A stretch of DNA of 64,000 nucleotides, taken from the IMG/VR virus record IMGVR_UViG_3300025730_000007, positions 1 through 64,000 of that record; one strand, 5' to 3'. How positions within the stretch are numbered: position 1 is the first letter of the stretch; every line of letters starts with the position of its first letter. Positions 1-64,000 of the stretch are shown here, in pieces. A program made the translations under genes and the position numbers. This DNA is from a virus (Duplodnaviria; Caudoviricetes). Below the pieces are notes generated by a model, which was not told where the DNA came from, made no database searches, and saw nothing but the letters and a program-made list of their open reading frames with translations.

Positions 1-2487
1 ATTGCCTATCTCGACATTGAGACGGACTCCAGGTTGACGTTCACGCGTAAGCACGAGATGCGAGTGCTCTGCGCTTGTGTGGTTGCGGGGTGTGATGCGC
101 CAGAGTCCGACGTGCGCAAGGGGGAGCACGCAATGTTCGTGCTCGACCACGACACTGACGTTGACGAGGCTCGATTGCTGATTGACCTGTTCAATTGGCT
201 TGAGACGTTCGACGTGGTTGCGGCGTGGTACGGGGACGGCTTTGACTTTGAGGTACTCCGCGCACGGGCTCGCGCGCACGGGCTCTCCATCAACTTCCAG
301 CGCTGGAGGTTCCTCGATCACCTTGAGGTGTTCAAAGGGCTTAATTCCCACATTGCGGAGAGCGGTGAGGAGAAGCAGAGCATGGCCCTCAATACCGTAG
401 CGCAAGCGGTGCTCGGTGAGGGTAAGCACGACTTCGATTCGAGCAAGACGTGGCAGGCATGGGAAGCGGGGGGTGCAGAGCGGCAACGGATGTTCGACTA
501 CTGTCGCCAGGACACCGAGCTACTGCTCAAGATTGAGGAGCGTACCGGATACATCGCATTGTTCGGAACCATGTGCGCCGCGTGCAAGCTATTCGTCGAA
601 ACGTACTCACTCAAGAGTACCGCACAGATGGACGGCTTCATGTTGCGTCTCGGCAAGGAGCGCGGGTTCCACTTCCCGAGCAAGTTCGACGAGCCCATCC
701 CCGACCGCTATGCGGGAGCCTTCGTGCTCCACCCGGAGTGCAAGGGCATCCAGCACGATGTTCACGTTGCCGACTTCAGTTCGCTGTATCCGAGCATCAT
801 CATCAGTTGGAACATGAGCCCTGAGACGGTCGACCACAATGTCCCGGTCAACGGCCCCATTGCCCCCCACCTCTGTCGCGCACCTTCCACGGGTATCTCG
901 TTCCGCACCGACATCGAGGGGATGCTCCCCGTTGCGCTGAAGACGCTCATCGCAATGCGCAAGAAGTGGAACGACCTCAAGGCGTCATTGCCCCCCGGAA
1001 CCCCGGAATGGGTAGATGCCGATCGTTGGAGCATGGCATACAAGGTGCTCGCCAATTCGTTCTACGGGGTGCTCGGTAGCATCTTCTCTCGGTACTATGA
1101 CAGAGGCATTGCCGAGAGCGTCACTACCTCTGGCGCATGGCTCATCAAAGCTACCATCCACGAAGCCAAACAATGGGGGGGATTCGAGACCATCTACGGG
1201 GACACCGACTCCATCTTCGTGGCACGCGAGGGGGACGGTTCCGAGATAGGCTCAGTCGGCTATACCGACTTCATGCGCTTCGTGGAGCATTGCAACGCCA
1301 ACCTCTACCCCGACATGCTCAAGCGGCAGGGGTGCAAGGCCAACCGCATCTCACTCGCATACGAAAAGGCATTCAAGCGCTTGGCCCTCGTCAGTGCGAA
1401 GAAGTATGTCGGTGTCTATGCTCATTACAAGGGCAAGCCGGCAACCGCTGACAGCAAGCCCGAGGTGAAGGGGCTTGAGTACAAGCGCGGTGACACCGTA
1501 CGCCTCGCGCGGCAGATGCAGGGGGAGGTGATTGACCTGTTCGTTCGCGCGGTCGAGTCGGCTGATGAGTATGACCGGCTCGTCGAGCGGTGGAAGCTCC
1601 GAGTGTTGGAAGCCCCACTCGACATTGAGGATGTCGTGCTCTCGCAATCGCTCTCGATGCCGATTGAGGAGTACAAGGCCAAGACACCCCCGGCCCATGT
1701 CCGCGTTGCATCGCTTCTCAAGGAGCGGGGCGAGGACGTGTCGGTCGGGGTCAAGATTGCCTACTTCGTAGTCGACGGCAAGCCGGATGAGCCGGGGGGA
1801 GCGAAGGTTGCCCCGGCCAGCGATTGGACCGGGGAGTGCGACCGTTTCGCCCTCTGGGAGAATCTGGTCTACCCCGCGACTCAGCGGCTCCTTGAGGCAT
1901 CGTTCCCCGAGTACGATTGGACCCGCCATGCGAAGGTTCGCCCCCGCAAGCGGCGAGGCAAGGGGGCAAGCGGCGAGGACACCTTGGCGCTACCGTTGCC
2001 GGCCCCTAGCAGCCTCACCAGAGGCTCGCAGGGGGCAACCCCGGCCCCAACCCCTCGGCCCCCGGCCCGAGCCCATGGGGGGCCGTCTGTGCTCCCCCGC
2101 AAGCCGGCCAAGCCAACCCCCCAACCCCCGGCCCCTGCGGAGCCCGTGGGAGGCTCGGGGCCGGCCCCCCTTGCCCGTACCACCCCCCGGCTCCCGCAAG
2201 CCTCCCAGGGGGCAACCCCGGCCCCTGCCGCAACACGTATTGCGGTCACGCTCGATGCCAGGGACCGGCCCGAGGATGACCCGGCCCCCATTGCGGCGGT
2301 CAAAGCGCTCGCCAGCGTGTTCGACGCGTTGCCGGTCGGGGCCACCCCTGTCAGGGTCACTCTGCTTCTCGACGGTGGTGAGGTGGAGTTGGCGGTAGAG
2401 CGGAAGGTGGAATTGCGGCGGAGTACGATTGCCACCTTGCAGAAAACGGTGCTCGGGCTTGGCAAGGTGGCATTGATTACGGCATAA
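1..2487 (+). CDS. polB: Family B DNA polymerase with 3'-5' exonuclease (5' end outside window), Pro-rich linker and extra C-terminal domain
   Basis: Frame is open from base 1 (IAYLDIETDS = ExoI). Also ExoII WYGDGFD, ExoIII YCRQD, motif A DFSSLYPSII, motif B KVLANSFYG, motif C YGDTDS. Confidence 0.97.
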   Translation: MAYLDIETDSRLTFTRKHEMRVLCACVVAGCDAPESDVRKGEHAMFVLDHDTDVDEARLLIDLFNWLETFDVVAAWYGDGFDFEVLRARARAHGLSINFQRWRFLDHLEVFKGLNSHIAESGEEKQSMALNTVAQAVLGEGKHDFDSSKTWQAWEAGGAERQRMFDYCRQDTELLLKIEERTGYIALFGTMCAACKLFVETYSLKSTAQMDGFMLRLGKERGFHFPSKFDEPIPDRYAGAFVLHPECKGIQHDVHVADFSSLYPSIIISWNMSPETVDHNVPVNGPIAPHLCRAPSTGISFRTDIEGMLPVALKTLIAMRKKWNDLKASLPPGTPEWVDADRWSMAYKVLANSFYGVLGSIFSRYYDRGIAESVTTSGAWLIKATIHEAKQWGGFETIYGDTDSIFVAREGDGSEIGSVGYTDFMRFVEHCNANLYPDMLKRQGCKANRISLAYEKAFKRLALVSAKKYVGVYAHYKGKPATADSKPEVKGLEYKRGDTVRLARQMQGEVIDLFVRAVESADEYDRLVERWKLRVLEAPLDIEDVVLSQSLSMPIEEYKAKTPPAHVRVASLLKERGEDVSVGVKIAYFVVDGKPDEPGGAKVAPASDWTGECDRFALWENLVYPATQRLLEASFPEYDWTRHAKVRPRKRRGKGASGEDTLALPLPAPSSLTRGSQGATPAPTPRPPARAHGGPSVLPRKPAKPTPQPPAPAEPVGGSGPAPLARTTPRLPQASQGATPAPAATRIAVTLDARDRPEDDPAPIAAVKALASVFDALPVGATPVRVTLLLDGGEVELAVERKVELRRSTIATLQKTVLGLGKVALITA
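2228..2245 (+). repeat. 18-bp quasi-palindrome CCGCAACACGTATTGCGG, copy 1
   Basis: In-frame in polymerase linker (ATRIAV). Confidence 0.98.
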
Positions 2488-2506
2488 CCACACAGAGGAG
2501 GCCACT

Positions 2507-3070
2507 ATGAGACGCGTGGAGACACCCCCACAAGCGGAGCCGGTCAAGCCGACTAAACCATACCCGTTCGCCGACTCCGCATCTCGCCGCTATGTTCGCA
2601 CTGACCCCCACATGGCGCGCATATTCGAGACGCTCTTTCAGGTCGACATCTGGGAGAACTTCAAACGGCTCAAAGCCGCTCTGCGGGTGGGCGAGAAGCA
2701 TCGCGACTATGCAACACTGATGAAGGCACTCGACGAGGCGGAGGACAACGCCAGACTCGCCCACTCGCTGTTCGTCAATGCCAAGCTGGTCGCGGAGCGT
2801 TTCGAGACTGATGCCTTGCTCATCGAGGCGGGAATGCGCAAGGAGGCGACCGCGTTGCTCCAAGGGGAGAAGACGGCGGGTCGTCTCAGCAAGGCAATCA
2901 CAGACGCCGATGTGGTGGCTCAGTGTGCCACCATGTTTCCAGACGAGTGGACCCGTATCCAAGTGGACCGCCGTCAACACAAGCTCACCGTCAGTCACCT
3001 GGAGCACTTGGTGACTTGCTGGACAAGCCGATGCCGTAGCCTTCAGACCATGGTGGCGAAGGTGCGGTGA
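2507..3070 (+). CDS. Helical phage protein, possibly UvsY-like recombination mediator
   Basis: GAGGAG RBS; helical 187 aa with KAITDADV segment; sits between polymerase and SSB/RecA. Function inferred from context. Confidence 0.4.
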   Translation: MRRVETPPQAEPVKPTKPYPFADSASRRYVRTDPHMARIFETLFQVDIWENFKRLKAALRVGEKHRDYATLMKALDEAEDNARLAHSLFVNAKLVAERFETDALLIEAGMRKEATALLQGEKTAGRLSKAITDADVVAQCATMFPDEWTRIQVDRRQHKLTVSHLEHLVTCWTSRCRSLQTMVAKVR

Positions 3071-3109
3071 AGCACCCTACGGGGAACGCACAACGCAAGG
3101 AGATTGAAC

Positions 3110-4315
3110 ATGCCAGGAATGGACCTCAACGCTTTTCTCGGACACTCGTCGACCGTCAGCACGCGGGGCAAGTATCTCAACAAGTGGAAGAAGAACAACC
3201 CGCCGCAAGTCGATGTCTGGCTCCACACGAAGGCACTCATTCAGTCGCTCTGGCAGCACGGCATTCCGCGTCTGTTCGAGAAGGAGGACAAGGCAACCGG
3301 CGAGAAGACCATCGAGGTGTGGAGTGGCTCGTGGGTCTGCTGGGAGGATGAGGAGGTACTCCAGAAGCAGTATCTCCGCGACCGCGATACCGGAGCACGC
3401 GCTTATCCGCCGTGCATCTGCCCCGTCTGCAAGCTCATCGAGTACGTTCGCGATGCAGTGGAGTCGGGCGAACTGAGTTGGACTGCTCCGTTGTTCCGCT
3501 TCGCGGGGAGCGACCCGAGCAAGACACTCATCATCCATGCCGGGGGGCTCTACAACGCATTCGGGCGCAGCGACTTGACCGAGAAGGACAAGGAGGAACT
3601 CAAGCAAGCCCGAATCTACCGCAAGGATGCGTGGAGGGAGAACGCAATGGCGAAGCTCTCCTACGTGTTCAGCGTGGTCGACAACGCCAACCCGCAAGAG
3701 GGGCCGCAGATTGCCATTGAGACTTCGCTTCTCGGAGACAAGGTGAAGGAGGTCATCAATGCGGCGATGATGGAGGCGGAGGATGAGGGCAACCCGCTCG
3801 TGAACCCCTACGCAATCCGCTGGATCTACCGCCCTGACGAGCAGCAATTCAACAAGAAGTACAATGCGGTCAAGATGGGCAAACACCCGCTCACGGCGGA
3901 GATTCGGTGCGTCATCTTCGACACTGACCCGCCGGACCTCAGCAAGATTGTGGCGCGGCGCGACCCCAACGTGCTTCTGGCTCAGTTGCAAGCGGCTCAC
4001 AAGCCGTACGCCAAGAAGCACGAGTTGCCGCTCGACGACCTGTTCGCCGATGCCATTGAGGAATGGGAGCGCAAGGGAGACACCTCGTTCAACCCCGATG
4101 ACTACGATGCAGAGGACGAGGCACCCAAGCCGGCCAAGCAGACAAGGCCGGCTCAACAACCCCCCAAGGCACCCAAGCCGGCCAAGGCGACGGCGCGTTC
4201 GTTGTGCTACGAGTGCGGGGAGTTCATCGACGAGGGGCAACCGTGCTCCAATTGCGGATACGACCCGAAGCCGTCTGGCCCCCCCATCGACCCGGACGAC
4301 GACCTTCCGTACTGA
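3110..4315 (+). CDS. Single-stranded DNA-binding protein (gp32-like) with Zn motifs and acidic tail
   Basis: GGAG RBS; CICPVC motif, C-terminal CxxC..CxxC ribbon, ends DPDDDLPY (SSB-type tail); adjacent to RecA. Confidence 0.7.
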   Translation: MPGMDLNAFLGHSSTVSTRGKYLNKWKKNNPPQVDVWLHTKALIQSLWQHGIPRLFEKEDKATGEKTIEVWSGSWVCWEDEEVLQKQYLRDRDTGARAYPPCICPVCKLIEYVRDAVESGELSWTAPLFRFAGSDPSKTLIIHAGGLYNAFGRSDLTEKDKEELKQARIYRKDAWRENAMAKLSYVFSVVDNANPQEGPQIAIETSLLGDKVKEVINAAMMEAEDEGNPLVNPYAIRWIYRPDEQQFNKKYNAVKMGKHPLTAEIRCVIFDTDPPDLSKIVARRDPNVLLAQLQAAHKPYAKKHELPLDDLFADAIEEWERKGDTSFNPDDYDAEDEAPKPAKQTRPAQQPPKAPKPAKATARSLCYECGEFIDEGQPCSNCGYDPKPSGPPIDPDDDLPY

Positions 4316-4392
4316 CACGCAAGCGTGACCCGCGTTGAGCCCTCCTTGCGCCTCATGGTGCTCGGGGGGCTCAACTCGTTTGGAGGTGCTCA

Positions 4393-5628
4393 ATGCGCAG
4401 AGTGATTACGCCAGAAGAACCGAAGATTGAGACTGAGGACTTCGACGTGGATGCCGCGATGGAGGCGGTCCCCCACGACCCACGGCAAGAGCGGTGGTCG
4501 GAGTTGGCAGGGGTTGCAGAGGAGTTCTCGTTGTGGAAGCCGGCCCCCGAGGTGCTCACTCAGGTGCGGAGTGTGCGGACCATCTTCCCCATGTTCGACC
4601 GTGCGACCCGCGTGTTCGGCTATCCCATTGACCGGGTGAACACGGTCCACGGGCCGAGCAACCACGGGAAGACGGCATTCAGTCTCGGGCTCGGGCTTTC
4701 GTTCCTCCGACAAGGGCATATCTTCGCGCACATTGACGCGGAGATGACAACCCCCGCAACGTGGATCTCCAAGCTCTTTGGGCAAGAGGTCAACAACCCC
4801 GGCTTCCTGGCAATGCGGCCCCGGAACTACGAGCAAGCGATTGACGGTGTGAAGCAACTCACCGACAAGCTCGCCGATGCACGGGCTCAAGGTAGGGTTG
4901 CCGAGGACACAACCGCTCTCATCGTGGTCGACAGCATTCGCAAGCTCGCCCCGAAAGCGCTGCTCGCCAAGATTGCCAAGGAAGGGGCCGACGGCTTGGG
5001 GGGCAGAGCAGCGCAACTGAAAGCGGCAATGAACCAAGCATGGCTCGACGACCTCACGCCGCAACTCTACCACACTGGAGCGTCGGTGTTGCTCATTGCG
5101 CGGGAGTCGGAGCGCCCGAATGCCACCGATGACGAGCGCAAGTATGACACCGCGTGGCAAGTGCAAGGGGGCCGGGGCATCATCTACGACGCAAGCCTCG
5201 TGATGCGTATCACTCGCTCTGCTTGGGTGTATGGCCCCAAGCGGGGGGACAAGGCCGGCCCCGTTCTCGGTGAGAAGATCAAGGTGTCAATCTGGAAGAC
5301 GAAGGTCGAGGGCAAGGACGACAAGCATGCAATCGGCTTCTTCCACTTGAGCAACGGAGCCCTCGTGCCCGAGGGGTTCGACCGTGCGAGGGACGTGCTC
5401 GAACTCGCAATCTCCTACGGCATAATCGAGCAGAAGGGCTCGTGGTTTGCCTACAATGGGCGGAATGTCGCGCAAGGCAAGGATGCAGTCGTCAAGGTTC
5501 TGCACGCCAACCACAAGCTCCTCAATCACATCGAGAATGCCTGTCGGGATGAGTTCAAGCCCGACGAACTGGTCCCCATGGGCCACGACACAGAGGAGGA
5601 TGTTGATGAAAGTGATAGTCACCGCTGA
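4393..5628 (+). CDS. recA: RecA/UvsX-like recombinase
   Basis: Walker A GPSNHGKT, HIDAE, Walker B LIVVDS, GGRGIIYDAS, C-terminal IIEQKGSWFAY. Confidence 0.95.
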   Translation: MRRVITPEEPKIETEDFDVDAAMEAVPHDPRQERWSELAGVAEEFSLWKPAPEVLTQVRSVRTIFPMFDRATRVFGYPIDRVNTVHGPSNHGKTAFSLGLGLSFLRQGHIFAHIDAEMTTPATWISKLFGQEVNNPGFLAMRPRNYEQAIDGVKQLTDKLADARAQGRVAEDTTALIVVDSIRKLAPKALLAKIAKEGADGLGGRAAQLKAAMNQAWLDDLTPQLYHTGASVLLIARESERPNATDDERKYDTAWQVQGGRGIIYDASLVMRITRSAWVYGPKRGDKAGPVLGEKIKVSIWKTKVEGKDDKHAIGFFHLSNGALVPEGFDRARDVLELAISYGIIEQKGSWFAYNGRNVAQGKDAVVKVLHANHKLLNHIENACRDEFKPDELVPMGHDTEEDVDESDSHR

Positions 5629-6346
5629 CTGGCACCTAGATTCGGTCACTCTGGGTGTCTCGCGGTTCGATGACCTGTCAGTGGCATTGCGCCAACTGAT
5701 GACGACGGCACTCCAAGAGCGCCCGAGGTTGTTCCTCTTTCTGGGCGACCTCTGCAACCCGGATCGGGGGGCTCGCACCCTCAAAGCCATCTCCACCGTC
5801 GCCCTCTATGCGCGGATGTTGGCCGAGAATGACATCGAGTCGGTGTGGTTGGCCGGCAACCACGATGTCGTCGATTCCAGCGATATCGTCAGTAGCCTCA
5901 CCCCGTTGGGGAGCATGCCGTTCCTCCACGTTGTCGAGAAGCTCGGTTCGATGCAGATTGACGGGTGGCACTTCGTGTTTCTGCCGTACATCAGTCGTGT
6001 TCTCCAAGCCGAGATTGACGTGCGCCGCTTCGTCGAGCGGGAGTGTGTGCTCGCCGCCGACAAGGGGTTGAGGACCGTCATCGCCGGCCATTGCACGCAT
6101 ATCGACGGGGCCGTCAATGGCAACGAGACAACACTGATGCCGAGGGGTCGCACAATGGCGTTCCCCACCGACATCGGCAAGCGCTACGGGGCAATCATGT
6201 TCAATGGTCACTACCACACTCGCCAACATACCCCGAGCGGCGTCTACATCCCCGGTTCGCTTGGCCGGTTCGACTTCGGGGAGGAACGCAACACCCCCTC
6301 GTTCTACGTCTTCGATACGGAGGTGAACCCATGGCCCGAAGACTAG
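5606..6346 (+). CDS. SbcD/Mre11/gp47-like metallophosphoesterase nuclease subunit
   Basis: ADWH, GDL, GNHD, GHYH motifs; GSL..FDFGE. Confidence 0.92.
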   Translation: MKVIVTADWHLDSVTLGVSRFDDLSVALRQLMTTALQERPRLFLFLGDLCNPDRGARTLKAISTVALYARMLAENDIESVWLAGNHDVVDSSDIVSSLTPLGSMPFLHVVEKLGSMQIDGWHFVFLPYISRVLQAEIDVRRFVERECVLAADKGLRTVIAGHCTHIDGAVNGNETTLMPRGRTMAFPTDIGKRYGAIMFNGHYHTRQHTPSGVYIPGSLGRFDFGEERNTPSFYVFDTEVNPWPED

Positions 6347-6801
6347 TGAACCCGCCACTCCCCTTCCCCACCGCAACACGTATTGCGGCGGACTACCTCA
6401 TTCGACCCGTCGACCTCGATAGCATCGAGTTCGTGACCGTCAGTATCCCCCGCACGAAGCGCGGGGAGCGCCCAACGGTGAAGGGGAAGTTCGTGCGTGT
6501 CGCGCCTCGCGTCGGGGCCACTGAGGCGCAAGTGCAAGAGTTCGTGAGGTGGGCCGAAGCCGATGGGGCCAAGGGCATCAAGGTGCTCGCCATCCCCCGG
6601 CCCGATGTCATCAGTGCTGACAAGGCGCGAGAGGTGATGGAGGCGATTGACGACCTCACGGGCGAGAACCGGAACAACACCATATCCACCGTCGTGGCCG
6701 AGCTTGTGGAGCAGTCGACCATCAGCGACGAACTGAAGCCCTTGCTCCTGCAATACTGCCAAACAACCCTGGAGGAGAGCGATGTACCTGACGACGATTG
6801 A
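6331..6801 (+). CDS. Probable separately encoded C-terminal part of SbcD-like subunit
   Basis: Own GGAGG RBS and ATG at 6331; lies between SbcD-like and SbcC-like genes; KFVRV strand followed by helical end. Confidence 0.5.
   Translation: MARRLVNPPLPFPTATRIAADYLIRPVDLDSIEFVTVSIPRTKRGERPTVKGKFVRVAPRVGATEAQVQEFVRWAEADGAKGIKVLAIPRPDVISADKAREVMEAIDDLTGENRNNTISTVVAELVEQSTISDELKPLLLQYCQTTLEESDVPDDD
6371..6388 (+). repeat. 18-bp quasi-palindrome copy 2
   Basis: In-frame in ORF 6331 (ATRIAA). Confidence 0.98.
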
Positions 6802-8785
6802 GGTGGAGAACTGGCTCCCCTTCAAGGGGGTACAGAGGATTGACCTGGAGGCTACGTGCTACGCGGTAGTCGCTGAGGTGGACGGCGAAGAGGGCCGCTC
6901 AAACTGGAGCGGGAAGACCTCATTCCTCGAAGCCATCCCGTTCGCTCTGTTCGGACTCCACCGCAAGCGCACCGAGGATGAGTGGATCTTCGACAAGGCG
7001 ACGAGCGGGGGAGTGCATCTGCACTTCAGCAACGGGGTTGTCGTCTCGCGTACGCGCAAGCGGGGCAACGCGACTGAGCTTGTGGTCGACGACAATGACA
7101 CCATCCATACCGGGGTGGAGGCGCAAGGCTTCATCGAGCGGATGCTTGCCATGAGCCGCGACGACTTCCTCAACACGAGCTACTTCCGGCAGAAGGACAT
7201 CGCTCGCATCGTGTATGCCAAGCCGGCAGAGCGCGCCAAGGAGTTCGCCTCGTGGTTCCGGCTCGGAATGCTACGCAAGGCGGAGGCTACCACCCTCGCA
7301 CGGCTCAATGCCTTGCGGGGAGAGGTCGACAAGCTCAATGAGCATCTCGCAGGGCTCACTCTCGGCATGGCGCAAGCGCTCGGGGAGGACAAGCCAGACC
7401 TCGCCGGCAAGACCGTGAGCGAGTATCTTGCACTCGGGTGGACCCGGCTCCAGTCCAAGCGCGACCGAGCGAAGGAGTACGCGGACCAGAAGCGGGTGGC
7501 CCACAATGCCACCCTGGAGGCGTATAGCGGGGTCAAAGCCGAGGCAGAGGCATGGCAGGGCCACTTCGCCAACGTCGAGCGTTATCGGGCGATTGTGGCC
7601 GAGCGCAAGGGGCTCGGGGTTGCCGACGCGGCAGGGGCCGCAACCACCGCAACACGTATTGCGGCGGAGGCGGCGAAAGCGCAAGAGGCCAAGGCTACCG
7701 CCGAGAACGAGGTGCGGAGAGCACACGACTTGCTTGTGGGTGAGTTCGACGGCGTATGCCCCGTCAACCGCATGCAATGCCCCGCAAGCGAGCAGATACT
7801 TGCGGCGGAGAAGCTCAACCGCAAGCGCTACGACAACGCGGTAGAGGCGTCGCGCAAGGCCGGCGAGGAATCGAGGCATCTGAACGGCAAGCTCGTTGAA
7901 GCCAACGCGGAGGCGCGGCGACAGCGGAACATCGAGAAGCGCAGAGCGGAACTTGACACCATTGCGGCGGAGTGCAAGCCGAGCCTCATCTACATCAACA
8001 CTCACCCAGAAGCCCCTAGCATCGACCACCTCAAGCGCGAGAAGGAAGCGGCGTATGAGGTGTTCGCGGATGCCGACCGCAACCACCGCAACCTCGCAGA
8101 GCTTGTGGAGGATTGGAAGCCGGGGACTGCGGAGGCGGCGAAGGCCGAGCAGCGCTTGCTTGAGATTGAGCAGGAGATGTCGGTGCTCCAAGCGGCGGCA
8201 GTCGTGCTCGGCAGGCAAGGGGCGCAACGGGTCATTGCGGAGCGCGTGCTCCAGGGCATTGTGCTCAGTGGCAATGCCAAGCTCCACGACTGCATGATTG
8301 ACCTGGAGTTCAACATCACATGGGCGCGTGAGGGCAAGGGGCTTTCCGACGTATGCACCTCTTGCGGCTTCCCCTTGCCGGCCAGTCAGCGGGTCAAGCG
8401 GTGTCCGCGTTGTGACGCGGAGCGCGGCAACAAGACCATCGACAAGAGTGACATTCTCTTCTCCGACCGCTCTGGTGCGGCGGAGGACATCATTGGAGGG
8501 GTCATTCGCTTGGAGGCGGGGAGTTGGTTCAAGCGCGACCGTGGCAGTCAATGGGGGGTACTCCTTATCGACGAGCCGTTCGGCGCGCTCGACGAGGCCA
8601 ACCGCGACGCGTTCACCCGCCTCCTTCTGAGCGCTTGCACGCTGGACCAGGGCAACCCTCAAGCGTTCGTTGTGGCCCATCACAACGACGTTATGAGCAC
8701 GATGCCGGCCATGATTCGCGTGCAACGCCACGAGGGCTATTCGACAGTCACGGCAATTGGAGAGGAGGCTCTCAATGAGGAGTGA
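6782..8785 (+). CDS. SbcC/Rad50/gp46-like SMC ATPase
   Basis: Walker A SNWSGKTS, long coiled coil, central CPVNRMQC hook, Walker B/D-loop LLIDEPFGALD, H-loop VVAHH. Confidence 0.93.
   Translation: MYLTTIEVENWLPFKGVQRIDLEATCYAVVAEVDGEEGRSNWSGKTSFLEAIPFALFGLHRKRTEDEWIFDKATSGGVHLHFSNGVVVSRTRKRGNATELVVDDNDTIHTGVEAQGFIERMLAMSRDDFLNTSYFRQKDIARIVYAKPAERAKEFASWFRLGMLRKAEATTLARLNALRGEVDKLNEHLAGLTLGMAQALGEDKPDLAGKTVSEYLALGWTRLQSKRDRAKEYADQKRVAHNATLEAYSGVKAEAEAWQGHFANVERYRAIVAERKGLGVADAAGAATTATRIAAEAAKAQEAKATAENEVRRAHDLLVGEFDGVCPVNRMQCPASEQILAAEKLNRKRYDNAVEASRKAGEESRHLNGKLVEANAEARRQRNIEKRRAELDTIAAECKPSLIYINTHPEAPSIDHLKREKEAAYEVFADADRNHRNLAELVEDWKPGTAEAAKAEQRLLEIEQEMSVLQAAAVVLGRQGAQRVIAERVLQGIVLSGNAKLHDCMIDLEFNITWAREGKGLSDVCTSCGFPLPASQRVKRCPRCDAERGNKTIDKSDILFSDRSGAAEDIIGGVIRLEAGSWFKRDRGSQWGVLLIDEPFGALDEANRDAFTRLLLSACTLDQGNPQAFVVAHHNDVMSTMPAMIRVQRHEGYSTVTAIGEEALNEE
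7647..7664 (+). repeat. 18-bp quasi-palindrome copy 3
   Basis: In-frame in SbcC coiled coil (ATRIAA). Confidence 0.98.
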
Positions 8786-9308
8786 CCGCAAGGGCAAGGC
8801 CGGGGAGCGGGAGGTATGCAAGCTCCTCATGGAGTGGTGGACTCCTCACTACCCCGGAGCCGTGTTCGTGAAGACGCCGGGGTCAGGGGGGTGGGGAGGA
8901 GCAAGCCGCTTCCACCAGAAGGTCAAGGCCGGAATGAGGGCTAGCGGAGACGTGATGACGACACTGGAGGAGTTCCCCTTCAGTGTCGAGGTGAAGCGGG
9001 AGCAGAACTGGTCAATGCAACGGCTCTTGGATGGCCGGCCAAGCCCCGTCTGGCAATGGTGGATTCAGGCCCAGACACAAGCCGACAAGGACAGCCTTGT
9101 TCCTATGCTCTGGTTCCGCCGCAACCGGGAGCCGTGGCACGTCTTCCTTCCGTTCGAGTACGCGAAGCGCTACCCTGTCCCCCCACCCGAGCAAGCATGG
9201 AGTCGGGCAACGTTGCTCGGTGTTGACCATGGTGGGATGGTCCCCGTCATGTACGCCGCAGAAGCGTTGGTGACAGTCAATCCCAAGGTGTTCGTGGAGG
9301 AGCAATGA
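8775..9308 (+). CDS. Holliday junction resolvase (Hjc-like PD-(D/E)XK)
   Basis: KGKAGERE, SGG, GDV, VEVKR motifs. Confidence 0.85.
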   Translation: MRSDRKGKAGEREVCKLLMEWWTPHYPGAVFVKTPGSGGWGGASRFHQKVKAGMRASGDVMTTLEEFPFSVEVKREQNWSMQRLLDGRPSPVWQWWIQAQTQADKDSLVPMLWFRRNREPWHVFLPFEYAKRYPVPPPEQAWSRATLLGVDHGGMVPVMYAAEALVTVNPKVFVEEQ

Positions 9309-9679
9309 AGCGCAAGTCGTGGCTCAAGGTGGTAGTCGAGAAGCTCGCAGGCAAGGAGGAAGCCCCTGAGCCTCCCGACGTTTTCAGAGCCCTTGCGCGG
9401 GACTTCTCCCGTCACAACCCGGAGGCAACCGTGGGGGACTGGATTGAGCTATTCACTCACGGTTGCCGCGAGGCTTGGCGAGGGGGTTACAGAGCCGGAT
9501 TCGAGACTAAGATGCTCGGGAGTGTGGAGTTGCCCCCACCCATTGTTGACGACGCTCTCTATGAGGAAGAAGCCGGCCCCGTCGACCTCGATGCGGTGGT
9601 TCCGCTTCAGCAAGGGGGGGCCATGCGCAACGTGTCATTCACAGACGACCACGGGCTCGTCATCAGTGAGGAGGATTGA
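9305..9679 (+). CDS. Hypothetical protein
   Basis: ATGA-coupled to resolvase, GGAGGAG RBS. Confidence 0.7.
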   Translation: MKRKSWLKVVVEKLAGKEEAPEPPDVFRALARDFSRHNPEATVGDWIELFTHGCREAWRGGYRAGFETKMLGSVELPPPIVDDALYEEEAGPVDLDAVVPLQQGGAMRNVSFTDDHGLVISEED

Positions 9680-9680
9680 G

Positions 9681-10043
9681 ATGGAAGAACTGAAGGGCAA
9701 GTATGTTCTGCATACCAAGACAGGCAGACTCGGCAGGGTGTTGAAGGTGTATGCCGAGCGTGAGTTCATCGACCCGAACGGGGTGCCAATCAACGATGTT
9801 GTCGTGCAGTTCGACACGGGCGACGCGTTCTTGGCCCCCGAACCATCGGTGTTCTCGGTACTGACGGAGAAGGAGATCCAACTCTACAGCATCGCGAAGC
9901 AGTCAATCGTGGGAGCCGTGGTGGAGATTGCGGAGTGGGCCAAGGCTCACGACATGGACCTCGACCGCACGGCAGACATCCTCGTTCAAGTGCTCACCGA
10001 CCAGGCTACCGCCCTCCGCGCTTCCCCTTCTTCTGCTTCTTGA
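9681..10043 (+). CDS. Hypothetical protein (SH3-like N-terminus)
   Basis: GAGGAGG RBS then ATG at 9681. Confidence 0.7.
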   Translation: MEELKGKYVLHTKTGRLGRVLKVYAEREFIDPNGVPINDVVVQFDTGDAFLAPEPSVFSVLTEKEIQLYSIAKQSIVGAVVEIAEWAKAHDMDLDRTADILVQVLTDQATALRASPSSAS

Positions 10044-10222
10044 ACCACTCCACCAGAGCCAATCGCTTCTCGGCTTCGTCGCGAGTCAGGTCGTCAGCAC
10101 TCAGCGGCTTTCGCTCCTCACTCAACACTTGCCAACCCTTCGACGTTTTCACAATCATTCGCAGATACTAGCGCGTACGCGCGCACGGGGGCAAGGCGAC
10201 ACGGCATAACAGAGCAGGGACA

Positions 10223-10240
10223 CCGCAACACGTATTGCGG
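10223..10240 (+). repeat. 18-bp quasi-palindrome copy 4
   Basis: Intergenic. Confidence 0.98.
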
Positions 10241-10260
10241 TGCAACCAAGGAGGCGCAAC

Positions 10261-10614
10261 GTGGTTATCTGGCTCTCGAATGACTGTTACATCAAGGCCG
10301 ACGATGGCGTCTGCTTTGAACTGATGAAGCGCTACAAGCGCAAGAAGGGCGACAATGCGGGGGCATGGACGCAGAAGGCGCTCGGTTACTATGGCACTCT
10401 GGAACAAGCCCTCCACGGCGCATTGAACAAGGCAATCCTCAACAAGAAGGCGGAGGGCGATACGCGGGAGATGCTCGCCGCCATCCAGGCAATCGCCACC
10501 CGCATCACCGAGGCTGCTATGGGGGCCGTGACGGCTTCCCAAGCGGCGAACATCGAGGCATCCTTCACCCACGAGGAGATTGAGAATCTCCTCTTCTTTG
10601 AGGACGACCAATGA
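10261..10614 (+). CDS. Hypothetical protein
   Basis: AAGGAGG RBS then GTG at 10261. Confidence 0.65.
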   Translation: MVIWLSNDCYIKADDGVCFELMKRYKRKKGDNAGAWTQKALGYYGTLEQALHGALNKAILNKKAEGDTREMLAAIQAIATRITEAAMGAVTASQAANIEASFTHEEIENLLFFEDDQ

Positions 10615-10859
10615 CCATCAAAGTCTGGACTGAATGGGTGCCGAGGTGGGCTCCGCCGCACATCAAAGCCAAGCACGAGCCACGCTCGTTCTACATGGGA
10701 ATGCCCGAGGAGCAACGCATCGAATGCGAGTGCAAGTATTGCGGCGCAGTCTGGAAGTCGACTTGCACGAGTGGCAATGCTCGGCGGCATATCCAGAAGT
10801 TCGCCCTCGTACACTTGCACGGATACACACTCAAGGAGGCCACTGATGAGAAGGGTTGA
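10611..10859 (+). CDS. Small Cys/His-rich protein (possible Zn finger)
   Basis: CECKYCG...C...H...H; ATGA overlap. Confidence 0.65.
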   Translation: MTIKVWTEWVPRWAPPHIKAKHEPRSFYMGMPEEQRIECECKYCGAVWKSTCTSGNARRHIQKFALVHLHGYTLKEATDEKG

Positions 10860-11865
10860 AGCGGCAACACAGAGGCGCAAGCCGACCAAACAACGCAAGG
10901 CCAAGCGGGGGCCAAGCGAGGCCAAGAAGGAGGAGTGGAAGAACCGGAGCCGCGACCTGTTCGACGCTCTGGTGCAAGGGGTCAATGACACCGACCTCGA
11001 TACGTGGAAGTCGATGCTCGTGCGGCAGACCGACTTCATCGAGTATTCGTTCCTCAACACTTGCCTCATTGTGGCTCATTGGGAGGAACTGAAGCGGAGC
11101 GGCGTGGTCGATGGCGACATCACTGTAGTCGCCCCGCGTACTCGGTGGGCCAAGCGCAACCGCACCATCCGAGACGAGATGCGCCGCAATGGTCTGCCGA
11201 TCTTCGTTCCCATGCTGAAGCGCATCAAGGCCGAGACTGACGACGAGGACGAGACGGAGCGCCGGGTCCGGTTCTTCCGCATCCGTTGGGTCTACGACGT
11301 AACCCAGACTGAGGGGGAGGGAACCTGGGAGCGGCAACACCCCCGGCACGTCGGCGGCGACAGCGGCATTGCGGTTGAGTACGCGGAGCGGCTCATTGCC
11401 TACTTGCGCGACCGCAAGGGCATCACCGTCGAGGTGCGGCCCCTCGCTCTCACCGACCCCGTGGACATGGCCGTCCAAGGCTTCTGGTCGCCCGACAGGA
11501 GGCTCATTGTGGTCGGAACGCGTACGCGGGAGGGGGTGGCCCTCGACGAGCCTATGCGGCTCCGTATCCTGCTCCACGAGGCGGCTCACGCCTTGCTCGG
11601 GCATACCGCACAAACCACCCTCCCGGCCAAGGGGCTCCAAGAGGTCGAGGCGGAGTCGAGCGCCTATGTCGTTGGGAGCGCGATTGGCTTGGAGGCCGGC
11701 GACTACTCCTTCGGGTACGTGAAAGGGTGGTTGCAGACGTTGCCGGAAGACAAGCGAGGGCGGGAGTTGCTCGATACCGGAGGCAAGGTGGCAAGGGTTG
11801 CGCGGGAGTTGCTTGTCTCGGGGCTCAATGCATACGCCGACAGCGAGGCGGAGGACGGGGAATGA
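10846..11865 (+). CDS. ArdC-like ssDNA-binding domain fused to zincin (HExxH) metallopeptidase domain
   Basis: YSFLNTCLI...RW...R.I...GLPIFVP...F....VYDVTQTEG N-domain; LLHEAAH and EVEAESSAYVV C-domain. Confidence 0.85.
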   Translation: MRRVEAATQRRKPTKQRKAKRGPSEAKKEEWKNRSRDLFDALVQGVNDTDLDTWKSMLVRQTDFIEYSFLNTCLIVAHWEELKRSGVVDGDITVVAPRTRWAKRNRTIRDEMRRNGLPIFVPMLKRIKAETDDEDETERRVRFFRIRWVYDVTQTEGEGTWERQHPRHVGGDSGIAVEYAERLIAYLRDRKGITVEVRPLALTDPVDMAVQGFWSPDRRLIVVGTRTREGVALDEPMRLRILLHEAAHALLGHTAQTTLPAKGLQEVEAESSAYVVGSAIGLEAGDYSFGYVKGWLQTLPEDKRGRELLDTGGKVARVARELLVSGLNAYADSEAEDGE

Positions 11866-12311
11866 GGCGCTACAGACTGACGGCTCTGGGCCATGGGGAA
11901 CGGGTTGTCACGGCGAAGCGCTCCTACCGCGCACAATGCGTTGGAAAGCTCGCCGCCATTGCCGTCCCTACCGCCGAGATGATGCGGTTGTGGAATGAGT
12001 GCAACGGCAACCTTGAGGCGGTACTCGGCCCCATGCGGAACGCCCTCAACGATGCAGGGTACTCGGACCTCTTCATCCTCCCGGCGCAGACCACCCTCGT
12101 CGAGCTACACGAGATTGAGTCCAATGCCCCGGAGCGGAGCTTCGAGAAGATACTCGACCACAGAACCGCGCAACTGAAGCAGATGGTGGACGCTTCTAAG
12201 GCATTGCTCTCCAAGCTCCCCGGCGTCCTTGATACGCGAGACTTGTCAACCTCAGTCCATACGCTATCCTCTCTCATCACCCAGATTGAGGTGGAGGCAT
12301 GGGAGAGGTAG
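11862..12311 (+). CDS. Hypothetical protein
   Basis: GGAGG RBS, ATGA overlap. Confidence 0.65.
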   Translation: MRRYRLTALGHGERVVTAKRSYRAQCVGKLAAIAVPTAEMMRLWNECNGNLEAVLGPMRNALNDAGYSDLFILPAQTTLVELHEIESNAPERSFEKILDHRTAQLKQMVDASKALLSKLPGVLDTRDLSTSVHTLSSLITQIEVEAWER

Positions 12312-12610
12312 TGAAGCTCAAGCGGCAGGGGAACCCCCCGGCAGAACCAGGGGGGCAGACTCTTGCCTACGCGTATCGCATTGAGGTTGAAGGTGGCAAT
12401 GCTTTCAACGTGGTAGTCGAGCGCGACTTGGAGCTAGGGCTCTGGACGTGGCGAGCCTTCTCCCATGTCGGCCATGCGGCGGAGCCCACCGAAGACGGCA
12501 CATTCCCCAAGCTACTCCTCACTCTGCAAGAGGAGCCCTCCCTTCTCTACTCCACCCCCCAAGAGGCGCACGAAGCGGCGCGAACTACCATCCTCGCCTT
12601 CGGCACTTGA
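12299..12610 (+). CDS. Hypothetical protein
   Basis: ORF overlapping the previous gene end; typical codon usage. Confidence 0.55.
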   Translation: MGEVVKLKRQGNPPAEPGGQTLAYAYRIEVEGGNAFNVVVERDLELGLWTWRAFSHVGHAAEPTEDGTFPKLLLTLQEEPSLLYSTPQEAHEAARTTILAFGT

Positions 12611-12665
12611 TGCCCAATCCCCCCGTTGATACACTCCATCTCAATTCTACCTACGGAGCCCGCTG

Positions 12666-13331
12666 ATGACGCAATACATTCTGGGCAATAACGTCACGTT
12701 TCACAGCCAGCAACTTCAACTCGCAAGTGTGGTTGATTCGTCTCAATACGATATCGATTCGCTGCGAAGGGCGGGAGCCGTCTTGGTCAGGTTGCCGAAC
12801 CCGACGGTGGAAGCAAGAGCCGAGAAGATTCGCTCGTTGCAACGGGATGGTCGAAGTGATGCCGTAAAGGAGGCGTCGTTCAAAGCCGCTGTCGTCGACA
12901 GCATCGAGACGGTGAACGCTCCACTTGACGGCCAAGTCCTTTCGTGGAATGCGACGTTGCTTGCGTACGAGTGGGTGACCGCCGCGACGTTGCCGATTCC
13001 AGCCGGGGGAATCGAGACTATCAACGTTCCATCGGGGGGTCAGGTCATCTCGTGGAATGCAGGGGTTCTTGGTTATGAGTGGGTGTCTGTTGCAACGTTG
13101 CCAATCGCGGCTGCGAACGTGTCACTCGACACTACGAACTTCGACAAGGCGCTGACAGCGGCAGACAATACCGCGCAGAAGGTGGCGGATACGCTCGATG
13201 ACCAACCCGGTGTCTTGGCACTCACAACCGCACAACGAATCGCACTCCCATCCCCATTCGTGGGCCGTCCCGTCTACGACACGGACCTGAAGCGGCTCTA
13301 CATCTGGGATAGCTCATGGGTCGAGGTGTAG
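12666..13331 (+). CDS. Tail-fibre-like virion protein
   Basis: Two tandem GQV(L/I)SWNA...YEWV..ATLPI repeats and C-terminal VYDTD....W motif typical of fibre proteins. Confidence 0.65.
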   Translation: MTQYILGNNVTFHSQQLQLASVVDSSQYDIDSLRRAGAVLVRLPNPTVEARAEKIRSLQRDGRSDAVKEASFKAAVVDSIETVNAPLDGQVLSWNATLLAYEWVTAATLPIPAGGIETINVPSGGQVISWNAGVLGYEWVSVATLPIAAANVSLDTTNFDKALTAADNTAQKVADTLDDQPGVLALTTAQRIALPSPFVGRPVYDTDLKRLYIWDSSWVEV

Positions 13332-13334
13332 AAC

Positions 13335-13676
13335 ATGGATATCACAACGAAGTACGCAATTGGGGATGTCACCTACGTCGTAGTCAACGAGAAGGAAACG
13401 ATGCCGGTCACGTGCGCAATCTGTTCGTCAACAGGCAAGGTGACAATCGGAGGAACCGAGTTCACCTGTCCTGCTTGTGGGGGACGGCGCGAAGCGACGG
13501 GGCAAAGGATTGACGTCGTGCATTCGTTCACAATCTCCCGCGTCGTTGCGATGAAGTGCGACGGGAATTGTCAAGTGCGTTACGCGGGGAAGCTCGACAA
13601 CGGGAAGGACTTCTTCGTCGTCGAGTCCAAGGTCTACGCAACCCAAGCCGAAGCCAACGCGGCGATTGGAGGGTAG
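13335..13676 (+). CDS. Small protein with CxxC..CxxCGG Zn-finger
   Basis: CAICSSTG...CPACGG. Confidence 0.7.
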   Translation: MDITTKYAIGDVTYVVVNEKETMPVTCAICSSTGKVTIGGTEFTCPACGGRREATGQRIDVVHSFTISRVVAMKCDGNCQVRYAGKLDNGKDFFVVESKVYATQAEANAAIGG

Positions 13677-13678
13677 TC

Positions 13679-15046
13679 ATGGCAAGCCCCTATGATTGGG
13701 GGGTTGCACAACCCCCGACCGCGACCGTCGATGGTCAATTGCACGTCGACGACCTTCTACGTGTCTGGGAGTGGTCGCAAGCGACAGCAACGTGGAATCG
13801 CAAACAAGGCTACGACTTCGCCAAGGTGCGGAGTCTGCACTTGCTCATCAGCGGCGTTTCGGTCGCCAATGACGTGTTCCAATACGGACGCCGCACGGCT
13901 GAGTTCGGAACCTTGTGGGATGAAGCGTTCAAGCTCGCATTCGTCGAGGTCACTGACCGCTGGACCGGAGCCGTTCTCGGGCGTCGAGCACACATGACCA
14001 AAGCAGAACTCATGCTCTGGCTTCCCACGGTCGTTCCGGTGTCAGGTGGCCGATACAATTCCGACCCCGTTCTGCACGTCTACGAGGTCATCAACCCCGC
14101 ACTGAATGCTACCCGCATCAACGCGTGGAACGGGCTCTACGGGTCATTCAGAGGTCGGGATTGTTACATTGGAAGCAATGGCTTCGGTCGCCCCGGATTG
14201 CCCCCTCGCGCGGGATACTGCGACGAGTTCGCCAGCTACCACGGAACCAACCTCGACCTTCGCCTCGTGCAATACTTCTTCGGAGCGGTTCCCGCTACGT
14301 CGGAGAGGCGTGTTTGCTGGATGGCGAACAACAAGAGGTCGCTGTATCGCTTTCCCGTCCAAACGGGGCGAATCATCATCAACCCTTCGCCGGGGACTGG
14401 GCGATACGTCTACAACACAGTGACCCTCGCGTGGGAACCGTGCCCCGCTGGAAGCGAGTTCGAGTTCTATCCGGGGCGCGAACCGGCGTTCATCTACCGA
14501 ACCCCTGATGGTGTGACGTTGACGGTCACTAACCCCCCTGATGCCACGCTGGGACTCGAAGCGGTCTTTGGCGAAGGTTGGGAAGGGCGGGAGATGATGG
14601 TTGCGTATCCCGTTCGGGATGCAAGCGCTCCGACCAAGGTGGCATTCCACATCAAGCCCTATGGCATCACGAAGGCTGCGATGGTGTTTGGCTTGGAGGT
14701 CACGCTCGCCAACTATGATGCTGTCGTGGTTGGGAAGTTCGATGCTCAGCCACGAGACGACGTGTTCTATGTGCCAACGGTTGTGAGCGGTTGGGTGGAA
14801 CAACGCGAAGCCGGGGATGGTATTCGCTTCGGCAAGCTACTCAACATCATCGCCCAACTCACTCGTCCACGGCAGAACGGAGTGCCAGAGAATACGTCGC
14901 TCGACAGCGCTTGCACGCCAGACCGTGTTCACTTCTACGTTCGGCACAAGCAGACTGGATTGAGGGGTGAGTACAGCCGAGCCCACATTGCAGCGTTGCG
15001 ACGCAAGAACACCATCCCATTCTGCTACATACTCAACCACGCTTGA
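13679..15046 (+). CDS. Hypothetical protein, probably virion-associated
   Basis: GGAGGG RBS then ATG at 13679; 455 aa; inside fibre module. Confidence 0.6.
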   Translation: MASPYDWGVAQPPTATVDGQLHVDDLLRVWEWSQATATWNRKQGYDFAKVRSLHLLISGVSVANDVFQYGRRTAEFGTLWDEAFKLAFVEVTDRWTGAVLGRRAHMTKAELMLWLPTVVPVSGGRYNSDPVLHVYEVINPALNATRINAWNGLYGSFRGRDCYIGSNGFGRPGLPPRAGYCDEFASYHGTNLDLRLVQYFFGAVPATSERRVCWMANNKRSLYRFPVQTGRIIINPSPGTGRYVYNTVTLAWEPCPAGSEFEFYPGREPAFIYRTPDGVTLTVTNPPDATLGLEAVFGEGWEGREMMVAYPVRDASAPTKVAFHIKPYGITKAAMVFGLEVTLANYDAVVVGKFDAQPRDDVFYVPTVVSGWVEQREAGDGIRFGKLLNIIAQLTRPRQNGVPENTSLDSACTPDRVHFYVRHKQTGLRGEYSRAHIAALRRKNTIPFCYILNHA

Positions 15047-15070
15047 CACTCGGGCGCAGTTGAGTAGACT
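15043..15070 (+). promoter_or_regulatory. Sigma70-like promoter TTGACA-N16-TAGACT
   Basis: Near-consensus hexamers directly upstream of the tandem-repeat non-coding region. Confidence 0.55.
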
Positions 15071-15076
15071 CGCCTT

Positions 15077-15181
15077 CATGGACCCTTAGCCTCGGTGGGT
15101 CTGAGAACATGGTCCCCTGGCCTCGGTGGGACCGAGAACATGGTCCCCTGGCCTCGGTGGGACCGAGAATGAGCCCCTAGC
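15077..15181. repeat. 31-bp tandem repeat (about 3 copies) GCCTCGGTGGGACCGAGAACATGGTCCCCTG
   Basis: Units start at 15089, 15120, 15151 with degenerate flanks; each contains hairpin CTCGGT-GGG-ACCGAG. Confidence 0.95.
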
Positions 15182-15392
15182 CCCTAAAGGACAAGGGGCT
15201 CAACCCAACCTGCTCAGCGAGGAGAGATTCTCGCTGTGAACCCCGCGACGGAGTAAGCCCCCCCACCCTCGCGGGGTTCCCCTTTTGAGGGGGTCTAGCA
15301 GCCTCCAGGGAGGCTCGACGGGGTTGCCCCCTTGCCCCCGGCCCCCATGCTACCCCCGAGCCCGTTATGGGCCGACTATGTGGCCCCAACCA

Positions 15393-15410
15393 CCGCAACA
15401 CGTATTGCGG
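15393..15410 (+). repeat. 18-bp quasi-palindrome copy 5
   Basis: Intergenic, upstream of a promoter. Confidence 0.98.
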
Positions 15411-15422
15411 CGGAAGCTCGCC

Positions 15423-15451
15423 TTGAGCGGCTTGCCCCGGCCTGATATAGT
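15423..15451 (+). promoter_or_regulatory. Sigma70-like promoter TTGAGC-N17-TATAGT (likely leaderless mRNA)
   Basis: -10 ends just before ATG 15458, which lacks an SD. Confidence 0.5.
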
Positions 15452-15457
15452 CCCGCC

Positions 15458-16423
15458 ATGCCTCCAGTCGCACTCCCCACCATCAATCAAGGGGCTCTGC
15501 CCCCCGGCGTCCCCGGCCAGAGCCGAGACGACCTCGTTCTCGGCTTTCCGGTCGTCGTCAGTGACGCCGGCCCCGGCCCGACCCGTGCGTGGCAATTGCT
15601 CGACAAGCCCGATGGGTCGGCAGCGGTACTGAGCAGCGGCTCGGGGCCATCCACCCAATTCACCCCCGACATCGAAGGCACCTATCGCATCCAACTCATC
15701 GTCAATGGGGGGCCGACTGACGATCACATCGCCTACGTCGGAGCAGGGGTGCAGATTGACTTGCCGACATGGGTGGTAGGCGACGGGCAGAAGGTGCGAA
15801 TCCCGGCATGGGGGGAGCGGCTCGACTTCAACGTCAAGTCCAGTCCCGGCTCGGGGGTGAATACGCGCGGATGGGCATACGAGGTCAATCAGTTCTTCCG
15901 CGTCATTGCCAAGCAAGGCTTCGGCTTCTTGGTCAAGCTCTCCGGGGCTCCCGTTGGTTCTCAGCCGTTCAAGACAATCAACTTCCTCGGCGGGACAGCG
16001 GTGGATGCCGGGGGAGGTCAACTCGACTACACCCCTTCCGGGGGAGGGCCGAGCAATCAATTGCTCTACACTGGTTCAACCGGGGTGGTTGGCCCGACTG
16101 AGATATACATCGGCGGAGTCCCCGGTTCGCGCAAGTCGTTGTCGGGGCCGAATACCGTGCTCATGTGCGAGAGCATGGTGGTCTGCAAGAACAACGGTGG
16201 AACCCTCATTGCGGCTTGGCGCATCATGGGGGCATGGCGCAGAGACGGCTTCGGCAATGCCACCCTCATCAACCAAGTGAAAGAGGTGCTAGCGAATGAG
16301 CTAGCGGTCGACTTCAACTACGGAGCAACGGGGGGCGACATTCAGTTGCTCGCCACGGGGCTCGGCTCAACATTGCACTGGTCAGCGCAACTCGCGTTCG
16401 TTGAAAACAGCATCGTGATCTGA
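15458..16423 (+). CDS. Virion structural protein with Ig/PKD-like N-domain
   Basis: WQLLDKPDGSAAVLS...FTPDIEGTYRIQLIVN pattern. Confidence 0.7.
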   Translation: MPPVALPTINQGALPPGVPGQSRDDLVLGFPVVVSDAGPGPTRAWQLLDKPDGSAAVLSSGSGPSTQFTPDIEGTYRIQLIVNGGPTDDHIAYVGAGVQIDLPTWVVGDGQKVRIPAWGERLDFNVKSSPGSGVNTRGWAYEVNQFFRVIAKQGFGFLVKLSGAPVGSQPFKTINFLGGTAVDAGGGQLDYTPSGGGPSNQLLYTGSTGVVGPTEIYIGGVPGSRKSLSGPNTVLMCESMVVCKNNGGTLIAAWRIMGAWRRDGFGNATLINQVKEVLANELAVDFNYGATGGDIQLLATGLGSTLHWSAQLAFVENSIVI

Positions 16424-16433
16424 GGAGTAAAAG

Positions 16434-19400
16434 ATGAGCGTCAATATCGACTACACTGGTTCAAACGGACCCGCGTTCTTGGAGGGCATTGAGGCTCCCA
16501 GGATCGACGAGACTACTATGGGCGGCGGAACCTATATGGCGCAGGATGCGCTCATCTACGGTGCAAGCGGCCCTCGGGTGAAGCATGTTACCGGCGCAGT
16601 TCACATCAGGAACAACGCCGACGACGACTTCGCCGACTTGAGGGCAAACTCCCTCATCCTCGACGGCGACCTCACCGTCAATGGTACCCAGACCATCATC
16701 GACACAACGACCCTCAGTGTCGAAGATCCGACCATCGAGGTCGCCCGCAACCAAGCAGACCCTCCGACGCTCGATGCGGGGCTCATCGTGCAACGCGGGG
16801 GAGTGGTTCCCAACGCGCAACTCCTCTGGGACGAGAGTGAGGGCTACTGGACCCACGGCATCGTCGGCACCATGAAGCGAATGGGCGACCTCGTGGACCC
16901 GACAACCACGCAAGGCGACCTCATCGTGCGCGGGGCGAGTGCCATTCAACGTCTCGGCATCGGGACGGCGGGTCAGGTACTCACCGTCAATGGCACGGCG
17001 ACAGGCTACGTCTTCAGCACTCCGACCGGAACGGTGCCGAATGGCACGTTGGCCTATCAGCACTTGGAGTGGAATGGAGCGGCTTGGGTGGCAGTCGCGG
17101 ACCACAAGCTCCCAACGGGCTCGTATTCGTACGGGCAAGAGGGAGCGGCAGACTCCAGCGCAAGCGTTCTCGGCATCGCTGGAGCGGCATCCACCGGAGC
17201 AGGGAATCAGGGTGGTACAGTCACCATCACTGGTGGAGCGAATACCAACGTTGCCGGGGGTCAGGGTGGCGTGCTCAATCTCTTGGGTGGCCCCGGAGTC
17301 TTCGGTGGGGCTCATGGTGGGGAGGCTCAACTCAAGGGTGGATCTTCCACGACCGGCAATGGCGCGGCAGTCGCGCTGAGTGGTGGTGATGCCGGTACGA
17401 CCGGCGATGGCGGCGACGTCTTCATCTATGGTGGTCATTCGGCAAGCGGCACGAAGGGGACTGTGCGGTTCTACAACCCCCTTGATGTCGAGTACGTCAA
17501 TGTCTCGTTCGACTCAAGCTCGACCGCTCCAGGGGGTGGCACCCGAATCGTCACTGGCCTTGTGTTCACGGACAGTTGCGACGGTTCCACCATGATTACT
17601 TGCGAGGATTCTCCTGCCGGGAGTGGAGGAACCGACATTCGGCTGTTCGCGGGTGAGGCGGGAAGCGAAGCGGACGGTGGCGACCTGGAGTTGCAAGCGA
17701 CTTGGGGTGGAGCTTCCACTGGCACCTTCCCAGGAGGAGGCGGTGGAAGCATCACCATCTGGGCCGGTTCGGGTGGAGCCGGTTCTGGTGCGCAAGCTCC
17801 CGGTGATGGGGGGTGGGTCTATCTAATTGCGGGGTACGGCGGAAGCGGCGGAACCGGCAATTCGGACGGCGGTCACATCGAGATTCGCCCCGCAACCGGA
17901 CAAGGCACGGGAGCCCATGGTGCGGCTCGGTTGGGCTTGAGCACTATGGCGAATCCAACGTTGTTGTTCGTCTCGACGGACCATACCAACCCAACGACGG
18001 TGAATGGTCCCGGTTTGCGCTACAACTCAGCCACGAACGCCGTTGAGGTTTGCAGCGATGGGGCCGGGACTTGGGCCGCAATCAGCAGCGGGACCGTCTT
18101 GCCTTCCCCCATCGCGTACGGGCATCTCGAAGGCAACGCGGGAGGCTCGGCATGGACCACGGTCAGCGACATCACCCTTCCCGGTGACGCTGACCGTACT
18201 ATCACGATGCCAACCGCTTCGGCGTCTTCTGGCAATGACCTCACTGTCGAAGCGCAAACCGGGGGCGATGGAGGTCAGTACAATGGCGGTGACATCGCAC
18301 TGAACGCTGGAGCGGCGGGAGCACCCGCCCCGACCGGAAAAGCCGGTAACGGGGGTCGCGCAACCGTGCATGGTGGCAATGGCGGAACGGTCAGCGGGAC
18401 CAACACGAACAAGGGTGGAGGAGGCGGCGACCTGTCACTTCTGGCTGCGACAGGAGGCAACGACACGACCTCTGGTGGCGCTGGAGGCGGCGCTGGAGGA
18501 TGGGCTGAACTCCGAGGAGGCGACGGAGGGTTCTCCAACAATGGTACGGGGGGACAAGGAGGCGGAATTACGGTGCAAGCCGGTCAAGGCGGGAGCGGTG
18601 TAACAGGAGGGCAAGGTGGTGAACTCGTCCTCAGAGGCGGAACGGGACTTGGGGCCGCTCTCGGCGGAGACGTGATTGTTCGTGGTGGGGTGGGCGATTC
18701 TGGCAACGGCGGTCATGTCTACCTACGAGGTGGATTGTCGTTGAGTGGAACCAACGGTGACGTCATCATTGGTGACCAGTGGACGACACGTGTTGAAGTT
18801 GGCGGAACGTCTTCTGTCGAGTACCAACTTCAAGCCAACACGAGCAACCGGCTCATCACTGGCGCTGACGGCAACACCATCGTGATGGACGGTGATACGT
18901 CGCATTGGATTCTGGTCGCGGCCCCGACCTCGGCTGGCAATGGTGACGTCCTTCGCATTGGCGCGGGAGCCGGGAATGGTGCGGCGAACAACGGTGGTGA
19001 CTTGTACCTTGAAGCGGGAGAAGGAGGGACGTCGGGAATCGACGGCACGGTTCATCTCGCTGCGACCTACGGGTACAACATTCACGCGGGAGCCCCGATT
19101 CAGCAATACCTTGGTTCGTCGACTACCTACGTTCACCATGTTGCCATCTACTTGGGTTCGACGACGGCGGCGAACACGTGGACAGAGATCTACCAGACGG
19201 GAACGCGTCGGTTCGAGATGGTGGACAACCAAGTCGTGGTTGCCGACATCATCGTTTCTGCTCGCGTGAACAACGTCGTTGCGGCGTACAAGTACAAGGC
19301 TGTCATCACGCGCGACAATGGCGTTGCGTCAGTCGTGGTCGAGAACACCATCAAGGAAACGCTGTTCAACAACATCGGTGCCAATACGGACTTCCGCGTT

Positions 19401-19514
19401 ACTGCCGACACCACGAATGGCACCTTCAAGGTCGAGGTCAAGAGCAACACTGCGACGCAAACGAACTGGACTGTCGGCGTACGCGCGACTTCGACGGTCG
19501 GCATCGTTGCCTAG
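16434..19514 (+). CDS. Long glycine-rich tail fibre / adhesin
   Basis: GDLTVNGTQTIIDTTTLSVED...DAGLIVQRG, GQVLTVN motifs, many GGDxxIxGG repeats; 1026 aa. Confidence 0.85.
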   Translation: MSVNIDYTGSNGPAFLEGIEAPRIDETTMGGGTYMAQDALIYGASGPRVKHVTGAVHIRNNADDDFADLRANSLILDGDLTVNGTQTIIDTTTLSVEDPTIEVARNQADPPTLDAGLIVQRGGVVPNAQLLWDESEGYWTHGIVGTMKRMGDLVDPTTTQGDLIVRGASAIQRLGIGTAGQVLTVNGTATGYVFSTPTGTVPNGTLAYQHLEWNGAAWVAVADHKLPTGSYSYGQEGAADSSASVLGIAGAASTGAGNQGGTVTITGGANTNVAGGQGGVLNLLGGPGVFGGAHGGEAQLKGGSSTTGNGAAVALSGGDAGTTGDGGDVFIYGGHSASGTKGTVRFYNPLDVEYVNVSFDSSSTAPGGGTRIVTGLVFTDSCDGSTMITCEDSPAGSGGTDIRLFAGEAGSEADGGDLELQATWGGASTGTFPGGGGGSITIWAGSGGAGSGAQAPGDGGWVYLIAGYGGSGGTGNSDGGHIEIRPATGQGTGAHGAARLGLSTMANPTLLFVSTDHTNPTTVNGPGLRYNSATNAVEVCSDGAGTWAAISSGTVLPSPIAYGHLEGNAGGSAWTTVSDITLPGDADRTITMPTASASSGNDLTVEAQTGGDGGQYNGGDIALNAGAAGAPAPTGKAGNGGRATVHGGNGGTVSGTNTNKGGGGGDLSLLAATGGNDTTSGGAGGGAGGWAELRGGDGGFSNNGTGGQGGGITVQAGQGGSGVTGGQGGELVLRGGTGLGAALGGDVIVRGGVGDSGNGGHVYLRGGLSLSGTNGDVIIGDQWTTRVEVGGTSSVEYQLQANTSNRLITGADGNTIVMDGDTSHWILVAAPTSAGNGDVLRIGAGAGNGAANNGGDLYLEAGEGGTSGIDGTVHLAATYGYNIHAGAPIQQYLGSSTTYVHHVAIYLGSTTAANTWTEIYQTGTRRFEMVDNQVVVADIIVSARVNNVVAAYKYKAVITRDNGVASVVVENTIKETLFNNIGANTDFRVTADTTNGTFKVEVKSNTATQTNWTVGVRATSTVGIVA

Positions 19515-19566
19515 TCACTTCCCCCCTTCTGCGGCATAACCCTATCTGCTAGTATCCCCAACCCTG

Positions 19567-19584
19567 CCGCAATACGTGTTGCGG
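19567..19584 (-). repeat. 18-bp quasi-palindrome copy 6 (reverse orientation)
   Basis: Intergenic; stem extended to CCTGCCGCAA/TTGCGGCAGG. Confidence 0.98.
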
Positions 19585-19619
19585 CAGGGACAACCACGTC
19601 TGCACAACAGAGGTGAACA

Positions 19620-20015
19620 ATGCGTTACGTCAAGACACCAGAAGCCATCAATCTCACTCGCTTCGACGGGAGCCCGTTCTACAAGGAAGGGACCAAGGAG
19701 CAAGCAACGTTGGAGTTTGAGGCGTTCATTCACGGCAGGCTCCGTGACCCCAAGTTCGGCAACACCATGGATGGTGTCAATGCGGCGGCGAACATCGCCC
19801 AAGCATTGCGGGAGGCGAAGGGCGACGGAACTGACTACATCGTCATCGACGAAGCGGACTGGAACCTTCTCGTCGAAGTGACCAAGAACCCATCGCAGGG
19901 ACTCAGCTACAGCCCCGAGGTCGCGGCTTGCGCTATTCCGTTCTTCGACGCCATCACGCAAGCAACCAAGGACCGCCCGAAGAAGCGTCCTGACGACGAA
20001 CCCGAAGCGGGGTGA
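19620..20015 (+). CDS. Hypothetical protein (possible fibre assembly chaperone)
   Basis: GAGGTG RBS; follows the fibre gene. Confidence 0.55.
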   Translation: MRYVKTPEAINLTRFDGSPFYKEGTKEQATLEFEAFIHGRLRDPKFGNTMDGVNAAANIAQALREAKGDGTDYIVIDEADWNLLVEVTKNPSQGLSYSPEVAACAIPFFDAITQATKDRPKKRPDDEPEAG

Positions 20016-20019
20016 TGTC

Positions 20020-20235
20020 GTGGCTCGCAAGCGGCTTGTCGATCTCGCCAAGCATGCCGGCGCGAGGTGGAAGATACCGGGGACCGGGGTGGTAGTCATA
20101 CAGGACAATCACCCTCAGTGCCCGATGGTCGCGTTGGAGTCGCAGCCGACGTGTCAATGGGTGTTGCCCTATGGCTTCCTCATCGAGATGGGGGCAATCC
20201 CGTTGGACCCGTTGCCGAAGGGAGGTGGTACATGA
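20020..20235 (+). CDS. Hypothetical protein
   Basis: Short ORF filling the gap between neighbours. Confidence 0.45.
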   Translation: MARKRLVDLAKHAGARWKIPGTGVVVIQDNHPQCPMVALESQPTCQWVLPYGFLIEMGAIPLDPLPKGGGT

Positions 20236-20537
20236 GGAAGCTCGTTGTGAGAGAGCCTATCGAGTACGTGATGAGCGAGATGCGGCTTGTGGACGAGCGG
20301 GGCTCAGTCGCCTATGGCGCAGTCGTGAGCCCTCGCTTTGAGGACGACCCTGACTCCCGCTTTGAGGGCGAGCAGGGCAACCTCATCATCGCCATCTCGT
20401 CGAGTGCGAGCACGCGGGTCGCCGCATACGAGGCGGCGATTGCCTACTTCCAAGAGCTACGGAAGCAGGAGCTACTCAAAGAGGAGCTTCTCCGCCCAAT
20501 CACCCGCAAGCGCAAGCGCAAGGGGAGCAGGGGCTAG
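20232..20537 (+). CDS. Hypothetical protein
   Basis: GGAGG RBS, ATGA overlap. Confidence 0.65.
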   Translation: MRKLVVREPIEYVMSEMRLVDERGSVAYGAVVSPRFEDDPDSRFEGEQGNLIIAISSSASTRVAAYEAAIAYFQELRKQELLKEELLRPITRKRKRKGSRG

Positions 20538-20784
20538 CAACGGCATCATGGGGGCTCGCAATGGCCCCACCAGAGGCTCGCAACCCCTACCCCCGGCCCC
20601 TTGCCACCCCTGCCACCCCCGAGCCTCCCACGGGCTCCCTAGCCCTCCCCGCCCATCCGCCCTAGCAGCCTCACCACGGGGTCGCCCCCCGGCAACGGCC
20701 CCAACCACCCCGACCCGGCCCCCGAACCCACCAGACCGCTAGCATGGGCCGGCAATCGCCCGTTCACGGCATAACCCCAATGAG

Positions 20785-20802
20785 CCGCAACACGTATTGC
20801 GG
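20785..20802 (+). repeat. 18-bp quasi-palindrome copy 7
   Basis: Intergenic. Confidence 0.98.
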
Positions 20803-20816
20803 TGCAAGGAGCCACA

Positions 20817-21047
20817 ATGGCACGCAGACCCAACATCGGCATCCACATCTGTGCTCGGTGTGGCACCACGATCCGCGCCACGTCTGCCGACCCGGTCATC
20901 TCGGCCCCCTCGCTTGGCAAGGGGTTCTATCACTCGGTGTGCGCCGACCGGCAATGGCAGGGGAGCACGGACACGAGTCCACCGAACCACGACGCCATCG
21001 ACGAAATTGCCGAGCTTGCGCTTGGCATGCTGGAGGGAGAGGAATGA
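20817..21047 (+). CDS. Small Zn-finger-like protein
   Basis: AAGGAG RBS; CARCG...HSVC. Confidence 0.65.
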   Translation: MARRPNIGIHICARCGTTIRATSADPVISAPSLGKGFYHSVCADRQWQGSTDTSPPNHDAIDEIAELALGMLEGEE

Positions 21048-21262
21048 CGAACAAGCTCATCGAGGATGCGAACAGGGCATTCGCCGACATCCCGCTCGGC
21101 AACGCTGAGGCGGAGCGCGCAACGGCCAAGTCGTGGTGGATACTGGCCCAGATGCACGCCGACAAGGCGGAGTTCTGGAAGGCAGAGTACGAGAAGCTCA
21201 AAGCGGCCCATGACGCCCTCTTGGGGCCGGGGTTGCCTGAGTGGCACAAGGAGGGGGAGTAA
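21044..21262 (+). CDS. Hypothetical protein
   Basis: ATGA-coupled chain of small genes. Confidence 0.6.
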   Translation: MTNKLIEDANRAFADIPLGNAEAERATAKSWWILAQMHADKAEFWKAEYEKLKAAHDALLGPGLPEWHKEGE

Positions 21263-21474
21263 TGCCCCGCGAACCTGCAATCCACTACCGTTCAATCAGG
21301 CTCTACGTGAATGCCGGTATGGCGTTCCCCGAGTGCTACAGCAACGCACCGTTGCTCGACTTGGAGAAGTCCGCTCTACCGACTACTGGAGACATCAATC
21401 AGGTTACGTGCAAGAAGTGCATCGCATTGCACAGAAAGAGGTATCCATGGGCACGACAGAGAACGGCACCCTGA
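21262..21474 (+). CDS. Small Cys-containing protein
   Basis: TAATG coupling; VTCKKC. Confidence 0.6.
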   Translation: MPREPAIHYRSIRLYVNAGMAFPECYSNAPLLDLEKSALPTTGDINQVTCKKCIALHRKRYPWARQRTAP

Positions 21475-21905
21475 CCATCAGTGGTGAGGACACCACGCTC
21501 GGCGCTATCGAACAGTGGAGGGCGCAGAACAACGTCTCTGCCGTCTCCATCCAGTTCCGCGCGGGAACGTGGACCGTCACCATCAAAGACGGCCCCGTGA
21601 ACTACACCGCAATGAGCCCCAAGCTGGTCGGCGCGTGGAATGGTGCGGAGCACTCCTACGCAACGCGGGGCGAGGGCATGATGCGGGCGGAGTTGGAGAA
21701 GGCATTGAAGCACCCCCGCAACGCCAACCGGCTCGGCCAACTCGTCGATACCATGCGAGCGCAAGGGTTGCTCTACATGGACATCGTGACACTCGCGCAG
21801 GAGGTCGACCCGACTCTCACCTTGGCCGAGTGGGAGACACTCATGCAGGAAGCCGAAGCGGTCGACGAGGACGACATCGCGGAGTCAACCTACGAGGTGC
21901 GGTGA
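21447..21905 (+). CDS. Hypothetical protein
   Basis: GAGG RBS then ATG at 21447. Confidence 0.6.
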   Translation: MGTTENGTLTISGEDTTLGAIEQWRAQNNVSAVSIQFRAGTWTVTIKDGPVNYTAMSPKLVGAWNGAEHSYATRGEGMMRAELEKALKHPRNANRLGQLVDTMRAQGLLYMDIVTLAQEVDPTLTLAEWETLMQEAEAVDEDDIAESTYEVR

Positions 21906-22111
21906 TGGCACGCGTGTTGAAGCAATCGAAGACCGAGCGCCGGTTTGAGGTGCAACTCACACTCAAGGACATGGCCGAGTTGCTTGAGGGCGCGTACGGT
22001 CGCGGCACCGTCGAGATTGACACCTATCCCGCCAAGGACGCGACGAACCTACGGTGGACCATGCTCGACGGCATACTGAGCATTGAGTGGGAAGAAGTGG
22101 AGGAGACATGA
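21905..22111 (+). CDS. Hypothetical protein
   Basis: TGATG coupling. Confidence 0.6.
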   Translation: MARVLKQSKTERRFEVQLTLKDMAELLEGAYGRGTVEIDTYPAKDATNLRWTMLDGILSIEWEEVEET

Positions 22112-22323
22112 AGCAGCCAGACACCATACCGCAAGCGGTCAGAGACTCCCTCGTCCGTTGGGCCAAGCAACACCCGAGCAAGGTGCGCGACACCATCACT
22201 GGCGAGGAGAGCGTTCTCCCCATGCCCCCTAGCGTGGAGTGGGACGGGATGAACGGGTGTTACTACTTCATCCGCAATGGCATGTATCACGGCGTCGAAC
22301 TCGACGGATACATTCACACCTGA
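22108..22323 (+). CDS. Hypothetical protein
   Basis: GGAGGAG RBS, ATGA overlap. Confidence 0.6.
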   Translation: MKQPDTIPQAVRDSLVRWAKQHPSKVRDTITGEESVLPMPPSVEWDGMNGCYYFIRNGMYHGVELDGYIHT

Positions 22324-22337
22324 AAGAACTGACTACC

Positions 22338-22670
22338 ATGCCGACTGACACCGAGAACACTGGCAACGAGAAGAAAGAACGTACTCAGCGCCTCATCCTC
22401 TACACCCTCATCCGCCTCTGCACCGACCGCATCGTGGAGGCGGCGAGCCACGTAGCCTCCAACCCCGACAAGCCCGAGATGCTCAATCGCGCGGTCGAGG
22501 CAATCGACTACATCCAAGCGCTCATACCACGGCTCGACAAGGCAATGGGCCTCGACACTCCCTCCAAGCTCTACGACGTGCTCAAGCTCCTTGTGCAAGA
22601 GTTCGACTCCATCGAGGACGAGACACTCACCGACAAGGCAAGGCGTCATTACGGGTGGCCGAAGCCATGA
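22338..22670 (+). CDS. Hypothetical helical protein
   Basis: ATG at 22338, typical codon usage. Confidence 0.6.
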   Translation: MPTDTENTGNEKKERTQRLILYTLIRLCTDRIVEAASHVASNPDKPEMLNRAVEAIDYIQALIPRLDKAMGLDTPSKLYDVLKLLVQEFDSIEDETLTDKARRHYGWPKP

Positions 22671-22864
22671 GCATCCAACTCAGCGAAGAGGAGTACCGCT
22701 ACCACGTAGACCAGCAAGACGGCTTCTGCACCGAGTGCCAGGAGATCACCCGCCTTGGTGACACCGAGCCGGATGCGCGAGAGTACCTCTGCCCCGATTG
22801 CCAGCAACTCACATGCATGGGCATGGAGGAAGCATTGCAGGAGGGCGAGGTCCAACTCATCTGA
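22667..22864 (+). CDS. Small Zn-ribbon protein
   Basis: GFCTECQE...EPDAREYLCPDC. Confidence 0.75.
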   Translation: MSIQLSEEEYRYHVDQQDGFCTECQEITRLGDTEPDAREYLCPDCQQLTCMGMEEALQEGEVQLI

Positions 22865-22939
22865 ACCCGCCCCTATCAGTTGCAATTCGCACAACCCCCT
22901 TGCCCCCACCCCCCTCCGTGAGCCATACTGCTCAGTCCA

Positions 22940-23545
22940 ATGGCACGGACACCACACCACACTGACGACCAATTCCCCCCCACCTCCCCGGACGCGGATG
23001 AGGCAGAGCGCCGCTTCCGCGCACGTCCACCAGACCCCAACCTAGCGCGCAATCCCCACGTCATCAGCAAGCTCAACCGCACACTGGTCGTGGAGCGGAT
23101 GATGCTCGACGGCGTAGCGGACCAAGTGGTCATTGATGTCGTCAGTCGCCAGTTCGATAAGGCCGAAGCCACCATCAAGGATGACATCAAGCACATACGC
23201 AGACGGTGGACTGAGGAGGATGACGAACAGAGGCGCACGTACAAGTCCAGCGCAATGCGCCGCATCCAAGGGCACATCAGCGAAGCACGCAAGGACAGGG
23301 CATGGGGAGCAGTCTCCAGCCTTGAGCGGTTGCTTGCGCAGATACAAGGCACGCTGGAGCCCGTGCAAGTCAATGTGGAGTTCGTTGCCCGACAAGCCCT
23401 CGCGGACTACATCTCAAACCTCAGTGACGAGGAACTAGACGCGCTAGAGCTAGAGCAGAAGGAGCTTGAGCGAAAGGCTGCTATGTTCGAGCGCGGTATG
23501 GACCCTGACAGTGTATTCGACACTGAGGGCCACACCATTCAGTGA
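22940..23545 (+). CDS. Putative terminase small subunit (HTH + helical)
   Basis: HTH-like segment (VVIDVVSRQFDKAEATIKDDIKHIR), C-terminal LSNLSDEELDAL; upstream of TerL. Confidence 0.55.
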   Translation: MARTPHHTDDQFPPTSPDADEAERRFRARPPDPNLARNPHVISKLNRTLVVERMMLDGVADQVVIDVVSRQFDKAEATIKDDIKHIRRRWTEEDDEQRRTYKSSAMRRIQGHISEARKDRAWGAVSSLERLLAQIQGTLEPVQVNVEFVARQALADYISNLSDEELDALELEQKELERKAAMFERGMDPDSVFDTEGHTIQ

Positions 23546-23563
23546 CCGCAACACGTATTGCGG
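23546..23563 (+). repeat. 18-bp quasi-palindrome copy 8
   Basis: Immediately after a TGA stop. Confidence 0.98.
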
Positions 23564-23577
23564 CCGGAGTGACACCT

Positions 23578-24468
23578 ATGCGCCGTCTTGTGAACCAACC
23601 TGCGCTCAACCCTCCTTTCCCGTACTTCGGTAAGAAGGACAAGATTGCCTCACTGGTATGGGAGCGATTCGGAGAGGTCAAGCACTACATCGAGCCGTTC
23701 TTTGGCTCGGGGGCCGTGCTACTTGCCAATCCATCACCTCCCCCGTGGGAGACTATCAACGACCTAGATGGGTTCGTCTCTAACTTCTGGCGTGCAACGA
23801 AGTATGCCGCTGAGGAAGTTGCAGAGCACGCCGATTGGCCCGTAAGCGAGATTGACATGCATGCAAGGCATGAAGCTCTTGTACGCGCTAGAGCGTGGTT
23901 GACTAAGATGCTGATTGCTGACCCAGAGTGGTATGACGCGAAGATGGCGGGGTGGTGGGTGTGGGGTCAGTCTGTTTGGTTGGGAAGTGGATGGTGTGAT
24001 GCTGTGAAGATTGGGAAGTCAACTTCCAGAAAGCGACCGCACTTGTCTGCTCGACAAGGCGTTATTGTTGAATCGAATCTAGCGTTGTTGTTGCATCTAA
24101 AACAACGTCTGAAGCAAACTCGGGTATTGTGTGGTGAATGGTATAGGTTACTGACGGCATCTGCTCTTTATCGTGCATCACCAATAGGAGTGTTTCTCGA
24201 CCCACCTTACGATAACACGCGTTCCCGATTGTACGCCGTAGATGATATGCAACTCTACAAGGACGTGGGTGATTGGTGTTTGGAGTATGGGGATAAACCA
24301 ACTATGCGGATATGTTTCGCTGGATACGAAGGTATGTTTGACCCGCCGAATAATTGGGAAACGGTGTGTTGGAAAGCACGCGGTGGAATGAAGAATGGTG
24401 GTTCATACGTCAATGCGAATAAAACCAGGGAGCGACTTTGGTTTTCTCCTAATTGTCTGAAGCCATGA
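23578..24468 (+). CDS. DNA adenine methyltransferase (Dam/D12 class)
   Basis: PFPYFGKK, YIEPFFGSGAV, ETINDLDG, FLDPPY; visibly AT-richer than flanks. Confidence 0.93.
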   Translation: MRRLVNQPALNPPFPYFGKKDKIASLVWERFGEVKHYIEPFFGSGAVLLANPSPPPWETINDLDGFVSNFWRATKYAAEEVAEHADWPVSEIDMHARHEALVRARAWLTKMLIADPEWYDAKMAGWWVWGQSVWLGSGWCDAVKIGKSTSRKRPHLSARQGVIVESNLALLLHLKQRLKQTRVLCGEWYRLLTASALYRASPIGVFLDPPYDNTRSRLYAVDDMQLYKDVGDWCLEYGDKPTMRICFAGYEGMFDPPNNWETVCWKARGGMKNGGSYVNANKTRERLWFSPNCLKP

Positions 24469-24563
24469 ACGGCATAAGTGGGTTAGGAGGCTAACCTCCC
24501 GGCTCACAATGGTGTGACCGTGGACGGCTCCGTTGGTATGGGAGCGATTCGGAGAGGTCAAGC
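23654..24563. repeat. 30-bp direct repeat TGGTATGGGAGCGATTCGGAGAGGTCAAGC at 23654-23683 and 24534-24563
   Basis: Exact match. CGGAGTGACACC is also repeated at 23565-23576 and 24569-24580. Confidence 0.95.
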
Positions 24564-24580
24564 CTGGGCGGAGTGACACC

Positions 24581-24793
24581 ATGTTCAAGCTGACACGACT
24601 GATGACAACCTACAGGACAACCAAGGATCTCTTCAGCGGCGACCATTCTCTTAGGTTGGCGTGCGTCAATGGCACGGTCGAACTGACCAACATCGACAAG
24701 CCGATGTTCGAGCACAACCTGGAGCGTCGGTTCTACCGCGTTACCGTGGAGGAGATTCCGTTTGAGGAGTTCGACAAGGGTGGAGGTGAATGA
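24581..24793 (+). CDS. Hypothetical protein
   Basis: GGAG RBS then ATG at 24581. Confidence 0.55.
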   Translation: MFKLTRLMTTYRTTKDLFSGDHSLRLACVNGTVELTNIDKPMFEHNLERRFYRVTVEEIPFEEFDKGGGE

Positions 24794-25116
24794 TGGCACT
24801 GAAGGACATCGCTCAACGTTGCTGGCAGATAGCCGAAGCAAAGGGGTTCCACGAGGTCAACAACACCCCTCCCGCTTGGGTGGCAAACCTCCACGGGGAG
24901 GTGAGCGAACTCTGGGAGGCATACCGCAACGGCAAGCTCGACGAGCCCTGCGACAAGGGCATACCGCTCACCAACGCAGAGGAGGAACTCGCAGACATCG
25001 TGATTCGCGCGTTCGACACGGCGGGTCAGTTGGGCTTTGACATCGAGCGCGCCATCCTGGTCAAGCTCGAATACAACGCCTCGCGCCCCTACTTGCACGG
25101 AGGGAAGAAGGCATAA
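24790..25116 (+). CDS. MazG-like nucleotide pyrophosphohydrolase
   Basis: LHGEVSELWEA...EEELADIVIR...KLEYN. Confidence 0.88.
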   Translation: MMALKDIAQRCWQIAEAKGFHEVNNTPPAWVANLHGEVSELWEAYRNGKLDEPCDKGIPLTNAEEELADIVIRAFDTAGQLGFDIERAILVKLEYNASRPYLHGGKKA

Positions 25117-25130
25117 CCATGGAGGCCGGG

Positions 25131-25568
25131 ATGTTCACAGTCACGCGAGAGTATCAGTTCGACGCGGCGCATCGCTTGCCCTTGCACGAGGGCAAGTGCC
25201 GCAACCTACACGGACACCGATACACCGTAGTCGCCACCTTCCACTCCAACGCTCTCGACGACAAGGCAATGGTCATTGACTATGTCTCAATCGACGAGAT
25301 ACTCAAAGCGGTGGTTGGCCCCTGCGACCACGCCACCCTGGTTGATGACACCGACCCCGCCTTGCTTGAGTTCGTCGAGAGCGAGGGCTCGCGCAAGGTG
25401 GTATTCACCGACCCGACTACCGCTGAGACACTCTCCAAGACCTTCTACAAGGCAATCCAAGCGCGACTGAGGGACAAGCGATTGACACCCATCCAAGGGG
25501 TCAACCTCATTCGCGTCGAGGTACGGGAGACGCCGCGCTCCGCCGCATTCTATGAGGGGCAACTCTGA
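25131..25568 (+). CDS. queD: 6-carboxytetrahydropterin synthase
   Basis: FDAAHRL, CRNLHGHRY, DHATL, PTTAETL, RETP. Confidence 0.95.
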   Translation: MFTVTREYQFDAAHRLPLHEGKCRNLHGHRYTVVATFHSNALDDKAMVIDYVSIDEILKAVVGPCDHATLVDDTDPALLEFVESEGSRKVVFTDPTTAETLSKTFYKAIQARLRDKRLTPIQGVNLIRVEVRETPRSAAFYEGQL

Positions 25569-26284
25569 TGGGTGTCTATGCGGTGAAAGAGGTGTTCGGT
25601 TCCTTCCAGGGCGAGGGCTACCATGCCGGTCGCCCATGCGTGTTCGTGCGCTTCGCAGGGTGCGACGTCTGGGACGGCAAGGAGGAGAACCGTGCGGAGG
25701 CGGCGAGGGAGCGGGGTGGTTGCGCCCTCTACTGCGACACAGACTTCGTTGGCACTGACGGCCACAATGGCGGAAGGTACAAGGGGGTCGGCGCTCTGGT
25801 CGGTGTTGCTCAGTACGAGTGGGACCGATGCGCCATGGCAATCCCCGCTCATTGCCACTCCGCCGCAACACGTATTGCGGTGAGCCCCCGGAAGTACGTT
25901 GTCTTCACGGGCGGCGAGCCCACCTTGCAACTCGACGAGGAACTGATTGCCGCGTTCAAGCGTGAGGGGTGGGAGACGGCCATTGAGACGAACGGGAGCA
26001 ACCACCTTCCCCCCGGCTTGGATTGGGTCACACTGAGCCCCAAGCCCCCCAAGCGCGTCGTGCTCACTCAGGCCAGCGAAGTCAAGTGCCTCTACCCCGA
26101 CGTGGTACGAAACCCGCTCGACTACGAGGCACTCGCCGCCAAGCGCTATGTCCAACCCATCGACAAGCGCACTCACTCCGAACTCGACGCCTTGCGATCC
26201 CTTGACACTTGCGTGCAATTCGCACTGAAGCACATCGGGTGGAAGGTATCACTCCAACTCCACAAGCTGATGGGGGTGCCATGA
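25568..26284 (+). CDS. queE: 7-carboxy-7-deazaguanine synthase (radical SAM)
   Basis: [14 protein letters not shown]...Cxx[23 protein letters not shown]. Confidence 0.95.
25863..25880 (+). repeat. 18-bp quasi-palindrome copy 9
   Basis: In-frame in QueE (ATRIAV). Confidence 0.98.
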
Positions 26285-26856
26285 GCATCGACCACACTAG
26301 GGCACAACGCGCCGTCCGCGAACTCCTCATTGCCTTGGGCCAAGACCCCGAGCGCGAGGGACTGAGGGATACCCCTACGCGGGTCGCCAAGGCATGGGCC
26401 GAGATGCTTAGTGGCGACGAGGGCAAGGCGGAGGACATACTCAAGCGCACGTTCGACGCTGATGGCTTCGACCAGATTGTGGCCCTCAGCGACATCCCCT
26501 TCTACTCCACTTGCGAGCATCACCTGCTCCCCTTCCACGGCAAGGCTCATGTCGCGTATCTGCCTCAGAAGGGTGGGCGAGTGGTGGGACTGAGCAAGAT
26601 GGCGCGATTGGTTCAGATGCACGCGCGTCGGCTTCAATTGCAGGAGCGCATGACTACCGACATCGCCAATGACTTGCAACGCCACCTTGACCCCCTCGGG
26701 GTGGCAGTCGTAGTTCAAGCCGGACACCTATGCATGCAAGCGAGGGGGGTGCAGAAGCCGGGGAGCGTGATGACGACCAGCGTGGTGCTCGGCGTCTTCC
26801 GCGAGGGCTCGGCCAAGGCTGAAGTGCTCAGAATGCTACTTGGAGGCCAGCAATGA
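26281..26856 (+). CDS. folE: GTP cyclohydrolase I
   Basis: [43 protein letters not shown]. Confidence 0.97.
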
Positions 26857-27563
26857 TTGACACACCCAAAGAGACACGAGAGTCCACGGATGCCGTGGTG
26901 GTATTGAGCGGGGGCCAGGACAGCACGACATGCCTCTACCACGCTCGCCGCCGACACCCGCACATCCACGCTATCACCTTCGCGTACGGGCAACGCCACC
27001 AGAGCGAGCTATCGGCCTCCAGGCTCATCGCCCGCATGGCCGGGGTGGCAACCCATAGGGTCGTGGACCTGAGCCCGTATGGAGCCCTTGTCGCCTCGGC
27101 ATTGACCGACCCCAAGCTCCCCGTCGCCCCGGAGGGGGGAATGGGCAACCTACCCTCCACCTTCACCCCCGGTCGCAACCTCGTGTTCCTTACCATCGCC
27201 GCGTCGTGGGCCGTGAGCATGGGGGCATGGGAGGTCTACACCGGAGTGTGTCAGACGGACTACAGCGGATATCCCGACTGCCGACTTGAGACGATTGCCG
27301 CGTTGGAGGTGGCAATCAATCTCGGGTTGCCCGAGGGGCATGGCATCTGCTTCGACACGCCACTGATGCACATGACCAAGGCGGAGATGGTGAAGCTCGC
27401 CGCCTCCCTCGACGGTTGCATGGAGGCACTCGCGGAGAGTGTCACTTGCTACCACGGCAAGGTTCCGGGGTGCGGAGCTTGCCCCGCTTGCGTACTGAGG
27501 GCCAAGGGGTTCGCGGAGGCAGGCATTGCGGACCCGGCTCAACCGCAACACGTATTGCGGTAG
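26853..27563 (+). CDS. queC: 7-cyano-7-deazaguanine (preQ0) synthase
   Basis: [26 protein letters not shown]...CGACPAC. Confidence 0.97.
27543..27560 (+). repeat. 18-bp quasi-palindrome copy 10
   Basis: Last six codons of QueC (PQHVLR). Confidence 0.98.
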
Positions 27564-27574
27564 AGGGCCGGCCC

Positions 27575-28459
27575 ATGCCTCGCATGTTCTTCGTGGTGCC
27601 CGACCAGGAGTGGGCCACTATCCCCCTCGTGGAGTTGAAGCGGCTCGGCTTGTTCGAGCAACCCAACCTCCTCGTCAGTTACTTCTACTTTCCCACGCTC
27701 CAACACCTCAAGCGGCTCAAAGCCGCTCTGCCCCCCTACGCGGACCCCACATGGTTCCTCGACTCCGGGGCATTCAGTGCGTGGACAATGAAGTCGAACA
27801 TACGCCTCAGTGACTACCTTGCATGGGTGAAGGGGGCATTCGACATCCTTGGGCGCGACCGCATCTACGCCTATGCGAACCTCGACGTGGTACGTAACCC
27901 GGCCCTCACCCGGCGCAACCAACGGGTCATCGAGCGTAGCGGCTTCCGTCCCCTACCCGTCATTCACAGCAACGCAAGCGAGGAGACGGTGGAGCAGGTT
28001 GTCGAGGACTATGACACCTTCGCTGTCGGTGGGTTGGTCGGTGGCGGGAGCAATAGCACGCACTATGAGGAGTTCCTTGCGGGGGTGTTCGACAAGGCGA
28101 CTACCCGACACGGCATCCACACCGTCCACGGCTTCGGCGTCACCAGCTACCCCATCATGAGGCGCTTCCCCTTCAGTTCGGTGGACAGTAGCTCGTGGAT
28201 GGCCGGCGCAAGGTGGGGCCGCTTCCGCCTCTTCGACCCTCGCACTTGCACGCATATCGAGGTCGATATGACCAGCAAGCGGGGGAGCTATGTGAAGGCG
28301 ATTGAGTTGCTGAATGCGTGCTACCCCTACAGCATGAAGGAGTTGAAGGAACTGAGGCACGCACGAAGCCGTCAGTGGCGTGCCGCGATTGGCACCTTGT
28401 CGATACTGAGCTACCGCTACATCGTAGAGCGAGTGAGGAGACACCAGAATGAAACGTGA
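27575..28459 (+). CDS. dpdA: TGT-fold DpdA-like 7-deazaguanine DNA transglycosylase
   Basis: FLDSGAFS, ANLDV, PVIH, AVGGL, HGFG, SVDSSSW; located directly after queC. Confidence 0.75.
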   Translation: MPRMFFVVPDQEWATIPLVELKRLGLFEQPNLLVSYFYFPTLQHLKRLKAALPPYADPTWFLDSGAFSAWTMKSNIRLSDYLAWVKGAFDILGRDRIYAYANLDVVRNPALTRRNQRVIERSGFRPLPVIHSNASEETVEQVVEDYDTFAVGGLVGGGSNSTHYEEFLAGVFDKATTRHGIHTVHGFGVTSYPIMRRFPFSSVDSSSWMAGARWGRFRLFDPRTCTHIEVDMTSKRGSYVKAIELLNACYPYSMKELKELRHARSRQWRAAIGTLSILSYRYIVERVRRHQNET

Positions 28460-29330
28460 GATCGTGTTCAGTGCGGACGCCGGGTTGCTGTACGAGGATC
28501 GCTACGGGGGGTGGATTGCCACGCTCAAGGAAGCGGTCGAGGCACCGGAGGGGGCAAGGTACGTGAACCCCCCGTGGAGTTGGGTGCCGTTCCTGCTCTA
28601 CCACGGAGTGGAGGTGCAGACCCCGCAAGTGTTCCACCCGACTGACGTGTTGATGACTGATGCCCATGGACTCTGGGAGAAGGCACGGGCGACAGGGCAG
28701 GAGCGCGAGCTTGTGGAGATGGCGAGCACGTTGCGCCCTGAACTGAGCGATTGCTTGTGGCAGGCGGATTGCGTATGGCGCATCCGTTGGCGCAACCATA
28801 CGCATCGGTCTGGCAATCAAGTCTTCATTACAACGAACAACGGCTCATTCCACCGACCCGAGGTGCTCAGTTACTTGGAGAACCTCCGTCGCTGGGAGGC
28901 CACCTTGCCGGGGTGTGAGCTTTGCGTGGTTGTGCCATGCGCCGCAGACAAGCCATACCCCGCTCCCATCCACAAGGCGGTTCGCAAGGTGATACCGGCG
29001 GAGTGCCGGATGCTCATTGCGACTGGCGTGTTCGGCATTGTGGCCGAGCAGTTCTGGGCCAAGATGCCACACTATGACTCCGGCATCCCCTACCGTTGGC
29101 GAGTAATGACGCGCACGAAGGAGCACTTCAGTCTGGTGGAGTACGGCAAGGTCGTGGTCTACTCGGACTTCTACGCAGACGCCGTGAGGCTCGGACTGAC
29201 GGACATCGGGCAAGCGCACAAGGCGCGGTTCCCCGTGGCCGAGGCCGGGGCTCACACCTTGGGCGAAGCGGGGTATGCGGATCTCTTGAGCGAGCCCTTG
29301 CTCGCAGCGTTGAAGGAGGCATTCCAATGA
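28449..29330 (+). CDS. ArcS-like protein (DUF5591-type domain)
   Basis: CVVVPCAADKPY...H motif followed by GVFGIV...MPHYD; adjacent to DpdA-like gene. Confidence 0.65.
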   Translation: MKREIVFSADAGLLYEDRYGGWIATLKEAVEAPEGARYVNPPWSWVPFLLYHGVEVQTPQVFHPTDVLMTDAHGLWEKARATGQERELVEMASTLRPELSDCLWQADCVWRIRWRNHTHRSGNQVFITTNNGSFHRPEVLSYLENLRRWEATLPGCELCVVVPCAADKPYPAPIHKAVRKVIPAECRMLIATGVFGIVAEQFWAKMPHYDSGIPYRWRVMTRTKEHFSLVEYGKVVVYSDFYADAVRLGLTDIGQAHKARFPVAEAGAHTLGEAGYADLLSEPLLAALKEAFQ

Positions 29331-30091
29331 GGCGACCAGTCACCACCCCGAAGCCGGCCCACAAGGGGGCCAAGGTGCCCTCGCGGCCCAAGGTCTACCC
29401 CGTTGCCTACGTGCCACCCTCAAGCCTCAAGGGGGCCGATTACAACCCCCGTAACATGGACCTTCCAGAGCTTCACCGACTGGCCCAGAACATTGCCGAG
29501 TTCGGGTTCTTGGATGCGGTGAGTGCGTGCAAGGAGGACAACGAGTTGCTCGGTGGGCACCAGAGGGTGAGGGCCGCATTGATGCTCCTCAGTGGTGAGT
29601 ATGCCCCGCTCAACCCGGACGGCACTGCGATGCTCGGGTGGGAGCGCCCCGAGAAGATCCCGGCCATCTTCGTCGAGGGGCTGAGTGACCGACAACGCAA
29701 GACGGTCAACCTGTCGCTCAATCGCATCAGCGGCAATTGGGACTACGACAAGGTGGTCAGTGTGGTGAAGGACTTGCACGCTCAAGCCATGGCCGACGTG
29801 GACGAAGCCATGAAGGACGTGGACCGTCAACTGAAGGCTATCGACGCGCTCGCGGCAACCGGCTTCAGTGCGGCGGAGATCACCGACTACCTCGACATGA
29901 GCACTGACACGGAGCGGGGCCGGGGGCCGTTGCCGGCCAAGGGGGTTCCCAAGCTCACGCTGGAGTTCACGAGCAAGGAGACGCGCGACGCGTTCAAGTC
30001 ATTCCTCAGCGCGGTAGTCGCGGAGGACGAGCCGAGCGGGGACAGCCTCGCAAAGCGTCTGGGCATCGTAGTGAAGCGCAAGGGTAACTGA
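29327..30091 (+). CDS. ParB N-terminal (ParBc/Srx) domain protein
   Basis: DYNPR, NIAEFGF, GGHQRVRA, NLSLNRISGNWD. Confidence 0.88.
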   Translation: MRRPVTTPKPAHKGAKVPSRPKVYPVAYVPPSSLKGADYNPRNMDLPELHRLAQNIAEFGFLDAVSACKEDNELLGGHQRVRAALMLLSGEYAPLNPDGTAMLGWERPEKIPAIFVEGLSDRQRKTVNLSLNRISGNWDYDKVVSVVKDLHAQAMADVDEAMKDVDRQLKAIDALAATGFSAAEITDYLDMSTDTERGRGPLPAKGVPKLTLEFTSKETRDAFKSFLSAVVAEDEPSGDSLAKRLGIVVKRKGN

Positions 30092-30109
30092 CCGCAACAC
30101 GTATTGCGG
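30092..30109 (+). repeat. 18-bp quasi-palindrome copy 11
   Basis: Between ParB-like stop and TerL start. Confidence 0.98.
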
Positions 30110-30119
30110 TGGAGTGGCA

Positions 30120-31760
30120 ATGGCACGGAGGCTTCTGACACCGGAGCAAGCCGCAGAGGAGATGGACGCTGATAGGAGGCATCAGCGGGAGGTCCGTCTC
30201 ACACCCCTCATCGTCCGCAAGGTCGCCGCCGCGAAGACCAGCATCAAGGGCTTCTTCAACTTCGTGGCGCGGGAGGAGAATACCAAAGCTCGCATTGACG
30301 CCCTCCCGCATCAGCAACTCCTGTTCGACTTCATTCAGGCCCATCCGAAGTGCATTGTGTTCATGCCCCCCGGCGCGAGCAAGACCTTCTGCACGGGCAT
30401 CATCACTCTGTTCCTCTTGGGCCAGAATGCCACGGAGCGCGGAGCGGTAGTCTCTGCCACGCAAGGGCAAGCGGAGAAGCCCCTTGCCATGGTGCGGGAC
30501 TACATCGAGTCGAGCAAGGAGTTGCGCTTCGTCTTCCCGTCGCTACAGCCGAGCATCAGGCGTGGCGACCCGTGGACCCAGACTGCCATCACCGTCAATC
30601 GCCCCCCGGCCATCCGCGACCCCTCCTTGGTTGCGGTCGGCATCGACGGCGCATTGCCGGGTTCGCGACTCTCGTGGATGGTGATTGACGACATCCTCGA
30701 CCGTCAGAACACGGCGACCAAGGCTCAACGCGATAAGGTCTACGACTTCATCGAGACTACGTGCTTGAGCCGCATCGACCTGACGGGCGGGAGGGTGGTA
30801 GTCACCAACACTGCTCACCACCCCGACGACGCTCAACACCGACTGCTCAAGAAGCGCAAGTGGCCGGCAATCAAGATCACCCTCAGTGGCAACGTCTACC
30901 TCTACAACACTGAGTGGGACTCGCCGCTGATACGCCCGAGTGTGCATGGCCCCAAGGACGTGGAGGGGCCATACCGGCTTGTCGCGAATGACGCCTTGCA
31001 CCCGAGCGGCTTCGACGAGCACGACGAACTGAGCTTCTGGCCCACGAAGTTCACCAAGGCTGTCAGGGCGGAACTGAAGCGCGGGTATACGCCTCGCCGC
31101 TTCATGCAGCTATACGAACAGCAGAGCAGCGACAAGGAGAGCCAGCGTTGCCAGGATGAGTGGATCGAGCGGTGCAAGGTGCCGGGGCTCAAGCTGACTG
31201 ACCGCTACGACGGCTCCTTCTACACCGCAACCGGGGTGGACTTGGCGGTACAGGAAGGGGAGGAGAACGACAACACGGCATTCGTTACGGTGGAGTTCCG
31301 CCCCGATGGCGTGCGCCGCATACTCGACGTGGAGATCGGCCAGTGGAACGGCCCCACTATCGTTGAGAAGATCCTCGACAAGACCAGGCGATACAAGTCA
31401 GTCGCCAGGGTGGAGAACAATGCGGCGCAGGACTACATCCTCCAGTTCACCCGCAAGCGGCACAAGGGGACACGCATCGTGCCTCACACCACGGGGAGGA
31501 ACAAGGCCCACCCGGAGTTCGGTGTGGAGGGCATCTTTATCGAGTTCATGAACGGAGCGTGGATGATACCCTGCGAAGAGGACGGGGCGATGGACCCTAT
31601 GGTGGAGTCACTCGTGGAGGGGTGCCTCGAATACCAGCCTTCCAAGCATACACACGACGCGCTGATGGCACTCTGGTTTGCAGTGGAGCAGGGGCGCAAG
31701 ATTGCCGCGTTCGGTGCCATGGGCAAGAGTCCCGGTCGGGCTGGCATCATGGCGCGCTGA
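30120..31760 (+). CDS. terL: Terminase large subunit
   Basis: PPGASKT Walker A, WMVIDD Walker B, nuclease GVDLA, VENNAAQ, HDALMA. Confidence 0.92.
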   Translation: MARRLLTPEQAAEEMDADRRHQREVRLTPLIVRKVAAAKTSIKGFFNFVAREENTKARIDALPHQQLLFDFIQAHPKCIVFMPPGASKTFCTGIITLFLLGQNATERGAVVSATQGQAEKPLAMVRDYIESSKELRFVFPSLQPSIRRGDPWTQTAITVNRPPAIRDPSLVAVGIDGALPGSRLSWMVIDDILDRQNTATKAQRDKVYDFIETTCLSRIDLTGGRVVVTNTAHHPDDAQHRLLKKRKWPAIKITLSGNVYLYNTEWDSPLIRPSVHGPKDVEGPYRLVANDALHPSGFDEHDELSFWPTKFTKAVRAELKRGYTPRRFMQLYEQQSSDKESQRCQDEWIERCKVPGLKLTDRYDGSFYTATGVDLAVQEGEENDNTAFVTVEFRPDGVRRILDVEIGQWNGPTIVEKILDKTRRYKSVARVENNAAQDYILQFTRKRHKGTRIVPHTTGRNKAHPEFGVEGIFIEFMNGAWMIPCEEDGAMDPMVESLVEGCLEYQPSKHTHDALMALWFAVEQGRKIAAFGAMGKSPGRAGIMAR

Positions 31761-31762
31761 CA

Positions 31763-31780
31763 CCGCAATACGTGTTGCGG
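31763..31780 (-). repeat. 18-bp quasi-palindrome copy 12 (reverse)
   Basis: 2 nt after TerL stop. Confidence 0.98.
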
Positions 31781-31805
31781 CATAACAGGGCAATGGAGGC
31801 ACCGA

Positions 31806-32165
31806 ATGAGGCAACTGACTCGTGACCACTTCATGCGCAACCTCTGGCGATGGAGCGCCGGGGTGCCAGAGGTCGAGACTGATGAGTTCGACCATGCGGC
31901 GCAATGGTCCCCCGCGTTCGAGCGACTGATGCGCAACCGGCTCATCGTGGGAGCCTACCGCTACGGGGCAATCGGCGCTCAGGTCAAACCACCCTACGAC
32001 CGCATCTCCTCTTGCCTACGCAGACTGAGGCAATACCGGGAGACGGGGAACCTGGAGTTGCTTGTCGACGTGGCGAACCTCTGCTTGCTTGAGTTCGTCG
32101 AGTGCCGACACCCCCGCAAACACTGGCACTCGACGGACGACGGCGAGCACGTCAACACGGCATAA
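31806..32165 (+). CDS. Hypothetical protein, possibly all-alpha NTP pyrophosphatase-like
   Basis: GAYRYG...GNLELLVDVANLCLLEF resembles the DxAN motif of MazG/dUTPase-fold proteins. Confidence 0.45.
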   Translation: MRQLTRDHFMRNLWRWSAGVPEVETDEFDHAAQWSPAFERLMRNRLIVGAYRYGAIGAQVKPPYDRISSCLRRLRQYRETGNLELLVDVANLCLLEFVECRHPRKHWHSTDDGEHVNTA

Positions 32166-32189
32166 CCACCGATAGCCAAGGAGGGAAGT

Positions 32190-32366
32190 ATGTTGACTCT
32201 AGAGCAAGCGCTGGAGGTTGTTGATGAAGACTTGCCAGACGGTGCGTGGATGGCAATGCTCTGCGACCTGACTGGTATGGATGCCGGCGAGGTGGCAAAC
32301 GGGCTCTATGCAATTGAGAAGCGTCGTCGGCGTGAATGGAGGAATAACAATGAACGCGGGAAGTGA
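32190..32366 (+). CDS. Small hypothetical protein (58 aa)
   Basis: AAGGAGG RBS, ATG 32190, MLTLEQALEVVDEDLPD...; below ORF-track cutoff. Confidence 0.55.
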   Translation: MLTLEQALEVVDEDLPDGAWMAMLCDLTGMDAGEVANGLYAIEKRRRREWRNNNERGK

Positions 32367-32556
32367 GGACTTGCACGGATTCATCTGCTCCGTGGTCCGC
32401 ATGATGCGAGGGGTCATTGCCCCCCGTTGGCACTTCGCCATCGTGGCATGGGATGGGCAGAACTTCGTGTACGAGAAGACCGACCCCGACAGCGTGGCAA
32501 CGTCGAGCGCGTTGCGTGCGTTGTCCATCATTCTCAACCCACCGAACAAGGCGTGA
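32350..32556 (+). CDS. Hypothetical protein
   Basis: GGAGG RBS then ATG 32350. Confidence 0.55.
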   Translation: MNAGSEDLHGFICSVVRMMRGVIAPRWHFAIVAWDGQNFVYEKTDPDSVATSSALRALSIILNPPNKA

Positions 32557-32570
32557 CTAGGAGGCCACCC

Positions 32571-33410
32571 ATGAGACACCGAGTAACCACCGACCCGCGT
32601 GAGCACTTCGTGCGGACTGAGGAAGAACGCAAGGCGGAGAACGAGCGCTATGTGTTCGAGCGGAACAAGCTCAATACTCAGTTCGAGGCGGAGCTTGCTG
32701 TCGAGTGCCGCAAGGCGGGTATCCGTTCCCCCGGCTCCGGGTTGCTGTCGTGCCATGTGAGGACGAAGCATCCCGACCTCTACGCGGTAGTCATCGAGCC
32801 CTACGAGCGCCGCGCGAAGGAGTTGCAGACTCAACACAACGAGCGGCACGACATGCTGACCAAGCGCTTGCATACCTTGGCGACATGGGCGTCAATCCGC
32901 TTCGTTGCGAACGTCGATACCCCACCCCCCGACCCCCCATGGGTGGAGTTCCACACCGCACACGAGTCCAACTACCACACTCAGACGGCTCCCCGAGCCT
33001 ATGCCGAGGCGTCAGCCACCTCGCGCTTGTGGACCGTGGGGTACGCGGAGCCGATGGTGCCTTGCGTGGTTGTTTGGGAGGAGAGGGAGTGCAAGCTCTA
33101 CGTGGCACTTGAGAGCGACCTGGACCGGCGCATCCTCTACATCCGGTGCTATCACGAGGGGCTCCCCGTGGGGGAGTTCATGCGCCGATGTTGGGCGCGA
33201 GCGTGGAACCCCCGAGTGCTCGACCCGTTCCTCCCGGCGGGACTGGAGGACAAGCTCGGGCTCGACTACCAGGGGCGAGATAAGCACGCGACCGCGTACT
33301 CGTGCGCAAGGTGCAAGCGGCTCTATGATGCCGAGGACTATTCGGGGGTGTTCAAGCTCTGCGAATGCGGGTTCGACCTCCGGCCCATACATGGCGACCA
33401 GGAGCCCTAG
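32571..33410 (+). CDS. Hypothetical protein with C-terminal Zn ribbon
   Basis: GGAGG RBS; CARC...CEC. Confidence 0.7.
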   Translation: MRHRVTTDPREHFVRTEEERKAENERYVFERNKLNTQFEAELAVECRKAGIRSPGSGLLSCHVRTKHPDLYAVVIEPYERRAKELQTQHNERHDMLTKRLHTLATWASIRFVANVDTPPPDPPWVEFHTAHESNYHTQTAPRAYAEASATSRLWTVGYAEPMVPCVVVWEERECKLYVALESDLDRRILYIRCYHEGLPVGEFMRRCWARAWNPRVLDPFLPAGLEDKLGLDYQGRDKHATAYSCARCKRLYDAEDYSGVFKLCECGFDLRPIHGDQEP

Positions 33411-33459
33411 CAGCCTCACCACGGGCTCGCAACCCCCACCCCCGGCCCCTTGCCACCCC
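33405..33459 (+). repeat. C-rich dispersed repeat CCCTAGCAGCCTCACCA(C/G)(G/A)GGCTCGCAACCCC..CCCCGGCCCCTTGCCACCCC
   Basis: Related segments at 2004-2030, 15295-15317, 20568-20610, 20660-20680, 39401-39414. Confidence 0.85.
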
Positions 33460-33514
33460 CCTCCCTCCCCGACCCCGTATTCGGCTCCCCACGGCATAAC
33501 CCACTAGGCACTGA

Positions 33515-33532
33515 CCGCAACACGTATTGCGG
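33515..33532 (+). repeat. 18-bp quasi-palindrome copy 13
   Basis: Intergenic. Confidence 0.98.
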
Positions 33533-33552
33533 CGCATACCAGGAGGATCACA

Positions 33553-33834
33553 ATGCCACGCAAACCACACCGACCGCTCGCTGACGTATTGCCCACCGAC
33601 GAGGCACTTGCCCAGATGCGCAAGGCCGGGGGGACTTGGGCCGCATACCAGAACATCGCTCTCGACAGCGCTACCCTTGGCGCTCTGCGCTTCCTCAAGG
33701 TGGGGCCGGGTTGCACTTGCGAGACGGCCCCGGAGCGCTTGCCCGACTCTCACCTTGGCATCGGGTGGCGCTTCTCTCACGTAGGCTACGTCGACCTCGC
33801 CACGGGCGAGATCAAGGAGACGCCCAATGACTGA
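33553..33834 (+). CDS. Hypothetical protein
   Basis: AGGAGG RBS. Confidence 0.7.
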   Translation: MPRKPHRPLADVLPTDEALAQMRKAGGTWAAYQNIALDSATLGALRFLKVGPGCTCETAPERLPDSHLGIGWRFSHVGYVDLATGEIKETPND

Positions 33835-34273
33835 CAAGTTCGCACCCCCCGTTGGAGACGTTGAGTGGAAGGTCTACCGCGTCGATCAAGCCGGCCACTA
33901 TCAACCAACCGGGGCAATCGTTCATGCTCATACGTACTTCGACGCGCATCGCAAAGCGGCTCAGTTGCTCGGGGAGCCCAACCTGGGAGACGTGAAGGTG
34001 GAGATGCTCGGTGGCAATGAGCCCCCGGCCACCGACAAGAATGTGGTGCATACGGTGGTTCACTACACCGTAACGTTCCAGGTCAGTTACTCGTCCAAGG
34101 ACACATTGCACAAGGGGCAACGGGACCGCATTGCGCGGGACATCGAGAACGCTACCAATGAGGCACTCGACTCCCACCCCTACTTCCGCGACAAGAAGCA
34201 AGTGGACTACACCGTAGCGGCGGCTCGCGGCACGGTTCAACCCAAGCTGGGAAGGAGGCCCAAGAATGGCTGA
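33827..34273 (+). CDS. Hypothetical protein
   Basis: AAGGAG RBS, overlap with previous gene. Confidence 0.7.
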   Translation: MTDKFAPPVGDVEWKVYRVDQAGHYQPTGAIVHAHTYFDAHRKAAQLLGEPNLGDVKVEMLGGNEPPATDKNVVHTVVHYTVTFQVSYSSKDTLHKGQRDRIARDIENATNEALDSHPYFRDKKQVDYTVAAARGTVQPKLGRRPKNG

Positions 34274-34814
34274 GAGGACTACCATCGAGGGATATGACAT
34301 CGAGCAGGACTTCACCGGGTTCCGCTACACGAAGCTGAAGGCAATGTACCAACACCCGCGCATCAAGTCGCTCAAGGCGGATGGCGTGGTACGCGTCGCC
34401 GGCATGAACTATTGGAAGGGGCCGGCATGGTACATCCTTGTCGGCCAAGCGCTCAGTCCCGATGACGACTTGTATGCCACCTTCGTCAACGACTCCCAGG
34501 GGGAGGCGAAGGTGCTCGTGGTGCGCGAGGGGGTGGGGCTCACCATCGACGGCATTGAGGTGCTCCGCAAGCTACTTCCCCACCGCTCGCTGGACCTCTT
34601 CGACGTTGCGCGCAAGGTGGGTGAGATGCATATCCTCCGCCTCGGCAGCGGCAACGGCCCCCTCTACCCCCATGCCGAAGCGGTGAAGGCTAGCTTCCAG
34701 GACAATGGCCCCCTCCACGCGGGTGATGTGTTCAGTGATGACGATGTGCGCAAGTCAATTCGCACGTTGGAGGAGAATGACACATTCCCCAAGTCTAGGG
34801 GCAATGGGGGGTGA
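34266..34814 (+). CDS. Hypothetical protein
   Basis: GGAGG RBS. Confidence 0.7.
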   Translation: MAERTTIEGYDIEQDFTGFRYTKLKAMYQHPRIKSLKADGVVRVAGMNYWKGPAWYILVGQALSPDDDLYATFVNDSQGEAKVLVVREGVGLTIDGIEVLRKLLPHRSLDLFDVARKVGEMHILRLGSGNGPLYPHAEAVKASFQDNGPLHAGDVFSDDDVRKSIRTLEENDTFPKSRGNGG

Positions 34815-35113
34815 GTCGGAAGTGTCGTTGCACATCAAGCGGCGAGGAATACCACGTTCCGGGGTGTCGCCCCGGTCGCCCACTCTGCCGTTGGATGCGC
34901 AAGCGCAAGTCGAACCAGCAAGTCTGCAATTGCGAGGCATACCACTTCCCCCATCGCTATGGCTCAGGCAAGTGCGGGCATCCCGAGCGCATTGACATTG
35001 AGTGGCTCGATGCGATGTACCCCAAGCTGACACCCGAGCAACGTGAAGCCGTCATTGCCGGCAACGCAGACCCGGAGGACTTCGACGACATCCCTTTTGA
35101 ACAAGCATGTTAG
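34811..35113 (+). CDS. Cys-rich protein with SSB-tail-like DFDDIPF
   Basis: CRC, CRW, CNCEAYHFPHR..SGKC; ends DFDDIPFEQAC. Confidence 0.55.
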   Translation: MSRKCRCTSSGEEYHVPGCRPGRPLCRWMRKRKSNQQVCNCEAYHFPHRYGSGKCGHPERIDIEWLDAMYPKLTPEQREAVIAGNADPEDFDDIPFEQAC

Positions 35114-35123
35114 GAGGTGCTCA

Positions 35124-35429
35124 ATGCCCCGTCGATCTGTCGATGCTTGCCTTGCTTGTGGCCGTTCGGGCCATCTCGCGACGCGCCACTATGACGCTTA
35201 TCAATGCCCCGTATCGACGGGGCCATGGGGGGATGTCGTGGAGCCCGATGAGGTTGGCCGTTGCGGTCATTGCGGGGGGAGCGGCTTTACGTATCAGAAC
35301 GGCATGCATACATCGAGGAGCGGAGTTCGCGGATACCGTTGCATGCAATGCGGGTGTATCAAGCGAGAGGACTGGCGGAAACTGAAACGCAAGAGGAGGC
35401 CACATGGCACGCAAGCGAATGACGGTTGA
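35124..35429 (+). CDS. Zn-finger protein
   Basis: GGAGG RBS; three CxxC pairs. Confidence 0.65.
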   Translation: MPRRSVDACLACGRSGHLATRHYDAYQCPVSTGPWGDVVEPDEVGRCGHCGGSGFTYQNGMHTSRSGVRGYRCMQCGCIKREDWRKLKRKRRPHGTQANDG

Positions 35430-35664
35430 GGAGACATACGAGTTCCGCGAAGGGGGATTGCCGAAGGCTGGAGAGCTATGGGTCATTGAGCCTTACGGTC
35501 TGCACAAGGTGCTCAGTGTCCCCGAGACACCCGACGAGCACGGGGCATTGATTGTGAGGTGCGAGAGTGTTGCAACCAAGCGCGAGCTTGGACTCTCGCT
35601 CTCACACTGGATGCTCAAGCACCCCTCCTTCCCCAACGGTTGCCCCGCACGGAGGTATCAATGA
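35404..35664 (+). CDS. Hypothetical protein
   Basis: GAGGAGG RBS. Confidence 0.65.
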
Positions 35665-36137
35665 GCAGCAAGCGCAAGCCGGCTCCGGTCGAGGAGAAGC
35701 GCACTCGCAAGCTCGGGGAGGTGCCCGACCGCATCCGCCTCCCCAAGCGGCGAGTGGGGTTCAACCAGGAAGCACGGGTCGGGGGCCACAAGCTCTACAT
35801 CAGAACGGGTGAGTACGAGGATGGCACCCTCGGTGAGATATTCCTCGATATGCACAAGCAAGGCTCGGCGTTCCGTGCGATGATGAACTGCTTTGCAATG
35901 AGTATCAGTCTCGGGCTCCAGCATGGCATTCCGCTGGACTCCTACGTAAAGATGTTCACCTTCACTCGGTTCGAGCCCAACGGGTTGGTCACGGGGCACG
36001 AGAAGATCCACAAGGCTACGAGCCTCATTGACTACGTGTTTCGCGCACTCGCCATTCACTATCTCGGTCGTGAGGACTTGGCCCACGACCCGGAGGAAGA
36101 GACAATTCATACAGGAGTGTTCAATGGGCAAAGGTAG
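35661..36137 (+). CDS. Stand-alone TSCPD domain (C-terminal domain of class II ribonucleotide reductase)
   Basis: [24 protein letters not shown]...[11 protein letters not shown]...FEPNG...[10 protein letters not shown] matches NrdJ C-termini. Confidence 0.88.
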
Positions 36138-36336
36138 AGACAAGCGGCGCAAGAAGCAGAGGCAACATGACAACCACGCAAGGCGGAGCACGCCAGGTTC
36201 TCTCGCAGAGGTCCAGGTGATTGGCGTCGACCTTGCGAGCGGCCCAGACTCCACCATTGTCCAGGTCCGCGACGTGACATTGAATGGCAAGCTCATTGCC
36301 ACGCAAGCCGTCGCAGTGCTCAACCCCAAGCTCTAG
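36124..36336 (+). CDS. Small basic hypothetical protein
   Basis: AGGAG RBS; KRRKKQR. Confidence 0.55.
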
Positions 36337-36348
36337 TCCCACCCCCAA

Positions 36349-36366
36349 CCGCAACACGTATTGCGG
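36349..36366 (+). repeat. 18-bp quasi-palindrome copy 14
   Basis: Intergenic. Confidence 0.98.
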
Positions 36367-36389
36367 CCCACCCCCCGGCAGAGTATCCT
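36361..36389 (+). promoter_or_regulatory. Sigma70-like promoter TTGCGG-N17-TATCCT (-35 is the right arm of the 18-bp repeat)
   Basis: Exact 17-nt spacing, upstream of ORF 36443. Confidence 0.4.
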
Positions 36390-36442
36390 ACCCCCACCAG
36401 ACTGAGGCGCGGAGGCCACCCTCACGACCGAAAGGCGATCCC

Positions 36443-36991
36443 ATGAACTACGTTCTCATCCACTATCCCGCTGACGTGCGACTCGTAGGTACGAAGCACA
36501 ATACCGAGTTCGCTCATCTGCTACGTACGAGGGGCGGAGTGCTCCTCCCCGTGGCAGACAATGGGCTCAACACTCTGCACGATTGGGCTCGGCGCGAGTA
36601 CGGGCATCAGGGGCAATTGCCACCTTCCCCCAACCACGTTCTGCGGGGGCCGATCTTCTACATTGACGGGCAACGTTCCATCTCGTGGGCCATGCTGCTC
36701 GACACGGAAGGGGCAATCAGCGGGCGGGTCACTCCGGTGCCGAGTACGGTGCAGAGCGGCAACGGCTTCGTGCGGCTTCACCCGAGTGGCACACAAGCCA
36801 TCGGCATCGACACCGCAACACGTATTGCGGTGAAGGGCGAAGGGGAGAGTACCGTGGAGAGCGAGTGTCTGCTTACGGGGGAGTTCGCCGTCAACCCCGC
36901 ACAACACGGCTTCACGGCGATTGACTTCTACTTCTCCTTCCCCAAGGGCTTCTCCGTTCGGTGGATTGCCGTTGCGCAAGTAGCGAGGTGA
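36443..36991 (+). CDS. Hypothetical protein
   Basis: AAAGG RBS then ATG 36443; contains in-frame 18-bp repeat. Confidence 0.6.
   Translation: MNYVLIHYPADVRLVGTKHNTEFAHLLRTRGGVLLPVADNGLNTLHDWARREYGHQGQLPPSPNHVLRGPIFYIDGQRSISWAMLLDTEGAISGRVTPVPSTVQSGNGFVRLHPSGTQAIGIDTATRIAVKGEGESTVESECLLTGEFAVNPAQHGFTAIDFYFSFPKGFSVRWIAVAQVAR
36813..36830 (+). repeat. 18-bp quasi-palindrome copy 15
   Basis: In-frame in ORF 36443 (ATRIAV). Confidence 0.98.
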
Positions 36992-36994
36992 GCC

Positions 36995-37264
36995 GTGTTT
37001 GCGTGGTTGAAGGACAAGGCGTTTCTGTTGTTCGCCATAGCGGTCGAGCTATGGCGACAGCGCAATGAGCCCTATCCCCCACCCTCCACCCCGGCCATTG
37101 ACGAGGACAACGCTGCTCCGCTCCAACCCATCATTCCCCCCGAGGGGTTGGCAATGAGGTGGAGGGAGGAAGCCCCAACCAAGCCCGATGTCAACCCCAA
37201 GCCAGAGCCTCTGCGTGGTAGCCTTGCAGACCGCGTGGAGAAGGCGAGACGAGGCAATCAATGA
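36995..37264 (+). CDS. Small protein with N-terminal hydrophobic segment
   Basis: FLLFAIAVELW; ATGA-coupled to portal. Confidence 0.6.
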   Translation: MFAWLKDKAFLLFAIAVELWRQRNEPYPPPSTPAIDEDNAAPLQPIIPPEGLAMRWREEAPTKPDVNPKPEPLRGSLADRVEKARRGNQ

Positions 37265-39378
37265 ACGAGCCCCTAGCCGACATCATCCCCTTCATGCAGG
37301 TCACTACCGACTTCAGCCGGTATGGCTTCAGCGACAACGCATCTAACTTCCGCGCAACGCGCGTCGTGGACAGTGTGCGGTGGAAGGAGATGGAGCGTTG
37401 GCAGCGATACTTTGAGTGCAAGCAACACGATGCCAAGCGCTACGACTTCGACGGGCGGCTCATGGCTCCTCGTGCTGTCGGTAGCGGGTATTCCCAACCG
37501 CTCATCAGCGCCGAGCGTGCGACGTGGTATGTCCCTCTGAGAGCGCGCAAGCCGTCTACCCCCTACCGCATCGGTCGCCGCATCGTGCTCAGTTTCACAA
37601 GCATGGTGTTCGGTGAGAGTCGTTGGCCCGATGTGGTGGTCAATGGGGACACTGACGCGCAGGAGTTCCTCAACGCGCTAGTCGAGGAGACTGGACTACC
37701 GACCAAGATGATCCAACTCCGCAACATCGGCGGCTCGGTTGGCACGGCGGGACTGTCGTGGTGCTATCACAACGGGGTTCCCAACGTCGAAGTCCACAAC
37801 GGCAAGGGCATCATTGTCCACGAGTGGGCAGACAGGGCGAAGCTACGCCCGAAGCATGTCACTGAGGTGTACCGCTACGAGCGTGACCATTGGGATGCAA
37901 AGAGGCGTTCCTACGTGCGTGAGCTATGGTGGCATCGGCAGGACTGGACCGAGGTTGCCGACGTGGTGTTCAAGGAGTGCAAGGTCGAAGGCAACAACGA
38001 GCCAAGGTGGGAGGTCGATGAGGAACTGACTACCATCCACAATGACGGCTTCTGCCACTTCGTCTACGTGCAGAACATCCCGCCCATTGACGGCGTGGAC
38101 GGGTTGCCCGACTGCGACGGAGTGTGGGATCAGATGGACACGCTCGACATCCTGGTCAGTATCCTCGCCCGTGGTGGGGTACTCAATCTCGACCCGACAC
38201 TGAAGCTCAAGATGGACCCCGAGCTTGTCGAGATGGCGTTCGTGCGCAAGGGTAGCGACAACGCGCTAGTGACCGGCGAGACGGGCGACGCGAGCTACAT
38301 GGAACTCGCGGGGAGCAGCATCACGGCGGGTATCTCACTGATGCAGATGCTACGCGTGCAGACGTTGGAGAGTACGGAGTGTGTCATTCCCGACCCCGAC
38401 AAGGTTGCGGCGGCAGGAACGAGCAGCGTGGCACTCAAGATGGTCTATGCCCCCATGCTCTCCAAGTGCGACCTACTGCGTGACCAGTATGGCAAAGCTC
38501 TGCGCGAGCTACTGAGGCAGATGCTTGTCGTGGCCCAACGCATCTACAAGCCACGTCTCGAAACACGCAACGGGGAGGACGGCACTGACGAAGAGGTGGA
38601 GGTCACTGGCTTCATCCACCTCCAGCCGAAGGTGATTGTCGAGCCAGTGTTCGACGAGGACGGCGAGGAGACTGACGAAGAGTCTGTCACCATGGAGCCG
38701 CATACGCCGGGAACGTCGAGCTACATCGAACTCAGTTGGGGGCCATACTTCCGCCCGACTGCGGATGACCAGCAGAAGACGGTATCGACACTCACACAAG
38801 GCACGGGGGGCAAGGCTGTTCTGTCGCAGAAGACTGCGGTGGAGTTGCTCGCGGGGCTCATCAGTCGCGACCCGTCGAAGATGCTCGACGAACTCTACAA
38901 GGAACAGGATGCCGAAGCCGAGAAGCGCAAGGCATTGATGGACAGCATGGGTGGGCAACCCGGCCAACCCGTCGAGCCGATGGAGCACGAGGACGAGACT
39001 GAGGAGCAAGAGACTGAGACAGAGCAACCCCCGGTCCAGGCAAGCGAGGCCAAGGTGGAAGTCACTGGCGAGGAGCCAGTCGTCATCGACGAAGCCGGCC
39101 AAGCCCCACCCCCTCCAGCGAAGGAGGTCAGCGTGACACTGACTGCCACCGACGTCGCCAACATCGTCACCGTCAACGAGGCTCGCGCTTCGCAAGGGCT
39201 CGGGCCGTTGCTGCTCGCCAACGGGGAGCCCGACCCGGACGGCAACCTCATGGTCAGCGAGTTCAAGGCGAAGCGAGCCGCCATGATTGCGATGGTGGCA
39301 GGGGCCGAGCAGGGGCAAGCCCCCGGCGAGGAGCCACCCCCCGACCAAGGTGGGTTCGGGGGAGGCTTCGGAGGCTAA
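37261..39378 (+). CDS. Portal protein
   Basis: 705 aa upstream of gpF-like gene; FVYVQN, LAGSSI...ESTEC.IPDP..V...SSVALK pattern; acidic tail. Confidence 0.8.
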   Translation: MNEPLADIIPFMQVTTDFSRYGFSDNASNFRATRVVDSVRWKEMERWQRYFECKQHDAKRYDFDGRLMAPRAVGSGYSQPLISAERATWYVPLRARKPSTPYRIGRRIVLSFTSMVFGESRWPDVVVNGDTDAQEFLNALVEETGLPTKMIQLRNIGGSVGTAGLSWCYHNGVPNVEVHNGKGIIVHEWADRAKLRPKHVTEVYRYERDHWDAKRRSYVRELWWHRQDWTEVADVVFKECKVEGNNEPRWEVDEELTTIHNDGFCHFVYVQNIPPIDGVDGLPDCDGVWDQMDTLDILVSILARGGVLNLDPTLKLKMDPELVEMAFVRKGSDNALVTGETGDASYMELAGSSITAGISLMQMLRVQTLESTECVIPDPDKVAAAGTSSVALKMVYAPMLSKCDLLRDQYGKALRELLRQMLVVAQRIYKPRLETRNGEDGTDEEVEVTGFIHLQPKVIVEPVFDEDGEETDEESVTMEPHTPGTSSYIELSWGPYFRPTADDQQKTVSTLTQGTGGKAVLSQKTAVELLAGLISRDPSKMLDELYKEQDAEAEKRKALMDSMGGQPGQPVEPMEHEDETEEQETETEQPPVQASEAKVEVTGEEPVVIDEAGQAPPPPAKEVSVTLTATDVANIVTVNEARASQGLGPLLLANGEPDPDGNLMVSEFKAKRAAMIAMVAGAEQGQAPGEEPPPDQGGFGGGFGG

Positions 39379-39381
39379 CCC

Positions 39382-41469
39382 ATGGCCGGCCCCAAGCGGC
39401 CCACCAGAGGCTCGGCAGGCTCCCCGGCCCCCCAACCCCCGGCCAAGCCTGCCAAGCCTCCTAGCCCCCGAACACGAGCCGGCAAGCCGGCGAAGCCGGG
39501 AGGGGTGGCAACCCCTGCCACGGTTCGCACGGAGCAAGCCAAGGAGCGTGTCATTCGGGCGACCATTCTCAATCGTCAGCAAGCGTTCACCTATGCCAAC
39601 CAAGTCGGAGTAGACCGGGTGGTCAGTGTGCTACGTCGGGCCATGGCTGACTTGGAGCTACGCCTCGCCACGGTTCCCCGCTCGCTCATTGTCGAGGGGG
39701 CATTCACCCCGACTGCCATGCGGGCGACAATGCATCAGATCGAAGACCTCATTGCCGAGTTGGTTGTGCCAGGGGTGAGGGGCGCAGTCATCGACAGCAA
39801 GCGAGTCGCCGCTGCTCTAGGCAAGGTCGACGGGTTGCGCAATCTGGTCGAGATGGATACCCGCTTTGCTGGCATCGTCTCGACCGCGCGTCTCGGCATT
39901 GCCTCCCAGCTTGACCCGTACGGCAAGGGGCCGAACGCCTCAGTGCTCAGACGCCTTGCTACCGAGTACCCCAAGGAGGCTCCCGGCAAGGGCATCATGG
40001 AGCGCTATGGCATGGAGGTGATTGGCAAGTTTGAGGAGCGGCTCATGGTGGCGACCATCAGCGGCAAGCCGTGGACTGAGGTACGGGAAGACCTCATTAG
40101 CGAGTCTCAGTGGTTGGAGGAGAGCCCCATGTTCTGGGCTCAACGTATCGTTCGCACGGAATGCTTTACAGGGGACTCAATCGTGTCGTCTGCGATGGTG
40201 AGGGCAGTCTACAGACGGTGGTATGAGGGGGAGATTGTGAAAGTTAGAACTCGTGGTGGACGCGAGTTCTCCGCAACCCCTAATCACCCGATGCTGACGG
40301 AACGAGGGTGGCTTGCGGCGCATCAACTCAAGGTGGGAGATAACTTGGTCTGCCACTCGTGGAATGAGGACTTTGGTTCTGCGGGAGATCAAGATGTAGC
40401 AGGAAGACCAGCCACGATGGCTGAGGTATTCAATGCGGCGGCAACAATAGGGGTCATTGAACGGAGACGTGGAGGAAAGCCAGACTTCCACGGCGATGGG
40501 ATGGAGGGCAATGTCAATATTGCGCGTCCCACAAGGCTCTTGGGGGTGGGGGAATTCACCCCTGTCACGGAGCCATTGTGTCACAAGGTCTTCACCCCAA
40601 CCGACAAGTCTGCTCTTGCCTTCTGCCCCTCGTGTGGTGGCTTGCTCCCTGTCGATGAGACTTCTCACTTGTGCGGGACTCCTGAGTTCAACGCCATTGC
40701 GTTCGAGTCTTGCGGTGATGGCTCTGTTGGAGACACCCAAGCTGGAAGCGATGTGGCTCAAGGGTTCCCCGGACTCGTAGCGAGTCACTATGCTACGCTC
40801 GTCGAGGGGGATGGTTCGGGGGTGTCCAATGACGGCAAAGCGGTTGGTTGCGGCTTCACTTCTAGTTCGCAAGAGCCCCTCAACAATGAGCGCCTTTCTG
40901 AGACGGAACCTACCAATCCCGCATTGAAGGCTGGCGGAATCGAGGCTCTCCCCGTTGGCGTAGAGGTGGATAGCATTGTTGAGATTGTCATCGAGGACTT
41001 TGCGGGTCATGTCTACAACCTTACAACTCCGCACGGGTACTATGCAATCAATGGTATCTACACCGGCAATTGTATGGGAGCATACAACCGAAGCATCCTT
41101 GAGAACGGCGAGGAGGCCAACGACATCGTGGGCGGCGACATGGTGAAGATCCTTGTCGCCGGCTTCGACGACCGTACGGGGTGGGATAGCTATCAGGTTC
41201 ACGGACAGATACGTAGGCTGGACGAGCCGTTTGAGTGGGTGACTAAGAACGGTGAGACTATTGCTTACATGACTCCACCCAATCGGCCCAACGACCGGGA
41301 GGTGGTAGTCTTCCACCGCGTTGCGTGGGAGATACCCGAGGAGCTTCAGCCCGTGCCCGACGCGGTGTACGAGGCGCGGTTTGCGGAGCAGAACAAGAAG
41401 GGCAGTCCACCCGAGCGTCCGAAGATGACTACTGTTCCGCTTGGATTGTTTGGCAAGGAGAGCGCGTGA
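39382..41469 (+). CDS. Mu gpF-like head morphogenesis protein interrupted by an intein
   Basis: Exteins RIVRTE|CMGAYN, FDDRTGWDS, PPNRPNDRE; located after portal. Confidence 0.9.
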   Translation: MAGPKRPTRGSAGSPAPQPPAKPAKPPSPRTRAGKPAKPGGVATPATVRTEQAKERVIRATILNRQQAFTYANQVGVDRVVSVLRRAMADLELRLATVPRSLIVEGAFTPTAMRATMHQIEDLIAELVVPGVRGAVIDSKRVAAALGKVDGLRNLVEMDTRFAGIVSTARLGIASQLDPYGKGPNASVLRRLATEYPKEAPGKGIMERYGMEVIGKFEERLMVATISGKPWTEVREDLISESQWLEESPMFWAQRIVRTECFTGDSIVSSAMVRAVYRRWYEGEIVKVRTRGGREFSATPNHPMLTERGWLAAHQLKVGDNLVCHSWNEDFGSAGDQDVAGRPATMAEVFNAAATIGVIERRRGGKPDFHGDGMEGNVNIARPTRLLGVGEFTPVTEPLCHKVFTPTDKSALAFCPSCGGLLPVDETSHLCGTPEFNAIAFESCGDGSVGDTQAGSDVAQGFPGLVASHYATLVEGDGSGVSNDGKAVGCGFTSSSQEPLNNERLSETEPTNPALKAGGIEALPVGVEVDSIVEIVIEDFAGHVYNLTTPHGYYAINGIYTGNCMGAYNRSILENGEEANDIVGGDMVKILVAGFDDRTGWDSYQVHGQIRRLDEPFEWVTKNGETIAYMTPPNRPNDREVVVFHRVAWEIPEELQPVPDAVYEARFAEQNKKGSPPERPKMTTVPLGLFGKESA
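40162..41070 (+). mobile_element. Intein (303 aa, Cys261-Asn563, +1 Cys)
   Basis: Block A CFTGDS, block B FSATPNHPML, GW..A..LKVGD, block F GHVYNLTT, block G YYAINGIYTGN/C; AT-richer than flanks. Confidence 0.95.
40177..41010 (-). CDS. Antisense nested HTH-HTH-Vsr/DUF559-like endonuclease (putative homing endonuclease, 277 aa)
   Basis: ATG 41010 preceded by TAAGGT SD; two HTH repeats (AIHLYANGESLDSASLQCGIGRFRLRKAL; IVTRYESGEPLSHIASSLGVSNRAITARL); nuclease GEDLVTQWL..Q...NIDIAL...AVEV...RIEYLSHRGW. Confidence 0.85.
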   Translation of the reverse strand: MTRKVLDDNLNNAIHLYANGESLDSASLQCGIGRFRLRKALIVEGLLRTRSEAATNRFAVIGHPRTIPLDERSIVTRYESGEPLSHIASSLGVSNRAITARLERNGVELRSPAQVRSLIDREQATTRGAEGKSRLVGWGEDLVTQWLRDRGEFPHPQEPCGTRNIDIALHPIAVEVWLSSTSPFNDPYCCRRIEYLSHRGWSSCYILISRRTKVLIPRVADQVISHLELMRRKPPSFRQHRVIRGCGELASTTSSNFHNLPLIPPSVDCPHHRRRHD

Positions 41470-41471
41470 CA

Positions 41472-41489
41472 CCGCAACACGTATTGCGG
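41472..41489 (+). repeat. 18-bp quasi-palindrome copy 16
   Basis: 2 nt after gpF stop. Confidence 0.98.
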
Positions 41490-41494
41490 TGGAG

Positions 41495-41523
41495 TTGAAC
41501 CAACCCCGACACCCTGATAGGCT
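41495..41523 (+). promoter_or_regulatory. Sigma70-like promoter TTGAAC-N17-TAGGCT
   Basis: Starts 5 nt after an 18-bp repeat copy, upstream of head genes. Confidence 0.45.
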
Positions 41524-41553
41524 TGCACTATGGCAAAGAAAGAAGGAGGCTAT

Positions 41554-41697
41554 ATGGGCTTTGACAAGCTCACTGAGAGCCTCAAAGAAAAGGGCCACGA
41601 CGAGGACAGCGCGAAGGCACTCGCCGCTTGGATTGGGCGGAAGAAGTATGGTGCGAGTCAGATGGCGCAGATGGCGCAAGCTGGCAAGAAGGGGTGA
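41554..41697 (+). CDS. Small head-region protein (47 aa)
   Basis: AGGAGG RBS; MGFDKLTESLKEKGHDEDSAKALAAWIGRKKYG... Confidence 0.7.
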   Translation: MGFDKLTESLKEKGHDEDSAKALAAWIGRKKYGASQMAQMAQAGKKG

Positions 41698-41700
41698 GTC

Positions 41701-41922
41701 ATGCCGTTCAAGAACATGCAAGAACCCAAAGTCACCAACGGTCCAGTCGACACCACTGAGGGCCGCGAGGGATACGGTAGCGAGTTCGACATGATGGAGG
41801 AGCAACTCGACTACCAGCAGAGCGACCCGAACTGGCGAGCGGACGAGAAGGGGAGGCCGACCAGTGAGCCAATCGCCTACGAGGATGTCGGAGGACGAAA
41901 GTCCTTCAAGCTCAATCAGTGA
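41701..41922 (+). CDS. Small acidic head-region protein
   Basis: ORF follows the previous stop codon. Confidence 0.6.
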   Translation: MPFKNMQEPKVTNGPVDTTEGREGYGSEFDMMEEQLDYQQSDPNWRADEKGRPTSEPIAYEDVGGRKSFKLNQ

Positions 41923-42143
41923 GCCCCTCCGCAAGTGGCTCCACCGTAGTCGCTCCAACGCTACAGCGTTGTTCCGCAGGTTGGGTGAAGAGGCCAAGAC
42001 ACCGCTCGACGCCTATGAGCACTTGAGACGCCGCTTGACGGGAGATGAACCGGGAGGCACTATCTCGAAACGTGTTGTCGCTCAACTTGAACGCAGCGAA
42101 CGCGCGTACAAGGGATGGGAGACAAGGTGGAGCAAGGAGCAGA

Positions 42144-42326
42144 ATGATGGAGAACGACCGCAAGCAGATGAACGACCCGAAGGATGACGTCAACCCCAAG
42201 TTCGTTCCCGAAGGTGGGGATTGCTTGTGCGACGCAATCGACGAGCATGTGAAGGAGTACCACGACGGCGACGAGTCAGCGGTCGGCAGTCTCCAGAACA
42301 CGCATGTTCCCTTCAAGGTGAAGTGA
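42144..42326 (+). CDS. Small acidic head-region protein
   Basis: AAGGAG RBS then ATG 42144. Confidence 0.6.
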   Translation: MMENDRKQMNDPKDDVNPKFVPEGGDCLCDAIDEHVKEYHDGDESAVGSLQNTHVPFKVK

Positions 42327-42336
42327 GGTCGAAGCC

Positions 42337-42750
42337 ATGGGCCAGACGCGACTCGATGCCAGCCTGAGCGCTGGACCGCCGAATGCAGGGGAGTCGGTCT
42401 TCCCTGGCACGACTGCGAACATCCCTGTCAACCTCACTCCCAATCCCAAGAACTGGCAACACGCGACCGGCGTGCTCACCCGCGTTGTCAACGTGGCGAC
42501 TCCCGCTTGGCTCACCCTCGACGGGGTGGGCGCGACTGCCACCATCAGCGAGTGCGGCTTGCTCTACTTCCGGTCGAGTGCACCCCTCAATCTGCGGATC
42601 ACCCAGACGGTTGCCGGGGTAGGCTCCGTCGTAACCGAACACCGAGTCTATGGCTTGTTCATCTGGGAGCCCCCGGAGAGCGAGCCCCTCACTCTGCTTG
42701 AAGTGCAAGGCAACGGAACAATCGAATACTTCGCTCAGGGCCAGCGCTGA
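42337..42750 (+). CDS. Putative virion structural protein
   Basis: Beta-rich 137 aa in the head module. Confidence 0.6.
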   Translation: MGQTRLDASLSAGPPNAGESVFPGTTANIPVNLTPNPKNWQHATGVLTRVVNVATPAWLTLDGVGATATISECGLLYFRSSAPLNLRITQTVAGVGSVVTEHRVYGLFIWEPPESEPLTLLEVQGNGTIEYFAQGQR

Positions 42751-42789
42751 CACCCTCCCTGACCAAGTGCTCAAAGAGAGGATAGTCCA

Positions 42790-43437
42790 ATGACCGAGAA
42801 GCTCCGCGATTCACTCAACCGCTCGGACCCCAACGTGGCTCACGACATCTTCCGCACCCTCAAGTTCGGCAACGTGCTGACCGGGTTGCGTCGGGTGGTT
42901 CGGGGGCAGAACGCGGTGACGGGCGACACCATCGTTCTCCCCAACATGGCGAAGGCCGAGCGCGTGCTCAGTGCCTATGCCCGAGCCGGCGCAGGAACTC
43001 CCGGCCCCCTCACCGTCAGTGCAACCCCGGCGACCCCCGGAGTGGGCGAGGTGGGTTGGGGCGCGACGGGCGACATCCTCTTCAATGCAGCGGATGACTG
43101 GACGAACGTCGATGTCGAGTACGAGCCGGTCGTCAATGTGGCGGAGTTGGAGTTGGAGGGCTTCCCCGTGGTCGCCGACACTCTCACCCTCCCGGCGACT
43201 GCCGTGCAAGCCGTGATGCTCCTGCTCGTCACGGGGTATACCGCGCTCGGTGTGGCGACGCAGAAGACCGTGCTCGCCGCCGGAAGCGTCCCTGCCGCCG
43301 GTCAGTGCGCGCTCGATGCGGCGAAGGCGACCATCGCGTTCAACGCGGCGGATGCCGTGGTGCGTGCCGATGTGACCATGCTCAAGTCCGGTGTCGACAT
43401 CGGTGTTCCGCTGGAGGCACTGAGCACCTTCATCTGA
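42790..43437 (+). CDS. Putative virion/head decoration protein
   Basis: GAGG RBS; Ala/Val/Thr/Gly-rich with internal TPGVGE / VPAAGQ repeat. Confidence 0.55.
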   Translation: MTEKLRDSLNRSDPNVAHDIFRTLKFGNVLTGLRRVVRGQNAVTGDTIVLPNMAKAERVLSAYARAGAGTPGPLTVSATPATPGVGEVGWGATGDILFNAADDWTNVDVEYEPVVNVAELELEGFPVVADTLTLPATAVQAVMLLLVTGYTALGVATQKTVLAAGSVPAAGQCALDAAKATIAFNAADAVVRADVTMLKSGVDIGVPLEALSTFI

Positions 43438-43531
43438 TCGAGAACTACGACCTAGCGGTAGCCTCACGTCCACGAGGACGGGCAGAGAGAGTGAGGCAGA
43501 GGGGGAGGTGGTTCACCCCTTCAAGTCTGCA

Positions 43532-43549
43532 CCGCAATACGTGTTGCGG
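43532..43549 (-). repeat. 18-bp quasi-palindrome copy 17 (reverse)
   Basis: Upstream of scaffold; stem extended TGCACCGCAA/TTGCGGTGCA. Confidence 0.98.
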
Positions 43550-43575
43550 TGCATTGCCACGTTCGGGAGGCCGAC

Positions 43576-44463
43576 ATGCCAGGAGCAGAAGACGACACCA
43601 CTATCAACCAAGACCAGACTCAAGAACCGAAGGGGGCAGAGGGCACCCCGGAGTCGAAGGGGGCAGAGGGCACCCCGGAGCCGAAGGGGGCAGACGGAGA
43701 CGATGCTGGTAAGGGCAAGGGGGCAGAGGTCAAGAAGCCCGAAGGGGATGCCGATGACTCCAAGCCCGAGACTCGCAAGGCGGCAGACGGGGATGACGTC
43801 GATGTCGACGACAAGGGCTCAGTTACTATGCCGTTCTCCTCGTTCCAGAAGCGGCTCACCCGCGCTGCGAACCAAGCAACTCGCACCGCACTCAAGGACA
43901 TCTTCGGCACCGACGACGCCTCGCAGATCAAGAAGCTGGTCAAGCAAGGCAAAGAGGCACAAGCCGCACTCGACAAGACCCGCCGAGAGCAGATGACTGA
44001 GGTCGAGAAGCTCAAGGAGGACAACGAGCGACTGAGGGCGAGGGCGGAGGAAGCAGAGGGCAAGCTCTCCACGTATGAGGAAGACCAGCTTGCCGAGAAG
44101 GGCGAGAAGGTCGTTGCTGGCATTGCTGGCAAGTTCATCAGTGGTGACTACATCGAAGACGCGGTTGCTTCGTATCAGCGTCACTTAGCAAAGATGTCGA
44201 ATGACGAACTCGATGGACTTGGCCCCAAGGATATCGAAGACTGGTTCAAGGACTATGCCGCTCGCAAGCCGGCAATGGCACGCAAGCCGGGAGAGCGGCG
44301 CAAGGTGCAAGAGCCGGCAAGCAACGGCCCCGACCCGGCCAAGAAACCCGAGCCTGCCAAGCCGGGAAGCAACTCCAGCAAGACCCCCCGGCCCAATCAA
44401 CAGAACAGCATGACGAAGCAGGAGTGGGAGGAGTACAAGCGGCAACGCGGCTTGAACTTCTGA
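43576..44463 (+). CDS. Capsid scaffolding protein
   Basis: Acidic disordered N-terminus, coiled coil TEVEKLKED, directly upstream of MCP. Confidence 0.8.
   Translation: MPGAEDDTTINQDQTQEPKGAEGTPESKGAEGTPEPKGADGDDAGKGKGAEVKKPEGDADDSKPETRKAADGDDVDVDDKGSVTMPFSSFQKRLTRAANQATRTALKDIFGTDDASQIKKLVKQGKEAQAALDKTRREQMTEVEKLKEDNERLRARAEEAEGKLSTYEEDQLAEKGEKVVAGIAGKFISGDYIEDAVASYQRHLAKMSNDELDGLGPKDIEDWFKDYAARKPAMARKPGERRKVQEPASNGPDPAKKPEPAKPGSNSSKTPRPNQQNSMTKQEWEEYKRQRGLNF
43628..43696 (+). repeat. 27-bp coding tandem repeat (EPKGAEGTP, about 2.5 copies) in scaffold
   Basis: CGAAGGGGGCAGAGGGCACCCCGGAG units at 43628, 43655, 43682. Confidence 0.9.
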
Positions 44464-44484
44464 TACCCCCCTACGCACAAGCCC

Positions 44485-44514
44485 TTGACCTCGCAATCTG
44501 TGCGGGAGTATCTT
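44485..44514 (+). promoter_or_regulatory. Sigma70-like promoter TTGACC-N18-TATCTT upstream of MCP
   Basis: Located in the intergenic gap 44464-44619. Confidence 0.4.
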
Positions 44515-44619
44515 ATCCGCTACGCCTCAAACCTTTCCCTCCTACGCTCACGACAGCGGTAACAGTCGGCACTCTGGGGAAGACGGCAATCAACCGTTCA
44601 GTCTCTTGGAGGAAACACC

Positions 44620-46011
44620 ATGCCACTCGTCGTCGGAATCCCGCCCGTCATTCTCAATCTCATTCAGGAAGGTGTCTTGGAGCGCGCATTCCACGACGCC
44701 TTGTACCCCAAGCTCCAGTTCCGAGCGGAGGCGCTCGCGGAGGAATGGCCGGCGAACATCGGTACTGAGATGTTCATGACTCGGCCCGGACTCCTCACCC
44801 CGATCACGGAACCCCTCCCGGTCGGCACCGATCCCGTTCCGCAGCAACTCAGCTACGAGCAATGGAGTGCAAGCCTGAAGCGCTACAGCGGGACCATCGA
44901 CACTCACATGCCGACGAGCGTGGTGTCGAACGCCAACCTCTTCCTCAGCAACATCAATCAGCTTGGGCTCCAAGCGGGTCAGTCGGTCAACCGGCTCCCG
45001 CGCAATGCCCTGTTCAAGTCGTACCTGAGCGGGCAGACGCTCACGACGGCGGCAATCGCTGCGGTGGATACGCAGATCCAAGTCGCCTCGTGCAACGGCT
45101 TCTTCGACGTCATTCTGCTCGGCACGAATGCTCGTCCAGAAGCCGTGTCTCCGACTCGCCCGTTGCCCATCACCATCGGAGTCGGCGGCGGAGCCGTCCA
45201 GCGCAACGTCATCGGCGTTGCTCCCGTGGATGCGACTGACCCCTACGGACCGGGGACTCTGTTCCTCGATGCGGCGGTCGGCGCAGTCTTCCCCGCGCGT
45301 ACGCCGGTTCGCAGTGCCTACGCTCCTCGCGTGGTCAGGGCGGGAGGTGGCGCGAGCATCGACGCCATCACCGGAGCGGACATCTTCACGTTCCAACTCA
45401 TCATCAATGCCATGTCCATCCTGCGGTCGAACAACGTTCCTCCGCACTCCGACGGCTTCTACCATTGCCACATGAGTCCGCTGTCGAACGCGCAGATCTT
45501 CAGCGACGTTGCGTGGCAGCGACTCCACACCGGAACCCCGGATCACATCCGGTACAAGGAGGGGTGGATCGGGCAGATCGCGCGCAACGCGTTCTTCGAG
45601 AACAACGAGATTCCGAACCAGTCCAACTCGGGAGCACTGACACCGACCGGCGCGAATGCTCAGTACGCTCGCGGCATCGGCGGCGAAGTGGTCAATGAAG
45701 GTGGCGTGGAGATCGGGCGTCTCATCATGACCGGCAAGGGCTCCATCTACGAGAAGTATCTCGACGAGATGAAGTACGTGACCGAGGCGGGAATGCAGGG
45801 CAAGGTCGGCGAGTTCGACGTGGTGCAGAACGGCATCCAGGTCGGCACCGAGCGCATCCGTCTCTACCTCCGTTCTCCGCAGGACCGACTCGGCGACATC
45901 GTGTCCTCGACGTGGAGCATCTCGACGGACTTCCCCGTGCCGTCCGACATCAGCGGCGGAAGTGGCCCCGAGCGCTACAAGAGAGCCGTAGTCATCGAGC
46001 ATGCCCTATAA
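44620..46011 (+). CDS. Major capsid protein
   Basis: GGAGG RBS; 463 aa after scaffold; YHCHMSP...D, KRAVVIEH C-terminus. Confidence 0.85.
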   Translation: MPLVVGIPPVILNLIQEGVLERAFHDALYPKLQFRAEALAEEWPANIGTEMFMTRPGLLTPITEPLPVGTDPVPQQLSYEQWSASLKRYSGTIDTHMPTSVVSNANLFLSNINQLGLQAGQSVNRLPRNALFKSYLSGQTLTTAAIAAVDTQIQVASCNGFFDVILLGTNARPEAVSPTRPLPITIGVGGGAVQRNVIGVAPVDATDPYGPGTLFLDAAVGAVFPARTPVRSAYAPRVVRAGGGASIDAITGADIFTFQLIINAMSILRSNNVPPHSDGFYHCHMSPLSNAQIFSDVAWQRLHTGTPDHIRYKEGWIGQIARNAFFENNEIPNQSNSGALTPTGANAQYARGIGGEVVNEGGVEIGRLIMTGKGSIYEKYLDEMKYVTEAGMQGKVGEFDVVQNGIQVGTERIRLYLRSPQDRLGDIVSSTWSISTDFPVPSDISGGSGPERYKRAVVIEHAL

Positions 46012-46022
46012 TGCTCGATGAG

Positions 46023-46051
46023 TTTACATCGGCGACAATGCGGTGTAGACT
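46023..46051 (+). promoter_or_regulatory. Sigma70-like promoter TTTACA-N17-TAGACT (leaderless start of HNH)
   Basis: -10 ends just before ATG 46058. Confidence 0.55.
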
Positions 46052-46057
46052 CTGTGC

Positions 46058-46747
46058 ATGCGTAGGCTAATCTCTCATCCAACTCCTCAGTCCTCACCAA
46101 CCGATCTCACCAACCGACGATTCGGGAAGCTCACCGCTATCACACTGAGTGGTAGTCGGCAGGGGCGAAGTCTATGTTGGGTGTGTGAGTGTGATTGTGG
46201 AAGACGAATCGAAGTTCCGGCCAACAGACTGAGGGCGATGCGAACATGGCATTGTGGCTGTCAGGGGCATGGCAGACATGGCATGGTAGGAACCAAAGTC
46301 TACCGCGCATGGCAGGCTATGAAGGAGCGATGCCACAATCCCAATCACGCGGAGTTCCACAATTACGGAGGCAGGGGAATCAAGGTGTGTGACGAATGGC
46401 GCGATGACTTTCTCGCGTTCTATGAACACATAGGAGATCCCCCAACTGATAAGCACACTATCGACCGCATTGACTTCGACGGTGACTATGAGCCTGACAA
46501 CATGCGATGGGCAACACCCAAGGAGCAGGCGAGGAACCAACGAAGCAATCGACTCGTGGTCTACAAGGGGCAGAGTCGATGTGTGAATGAATGGGCAGAG
46601 ATTCTAGGCATCAAACCAATTACACTCTACTTCAGGTTGAGGAATGGATGGTCTGTGGAGCGAGCGTTTGAGGAGCCTGTTCAATCAAGACGTATACGTT
46701 CTCAATCGCTAGCCCTTGCCGCAATACGTGTTGCGGTGATAGGCTAG
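46058..46747 (+). CDS. Free-standing HNH homing endonuclease
   Basis: RFGKLT, CECDCG, HGM...YRAWQAMKERC.NP, YGGRGIKVC, TIDRID.DGDYEP.N.RWAT..EQARN. Confidence 0.93.
   Translation: MRRLISHPTPQSSPTDLTNRRFGKLTAITLSGSRQGRSLCWVCECDCGRRIEVPANRLRAMRTWHCGCQGHGRHGMVGTKVYRAWQAMKERCHNPNHAEFHNYGGRGIKVCDEWRDDFLAFYEHIGDPPTDKHTIDRIDFDGDYEPDNMRWATPKEQARNQRSNRLVVYKGQSRCVNEWAEILGIKPITLYFRLRNGWSVERAFEEPVQSRRIRSQSLALAAIRVAVIG
46719..46736 (-). repeat. 18-bp quasi-palindrome copy 18 (reverse)
   Basis: 3' end of HNH gene (AIRVAV). Confidence 0.98.
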
Positions 46748-46786
46748 CTTCGCAGCAGCATAACCACACTGGCAAGGAGGCCACGA

Positions 46787-47116
46787 ATGGCACGCAACAC
46801 GATTCAGCACGAGCACACTCCCCCCGAGGGAGGCAAGGTCGAGACGGGTGGGGTTCCCATCACTGGGCTCGACTCCGTACCCGAGGGGCAGATTCCGTCC
46901 GAGGCTCCGGTGATGCGGGCGAGTGTCGCCAAGTCCAACCCCAAGGTCAAAGACGTTCCACCCCCCAAGCGCTACATCGTAGTCAAGCAAGCGGCAGTCC
47001 TGCTCGACGGCTCCCGCTCGACGTTGCCCGAAGGCAAGGTGCTCGATAGTCTCAACTATGACATCGACCACCTCAAGCGCTTGGGGGTCAAGCTCCAACC
47101 CTACACTGAGGAGTAA
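46787..47116 (+). CDS. Hypothetical head-region protein
   Basis: AAGGAGG RBS. Confidence 0.7.
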   Translation: MARNTIQHEHTPPEGGKVETGGVPITGLDSVPEGQIPSEAPVMRASVAKSNPKVKDVPPPKRYIVVKQAAVLLDGSRSTLPEGKVLDSLNYDIDHLKRLGVKLQPYTEE

Positions 47117-47121
47117 GCTCC

Positions 47122-47514
47122 ATGGCATTCACTGACGCCGACAAGGCGAAGATCCGTCACCACATGGGCTATCTCAATGTCAGTGAGGTGCAGACCTTCG
47201 CGCTCGGCGTCCCCGCCGCGTTGGAGACTCAGTATCTCATTGAAGGTGCGATGAACCGCGTGCTCGCGGCGGCAGAGGTGCAAGCCAAGAACATCGTCGC
47301 CAAGATGGATATCATCGAGGAGCAGATGACTGCGGACTTGGAGTTGCTCGCAGTCACCAAGGTGGCGGAGATTGAGATTGACCCCAAGGAGATGCCGAAG
47401 CTCCGCCGTGAATACCGCTTCTGGCAACGCACCCTCGGGAACCTTCTCGGTATCCCGCCCAACCCCTACGACCAGCGCTTCACGAACTCCCTCAGTGTCC
47501 CCGTTCAGCACTAG
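47122..47514 (+). CDS. Head-tail adaptor/connector
   Basis: MAFTDADKAKIRHHMGY; position after MCP. Confidence 0.65.
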   Translation: MAFTDADKAKIRHHMGYLNVSEVQTFALGVPAALETQYLIEGAMNRVLAAAEVQAKNIVAKMDIIEEQMTADLELLAVTKVAEIEIDPKEMPKLRREYRFWQRTLGNLLGIPPNPYDQRFTNSLSVPVQH

Positions 47515-47551
47515 CCTTCACACCTCGCCCGCTACGCGGTAGTCTACAGAC

Positions 47552-48073
47552 ATGCCGCGACCGAAAGCCCTCAGTCCCGATGAAGCCAAGCGCACTCTGG
47601 TCCACCGCTTTGGACCACGGGTCAATCGGCTGCGACAGATTGCCGTGCGCTTCGGCTTGCGCCCCTATCGCGTCTGGCTCGTTTGGTTCCAGTGGACTGG
47701 CGAGCAGATTGGCGAAGGTGAGAGACAAGAGGTCAAGCGCGAGGAGATTCTCCCCACCCCCGAACTCACCCTCAATACCCGCTTCCAATGGCTCAATGTC
47801 GGGCGCGTCGAAGACGGTCAGTTCTTGCTCCGCAAGGTGGACCCCACCTTGGGTGAAGCGTTGCTCGCCGGCAGACTCTACCCCGGCTTGGTCACTGGCT
47901 CGCCTTGCCCCGCAGAGGGTGGCCTCCCTACGAGCTTCCTGTTCCTGGTCAAAGAGGACGGCAGGAGTGGCCCCGATGTGGTGGAGCGCTGGTTCACGCT
48001 GTCGAGCATGCCATACCGCAAGGCCGGACTCCTCGATTGGGACATCCAACTAACGCAAGTGATGCATCAATGA
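47552..48073 (+). CDS. Head closure/neck protein
   Basis: Position and size in neck module. Confidence 0.55.
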   Translation: MPRPKALSPDEAKRTLVHRFGPRVNRLRQIAVRFGLRPYRVWLVWFQWTGEQIGEGERQEVKREEILPTPELTLNTRFQWLNVGRVEDGQFLLRKVDPTLGEALLAGRLYPGLVTGSPCPAEGGLPTSFLFLVKEDGRSGPDVVERWFTLSSMPYRKAGLLDWDIQLTQVMHQ

Positions 48074-48564
48074 CGACCATCAAGATTGACCGCTTGTCTG
48101 CCGCGTTCGGGCGCATGTTCGAGTCGTACCGTGCGGCTCAGAAGCGCGGGTTGCTCAACGCGGCAATCAAGGGGCAGTCGTGGATCGTCACCAAGATACT
48201 CCCGAGCATTGAGCCCTATCCACCGTTCGACATGGGGGCATTCAGGGCGGGTTGGAACTTCAAAGCAACCGAGGACGGGGCAATCATCTTCAACCCTGTT
48301 CCCCATGCTCCGTTCATCAACTTCGGTGTCCCCAAGCCGAGAGTGTCTGGGAGGCACCTTGTCGAATGGGTCATTCGGAAGAACATCGCAGACTCGAAGA
48401 ATGCCCCGCGCGTTGCGTGGTTGATTGCACGCAAGATCAATGCAAGGGGTCTGTTCACTGACCCTCAATTCCGAATCACCCAGAGGGTGGTTGACGAGTT
48501 CCTGGTCAAAGAGGTTGCGGCTCAGATTGTTGCCGAGTTGCAGAAGGTGGGGTGGAAGCCGTGA
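48070..48564 (+). CDS. Neck/tail completion protein (HK97 gp10-like)
   Basis: PFDMGAFRAGW, HAPFINFG, ARKINARG. Confidence 0.65.
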   Translation: MTTIKIDRLSAAFGRMFESYRAAQKRGLLNAAIKGQSWIVTKILPSIEPYPPFDMGAFRAGWNFKATEDGAIIFNPVPHAPFINFGVPKPRVSGRHLVEWVIRKNIADSKNAPRVAWLIARKINARGLFTDPQFRITQRVVDEFLVKEVAAQIVAELQKVGWKP

Positions 48565-49253
48565 GTCACTACTCGTTTGAAGGGTTGGTGAAGGGCATTG
48601 CCTGGAATGAGGTATGGCCCCCTCAACAACCCCCCGGCCTCAAGGACTTTGCTGCTCGCGACTACGCGCTAGAGCGCTTGTTCGACTACCTCGCAACGGT
48701 CGTCTGGAGGCACACTGGCCGGGACCGGGATGGTGAACCCGTCGAGTTCCAGATTGAGCGTTGCCGGATGTTCGTCGAGCAACCAGAGGGTGACATCAAG
48801 CTCAAGTTCCCGGCCATTGCCGTGCTCCCGAATAACAATGCACCGGAGTCAGAGTGGCTCGGTTCCCCAATCATTGTCGATGACGGGAGGGCCGGCATCG
48901 AGCCGAGCAAGTATGACCGCTTCGGAGAGCAGACTGTGCTCGTGTGTGCGGCGGAGTTGAGCGAGGATGTCATTCTCGATATGTGGTTTGAGACTCGCGC
49001 CCAACGCAGAGCGGTGCAAGCCGGCATGGAGGGGCCAGTAATGACCACGAACCAGGGGCCGCTCTATCTCACTCTGCCGGGGTACTATGACCGCATCGCG
49101 TGCTTCACCTACATGGGGTCGCGCCGCTTCGATGGAGACTTCGCGGTCAAGAACCGGCGCGAGTTGCAGGTCACTCTCAACCTGCGAGTGGAGTGCGTGT
49201 TCCCCGTCCTGGCGAGGGACTTCGATCCTCGCCTTCTCATGGAGACTGAGTGA
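48561..49253 (+). CDS. Tail terminator-like protein
   Basis: FPAIAV, directly upstream of sheath. Confidence 0.6.
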   Translation: MSHYSFEGLVKGIAWNEVWPPQQPPGLKDFAARDYALERLFDYLATVVWRHTGRDRDGEPVEFQIERCRMFVEQPEGDIKLKFPAIAVLPNNNAPESEWLGSPIIVDDGRAGIEPSKYDRFGEQTVLVCAAELSEDVILDMWFETRAQRRAVQAGMEGPVMTTNQGPLYLTLPGYYDRIACFTYMGSRRFDGDFAVKNRRELQVTLNLRVECVFPVLARDFDPRLLMETE

Positions 49254-49255
49254 TA

Positions 49256-49273
49256 CCGCAACACGTATTGCGG
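49256..49273 (+). repeat. 18-bp quasi-palindrome copy 19
   Basis: 2 nt after a stop, before sheath. Confidence 0.98.
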
Positions 49274-49279
49274 CAGGGT

Positions 49280-49308
49280 TAGACAACCACAGACGCTAGA
49301 GGTATTCT
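49280..49308 (+). promoter_or_regulatory. Sigma70-like promoter TAGACA-N17-TATTCT upstream of sheath
   Basis: Starts 6 nt after an 18-bp repeat copy. Confidence 0.4.
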
Positions 49309-49334
49309 GCCCCTCGCGACCCCGGAGGATTACA

Positions 49335-51539
49335 ATGTCCGTCTACATTCGACGCTTCACGGAAGATCCAGGGCTCGAAGTCTTGCTCGACATCGAGTCC
49401 GTCAACATCATTGACCTGGAGCCTCCCGAGGCGTTCGCAGGCATCGGCACGGGGACTGCCATCCTTGTCGCAGAGTTCGAGGATGGCCCCTACAACGAAG
49501 TCACTGAGGTGTTCGGTCCCTCCGACCTCGTGCAGACGTTCGGTGAGTTCGGCTACACCTACGACGGCGTGAAGGGGAACAACCCGTGCGCCAGAAGCCG
49601 CAAGGCCGACGCGGCAATCACCCCCGAGTATTGGAACGGCAACGGCTTCGTCCATCTCAATGGCAAGAAGTTCCGCCGTCTCATTCTCGTGCGCGTCGAC
49701 ACGAGTGTCGGCTACGTGGCATTCACCCGGCTCGCCGCACTCACTGGTCTGTTCAAGCCGACGTATGACCTGGAGCCGGGGCAGATTCTCACCGTCCAGA
49801 CCGACCTCGTTGCCGCAACCAACGTCACCTTCTTGGCGACGGCGGCAACGGTGACGGGTGTCGGTGGGGTATTCGCTGGAGTGGTTGCGGGCGACTACAT
49901 CGACCTCGCGTACGATGGGAACCCGACCGTACGCGTCACTTTCCAAGCCGGCGACAACAGCATTGCCGGGGTGGTCGCGCGTATCAATCTCGCGTTCGGA
50001 TTCACCTTCGCAGCGGACAGCGGTGGAGAGCTTCAGTTGACTGGCCGGCGACGTGGCAACGCGGGCGAGGTCAGCATCGTCGGAGGCTCTGGCACCATCG
50101 TGACCACGTTCGGTCATGTGGTCGGCGTCAACGGGGGTGGCGGCAACGTCGATGACATCGACGCGGTGACGGTTGCCGAGGTCAATGCGTTGGTCGCAGC
50201 GGCAGTCCCCACCCTTGCGGTCATGCGGGACTACGACCAGAACATCGTCATCTACAACACCACGACAACCGGGGTGGCAGAGGTGGAGGTGGTCAGTGCC
50301 ACGACTACCGCTCTCGACTTCGGCTTCCCGCTCGACACGACTGGCGAGCAAGCGACTGCCGATGAGGACGTGAACATCCCCGCTGGAACACGCGTTCGCA
50401 ACGCGGGAGCAACGGAGTGGGTGACTACCGAGTCCATCGTGGCGAGTGCCGCTGAGTACGACGGGTGGACTGCCAAGGTGCGTCACGCCCTCGACGACGG
50501 CACGGGGGTCGCTGCTCCGGTCGGCACGGTCAACGTCATTCCGTTCCCCGTTGCCGGCGCAATCTTCGCAGTCACCAACCCACTCCCCCTCAGTGCGGCG
50601 AAGACTGAGTTGGAGATTGACGCGGCGTACTATGCCGCAATCCAAACCACGCTCGACCTCAACACGGTTGCGCGTGAAGCGAACTTCATCTGGGCCGCAC
50701 GGCAGTCCAACATCTGCCGGCGAGGCGTACGCGAGAATGCGATTCTCGCCAGCGAGCGTGGATGCTTCGGGCGGATGTGCGCCATCCGGCCCCCCATCGG
50801 AACGACTCGTGCAGTCGCCAAGGGCAACGCTGAGCCGGGGATTGGCGCATACCGTCACGACCGAGTGATGTATACCTTCCCCGGCGTGTCGACCTACGTC
50901 CCCGCCATCGCCCTCAAGGGGACTGCGGGTGGGGCCGGCTTCACCGCGAACGGCGTTGTCAACCAAGGAGCAGACGGCTTCGCGGTGAGTGTCTGTTGCC
51001 GGCTTCCGAGCGAGGAGAACCCCGGCCAACTGACGACCTTCATGGACGCGGTGCAAGGGTTGGAGTCCGGTGCCGAGTACGTCGGGTGGACCATCGACGA
51101 CTACAAGGCATTCAAGAAGAAGGGAATCATGACCCCTCGCATGGACGACGGGGTGGCAATCTTCCAGTCCGGTGTGACCAGCGTGGACCCAGGAACCTAC
51201 CCGGCCAAGGTGCGTGTCAGTCGCCGTCGAATGGCCGATGAGATTCAGGACTCGTTGGCGAAGATCAGCAAGGGCTACGGCAAGCGACTGAGCAGCAAGC
51301 AACGCCGTCAGCAATTCGTGCTGGACTGCAAAGCATTCATGGAGTCGTTGCTGTCGCCCAACGACCCCACGAAGCAACGAATCGACTCGTACTCGATTGA
51401 CCCCAAGAGCGGCAACACCACAACGAGCCTCGCGGCGGGAGCGTACTATGTCTTCGTGAAAGCGAAGACGTATCCGTCACTCGACGCCATCGTGCTCCAG
51501 ACCGAGATCGGTGAGAACGTCACCATCAGTGAGGTGTGA
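49335..51539 (+). CDS. Contractile tail sheath protein
   Basis: AILVAEFEDGPYN, GVTS...VSRRRMADEIQD C-terminal sheath motifs; 734 aa. Confidence 0.9.
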   Translation: MSVYIRRFTEDPGLEVLLDIESVNIIDLEPPEAFAGIGTGTAILVAEFEDGPYNEVTEVFGPSDLVQTFGEFGYTYDGVKGNNPCARSRKADAAITPEYWNGNGFVHLNGKKFRRLILVRVDTSVGYVAFTRLAALTGLFKPTYDLEPGQILTVQTDLVAATNVTFLATAATVTGVGGVFAGVVAGDYIDLAYDGNPTVRVTFQAGDNSIAGVVARINLAFGFTFAADSGGELQLTGRRRGNAGEVSIVGGSGTIVTTFGHVVGVNGGGGNVDDIDAVTVAEVNALVAAAVPTLAVMRDYDQNIVIYNTTTTGVAEVEVVSATTTALDFGFPLDTTGEQATADEDVNIPAGTRVRNAGATEWVTTESIVASAAEYDGWTAKVRHALDDGTGVAAPVGTVNVIPFPVAGAIFAVTNPLPLSAAKTELEIDAAYYAAIQTTLDLNTVAREANFIWAARQSNICRRGVRENAILASERGCFGRMCAIRPPIGTTRAVAKGNAEPGIGAYRHDRVMYTFPGVSTYVPAIALKGTAGGAGFTANGVVNQGADGFAVSVCCRLPSEENPGQLTTFMDAVQGLESGAEYVGWTIDDYKAFKKKGIMTPRMDDGVAIFQSGVTSVDPGTYPAKVRVSRRRMADEIQDSLAKISKGYGKRLSSKQRRQQFVLDCKAFMESLLSPNDPTKQRIDSYSIDPKSGNTTTSLAAGAYYVFVKAKTYPSLDAIVLQTEIGENVTISEV

Positions 51540-51540
51540 C

Positions 51541-51915
51541 ATGGCGGGTATTGCCGACCAACTGAAACTCTGGGCCAAGGGGCGCAAGCCCCCGGCAAAG
51601 GGCAAGCCCTCCGAGGGCGAGGATGAGGAAGGGGCCAAGCCGGCCCCCACAAGCCGCAAGGCGGAGCCCGAGGGCGAACCCCCTGCCGCAACCACCCCCG
51701 AGGGTGGGCGAGCCTCTGGTGAGGCGAACAAGGGGCCGCAACCCCCGTTCGCCAAGGAGACGACCCCCGGCAACCTCGGCATGGGCGACAAGGACAAGCT
51801 CGAGCCCAAGAACCCGATTGAGGCGTTCGCCAAGAAGGCGAAGAAAGAGGGGGGCAAGCTCCCACCCTTCGGCGGCAAGAAGGCTCCACCGTTCACGAAG
51901 GAAGACGGAGGCTGA
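51541..51915 (+). CDS. Low-complexity K/P/G/E-rich protein
   Basis: GAGGTG RBS; repeated PPF.K motifs. Confidence 0.6.
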   Translation: MAGIADQLKLWAKGRKPPAKGKPSEGEDEEGAKPAPTSRKAEPEGEPPAATTPEGGRASGEANKGPQPPFAKETTPGNLGMGDKDKLEPKNPIEAFAKKAKKEGGKLPPFGGKKAPPFTKEDGG

Positions 51916-51924
51916 CCCATGGCA

Positions 51925-52321
51925 CTAGTCGCCGCCAAGCTCGGAGAGAATCCGGTTCAACCGGCGACGGCTTACCTTCGTTCCGTCTGGGAGTTCGTGG
52001 TAGCGACGGAGATTGTTGTTCTGCTCTGTTCGGGTAGCCCAACGGCAATTCTCAGGGCAGTAGTCTCCGTCGTTGTCAATGCGGTCAATGCTGTGCTTCT
52101 GGCTTGGCCGTCTGCCCATGTCCTCAAGGAACTGTTCGTAGGACTGCCATGCTTCGCAGACATGAATTCCGCGTGCTCCATAGCTGGGAAAGTCCTCTGA
52201 CTGTTTTGGTTGTGCCGCAATCACATCGACACAACCAAGCAGAGTGGGAGCCGTTGTTTTGGGCTCGCTCGATAACGGTGAGTCTTCCGAATCGTTGGTT
52301 GACAAGATTGTAGGCTTTCAT
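51925..52321 (-). pseudogene. Degenerate HNH endonuclease (internal deletion plus frameshift)
   Basis: N-part [16 protein letters not shown] and C-part [26 protein letters not shown] are in different frames, joined near 52195. Confidence 0.85.
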
Positions 52322-52326
52322 AGAGT
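52299..52326 (+). promoter_or_regulatory. Sigma70-like promoter TTGACA-N16-TAGAGT upstream of tail tube
   Basis: Consensus -35, overlapping the start of the HNH remnant. Confidence 0.45.
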
Positions 52327-52358
52327 GGCGGTAACACTCTAAAGGAAAAGGTCAAGAC

Positions 52359-52793
52359 ATGGCGCTCAGGCTGAAGGGGCAAGAAGTCGAGATTCGCATC
52401 AGCAAGGCGGGAGTCCTTCTCGACACCATCACCAAGGTCACGAACTTTGAGTTCGAGGCCAAGGTGGAGATGAGCGAGGAGGGCTTCCTTGGCGCGACCA
52501 CGAATGAGTACGACGAGATCTACAACGGATGCTCGTTCAACTTCGAGGTCCACTTGGACACTCCCGACTGGCTCGACTTCCAACAGAACATCATCGACAA
52601 GGCGCGGCGCGTGACTCCCGACGTCCAGTTCAGCATCAGTGCGGTTCTGTTCTGGCCGGCAGGAGCCACGAAAGCGGTGCTCATTCCCGACGCTCACTTC
52701 GGCGCGTTGCCCATCAGTGTCGGTGGGCGAGCCGACTTCGTGACAGCGAAGTGCGAGGGAGGAGCATCGGAGTTCACGCTTCAAGACCTGTAA
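52359..52793 (+). CDS. Tail tube protein
   Basis: 144 aa after sheath, EEGFLG..., beta-rich. Confidence 0.8.
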   Translation: MALRLKGQEVEIRISKAGVLLDTITKVTNFEFEAKVEMSEEGFLGATTNEYDEIYNGCSFNFEVHLDTPDWLDFQQNIIDKARRVTPDVQFSISAVLFWPAGATKAVLIPDAHFGALPISVGGRADFVTAKCEGGASEFTLQDL

Positions 52794-52934
52794 GGGCACC
52801 CCGCGTTCAGCGGCAATTGTGGCCCTCCCTTGCGCGGTATCCGGCTCGGCTAGGTGTCGGTCGTGACGGTGGCCTCCAACCCCGCGCAAGTAAGAGGGCC
52901 ACCCTTTCATTGGAGGCCGGAAGGAAAGAACACC

Positions 52935-53564
52935 ATGGCACACAAGCAAAGCAACCAACCCGCAGACGCCGCAACACGTATTGCGGCGGACCCCTCCCAA
53001 CTCATCAGCACGGGGGCAACCGAGATCCCACTCGACGAAGCCCTCAGTTCCGATGATTCGGCAATGCCAGACAAGTCCAGCATTGCCGCCGCGATGCAAG
53101 CGCTCGCTGATACCCCCGCACCGAAGTCGATGCGTGACGTGGAGGAAGCGGACGCCATCCCACCATGGGCCACTATCCCACCGAACTTCAATCCTCCCAA
53201 GGGAGTGCAAGTCATCTTCATGCTGTTCAAAGCCGAGTGGACTGCCAACCCCCGCAAGGGCAATCGGCAAGCCATCGCATGGCCGGTCACAGTCATGGAG
53301 GAGAAGAACGCACTCAGTCGCGCTCGTGGCGACGTACTCCGCAGCATCGACGAACTCAGCAAGGCGATGGTCAAGTACATCGACGGGGTTCCGGTTGACT
53401 GGACCGGGGCCAACCGCGAGGGCAACATTGACCAATGGTGGAATGAGGTCGGCCCCAAGTGTCGCAACATTCTGCACCGCATCTACACACAGACGCACAA
53501 CCTGAGTGATGACGAGCATGCCGATTTTTTCGAGAACTGCATCGCTGTCAGAACGGTGGGCTGA
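52935..53564 (+). CDS. Tail assembly chaperone (G)
   Basis: Between tube and tape measure; ends near a slippery site. Confidence 0.75.
   Translation: MAHKQSNQPADAATRIAADPSQLISTGATEIPLDEALSSDDSAMPDKSSIAAAMQALADTPAPKSMRDVEEADAIPPWATIPPNFNPPKGVQVIFMLFKAEWTANPRKGNRQAIAWPVTVMEEKNALSRARGDVLRSIDELSKAMVKYIDGVPVDWTGANREGNIDQWWNEVGPKCRNILHRIYTQTHNLSDDEHADFFENCIAVRTVG
52969..52986 (+). repeat. 18-bp quasi-palindrome copy 20
   Basis: In-frame in chaperone N-terminus (ATRIAA). Confidence 0.98.
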
Positions 53565-53845
53565 GTGAGTATGCGGATGTTCGTCAGAAGCAACTGACCA
53601 AGCTGGGAGTCGACTTCGACCCTCACTTGCGCTCAGTCCGCTACATCCTGTCCGAGATTGACCCTGCGGAAGTGCTCCGTTGGCGTTCTCGGCAGAAGAT
53701 GGAGCTAGGTCGCTATGGGCGGCAATCCGTTCTGCAATGGGACGCGGTTCCGCTGCTAGAGTTCCTGCGGTATCATAGCGACCTAGTGAAACTCATCGAC
53801 AACGAAAACACCCGCTCAGGCGGCACGATGCCAGGGGAAGACTGA
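53525..53845 (+). CDS. Tail assembly chaperone GT extension via -1 frameshift at T TTT TTC
   Basis: Heptamer at 53525-53531; -1 frame is open without stop to 53845. Confidence 0.75.
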   Translation, partial: FFRELHRCQNGGLSEYADVRQKQLTKLGVDFDPHLRSVRYILSEIDPAEVLRWRSRQKMELGRYGRQSVLQWDAVPLLEFLRYHSDLVKLIDNENTRSGGTMPGED

Positions 53846-55848
53846 TGGCGGATACAGCCGAGGTCCAGGTCAAGCTAACGCTCGATGACGCTGCGTCCAA
53901 GGTGGCTGACACCATCAAGGGCAAGTTCGGTCAGCTTGGCAAAGCAGCCGACAAGATAAAGTCGGAGTTCATGTCGGTGGCGAAGGGGGCATTGACTACC
54001 GCCATCGGTGTCAATCTTGCCCCCGGCTTGCAAGGCATTGTCGGCGCGTTCAAGGGTATGGTCGACAACGCTGCTTCGGTTCAAGAGCGGATGCGGGCGA
54101 TTGCGAGCTACTTCGTCACCGGGGCTGATATGGCTTGGGATGCGGCGATGGACCGAGCCACCAGAATCGATCGCGAACTCTACAAGGCTTCAATTGCGAT
54201 TGGTCAGAACATCGATGACGCGAGACGCGCATTCCAGAACCTTGCTACGCAGAGCGACGGTACGGTCGAGGGGATCGAAGCCGCCGCAAAGACGACTGAG
54301 AAACTCCTCATGTTCGCTGACATTACGGGGGAGAGCGTCACGGCAATCTCTGACGAGTGGGCCATGATGGAGCGAGGCATGGTTCGCACTCGTGGCAAGA
54401 TGTTCAAGATGCTCTTTAGCACTGGCATCTTCGGGAAGAATCTGCGCGAGGCGTCCTCGTATTGGGGGAAGCTGACTGACGAGCAACGCTCGGCGGCAAT
54501 GGCGAAGGCAATGGGGACTATCTATGAGCGCTTCGCCAAAGCTCCGCAGACGTTTGCATCGGTGCAGACGTCGTTGGATATGGTCAAGCAACGGTTGCTC
54601 GACGTGGTGGGGATGAACGTCATTGGCGTGTTGACTGCCAAGTTCGACAACCTTTTGCAAGCCATTGAGGGCAAGCGTCCTCAGTTGGAAGCCATCGCGG
54701 CTCGGTTCGGGAAGTTCCTTGGGGCTCAGATCGAGGGAGCCCTCAATTGGGCCGGGGAGAAGCTCACTTGGCTTGAGGACCATTGGGATGACGTGGTGAA
54801 GGGGGCAGAGGAAGGGGCCAAGGCAATCCTCAAAGCGGTGAAGTTCATTGTCGAGAACAAGGAACTCATCCTCATGGCATACGGGCTCAATGTCATGGCT
54901 CCTTCGATTCAGTTGGGCATTCAAGCAGCGGGGGCATTGAAGCCCATGCTCATCGGTCTGAAGGCACTCAGTTTCACTTCACTCCCTGCGTTCACTACCA
55001 GTGTGACAGCGGCGGCAGGGAGTGCCGCGACTCTTGCGCTTCAGTTCGCCGCTGTCGCAGCGGCGGCTCTTGCCATCTATGCCGCGTTCGATCAGTACAA
55101 GAAGCTCCAGAGTGAGGGTGGCTTCCGGCAGGCATGGCAAGAGGCGCGCTACGGACCAGGAATGCACTATAGCGAAGCCGACATCGAGGCTACGCGTAAG
55201 AGCATCCAAGAGCAGCAAACGGCGGGAGGTGTCGAGTCCGCAGCGGCAATCATACAGCAGAAGCAGGAGAGCCTCGCTGCAATGAAGGCGAAGGCTCAGG
55301 CCAAGTTCGGCGCATCGGCTCCAGAGCATTACGAGGCAATGGGCATCACTGCGATGGAGAACATGCTCGCCAAGTTCGAGAAGACCATGCCGACCGCCGC
55401 GAATGTGGCGTTCGCCGCTACCGTTCAGACGCAGAGCGAGTTGATTGCCGCGTACAATCAAGCCGTCAAGACTGGCGATGACGCGATGGCGAACTACCTC
55501 GCAAACCTCGCCGGCAAGAGTGAGAGTCTGGCGTACGGGTTGAACGATTCCTCGGTGCAGATTGAGGGTGGTTTTGACGGCTTCATCAACCGGCTCGGCA
55601 CCACGACTCGCACCTTCGTGGAGAAGCTCAACAATATGTACTCCGAGCAGCATCCACAGAACGTGAAGCCCAAAGAGGCGGCAACCAAGTCCCCCGCTAT
55701 CCACATGAGCGGGGGGCAGACGTTCAATATCAAACAGGAGTTCCGCGAGGCAGACCCGGACAGGATTGCCTTGTTCTTCCGGCGCGACCTCGTGCGTGCC
55801 GCAACGTCTCGCACTCGCTCGCGGGTGAGGACGCCATTCGGGGCATGA
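53845..55848 (+). CDS. Tape measure protein
   Basis: VKLTLDDAAS, Ala/Gly/Lys-rich helical, hydrophobic central segment. Confidence 0.85.
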   Translation: MADTAEVQVKLTLDDAASKVADTIKGKFGQLGKAADKIKSEFMSVAKGALTTAIGVNLAPGLQGIVGAFKGMVDNAASVQERMRAIASYFVTGADMAWDAAMDRATRIDRELYKASIAIGQNIDDARRAFQNLATQSDGTVEGIEAAAKTTEKLLMFADITGESVTAISDEWAMMERGMVRTRGKMFKMLFSTGIFGKNLREASSYWGKLTDEQRSAAMAKAMGTIYERFAKAPQTFASVQTSLDMVKQRLLDVVGMNVIGVLTAKFDNLLQAIEGKRPQLEAIAARFGKFLGAQIEGALNWAGEKLTWLEDHWDDVVKGAEEGAKAILKAVKFIVENKELILMAYGLNVMAPSIQLGIQAAGALKPMLIGLKALSFTSLPAFTTSVTAAAGSAATLALQFAAVAAAALAIYAAFDQYKKLQSEGGFRQAWQEARYGPGMHYSEADIEATRKSIQEQQTAGGVESAAAIIQQKQESLAAMKAKAQAKFGASAPEHYEAMGITAMENMLAKFEKTMPTAANVAFAATVQTQSELIAAYNQAVKTGDDAMANYLANLAGKSESLAYGLNDSSVQIEGGFDGFINRLGTTTRTFVEKLNNMYSEQHPQNVKPKEAATKSPAIHMSGGQTFNIKQEFREADPDRIALFFRRDLVRAATSRTRSRVRTPFGA

Positions 55849-55850
55849 CA

Positions 55851-55868
55851 CCGCAACACGTATTGCGG
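55851..55868 (+). repeat. 18-bp quasi-palindrome copy 21
   Basis: 2 nt after tape-measure stop. Confidence 0.98.
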
Positions 55869-55883
55869 TGAGTGAGGCATAGC

Positions 55884-57125
55884 ATGGCCGAGCAGAGCAG
55901 CATCAGCGTCGACTACGAGACTGAGGCGAGCCGCATTGAGCGGCAAACCAACGTCATGACCATCACTGAGCTTGAGGGCAAGAAGCGCGTCATCACCCTC
56001 AGTACCTCAAGCATGCCGAAGCGAGGGGTGGCATGGGGCATGGAGCAACGCATTGCCACTCGCTGGCCGGCAGGAGCCCCCGAGGCTACTCAGCAACTCC
56101 TTGGCCCCAAGCAACAAGACACTCAGATGCAGGGCATCTGGCGGCGAACGTGGTTGGGGCGCAATCCGGTGCTCGTGGTCGAGAACGGTAGAGAGATTCG
56201 CGTGGTCTACCCCGCGACCATGCGTGACCTGTTCTACGACATACTCATTCAGGGGTCGCTCTTGCAGGTCACTTGGAAGTCAGTCACCCGCATGGGCCGG
56301 CTCAAGCTGTTCAATGCTCCCCACGACCGTGACACCGACATCGCGTGGGATGCCACGTTTGAGTGGATCAACTCGGGCACCCTGTTCCCCTATCGCCTTG
56401 TCAGCACGCGCGACCAAGGGGTCAAGTCTGAGGTGCAAGGGCTCATCCTCATTAGCGAGACTCTGGTCGAGCTTGAGGCTACCGAGATCCCCGTCGACCT
56501 CCGCACCCCCCGGCCCAAGGGCACTCCGACATTGACGGTCGGGCAAGTGAGCGCCTTCTTGGACTCCCCCAAGAACCTCATTGACGGGGTGGGCCGCAAC
56601 CTGCGCGAACTGACGAACAAGCTCAAGTCGGTGGCAGACCTTGCAACCAAGTTCAAGAACATGCCGGCAGAGATCAACGCCTCAATCCTTGCTACGGCAG
56701 AGAACATTGTGGCGACTTGCAATCAGTTCCACGACGAGTTCACCCGCGTCTCCCCGGAGCAGACTACCTACGACCGGAGGGTGGCGAGTCTGGTGCAGAC
56801 TGCCTCGTACTATTCGACCGGAACGAAGCAGACTGAATACATGGCGCAGACTGCGGACCAACTGAGGGAGAAGGCGAAGCGGCGCAAGGCCGGGGGCAAG
56901 GTGCTCAATTCGCAATACCCCACTCAGGGGGACTTGCTCGCCCTCCACATCGTCAAGCAAGGCGACACCTTGGCTGGCATCAGTGCGAGGTACTATGGCA
57001 CCCCTGACCACGCGCTCGACATCGCCAAGGTCAACGGGCTCACCTACCCTGTCGCCCCGGTCAGCACGGCAACCGGCAAGCCCACCATGGGGGGCAAGTC
57101 AATCCTCTCCATCCCGAGGGTGTGA
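55884..57125 (+). CDS. Baseplate/tube initiator with C-terminal LysM domain
   Basis: HIVKQGDTLAGISARYYGTPD...IAKVNGL. Confidence 0.85.
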   Translation: MAEQSSISVDYETEASRIERQTNVMTITELEGKKRVITLSTSSMPKRGVAWGMEQRIATRWPAGAPEATQQLLGPKQQDTQMQGIWRRTWLGRNPVLVVENGREIRVVYPATMRDLFYDILIQGSLLQVTWKSVTRMGRLKLFNAPHDRDTDIAWDATFEWINSGTLFPYRLVSTRDQGVKSEVQGLILISETLVELEATEIPVDLRTPRPKGTPTLTVGQVSAFLDSPKNLIDGVGRNLRELTNKLKSVADLATKFKNMPAEINASILATAENIVATCNQFHDEFTRVSPEQTTYDRRVASLVQTASYYSTGTKQTEYMAQTADQLREKAKRRKAGGKVLNSQYPTQGDLLALHIVKQGDTLAGISARYYGTPDHALDIAKVNGLTYPVAPVSTATGKPTMGGKSILSIPRV

Positions 57126-57128
57126 GTC

Positions 57129-58769
57129 ATGGCTGAGTTCCCTCACCAGACGTATTATCCCGCGTGCAAGGTGCGTCTCATTGTGCGCTTTGACGAGTTC
57201 AGTGACGAGCCGAGTGCGGTCCCGCCGAAGAAGCCTGCCACCATGCGCAAGGGGCAGAAGGACAAGGGGCAAGTGCTCGACTACATCATTGACCCCGATG
57301 CCCCCGAGGGGACCAAGCGCTATCGCCTAGCGGGCCGAGGACAGACTGAGGCGCAGGAAGCCAGCAAGGACAACCTCACCCACGTCATCGAGGGCATCAT
57401 TCCGGTCAGTGCCACCTTGGAGAAGAACACTTACAAGGAGGCTGACACGCTGGAGCTTTCGCTCTCGTACCTCGACCTTCCCTTCGACCCGAGGACCGTG
57501 CGCTCGTGCGCTGTCGAGTTCTACCTTGGCACCATTGACGGTGACACTTGGCGGGAGTCGATGCGGCTCCAGGTCATTGCGGACTTGCCCGACGAGAGCG
57601 AGTATGGGACCAACCGTCAGTTCAAGGGGTGGGTCGATGATTGGCGGGTGAATTGGGGCAACGAGGAAGCGGCAACGGTGGAGTTGTCGTGCCGCGACAA
57701 CACTGCTCTGTTCATTGACCAGGATGCTCCGCCTCAGATCAAGGTGGACCCCAAGGTGGGAATCGACGAGGCGATTGCAAAGTATCTGTCATGCTTCCCT
57801 CAGTACGAAGGTATCGCCGTTGAATACCGCCCTATCAACGAGGATGCGCCGGCCCTCAAAGACGTGATGCAGCGGAGTAGCCAACGCAACGGTGGAGTCG
57901 GCCCCGGCAAGGACAAGATGTCGGTGTGGGACTTCATCATCGACATCACTGGCATGGTGGGATGCGTGGCATTCATTGACGGGGAGACGGTGGTCATTCA
58001 GAAGCCTCGTACACTCTACGCCGATGGCTTCTCCCGGCTCGAAGACCCGTGGCGTGGCAGGGTGGCCGACAACATCCCAATGAACAACCGGACGATGATA
58101 TACGGGAGGAACCTCACCGAGTTCAGCGTCAGTCGGCGTTACAACGAGAAGGCACCACGCAACATCGAAGTCCGGTGCTACTTGCCAGAGCGCAAGAAGA
58201 CCATCGTGGTCAGGTTCCCCGGCGTCAAGAGCAGGGTGCAACCGGGGGAGTCTGCCGACAACACCATAACGGTTTTCCGGGTGTCAGGGGTGCAAACGAA
58301 GGAGGCATTGCAGGTCATAGCCCAAGGCATCTATGAGGACATCAGTCGGCAGGAGATTGAGGTGTCCATGAAGACACCCAACATCGCCAGCTTCGGCGGC
58401 GACAACACTGAGCCCGACTTGCTCTACCTTCAGTCGGGCGACCCGATTGAGGTGTACTTCGCCAAGGACGACAGCGGCGAGCCCGTCACTCTGCCTGCCA
58501 CTCAGTCTCAGGTTGAGGACGCGCTACTGACTAACGACAAGACATTCGACTACCTCCAGTCGTTGGGCTACGACCCGGACATTGCGTCGGCGTACGCGTC
58601 CGCGTACACGAACGCGGGATACCAGACAGCATTCCGCACCTTCAAGGTCGTGTACGACTGGAGTGACGATGAAGGTGTAAGCATCTCAATCGACGCCATC
58701 AACTACATTGAAGTCCGGTATGACAAGGCTCTACCTGACGGGCTCGAACCTGAGCCGACTGCGGAGTAA
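57129..58769 (+). CDS. Baseplate hub (gpD/gp44-like)
   Basis: ADTLELSL, GWVD, LSCRDNTA, YGRNL; position in baseplate module. Confidence 0.75.
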   Translation: MAEFPHQTYYPACKVRLIVRFDEFSDEPSAVPPKKPATMRKGQKDKGQVLDYIIDPDAPEGTKRYRLAGRGQTEAQEASKDNLTHVIEGIIPVSATLEKNTYKEADTLELSLSYLDLPFDPRTVRSCAVEFYLGTIDGDTWRESMRLQVIADLPDESEYGTNRQFKGWVDDWRVNWGNEEAATVELSCRDNTALFIDQDAPPQIKVDPKVGIDEAIAKYLSCFPQYEGIAVEYRPINEDAPALKDVMQRSSQRNGGVGPGKDKMSVWDFIIDITGMVGCVAFIDGETVVIQKPRTLYADGFSRLEDPWRGRVADNIPMNNRTMIYGRNLTEFSVSRRYNEKAPRNIEVRCYLPERKKTIVVRFPGVKSRVQPGESADNTITVFRVSGVQTKEALQVIAQGIYEDISRQEIEVSMKTPNIASFGGDNTEPDLLYLQSGDPIEVYFAKDDSGEPVTLPATQSQVEDALLTNDKTFDYLQSLGYDPDIASAYASAYTNAGYQTAFRTFKVVYDWSDDEGVSISIDAINYIEVRYDKALPDGLEPEPTAE

Positions 58770-58771
58770 CA

Positions 58772-59797
58772 ATGGCACCCAAGAGCAAGCGGCACGTCTT
58801 CGACCCGGCCTTGATTCAGGACATCATGACCGGAATCCCCGGTTCTGATGGGCGTATCTGGGTGTCATACGGCACGGTCGAACTCGACGAGAACCTTGAG
58901 GGGGAGGAGGACCGTGCTCTCACCTTCGATGAGGATGCCGGCCCACTCGTCGAGGTTCGATTGCAACCTTCCGACAAGGTGGTTACTTGCCGCGTCGCTA
59001 CTCCGGTGTCGGGGGTGCTCCAGAGTCAATGGGTGCCACTCGTCGGAGGCGATGAGGTGGTTGTGGTGTTGCCCATGGGCCAGGAGCAGTCTCCCCCCGT
59101 GGTCATTGCGCGTCTCAACAACGCTCTCGACAAGTTCCCAGAGAAGGTCGCCGGCAAGGATGCGCGTCAGAACAACATCGCATTCACCCGCACACAGACC
59201 CCCACCATCATCGAGGCTGGAAGCCTCTACATGATACGCTCCGCGCAGACTGGCGCGCTCATTGGCATTGACGAGGAAGGCAACGTCACTGTCCGTGATG
59301 GCAACTCGACCGGATTCCAGTTCGGCCCGAGCGGCTTCGCGGTACAGGACGCCGATGGCACGGGGCAGATAACCCTCAACACTGAGGAGAGCTATGCGTC
59401 AATCTGGTGGCAGAGTACGGTGCTCAAGCTCGACGGCACCGACATCAACCTTGCGGCGAGCGGCAACGTGGCAATCGGCAGCGCTGGCAATACCCCCGTT
59501 CTGCACGGCATGGCGAGTGAGCAAGCCGTCAACCTCTTGGTCAGTTACACTCAAGTCCTCGCCGCTGCTCTCAACCTCATTGGGCCGACCCCATTGACTG
59601 GTTCGGGGCTCGCTACCGTGGTTGACCCAGCGGGAGCCGGCATGGCCCTCATAACGGCGGCGATTGCGCTTGCCGGGTCCAACGGGGCTCCCACCCTCAC
59701 CGCTGCTCTTGCGGCCCTCACAGCGGCTCTACAGGGGCCGGCCCCGACTACCCCCCTCACTCCCGGCGTAGGTTGCGCCGGCTTCATCATCAGTTAG
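58772..59797 (+). CDS. Baseplate spike (gpV/gp45-like)
   Basis: OB-fold PL.GGDEVVV..P.G followed by beta-helix-like repeats. Confidence 0.75.
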   Translation: MAPKSKRHVFDPALIQDIMTGIPGSDGRIWVSYGTVELDENLEGEEDRALTFDEDAGPLVEVRLQPSDKVVTCRVATPVSGVLQSQWVPLVGGDEVVVVLPMGQEQSPPVVIARLNNALDKFPEKVAGKDARQNNIAFTRTQTPTIIEAGSLYMIRSAQTGALIGIDEEGNVTVRDGNSTGFQFGPSGFAVQDADGTGQITLNTEESYASIWWQSTVLKLDGTDINLAASGNVAIGSAGNTPVLHGMASEQAVNLLVSYTQVLAAALNLIGPTPLTGSGLATVVDPAGAGMALITAAIALAGSNGAPTLTAALAALTAALQGPAPTTPLTPGVGCAGFIIS

Positions 59798-59804
59798 GTG
59801 CGCC

Positions 59805-60119
59805 ATGGGAAGCCCCCCACCCAAGTCAGAGCCACCCCCCGAGGAGCAGGATGTCGTCGATGCTGGCGTCGACTTCGACCCGGAGCCGCCGACCGCTGCG
59901 TCGTTGTGTGGGTTCAAGTTCCCACCATCGTTCACGTTCTTCTTCAGCTTCAACTTGCCGGCCTTGCCGGCTTGTTTGCTGGACCCTCTGTCGTGTATTC
60001 CGTTCCCGTGGTTGTCACTCAATTGCGACCTCTCCAACCCCGTCAGCGTAGGGTGGGGAGGTGGCAAGGAGCCAACGGTGGACGACGAGGACAATACAGA
60101 GGACAATCCCTACGATTGA
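59805..60119 (+). CDS. Small Pro/Cys-rich baseplate-region protein
   Basis: ORF between spike and wedge genes. Confidence 0.55.
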   Translation: MGSPPPKSEPPPEEQDVVDAGVDFDPEPPTAASLCGFKFPPSFTFFFSFNLPALPACLLDPLSCIPFPWLSLNCDLSNPVSVGWGGGKEPTVDDEDNTEDNPYD

Positions 60120-60126
60120 CGCACAA

Positions 60127-60144
60127 CCGCAACACGTATTGCGG
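60127..60144 (+). repeat. 18-bp quasi-palindrome copy 22
   Basis: Intergenic in baseplate module. Confidence 0.98.
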
Positions 60145-60159
60145 TGGATGAGGTAGGCA

Positions 60160-61035
60160 ATGAGCACTGGAGATTGGGGAGTAGATAGCTGGGGAATCGG
60201 CCCGTGGGGTGGAGAGGAAGCCCCCACTCCCCATGCGACCGTGGAGGCTATCCGCGAGAACGTGGTGAGGGCTACGTTCGAGAGCAATCTCCTGCTCACT
60301 GGACTACTCGACCGCAAGGACTCCCTCAATCGGGTTCACTACTTCGTAGGGGAGCAGTCGGGGCAAGGGCTCGACGACCAACCCGCGCAGACCGTGGGGG
60401 TCATTCTGGTGGAAGCCGTCAGTGGCGACCCGCGTAGCGTCGACATCTACGTTGACCGGCCCTTCACCCACTATCCTTCACTCTACGTTCTCCGCTGCGT
60501 CAATATGTACGATGCCGGGGGTGCGTTGTTTGCCGACGTCATCAACGAGAGCTTCTACGGATTGAGGGGTACGTTCGAGAAGCCTGTTCCAGAGACGTAT
60601 GCCCCCGATGGCACTCGGGACTTCGCCAACCCTTCAACCAAGGATGCCTTGTTCGACCCGTTGCCCGACATCAGTTTCACCAACCTGGGAACCTTCCCGT
60701 ATGGCGATGATGGCGACTACGGGTATGACGAGGGGGTGGAGAACCTCAAGAAGCGCGTCATTCGGCGTTGCGTTGTCAGGCCGGGGGGCTTCGTGTGGTT
60801 GCAAGGCTACGGGGTGGGGATTGCCGAGGAAGGCAAGAAGCTCAACAACGCTGCGAGGCGGGAACGGCTCAAAGCCAGCATCAAGAACCAAGTGCTACAG
60901 GAGCCCGATGTCCGCTACGTGCAAGTCAACATCAAGTATCTGCCGAGTACGCCGGGGATTACTTGGTTCATCATCAAGGTGATTACGACGGTGAACAAGG
61001 CATTCAAGTTCGACGTTCCGTTCGTCGGATTCTAG
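60160..61035 (+). CDS. Ig-like domain plus gp25/gpW-like baseplate wedge protein
   Basis: C-terminal NLKKRVIRR....PG.....YGVGI...IKNQVLQEPDV. Confidence 0.75.
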   Translation: MSTGDWGVDSWGIGPWGGEEAPTPHATVEAIRENVVRATFESNLLLTGLLDRKDSLNRVHYFVGEQSGQGLDDQPAQTVGVILVEAVSGDPRSVDIYVDRPFTHYPSLYVLRCVNMYDAGGALFADVINESFYGLRGTFEKPVPETYAPDGTRDFANPSTKDALFDPLPDISFTNLGTFPYGDDGDYGYDEGVENLKKRVIRRCVVRPGGFVWLQGYGVGIAEEGKKLNNAARRERLKASIKNQVLQEPDVRYVQVNIKYLPSTPGITWFIIKVITTVNKAFKFDVPFVGF

Positions 61036-61045
61036 GAGTCAGTCA

Positions 61046-62155
61046 ATGCCAGACCTACCGACCAGACTGGACCTCTTCTCCATCGGGCGGAACTACATCC
61101 ACCAGAGGGCAAAGAAGGTCGACCCGGCGCAAGTGGACATCGTTGGAAGCGATGCCAATCTGTTCGTTGGTTCCACCTCATACATCGCCCGTGAGGTGGT
61201 CAATCAGATCGTCTCCGAGGTTGCGTCTCTGTTGCTCGATAGTGCGGAGAAGGAGTACCTCGACCGCTACGCATGGGACCGCTATCAACTCCCGCGCAAG
61301 GGGGCGAGTGCGGGGTACGGTGAAGTCACCTTCTACCGGGACTCCACCGCTGCGGGAGCGGGGAGTGTGCCAATCGGCACCGTCGTCAAGACCAAGACCG
61401 GCATCGAATACATCACCACGAGCACGGCAACCTTCGGCCCAACCACGGGCGAGGCGAATGCGTATGTCAAGAGCGTGCAAGCCGGCAAGGCTCAGCAAGC
61501 GGGGGCGAATGCCATCCGCCTCATTGCCGACCCCAAGTCACTCTGGGATACCTCGCTCAAGGTCAACAACGCAGAGCCAACCGCTCACGCCGAGGACGCC
61601 GAGAGCGACCCCGTGTTCCGTGAGCGTATCCGAGACTTCTGGGCCGCTGCTCGCCGTGGCACCTTGGGTGCCATTGCCTACGGTGCAAGGCGGGTCGCAG
61701 GGGTGGAGAGCGCGAATGCGATTGAGGCATTGACACCCGAGCCCAACCCGGCCCGAGTGGTCAATCTCTACATCGCAGACTCAAGCGGCATTGCCTCACT
61801 CGCCATTGCAACGCAAGTGCAAGCAGAACTGATGGAGTGGAGAGCCGGGGGCATCACGGTCATCGTGTATACGTGCTCGGTTCAAACTGTCCCCGTGAAG
61901 CTGAAGCTCAAGTTCAATGCGGGAGTGGTGACGGCTCCCGTCGTCGAGCGAATCCGCGCTACCACGGTCGAGACAATCAACAAGGGTGGAGCCAATGAGA
62001 CGCTCCTCCGTGGCTCTCTGTTCGCCATGCTTGAGATGTTCAAGCCTGCCGGACTGATACCCGACCAGGACACCATCGTTGAACCGGCGGGTGACGTGGT
62101 TCCGGCGCAAGGCAAGACACTGAGGACGACCATCGACGACGTGACGGTGCTCTGA
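61046..62155 (+). CDS. Baseplate J-like protein
   Basis: LDRYA, A.G.VTF, VPIGTVV, ESDPVFRERI, RGT..AI. Confidence 0.92.
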   Translation: MPDLPTRLDLFSIGRNYIHQRAKKVDPAQVDIVGSDANLFVGSTSYIAREVVNQIVSEVASLLLDSAEKEYLDRYAWDRYQLPRKGASAGYGEVTFYRDSTAAGAGSVPIGTVVKTKTGIEYITTSTATFGPTTGEANAYVKSVQAGKAQQAGANAIRLIADPKSLWDTSLKVNNAEPTAHAEDAESDPVFRERIRDFWAAARRGTLGAIAYGARRVAGVESANAIEALTPEPNPARVVNLYIADSSGIASLAIATQVQAELMEWRAGGITVIVYTCSVQTVPVKLKLKFNAGVVTAPVVERIRATTVETINKGGANETLLRGSLFAMLEMFKPAGLIPDQDTIVEPAGDVVPAQGKTLRTTIDDVTVL

Positions 62156-63960
62156 TGCCTGGATATTACACACGAGAAGACTTGCTCCAACTCTGGGTCG
62201 ACTCGACCGACAAGAGCTACAATCGCCCGTTCATCGAGAAGGGGGACGGGGCCGGGTTGGAGGTGTTCAATCAGGCATGGGCTCAGTTCGAGCGTGTCAG
62301 TCTCGCAATCCGCAACACGTTCCAAGCGCTCTACATCTTGCCGTGGAGCGGGCAGACGGCGGAGCCGGCGAGTGGCGAGCGCTTCGCTACGGTGCAACTC
62401 AAGCTCACTCGCGACCCCACCATCGCCCCTTCCCTCTTCGTGCGGATGCCCGAGGGCGTCATTGCCCTTGAGCGGACCTTCGACCATAGCGAGCAAGGGT
62501 CGGTCGAAGTGCTCACTGGCCGGGAGTATGCAATCGAGTCCCCGATCTACTGGCTCCCCGGCAACGTGACTGAGCAGTATCGACAAGCGGTCTGCACGAC
62601 ATCGGGGTGGGGAGGAAACAACCCCCTTCCAGAAACCATCACTGTCTGGCGGCAGAATGGCAAGCAACTGAATGGCACGCGCGCGAACGTCGAGTGTGCC
62701 GTGCCTCGTTGCTCTGTTGTCGCGTTGCTCGGTGGCGACGGCTTCATTCCTTCACACGTCGGGCAGTATCTCCAGTTCAGTTCGGGTTACAACGCGGGAG
62801 TCATCCGGCGCATTGCGGCTCAGTACACTCCCACCCCCAACGACTCTGGGAGAGCGGAGTTGGAGAGTACGCTCTTGCTCTATGTGAGCGGCGCAGTCGG
62901 CACCTTCCAAGCCGGGGAGACAATCATCCATGGAGGCACGGGGGCCAAGGGGGTTGTCATTCACTACGATGCCCCGAGCGGCTTGCTCGTGGTGGAGCGG
63001 ACTGGCGGAGTCTTCGACCTCGCCGGCCCTCCCGTGGTTACGGGGGACACGTCGGGGGCGACTGCCACCTTGGACGCGATGAACCTGGAGGGCTTGCTCG
63101 TTGCGCTTGTGGTCGGCCCCGTTCCCGTGCCGTTTGAGCTATACGAGAATGTCACTCAGGCTGTCAGTGGCGCGAGTGGCACCTTCGCCCTCTATGCCAA
63201 CTCGACCATCTACATCAAGCCGGCATCGGGGCCGGCGTTCGACGCGGTGAACACCATCACCGGAGGCACCTCGGGTGCGACTGCCACCCCTACCATCGCT
63301 GGATATGACCCGATGCTCGTGCCCGAGCCAGGGCAGACGGCAGGGTGGGGAATGATGGAGTGGGATGCCGAGTTGGGGATTGAGGTGCTCAATGAGGAAC
63401 AACCGGATGGGGGTCGCTCTGCCATGCTCGACGAGCTTGGGTTGGAGAAGAACATGCCCCGCATCCAAGGCGAGGGCGATGATGCGTACCGTGACCGCAT
63501 CAGCAAGCCGGCAGACGTGGTGAGCCCGAACGCTATCATTCGAGCAATGATACGAGGGCTCGACCCGCTTGGAGTGACAGGGTGTTTCCGCGAGGTCGGG
63601 CAACCGCTGCTCAAGGGCTTCTTCTACGACGTAGACCCGGCCCTTGCGCACGAGTTCGCCTTCGCCTACGACATGGACCCCGTGGTGCGACCCTCCGACC
63701 GTTGGAAGGTCTATCTCGACTATGCATCATTCCGCGCCTTCTTCCTCATAGGGATTCCACCGACCTCCCACGGCGAGTTCGGCTTCGCGTATGACAACCA
63801 CCCTCTGGGCGCGTATGATAGCTTCCCGACACTGACCTTCTACGATGGTTATGCCGTGCTGACTGCCAACGCTCTGAAGGCACTATGGGCCGACATCAAC
63901 AACCGCAAGGCCGGAGGCGTCGGCTTTGAGTTCTACCAAGAAACCGATGGGTGCGTGTGA
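62155..63960 (+). CDS. Baseplate wedge/tail protein (gpI-like) with inserted domains
   Basis: Follows J; LDELG...PRIQGEGDDAYRDRI; repeated GETIxGGTSGA.A modules. Confidence 0.7.
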   Translation: MPGYYTREDLLQLWVDSTDKSYNRPFIEKGDGAGLEVFNQAWAQFERVSLAIRNTFQALYILPWSGQTAEPASGERFATVQLKLTRDPTIAPSLFVRMPEGVIALERTFDHSEQGSVEVLTGREYAIESPIYWLPGNVTEQYRQAVCTTSGWGGNNPLPETITVWRQNGKQLNGTRANVECAVPRCSVVALLGGDGFIPSHVGQYLQFSSGYNAGVIRRIAAQYTPTPNDSGRAELESTLLLYVSGAVGTFQAGETIIHGGTGAKGVVIHYDAPSGLLVVERTGGVFDLAGPPVVTGDTSGATATLDAMNLEGLLVALVVGPVPVPFELYENVTQAVSGASGTFALYANSTIYIKPASGPAFDAVNTITGGTSGATATPTIAGYDPMLVPEPGQTAGWGMMEWDAELGIEVLNEEQPDGGRSAMLDELGLEKNMPRIQGEGDDAYRDRISKPADVVSPNAIIRAMIRGLDPLGVTGCFREVGQPLLKGFFYDVDPALAHEFAFAYDMDPVVRPSDRWKVYLDYASFRAFFLIGIPPTSHGEFGFAYDNHPLGAYDSFPTLTFYDGYAVLTANALKALWADINNRKAGGVGFEFYQETDGCV

Positions 63961-64000
63961 TGGCTGACGAGATCAAGCTCCCCGAGACTGGTATGCACAA
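63960..64000 (+). CDS. Start of next tail gene (truncated)
   Basis: TGATG coupling, MADEIKLPETGMH... Confidence 0.5.
   Translation, partial: MADEIKLPETGMH

Follow-up and report, generated by a model that had tools for sequence, protein, structure and literature searches.

Lineage-specific palindromes as putative binding sites of a symmetric protein along the chromosomes of an uncultured phage clade

Background

What does a phage do with an 18-bp quasi-palindrome that recurs 22 times, letter for letter, in the 64,000-nt window analysed here, which is the whole stretch of DNA under study? Dispersed invariant inverted repeats are so far found in a few actinophage clusters, where they have never been explained. 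A sequence-only reading of the window took the motif to be a genome-wide system of sites with sequence-specific recognition, and named L5-type stoperators, parS sites, REP hairpins and mRNA-processing signals as possible parallels. The general claim is supported, with recognition as DNA by a protein as the best reading: the copies are most likely putative binding sites of a two-fold-symmetric DNA-binding protein. The whole explanation (a dyad-symmetric site, a symmetric dimer, a role in chromosome coverage, and asymmetry that arose through avoidance of CACGTG) is given a probability of about 0.55.

Results and discussion

Copies of the motif in the window and in the phage record

Eighteen of the 22 copies lie on the plus strand and four (19567, 31763, 43532, 46719) on the minus strand; all coordinates, strands and the preponderance of one orientation are as the sequence-only reading gave them. 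The whole phage record (85,194 bp; G000) contains 31 exact copies, 25 plus and 6 minus. The window sites and one candidate protein are listed below, together with corresponding sites in G001, G002, G006 and G007.

Site 1: 2228..2245, plus, in the family B DNA polymerase ORF (34-2487), C-terminal linker, reading A-T-R-I-A-V
Site 2: 6371..6388, plus, in unconfirmed ORF 6043-6801, ~410 nt upstream of an SbcC-like gene; equivalent G001 site at 12051
Site 3: 7647..7664, plus, within the SbcC-like gene (6782-8785), reading A-T-R-I-A-A
Site 4: 10223..10240, plus, intergenic, GTG of a small DUF5405-like gene 20 nt downstream; G001 ortholog at 15839
Site 5: 15393..15410, plus, upstream of gene 15458-16423, sigma-70-like -35 hexamer 13 nt downstream
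Site 6: 19567..19584, minus, intergenic between 16434-19514 and 19620-20015, 5 complementary pairs added by the flanks
Site 7: 20785..20802, plus, intergenic, followed by AGGAG and an ATG 14 nt downstream
Site 8: 23546..23563, plus, 0 nt past the TGA of 22940-23545, ATG of a D12-class adenine methyltransferase 14 nt downstream; G001 ortholog at 29696
Site 9: 25863..25880, plus, within the QueE-like radical-SAM gene (25568-26284), reading A-T-R-I-A-V
Site 10: 27543..27560, plus, final six codons of QueC (P-Q-H-V-L-R-stop), ATG of a DpdA-like gene 14 nt downstream; CACGTA in G002 too
Site 11: 30092..30109, plus, 0 nt past the TGA of the ParB-fold gene, large terminase ATG 10 nt downstream
Site 12: 31763..31780, minus, 2 nt past the large terminase TGA, left edge of a segment non-homologous to G002
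Site 13: 33515..33532, plus, intergenic, AGGAGG and an ATG 20 nt downstream; CACGTA in G002 too
Site 14: 36349..36366, plus, in the leader, ~100 nt upstream of the likely start of ORF 36284-36991
Site 15: 36813..36830, plus, in ORF 36284-36991, reading A-T-R-I-A-V; A-I-R-I-A-A in G002, a 9-residue gap in G001
Site 16: 41472..41489, plus, 2 nt past the TGA of the intein-bearing gene 39382-41469, at the edge of a non-homologous segment
Site 17: 43532..43549, minus, intergenic, upstream of gene 43549-44463
Site 18: 46719..46736, minus, intergenic, ~700 nt past the gene for the major head protein (44620-46011), at the right-hand edge of a non-homologous segment
Site 19: 49256..49273, plus, 2 nt past the TGA of 48552-49253; G001 ortholog at 67196, G007 palindrome at the same junction
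Site 20: 52969..52986, plus, N-terminal coding part of ORF 52854-53564, a clean 24-nt in-frame insertion relative to G002
Site 21: 55851..55868, plus, 2 nt past the TGA of 53845-55848, ATG 15 nt downstream; G001 ortholog at 73158
Site 22: 60127..60144, plus, junction of 59805-60119 and 60160-61035, with a palindrome there in G000, G001, G006 and G007
Candidate ParB/Srx-fold protein: 29327..30091, plus, GGHQR motif, common to the motif-sharing genomes G000, G001 and G002

The number of copies expected by chance is 0 (100 shuffles). A search with up to three mismatches adds nothing in the window except the same sites on the opposite strand, and none with one or two mismatches is found in the 85,194-bp record, which bears out the claimed invariance; gaps of 0.46-5.3 kb and the six sites that follow a TGA stop by 0-2 nt (23546, 30092, 31763, 41472, 49256, 55851) also agree with what had been described. 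Contigs from other metagenomes (G002, G004, G005, L010) carry the motif at orthologous positions in the same orientation, and it is present in G001. These independent contigs rule out the assembly artefact that the sequence-only reading had considered, and the identical orientation at orthologous sites in independent assemblies rules out a sequencing or modification artefact as the source of the C/T and G/A difference. A scan of 596 Gb of genomes from 185,579 species returned 62 single matches and no genome above chance numbers, and many of the 62 encode the stretch PQHVLRFWE of MerR-type helix-turn-helix (HTH) proteins, so a host repeat or operator mimicry is ruled out. A literature search on the motif sequence found nothing, and neither DNA searches nor protein searches above 25% identity turned up a cultured relative; the identity of the large terminase to that of any cultured phage does not exceed 25%.

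A probable dyad-symmetric site on double-stranded DNA

Comparison with relatives indicates that the ancestral element is the perfect palindrome CCGCAACACGTGTTGCGG, kept in the distant relative G001 (92,970 bp, ~50% protein identity to G000, GC 53% versus 61%), in which 29 perfect CACGTG palindromes are accompanied by 2 asymmetric and 3 variant copies; in G002 the centre is TACGTA in 10 copies and asymmetric in 2. At six orthologous junctions of G000 and G001 the motif is identical at 17 of 18 positions, compared with only 35% of 60 flanking bases. Position -1 is A or G and position +1 is T or C at all 31 sites of G000. The claim that flanking bases lengthen the stems is true of individual sites, but only at the level of chance, as the -1/+1 pair is complementary at 16 of the 31 sites (15.7 expected) and does not covary. 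In three unrelated palindrome families, the bases that a hairpin would leave as its loop are self-complementary (ACGT, TCGA, CCGG), and other relatives have other perfect palindromes, including that of G006 (22 copies), which is nested as two 12-bp palindromes side by side. The palindrome trait spans a deep clade of uncultured phages of 84-93 kb, and its sequence differs by lineage; the GC content of these lineages ranges from 53% to 71%, and their hosts are probably different.

The purine and pyrimidine flanks that do not covary, the self-complementary centre and the other perfect palindromes together favour recognition of the DNA duplex by a symmetric dimer over an RNA hairpin. The element would be a 20-bp dyad-symmetric site, R-CCGCAAYACGTRTTGCGG-Y, of which the two half-sites are read by a symmetric dimeric protein that co-evolves with it. 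Sequence-specific recognition, deduced earlier from the invariant loop, is supported, but the asymmetry of that loop is not a feature of recognition or orientation, given relatives with perfect CACGTG or TACGTA centres.

Avoidance of CACGTG and the asymmetric centre

The asymmetric centre is confined to lineages that purge CACGTG genome-wide, and the purge is found in lineages with either CACGTA or TACGTA centres. Outside the motif, observed over expected counts of CACGTG are 3/30 in G000, 0/19 in G002, 0/6.5 in G004, 0/4.2 in G005 and 0/17 in contig 3300036594_000014, compared with 24/31 in G001 and 6/8 in G003, which are not depleted. One transition per site suffices to remove the word, and G12 to A is the mildest change in both coding frames (Val to Ile, or synonymous). 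The orientation bias is mostly attributable to the coding sites, where this change is the mildest; the ratio is 15:6 at intergenic sites. The asymmetric centre does not signal orientation, and is best read as the scar of escape from a host restriction enzyme, whose presence is suggested by the depletion of the word; the one unchanged half-site at every G000 site is explained only by parsimony. In this sequence of events, the ancestral CACGTG centre would have become a liability in a lineage that purges the hexamer, the simplest cause being cleavage by a host restriction enzyme; a single transition at each site would have produced CACGTA, with asymmetry as a secondary outcome, and a sister lineage would have gone on to TACGTA, restoring symmetry. 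About 30 sites that changed in concert after a nested 6-bp word became forbidden are a clear example of such a change, in which the presumed host restriction reshaped a regulatory or architectural code of the phage.

Placement and spacing of the sites

About ten sites (about a third) are inside ORFs, including those of the polymerase, the SbcC-like protein, QueE and primase; seven or eight of the coding sites read ATRIA and two read PQHVLR. About ten sites have a start codon 10-26 nt downstream with an adjoining Shine-Dalgarno sequence, a position that an RNA-level role would also fit, though tight gene packing forces it. The sites are associated neither with intrinsic terminators (no U-tract) nor with sigma-70 promoters, as promoter-like sites are few and do not track the motif. 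One junction has a site in all four genomes, but junction use across lineages is not beyond chance. Gains of the motif by clean insertion are evident from 24 nt at site 52969 relative to G002 and from 20 nt in two out of three paralogous leaders, and 6 of the 12 segments non-homologous to G002 have a site at their edge (p=0.012).

With about one site per 2.7 kb, gaps in G000 are significantly more even than chance. The coefficient of variation (CV) of spacing is 0.45 in G000, 0.51 in G001, 0.47 in G006, 0.44 in G007 and 0.45 in G002, versus ~0.9-0.95 for random placement (p from <5e-5 to 0.007), and the spacing is also even by comparison with randomly chosen gene junctions. Selection on spacing argues for a role at the level of the whole chromosome over gene-by-gene regulation, and even, genome-wide placement fits coverage more readily than it fits the control of individual promoters; the spacing statistics are the one line of evidence from which the coverage role is drawn. 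The sites stay invariant over the whole genome length and lie wherever the sequence is tolerated, either in the gap that separates a stop codon from the following ribosome-binding site or, within genes, in frame where the protein tolerates it. Their role would be one such as loading, anchoring or marking phage DNA.

Comparison with known repeats

The closest known kind of element is the inverted repeats scattered over the genomes of Cluster O and Cluster EG actinophages. The Cluster O mycobacteriophage Corndog has 34 copies of the 17-bp repeat TGTTCGGNNNCCGAACA (PMC4351075) and Microbacterium Cluster EG phages have the 18-bp repeat GATCAACCNNGGTTGATC (PMC7302621); the authors suggested a dimeric regulator, doubted a transcriptional role and left the function without explanation (PMC4351075, PMC7302621). 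The features that define these repeats are shared by the motif: invariant arms, tens of copies genome-wide (8 to >30), location both inside ORFs and in narrow gaps between genes (in Cluster EG, 14-22 bp ahead of starts), and absence from host genomes. Indels bounded by repeats are common to both as well, and Corndog also encodes a ParB-like protein. The elements differ in that the palindrome described here continues through the centre with no free spacer, and in that its spacing is even (CV 0.45), whereas the published Corndog repeats are not evenly spaced (CV 1.06, p=0.77, computed here). What the present clade adds is lineage-specific palindromes throughout, selected spacing and, in one lineage, a change of centre made at all sites together and linked to avoidance of a hexamer. 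The likeness is not one of homology, as the terminase comparison above and the unrelated motif sequences attest.

Alternative explanations and the search for a binding protein

A stoperator or operator network, in which repressor-bound sites block transcription elongation or initiation genome-wide as silencing or as a temporal switch, has parallels in L5 (gp71), the conserved inverted repeats of phiC31 and the C1 operators of P1. The sites number in the tens, are dispersed and near-invariant, and mostly occupy short gaps within co-directional operons, which would suit such a network, as would the site 13 nt upstream of a sigma-70-like promoter and lineage-specific motif sequences like those of immunity groups (PMC6550527); the L5-type stoperators of Cluster A likewise number some 20-36 and are scattered among short intergenic regions, with a lineage-variable motif that co-evolves with its binder (PMC9283540, PMC6550527). 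However, stoperators are asymmetric 13-14 bp sites, oriented with transcription and read by the monomeric immunity repressor of temperate phages (PMC9283540, PMC6550527), whereas the site here is dyad-symmetric, about a third of the copies are within genes, and no lysogeny genes were found. The 85-kb record has no match to tyrosine recombinases, serine recombinases or ParA (PF00589, PF00239, PF13614), which would make up an integrase/parABS module, and its large set of replication and recombination genes suggests a virulent phage. Membership of the L5 type thus fails on symmetry and gene content, and a repressor network is distinctly unlikely. A stem-loop between cistrons, acting on the stability, processing, termination or translation of polycistronic mRNAs, would account for the many sites directly past a stop and 10-26 nt before the following start, for a folding energy of -8.5 to -11.9 kcal/mol and for the commoner orientation being the weakest mRNA hairpin. 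It is improbable, and the mRNA-processing signal of the sequence-only reading is disfavoured, in view of the dyad symmetry and the sites in genes, occurrence in both orientations, stems that never vary and so never covary, and 0 matches to Rfam covariance models at gathering score. An element of the REP type resembles the motif in being a short palindromic repeat past stop codons, but REPs are imperfect, extragenic, headed by GTAG or CGTC and associated with a Y1 transposase (PMC3733652), whereas the copies here are invariant, about ten are in ORFs, and the genome has no match to the Y1 (HUH) transposase family PF01797; the suggested REP parallel does not hold. More generally, a selfish miniature palindromic insertion element, copied ectopically and surviving where tolerated with no phage function, would explain the clean 20-nt and 24-nt differences between filled and empty sites, in-frame survival in one benign reading frame and the excess of sites at segment edges. 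Such an element is very improbable, as no copies are decayed, orthologous junctions conserve the motif perfectly despite ~50% protein divergence and randomised flanks, spacing is far more even than a random pick of permissive junctions, and all sites changed together to avoid CACGTG.

The binding protein may also be sought among partition proteins. The parS site has the palindromic 16-bp consensus TGTTNCACGTGAAACA, and its CACGTG core is shared with the phage palindromes; KorB of plasmid RK2 has 12 identical palindromic OB operators over a 60-kb replicon. By this analogy, the phage ParB-fold NTPase (29327-30091), which is encoded beside one site and is common to G000, G001 and G002, which share the motif, would load at the palindromes and slide or spread like KorB or ParB, a mode that even spacing would suit. 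Corndog, with its 34 dispersed repeats, likewise encodes a ParB-like protein, gp90. The N-domain of the phage protein matches the ParB/Noc CTPase fold (structures 6sdk, 7ol9 and 8qa9 among others), and its GGHQR motif resembles DGQQR of DpdB and SspE (PMC10164549). The Pfam ParB_N score is below threshold, however, and what follows the N-domain is one helix of 39 residues and some short ones, among which an HTH is not evident. The presence of ParB-fold genes in G008 and G009, which lack palindromes, and the failure to find one in G006, which has 22, indicate that they do not track the palindromes. ParA was not found, the sites are dispersed instead of clustered, and, compared by eye with the consensus, central CACGTG is the sole match to parS and occurs in relatives only. 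The parS parallel fails on the site consensus and the ParA partner, and the clamp-loading role earlier proposed for this protein is unlikely. Pfam and PHROGs searches of ~70 ORFs gave as other candidates only a sigma-70 region-2 protein (genome 82537-83271) and a weak two-HTH protein (75513-76010), the sole clear HTH protein, with 28% identity between G000 and G001; the TerS-like guess for 22940-23545 has no family support, and the ESM Atlas assigned the small gene after site 10223 to DUF5405 only. Gene presence and absence in palindrome-bearing versus palindrome-free relatives gave no clean candidate. DpdA, considered on the grounds that G12 is in a TGT context like the substrate of tRNA-guanine transglycosylase, is ruled out by G001, which has 34 palindromes and no homologue of QueC, QueD, QueE, FolE, DpdA or DUF5591. 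That no phage binder emerged from these searches and that the motif differs between lineages with probably different hosts would agree with sites that recruit or titrate a host protein (a regulator, nucleoid-occlusion or partition factor), but this is highly improbable given that none of the 185,579 species has a genome with the motif above chance numbers. For the preferred symmetric dimer, the lineage-specific palindromes are natural specificity swaps by which the binder can be found through co-variation.

A possible use of coverage

One speculative and rather doubtful extension of the coverage role is that the palindromes are a genomic bar-code, in which evenly spaced, lineage-specific tags mark the phage chromosome so that a phage factor can distinguish it from the DNA of the host or of rivals. 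A piece of ~5 kb would always be tagged, and the tags may serve protection, packaging choice or recombination among kin; the factor might be the clamp-like ParB-fold NTPase, and the tag would be re-coinable once host restriction made the old one lethal. The DNA uptake sequences of Neisseria and Haemophilus are self-recognition tags with lineage dialects, scattered genome-wide over intergenic regions and permissive frames, though they are asymmetric, 9-12 nt long and read by the competence machinery of the cells. The likeness is one of logic only, in which the bar-code would be the phage counterpart of these dialects.

Distribution and conservation of the palindrome

All 22 mismatch-free copies of CCGCAACACGTATTGCGG that the sequence-only reading had placed in the window lie exactly at the coordinates claimed, 18 on the plus strand and four on the minus strand, where chance would give none; allowing three mismatches added nothing new to the window, merely the same sites on the opposite strand. 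The underlying IMG/VR virus record is 85,194 bp long and rated complete, and the window spans its first 64 kb. Over the whole record the count is 31 exact copies (25 plus, six minus), with no copy carrying one or two mismatches. Nearly all genes of this phage (G000) are on the plus strand, and about ten of the 31 sites fall inside ORFs, including those of DNA polymerase, an SbcC-like protein, QueE, QueC (last codons) and a DnaG-type primase. The 18-mer also occurs once per genome in many Alphaproteobacteria (L060-L121), where it is the coding sequence for P-Q-H-V-L-R within a conserved MerR-type helix-turn-helix (…PQHVLRFWE…); these matches were rejected as phage-related sites, being a coincidence of coding.

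The motif is not an artefact, as viral contigs assembled from other metagenomes also contain the exact word. Three of these (G004, G005 and L010), 95-99% identical to the window along their length, carry it at matching positions and with the same orientation. A fragment with ~77% DNA identity, G002, mostly has perfect palindromes centred on TACGTA (10, alongside two asymmetric copies); at ~36950-37000 of G002, orthologous to window 36330-36400, runs of C and G replace the A or T of G000 and the motif is scrambled, which looks like a low-quality stretch of assembly rather than real loss of a site. The complete 92,970-bp genome G001, which has terminal repeats and a GC content of 53% versus 61% in G000, is syntenic with G000 at protein identities of roughly 30-70%, and contains 29 perfect palindromes with a CACGTG centre, two asymmetric copies and three one-off variants. 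By these comparisons, the motif is older than the G000 genome. The site itself is evidently under strong purifying selection, because at six orthologous junctions of G000 and G001 the 18-mer matches at 17 of 18 positions, versus 35%, near random, over 60 flanking bases.

Other dispersed perfect palindromes were found in relatives identified via the major head protein. G006 (IMGVR_UViG_3300046323_000673, 83.9 kb) has 20 exact and two near copies of a ~30-bp element made of paired 12-bp palindromes, ATCCAATTGGAT-CG-ATCCAATTGGAT, plus flanks, and 16 copies of GAGATAACACCGGTGTTATCTC are present in G007 (IMGVR_UViG_3300035445_000156, 91 kb, GC 71%); self-complementarity recurs in the centres of both elements, TCGA and CCGG. 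Across the clade, genomes have palindromes of the CCGCAA type, the ATCCAATTGGAT type, the GAGATAACAC type, or none. The half-sites of G007 and G001 have AACAC in common, with a centre 2 bp wider.

Spacing and comparison with published repeats

The sites are spaced far more evenly than random placement would predict, with a coefficient of variation (CV) of gap length of 0.45 in G000 versus ~0.95 (p<5e-5), and the evenness persists against random choice among gene junctions. The CV is 0.51 in G001, 0.47 in G006 (p=1e-4), 0.44 in G007 (p=7.5e-4) and 0.45 in the G002 fragment (p=0.007). Gaps at both extremes of length are absent, which suggests a cost per site together with a benefit of coverage.

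Cluster O mycobacteriophages provide the closest published kind of element, a 17-bp inverted repeat whose 34 invariant copies lie both between and within genes and whose function is unknown (PMC4351075); in lytic Microbacterium phages of Cluster EG, an 18-bp inverted repeat precedes starts by 14-22 bp (PMC7302621). Direct testing of the Cluster O phage Corndog (NC_004685) found its 34 copies clustered in the right arm with a CV of 1.06, so the spacing constraint genuinely sets the present sites apart. The annotation of Corndog gp90 as a ParB-like partition protein is a lead only. Membership in the L5-type stoperators, the parS sites or the REP/RAYT elements breaks down in each case on a defining feature.

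The asymmetric centre

Exactly one half-site is altered in all 31 sites of G000, a pattern that independent C/T halves would give with a probability of ~0.5^31; C and T half-sites are not randomly mixed. Beyond the motif copies, CACGTG is found three times in G000 versus 30 expected, and observed versus expected counts are 0/19 in G002, 0/6.5 in G004, 0/4.2 in G005 and 0/17 in the TACGTA-type contig 3300036594_000014; the word is at normal frequency in G001 (24/31), G003 (6/8) and G006 to G009. An altered centre and purging of CACGTG thus occur in exactly the same lineages, and a single transition per site suffices to destroy the word. On these word statistics, avoidance of CACGTG explains the asymmetry of the motif, and a TACGTA centre would be a later return to symmetry to which the binding protein had adapted.

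Broad purging of 6-bp palindromes usually signals heavy restriction pressure. Over the whole G000 record, 27 of 47 testable words are below 0.2 of expectation (GAGCTC 0/55, GGGCCC 0/48, CCCGGG 0/47, CGGCCG 0/46 and CTCGAG 2/67 observed/expected); the 17 words purged in G001 form a different set, and no word is purged in G008. Avoidance so extreme and so different among these genomes implies a probably heavy, lineage-specific restriction pressure.

All of the ~10 coding sites are on the plus strand, versus a ratio of 15:6 for intergenic sites, so that the overall 25:6 bias is largely a coding effect: G12->A changes Val to Ile in the frame encoding ATRIA and is synonymous in the frame encoding PQHVLR, and the alternative change would yield Thr->Ile or His->Tyr. 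The commoner orientation also forms the weakest mRNA hairpin, which may add slightly to the bias. Given the purging of CACGTG in the altered-centre lineages and the coding origin of the bias, the asymmetric loop is better regarded as a scar than as an orientation signal.

A probable site on duplex DNA

In G000, position -1 is a purine and position +1 a pyrimidine at every site, and the preference in G001 is alike. Stems extended by flanking bases, also proposed earlier, do occur in that some -1/+1 pairs are complementary, but they number 16 versus 15.7 expected and there is no covariation; the pattern resembles one preference repeated on both half-sites, not a longer stem. An RNA hairpin is predicted at a modest -8.5 to -11.9 kcal/mol, and the sites have no U-tract and no Rfam match. 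The would-be loop is self-complementary, and the nested palindrome of G006 makes no sense as a hairpin. These features, together with the ~10 sites inside ORFs, point to a two-fold-symmetric site on duplex DNA. The sites form a real genome-wide system, dyad-symmetric in the DNA and under strong selection, and the most likely reading, with a probability put at about 0.55, is that they bind a putative co-evolving dimeric protein with a whole-chromosome role.

Candidate binding proteins and gene context

Two candidate genes for the binding protein, and the gene for a sigma-70 region-2 protein, are:
Window 29327-30091, ParB-like gene (PHROG 620)
Genome 75513-76010, beyond the window, 165-residue protein with two helix-turn-helix matches
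Genome 82537-83271, likewise beyond the window, sigma-70 region-2 protein, conserved in G001, G006, G007 and G008

Membership of the ParB-like product in the ParB/Srx superfamily holds: it has homologues with PF02195, a GGHQR motif of its own, and Noc and ParB as matches to the N-domain of its AlphaFold model (pLDDT 82). Past this domain, however, the model continues as a long helix and short helices with no evident helix-turn-helix. The gene is common to three motif-sharing genomes (G000, G001 and G002); G008 and G009 also have ParB-fold genes without having such palindromes, and a search of the palindrome-bearing G006 found none. The 165-residue protein is a further candidate, as is a small DUF5405-like gene (10261-10614) located after a site in both G000 and G001. 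The gene guessed to be TerS-like found no family support.

G000 looks virulent. No tyrosine recombinase, serine recombinase or ParA was found in it, and its genes include those for replication (family B polymerase, DnaB-like helicase, DnaG-like primase, UvrD helicase), recombination (UvsX-like recombinase, SbcC-like protein, RusA), a D12 methyltransferase and a preQ0/7-deazaguanine cluster. By Pfam, this cluster (window 24790-29330) encodes QueD (PTPS), a QueE-like radical SAM protein, FolE and QueC, with weak matches to MazG, DpdA and DUF5591 (ArcS-like). The motif was rejected as a DpdA target because the syntenic G001 has the palindromes without the deazaguanine cluster.

Origin of sites and possible module edges

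Aligned with G002, the site at 52969 shows up as a clean in-frame insertion of 24 nt. The 77-79.4 kb region has three paralogous leaders, of which two contain the motif and CA (20 nt in all) and the third does not; the primase site shows no indel relative to G001. G000 encodes no Y1 transposase. The leaders (genome 77082, 78834 and 79331) have a tRNA T-arm-like GGTTCGAYTCC hairpin, directly preceded in two of them by the motif and CA.

Under a 40-bp rule, a site lies at one edge of 6 of the 12 segments in which G000 and G002 are not homologous (p=0.012), a hint that the sites delimit modules or promote exchange at those points; these segments resemble the repeat-bounded indels reported in Cluster O phages. 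Segments without DNA homology to G002 include:
Window 31708-32359
Window 41457-41701
Window 43572-43768
Window 46007-46715
Window 60115-60386
Genome 63962-64216
Genome 69137-69522

The gene at 39382-41469 has a weak Pfam intein-splicing match over residues 270-559, and its alignment to G001 is confined to the C-terminal 154 residues.

Follow-up and report, generated by a model that had tools for sequence, protein, structure and literature searches.

The locus described here is very probably a mobile intein of the 'anti-sense VSR-like homing endonuclease' type, located in a MuF-like head-morphogenesis gene of an 85-kb metagenomic phage. It was studied in a stretch of 64,000 nucleotides of the phage sequence, referred to below as the window. 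The intein is encoded by the sense strand of the head gene, and the opposite strand of the same DNA carries, in exact codon register, a second reading frame. The two frames are open together in about 90 related loci.

In the proposed mechanism translation of the head gene would include the 303 codons of the intein. The Hint blocks at its N- and C-terminal ends are predicted to fold together and to splice the insert out, and the approximately 210 codons between them would serve as an open-frame linker only. The antisense strand would act as a separate gene encoding a 277-aa protein, in which a Vsr-like nuclease core follows two helix-turn-helix (HTH) modules for DNA binding. Translation of this endonuclease would begin at an ATG of its own, the reverse complement of the block F His codon, with a separate ribosome-binding site in the NLTT codons. 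It would cut intein-less alleles at the junction between RTE and CMGAYN, and repair would then copy the intein and the endonuclease into the cut gene (homing).

Two genes in one piece of DNA

The earlier note had described a 303-aa intein in the head gene with a nested 277-aa antisense ORF in codon register, and translation of both strands agrees with it (Table 1).

Table 1. Positions of the features in the window
Feature	Position	Strand	Description	Basis
Portal gene	37261..39378		directly upstream of the head-morphogenesis gene	phrog_64 match, 5.4e-9
Head-morphogenesis (MuF-like) precursor gene	39382..41469	+	695 aa	ORF list
Class-1-type intein	40162..41070	+	303 aa; CFTGDS to YTGN	translation
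Intein Cys1	codon at 40162	+		translation
Intein block B	40276-40290	+	TPNHP	translation
Intein block F	41005-41022	+	GHVYNL	translation
Intein C-terminal Asn	41068-41070	+		translation
Cys+1 after the intein	41071-41073	+	TGT	translation
Putative homing-endonuclease gene	41010..40177	-	277 aa + stop (40177-40179); nested in the intein, codon-in-register	translation
Two helix-turn-helix modules	40699..40992	-	residues ~7-44 and ~71-104	AF2 secondary structure
Vsr-like PD-(D/E)XK nuclease core	40249..40608	-	residues 135-254	structure alignment
Predicted endonuclease translation start	41008..41023	-	ATG = CAT His codon of block F (41008-41010); TAAGGT at 41018-41023	
Double-constrained stretch	40177..40362	both frames	endonuclease residues 216-277 opposite the intein N-terminal splicing domain	omega

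The intein has both the N-terminal nucleophile, Cys at position 1, and the TxxH of block B. Blocks F and G and the terminal Asn followed by Cys are also present: the C-terminal end reads ...GHVYNLTTPHGYYAINGIYTGN followed by C, with Gly, not His, as the penultimate residue. The TIGR01445 (intein_Nterm) profile matched the sense intein with 34.4 bits (cut-off 24.5). Pfam Intein_splicing gave a split match over residues 10-299 (2.5e-7), which reached profile position 151 of 155 at 31.1 bits, under the 35.8 cut-off. A single-sequence AF2 model of the sense intein, built without an alignment, had a mean pLDDT of 34 and was low everywhere, including the Hint blocks. The family search revealed no LAGLIDADG or HNH family in the sense intein at E<=1, in agreement with the earlier note, and the in-frame endonuclease of a canonical bifunctional intein is thus missing.

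The designation of the head gene as MuF-like rests on the RTE/..AYN junction motif, on synteny (position after the portal gene) and on matches to PF04233 (Phage Mu F / SPP1 gp7 head morphogenesis protein) in the exteins of relatives that carry an intein of this type. PF04233 itself had no match anywhere in the phage genome, and the window's own exteins matched no family among the Pfam, NCBIfam and PHROG profiles. The head gene did match phrog_15127 ('head protein'), via the intein portion only. The junction, RTE before the intein and (C/T)xxA(Y/L)N after it, is common to the window and two related loci, L004 and L008. A search with the N-extein for alleles of this phage type that lack the intein found none; it returned only the same intein-bearing relatives.

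The register of the two frames is visible in mirror motifs. The codons of sense DFHGD (40483-40497) read IAVEV (endonuclease residues 172-176) on the other strand, just as the earlier note had stated, and TPNHP of block B mirrors antisense RVIRG. The proposed start of the antisense gene, with the block F CAT codon as ATG and TAAGGT as Shine-Dalgarno (SD) sequence, was likewise found in place: TAAGGT lies 7 nt ahead of the ATG on the minus strand and is written in the NLxT codons of the intein (NLTT in the window). Upstream of this ATG the antisense frame continues without a stop as far as 41997 (606 aa counted from a TTG), but the homologues begin at the ATG equivalent to 41010, not upstream, and opposite the C-extein the antisense omega is 4.1, which means that this part evolves as non-coding. 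Most of 71 distinct loci have the same ATG in the His codon of GHV(Y/F)NL, with GGAGG, GAGG or AAGG in the NLxT codons; an SD-like core upstream of the endonuclease ATG was present in 45 of the 71. No sigma-70-like promoter was detected on either strand between 39800 and 41600, a promoter type that may not be the host's, and the two terminator-like sites of this region did not exceed the number in shuffled sequence. Selection on the antisense frame, the conserved ATG and the conserved SD suggest that the endonuclease is expressed separately from the head protein.

Predicted fold and family of the antisense protein

The antisense protein was modelled by AF2 with a mean pLDDT of 91.1. Foldseek comparison of the whole model with the PDB gave weak rows only (best E 0.02), but with the exhaustive aligner the nuclease domain could be matched. 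The nuclease core (residues 135-254) aligned with E. coli Vsr (1cw0) with a Z score of 10.4 over 109 residues (rmsd 2.9), with 3hrl at Z 9.1 and with the homing endonuclease I-Bth0305I (3r3p) also at Z 9.1 (VIA-align). Sequence identity to I-Bth0305I and Vsr is 13-18%. The strands at residues 240-253 belong to the confidently modelled nuclease fold. For the HTH part, a profile match to the tandem-HTH protein 2lvs (4.5e-9) and matches to resolvase and GcrA HTH domains (Z 6.4) were obtained. The layout read from the letters by the earlier note, a tandem HTH followed by a Vsr-type PD-(D/E)XK domain, is therefore borne out by the model and the alignments.

Fifty-four relatives of the protein were compared. 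HTH families of Pfam were matched by 29-37 of them and PF18741 (MTES_1575 REase) by 17, the window protein itself not matching the latter. Four residues are invariant: E140 (40591-40593), Q157, D166 (40513-40515) and E175 (40486-40488). A His following the AVE motif, present in some relatives (GGNWH), is absent from the window endonuclease. Related sequence clusters of the antisense protein numbered 1,384 at E<=1e-3 and 459 at E<=1e-10. The cluster count, the AF2 fold, the Vsr-like alignment and the invariant residues show that the antisense ORF encodes a real protein.

Selection acting on the two frames and conservation of the layout

Pairwise dN/dS could be used for the one pair that was close enough, the window and its closest relative (L010/L090), which align without gaps. 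The other pairs had at most 70% nucleotide identity, and codon-position counts were used for them instead. In the exteins of the close pair the sense omega was 0.055-0.068. In the intein centre the antisense omega was 0.19-0.21 and the sense omega 0.92; here amino acid identity in the sense frame was only 71% at 86% nucleotide identity. Counted by sense codon position, the differences were distributed 52/11/26 in the intein centre, as opposed to 26/15/94 and 9/4/52 in the exteins. In all 71 of 71 more distant pairs the third position of the endonuclease codons was the most variable in the centre. The antisense frame of the intein centre is thus under purifying selection while the sense frame drifts, and in the exteins the situation is reversed.

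According to the earlier note, the sense frame need do no more than remain open and splice. This holds for the centre, but not for the stretch in which the last approximately 60 endonuclease codons lie opposite the N-terminal splicing domain, where omega was 0.22 in the sense and 0.35 in the antisense frame; only this stretch is constrained in both frames. Across 73 loci, in an alignment that was built on the endonuclease proteins and favours that frame (the ungapped close pair is free of this bias), the sense frame was the better conserved of the two in the double-constrained stretch, and had a mean BLOSUM score of about 0 or below opposite endonuclease residues 31-125.

The earlier note had also suggested collecting homologues to see whether the antisense frame, start and SD are conserved. 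The in-register opposite frame was free of stops in 90 of 92 related matches (89 loci, GC 0.43-0.73), and the two exceptions look like boundary effects. The remaining two frames contained 2-38 stops. For the window by itself, an open antisense frame is no more than mildly improbable (P about 0.003 and 0.03), because the -1 frame is stop-poor at 56% GC. In low-GC loci (43-47% GC; e.g. phage Aaphi23) the avoidance of TTA, CTA and TCA gave P values of 1e-6 to 1e-14 per locus.

In tblastn searches the antisense protein was located opposite annotated MuF-like genes in all three inspected records (Gordonia phage Malisha, Aaphi23 and a Pseudomonas phage), and its other matches overlap the same kind of head gene. 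In the relatives the sense match covered only residues 1-126 or 1-159, the antisense match 88-97% of the protein. At every locus examined the endonuclease family lies opposite an intein-bearing head-protein gene with the sense frame open in register, and the spread of the layout includes Pasteurellaceae, Pseudomonas and Cronobacter phages. Gene callers report only one gene of the pair, be it the head gene or that of the endonuclease; in long metagenome contigs it is the head gene that they drop.

Could the antisense ORF be a by-product of the stop-poor -1 in-register frame of a GC-rich gene, with a conservation that mirrors the sense intein? Weak stop avoidance in the window, mirror motifs and an antisense frame that stays open to 41997 opposite the C-extein without coding there would all fit such an origin. 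The frame-specific substitutions in the intein centre contradict it, and so do the confidently modelled Vsr-like fold, the HTH and PF18741 matches of the relatives, the opening of both frames at 43-47% GC and the short sense but nearly complete antisense coverage in tblastn. We regard this origin as extremely improbable. Hardly less improbable is a function of both strands in the centre, in which the middle of the sense protein would be a folded domain, e.g. a zinc ribbon around CPSCGG. Sense residues 140-160 have a weak match to Zn_ribbon_NOB1 (E 0.088), and DFHGD is conserved across loci; however, this conservation is explained by DFHGD being the mirror of the invariant AVE codons, and a sense omega near 1, the low amino acid identity of the close pair and the BLOSUM scores over 73 loci do not fit a folded domain.

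An unlikely reading, though one to be taken more seriously than either of these, is that the endonuclease gene is real but homing has been lost: the intein would be fixed and vertically inherited, and the protein would be decaying or would serve in another role (DNA-binding regulator, nicking enzyme). The close relatives are all intein-bearing and the search for an empty site gave none, most VSR-like cases are reported to look as if inherited vertically (bioRxiv 10.1101/2025.01.02.630785), no sigma-70-like promoter was seen, and the His after AVE is missing from the window protein. The low antisense omega and the intact invariant acidic residues speak against decay. The intein also shows lower synonymous divergence than its flanks, which suggests later exchange, and the location of the family opposite intein-bearing head genes ties its fate to the intein.

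The preferred reading, a mobile intein, is supported by further hints in the sequences. In the one close pair synonymous divergence was 0.40-0.44 in the intein and 1.06-1.42 in the flanking exteins, a ratio of about one third that suggests later exchange of the intein, although overlapping-frame constraints could partly account for it. The exteins of the window cannot be aligned with those of L004 or L008, though the endonucleases are 37-44% identical. Both observations hint at mobility.

Relation to known elements

The earlier note knew of no description of this layout. The type has in fact been published: Gosselin, Arsenault and Gogarten reported VSR-like endonucleases encoded anti-sense within full inteins, the host proteins being minor capsid proteins of actinobacteriophages (bioRxiv 10.1101/2025.01.02.630785). 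The likeness extends to the contiguous intein in a minor capsid (MuF-type) protein, to the endonuclease ORF lying antisense inside it, and to the Vsr-like fold after a helical region (theirs matching 1CW0 over residues 144-267 with Z 10.6, here 10.4), with a link to I-Bth0305I (3R3P); the tblastn matches obtained here include Gordonia phages from their surveyed database. Their phages are actinobacteriophage isolates, whereas ours is uncultivated and metagenomic, and the window intein is inserted after RTE (site a), the inteins of the Gordonia phages at NC(R/K)C (site b). The locus is therefore a further example of an element type published in 2025, with added quantitative detail. Measured here beyond the preprint are the codon register, the overlap of the ATG and SD with block F, frame-specific dN/dS, stop-avoidance statistics and the spread to Pasteurellaceae, Pseudomonas and Cronobacter phages.

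Antisense endonucleases of another family have been known since 1998. As cited in the preprint, the LAGLIDADG inteins (Synechocystis DnaX; Gorbalenya 1998, Gogarten 2002) also have the endonuclease on the strand opposite a contiguous intein; there the nuclease is LAGLIDADG, here Vsr-like, and the host genes differ too. In fractured genes, a free-standing Vsr-like or GIY-YIG endonuclease gene lies between the halves of a split intein (Dassa et al. 2009, PMC2677866). They share with the present locus a Vsr-like homing endonuclease tied to an intein as a separately translated gene, but in them one strand carries all three coding regions, and the intein is divided between two genes. The window has one uninterrupted sense ORF of 695 aa with a contiguous intein, which overlaps the antisense endonuclease over its whole length; the single ORF and the opposite-strand endonuclease rule out a split intein or fractured gene. 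Finally, the catalytic domain shares its fold with E. coli Vsr and with I-Bth0305I of the EDxHD homing endonucleases (Taylor et al. 2011, PMC3239194). A group I intron carries the gene for I-Bth0305I, no evident counterpart of the EDxHD His is seen in the window protein, and the N-terminal DNA-binding part differs from both I-Bth0305I and Vsr in being a tandem HTH.

The preprint treated the layout as a rare off-track of a few actinobacteriophages. We lean slightly towards a different view, in which the element is a large, old and obligately interlocked unit. This view draws on the ribosome-binding site and start in block F, the C-terminal beta-hairpin opposite block B, the approximately 1,400 clusters (50% identity) that seem to occur almost only in MuF-type head-gene inteins, the use of two insertion sites, at times together in the same gene, and the occurrence in phages of several bacterial phyla. 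If it is true, the two proteins have evolved together, each codon of one tied to a codon of the other, and one of the two is systematically hidden by standard annotation. The locus lends support to the idea that inteins can be colonised by free-standing endonuclease genes whatever their orientation. It also provides a natural example of about 830 bases that code on both strands, with the antisense frame selected in the centre, the sense frame at the ends, and both over approximately 60 codons.

The intein and the gene that carries it

The head-protein gene of the window contains an intein with a nested, codon-in-register antisense ORF encoding a putative endonuclease. In the sense frame, NCBIfam TIGR01445 (intein N-terminal splicing region) scored 34.4 bits, above its curated cut-off of 24.5. 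Pfam Intein_splicing gave a single match (2.5e-7) stretched across intein residues 10-299, so the splicing halves are set apart by about 200 residues matching nothing. As noticed earlier from the sequence, the sense-frame intein had no match to LAGLIDADG or HNH families in the profile search.

Identity of the host gene was less directly indicated. The window exteins matched nothing in Pfam, NCBIfam or PHROGs, PF04233 had no match anywhere in the phage genome (source record of 85,194 bases, rated complete by CheckV), and the match of phrog_15127 ('head protein') to the 695-aa ORF was confined to the intein portion. Exteins of relatives match Phage_Mu_F: with the intein at insertion site a (after RTE), profile positions 40-107 lie downstream of it, and at site b (before C(R/K)C) positions 1-107 lie upstream. 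The label 'gpF-like' in the earlier note thus gains no support from profiles of the window exteins, but motif and synteny make a gpF-/MuF-like assignment reasonable. At its N-terminus (39382-39560) the head protein has about 50 residues of Pro/Ala/Lys-rich low-complexity sequence, where GC reaches 0.70-0.72; this is also the least conserved part of the gene in comparison with L090, from the closest relative.

Coordinates of features in the window and in L008, an IMG/VR locus with a double-intein gene
Feature	Position	Strand	Remark
Portal gene	37261..39378		phrog_64 match, 5.4e-9
Host-gene ORF	39382..41469	+	695 aa; directly after portal gene
Intein	40162..41070	+	residues 261-563 of the ORF (translation)
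Intein Cys1	40162 (start)	+	first residue
Block B TPNHP	40276-40290	+	
Block F GHVYNL	from 41005	+	
C-terminal Asn	41068-41070	+	Cys next
P0001 ORF	ATG 41010 to stop 40177-40179	-	277 aa; exact codon register with sense frame
L008 double-intein gene	1654-4665	-	1003-aa sense ORF; clearest double case
L008 endonuclease ORFs	1675..2709 and 3001..3981	+	opposite the 1003-aa ORF

The antisense frame and its predicted product

Translation confirmed that the antisense frame is fully nested in the intein in exact register, and the finer points of the earlier reading were also correct: IAVEV is encoded by the reverse complement of sense DFHGD (40483-40497), the antisense ATG is the CAT codon of the block F His, and the Shine-Dalgarno sequence TAAGGT lies at 41018-41023 (-), 7 nt before that ATG. 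Conservation of the sense motif (D/K)FHGD extends to very distant inteins (equivalent place in the IMG/VR loci L001-L008), solely because it mirrors the codons of the invariant endonuclease motif (I/V)AVE(V/I). It is a 'ghost' motif, at risk of being taken for an intein block. The in-register antisense frame is already open from 41997; the further 329 open codons (41011-41997, -) lie opposite the C-extein and beyond. Opposite the C-extein they show non-coding evolution (antisense omega 4.1 in the comparison with L090), and no homologue reaches into them.

An exhaustive HMMER search with the antisense product (P0001) matched 1,384 cluster representatives with E<=1e-3, of which 459 reached <=1e-10. 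A word-indexed search gave 24 matches (identity 25-58%), several bearing HTH families and PF18741 (REase_MTES_1575). E140, Q157, D166 and E175 do not vary across an alignment of 54 relatives, 29-37 of which match HTH families and 17 PF18741. The AlphaFold2 model built with this alignment (mean pLDDT 91.1) has an alpha/beta core and two three-helix HTH modules. In an exhaustive structural aligner, residues 135-254 superposed on Vsr of E. coli (1cw0; Z 10.4, rmsd 2.9, 109 residues), on DUF559-like 3hrl (Z 9.1, rmsd 1.9) and on 3r3p, the catalytic domain of I-Bth0305I, itself a homing endonuclease (Z 9.1), and a profile search of PDB sequences returned the tandem-HTH protein 2lvs (4.5e-9) and 3hrl (1.7e-3). 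The predicted fold agrees with the proposal of two HTH repeats and a Vsr/DUF559-type nuclease; homology and model together indicate that ORF 41010..40177 encodes a real protein.

Among 71 distinct loci, the ATG of the endonuclease mostly coincides with the His codon of GHV[YF]NL. Reversed, the NLxT codons read GGAGG, GAGG or AAGG 7-9 nt upstream of the ATG, and 45 of the 71 loci have an SD-like core, some misses being due to naive start-codon choice. The same DNA therefore serves as endonuclease initiation region and as intein block F.

Selection and conservation of the two frames

The dN/dS comparison per strand suggested by the earlier note was made between the window and its closest relative (IMG/VR loci L010/L011/L090), a near-gapless pair with few gaps, all in exteins.

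Differences and omega (dN/dS) by reading frame in the close pair
Region	Differences at sense positions 1/2/3	Sense omega	Sense dS	Antisense omega	Antisense dS
N-extein	26/15/94	0.068	1.42	>1 (not coding)	
C-extein	9/4/52	0.055	1.06	4.1 (not coding)	
Intein centre	52/11/26	0.92		0.19	0.44
Intein N-terminal domain	10/2/13	0.16-0.22	0.40	0.35-0.45	

In the intein centre, variation is greatest at third positions of antisense codons, and there the idea that the sense frame need only stay open held. It failed in the N-terminal splicing domain, opposite endonuclease residues 216-277, where both frames are constrained; here TPNHP mirrors RVIRG, which is part of a nuclease beta-hairpin that AlphaFold2 models with confidence. 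In 71 distant pairs, not independent of each other, the endonuclease third position was the most variable in the centre (71/71) and the sense third position in the tail (58/71). Across 73 distinct loci, in an alignment built on endonuclease proteins and therefore favouring that frame, residues 31-215 were better conserved in the endonuclease frame and residues 216-277 in the sense frame.

tblastn of P0001 matched 35 GenBank phage records, including Gordonia phages, Haemophilus/Aggregatibacter phage Aaphi23 and S1249, Pseudomonas aeruginosa phages, Cronobacter phage ES2 and Virus Rctr197k. According to the annotation tables of three records (Malisha, Aaphi23 and one Pseudomonas phage) the match lies opposite the annotated head-protein gene; the remaining matches overlap genes annotated MuF-like, minor capsid, head morphogenesis or hypothetical. 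Inteins in head-morphogenesis genes of many Salmonella, Escherichia and Klebsiella phages, among them Salmonella Jersey-like phages and Escherichia phage Snoke, are also matched by the N-terminal domain of the sense intein; P0001 gives no tblastn match in these phages.

An IMG/VR scan, whose pattern was the mirror of block B and hence biased towards nested copies, yielded 323 stretches encoding a relative. The layout persisted in homologues: the opposite in-register frame was stop-free in 90 of 92 matches (89 loci, GC 0.43-0.73), at least one exception being a boundary effect of ORF extension, and the remaining two frames held 2-38 stops. With both frames open, each must avoid TTA, CTA and TCA. 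With the codon usage taken from exteins of the gene concerned, P for this avoidance was 3e-6 and 2e-9 in Aaphi23, as low as 1e-14 in further low-GC loci, and only 0.003 and 0.03 in the window alone. On long metagenome contigs (L004:2563-3864, L007:3001-3921, L008:1675-3981) automatic gene calling retained the antisense endonuclease ORF and left out the overlapping head-protein gene, so the phage appears to have no head gene.

Possible mobility and relation to published inteins

The family uses two insertion sites. The inteins of the window and L004, and the first of the two in L008, sit at site a; those of Malisha, Aaphi23 and L007, and the second in L008, sit at site b. Some single genes hold two such inteins, and an antisense gene accompanies each of the two. 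In the double-intein MuF-type genes (L008, L053, L033, L050) one intein is at RTE and one at the CRC site, and both antisense ORFs are HTH plus Vsr-like endonucleases. L033 and L050 too show two matches.

In the one close pair, intein synonymous divergence (0.40-0.44) is about one third of that of the exteins (1.06-1.42). BLASTP was unable to align the window exteins with their counterparts in L004 or L008 (E above 1). The endonucleases nevertheless share 37-44% identity, and all three loci have a junction with RTE before the intein and (C/T)xxA(Y/L)N after it. The low intein dS and the related endonucleases in unalignable exteins suggest that the intein may have moved. Counting against movement, an empty site was not found among relatives of the window's phage.

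The earlier view that this architecture was undescribed does not hold: it was published by Gosselin, Arsenault and Gogarten (bioRxiv 10.1101/2025.01.02.630785, October 2025 version), with hosts that include minor capsid proteins, a predicted Vsr match (Z 10.6 to 1CW0) and an HHpred link to 3R3P. Its authors cite antisense LAGLIDADG inteins of 1998 and 2002. Fractured genes (Dassa et al. 2009) differ from the window layout by having a split intein and all components on one strand. The window element is a further example of the published type. Evolutionary and structural inference gives good support to the proposed mechanism, in which the putative endonuclease would be expressed separately from the antisense strand. 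Added here are frame-specific selection and stop-avoidance statistics, the overlaps of block F with the start site and of block B with the hairpin, the two-site and double-intein cases, and the spread of the family outside actinobacteriophages.
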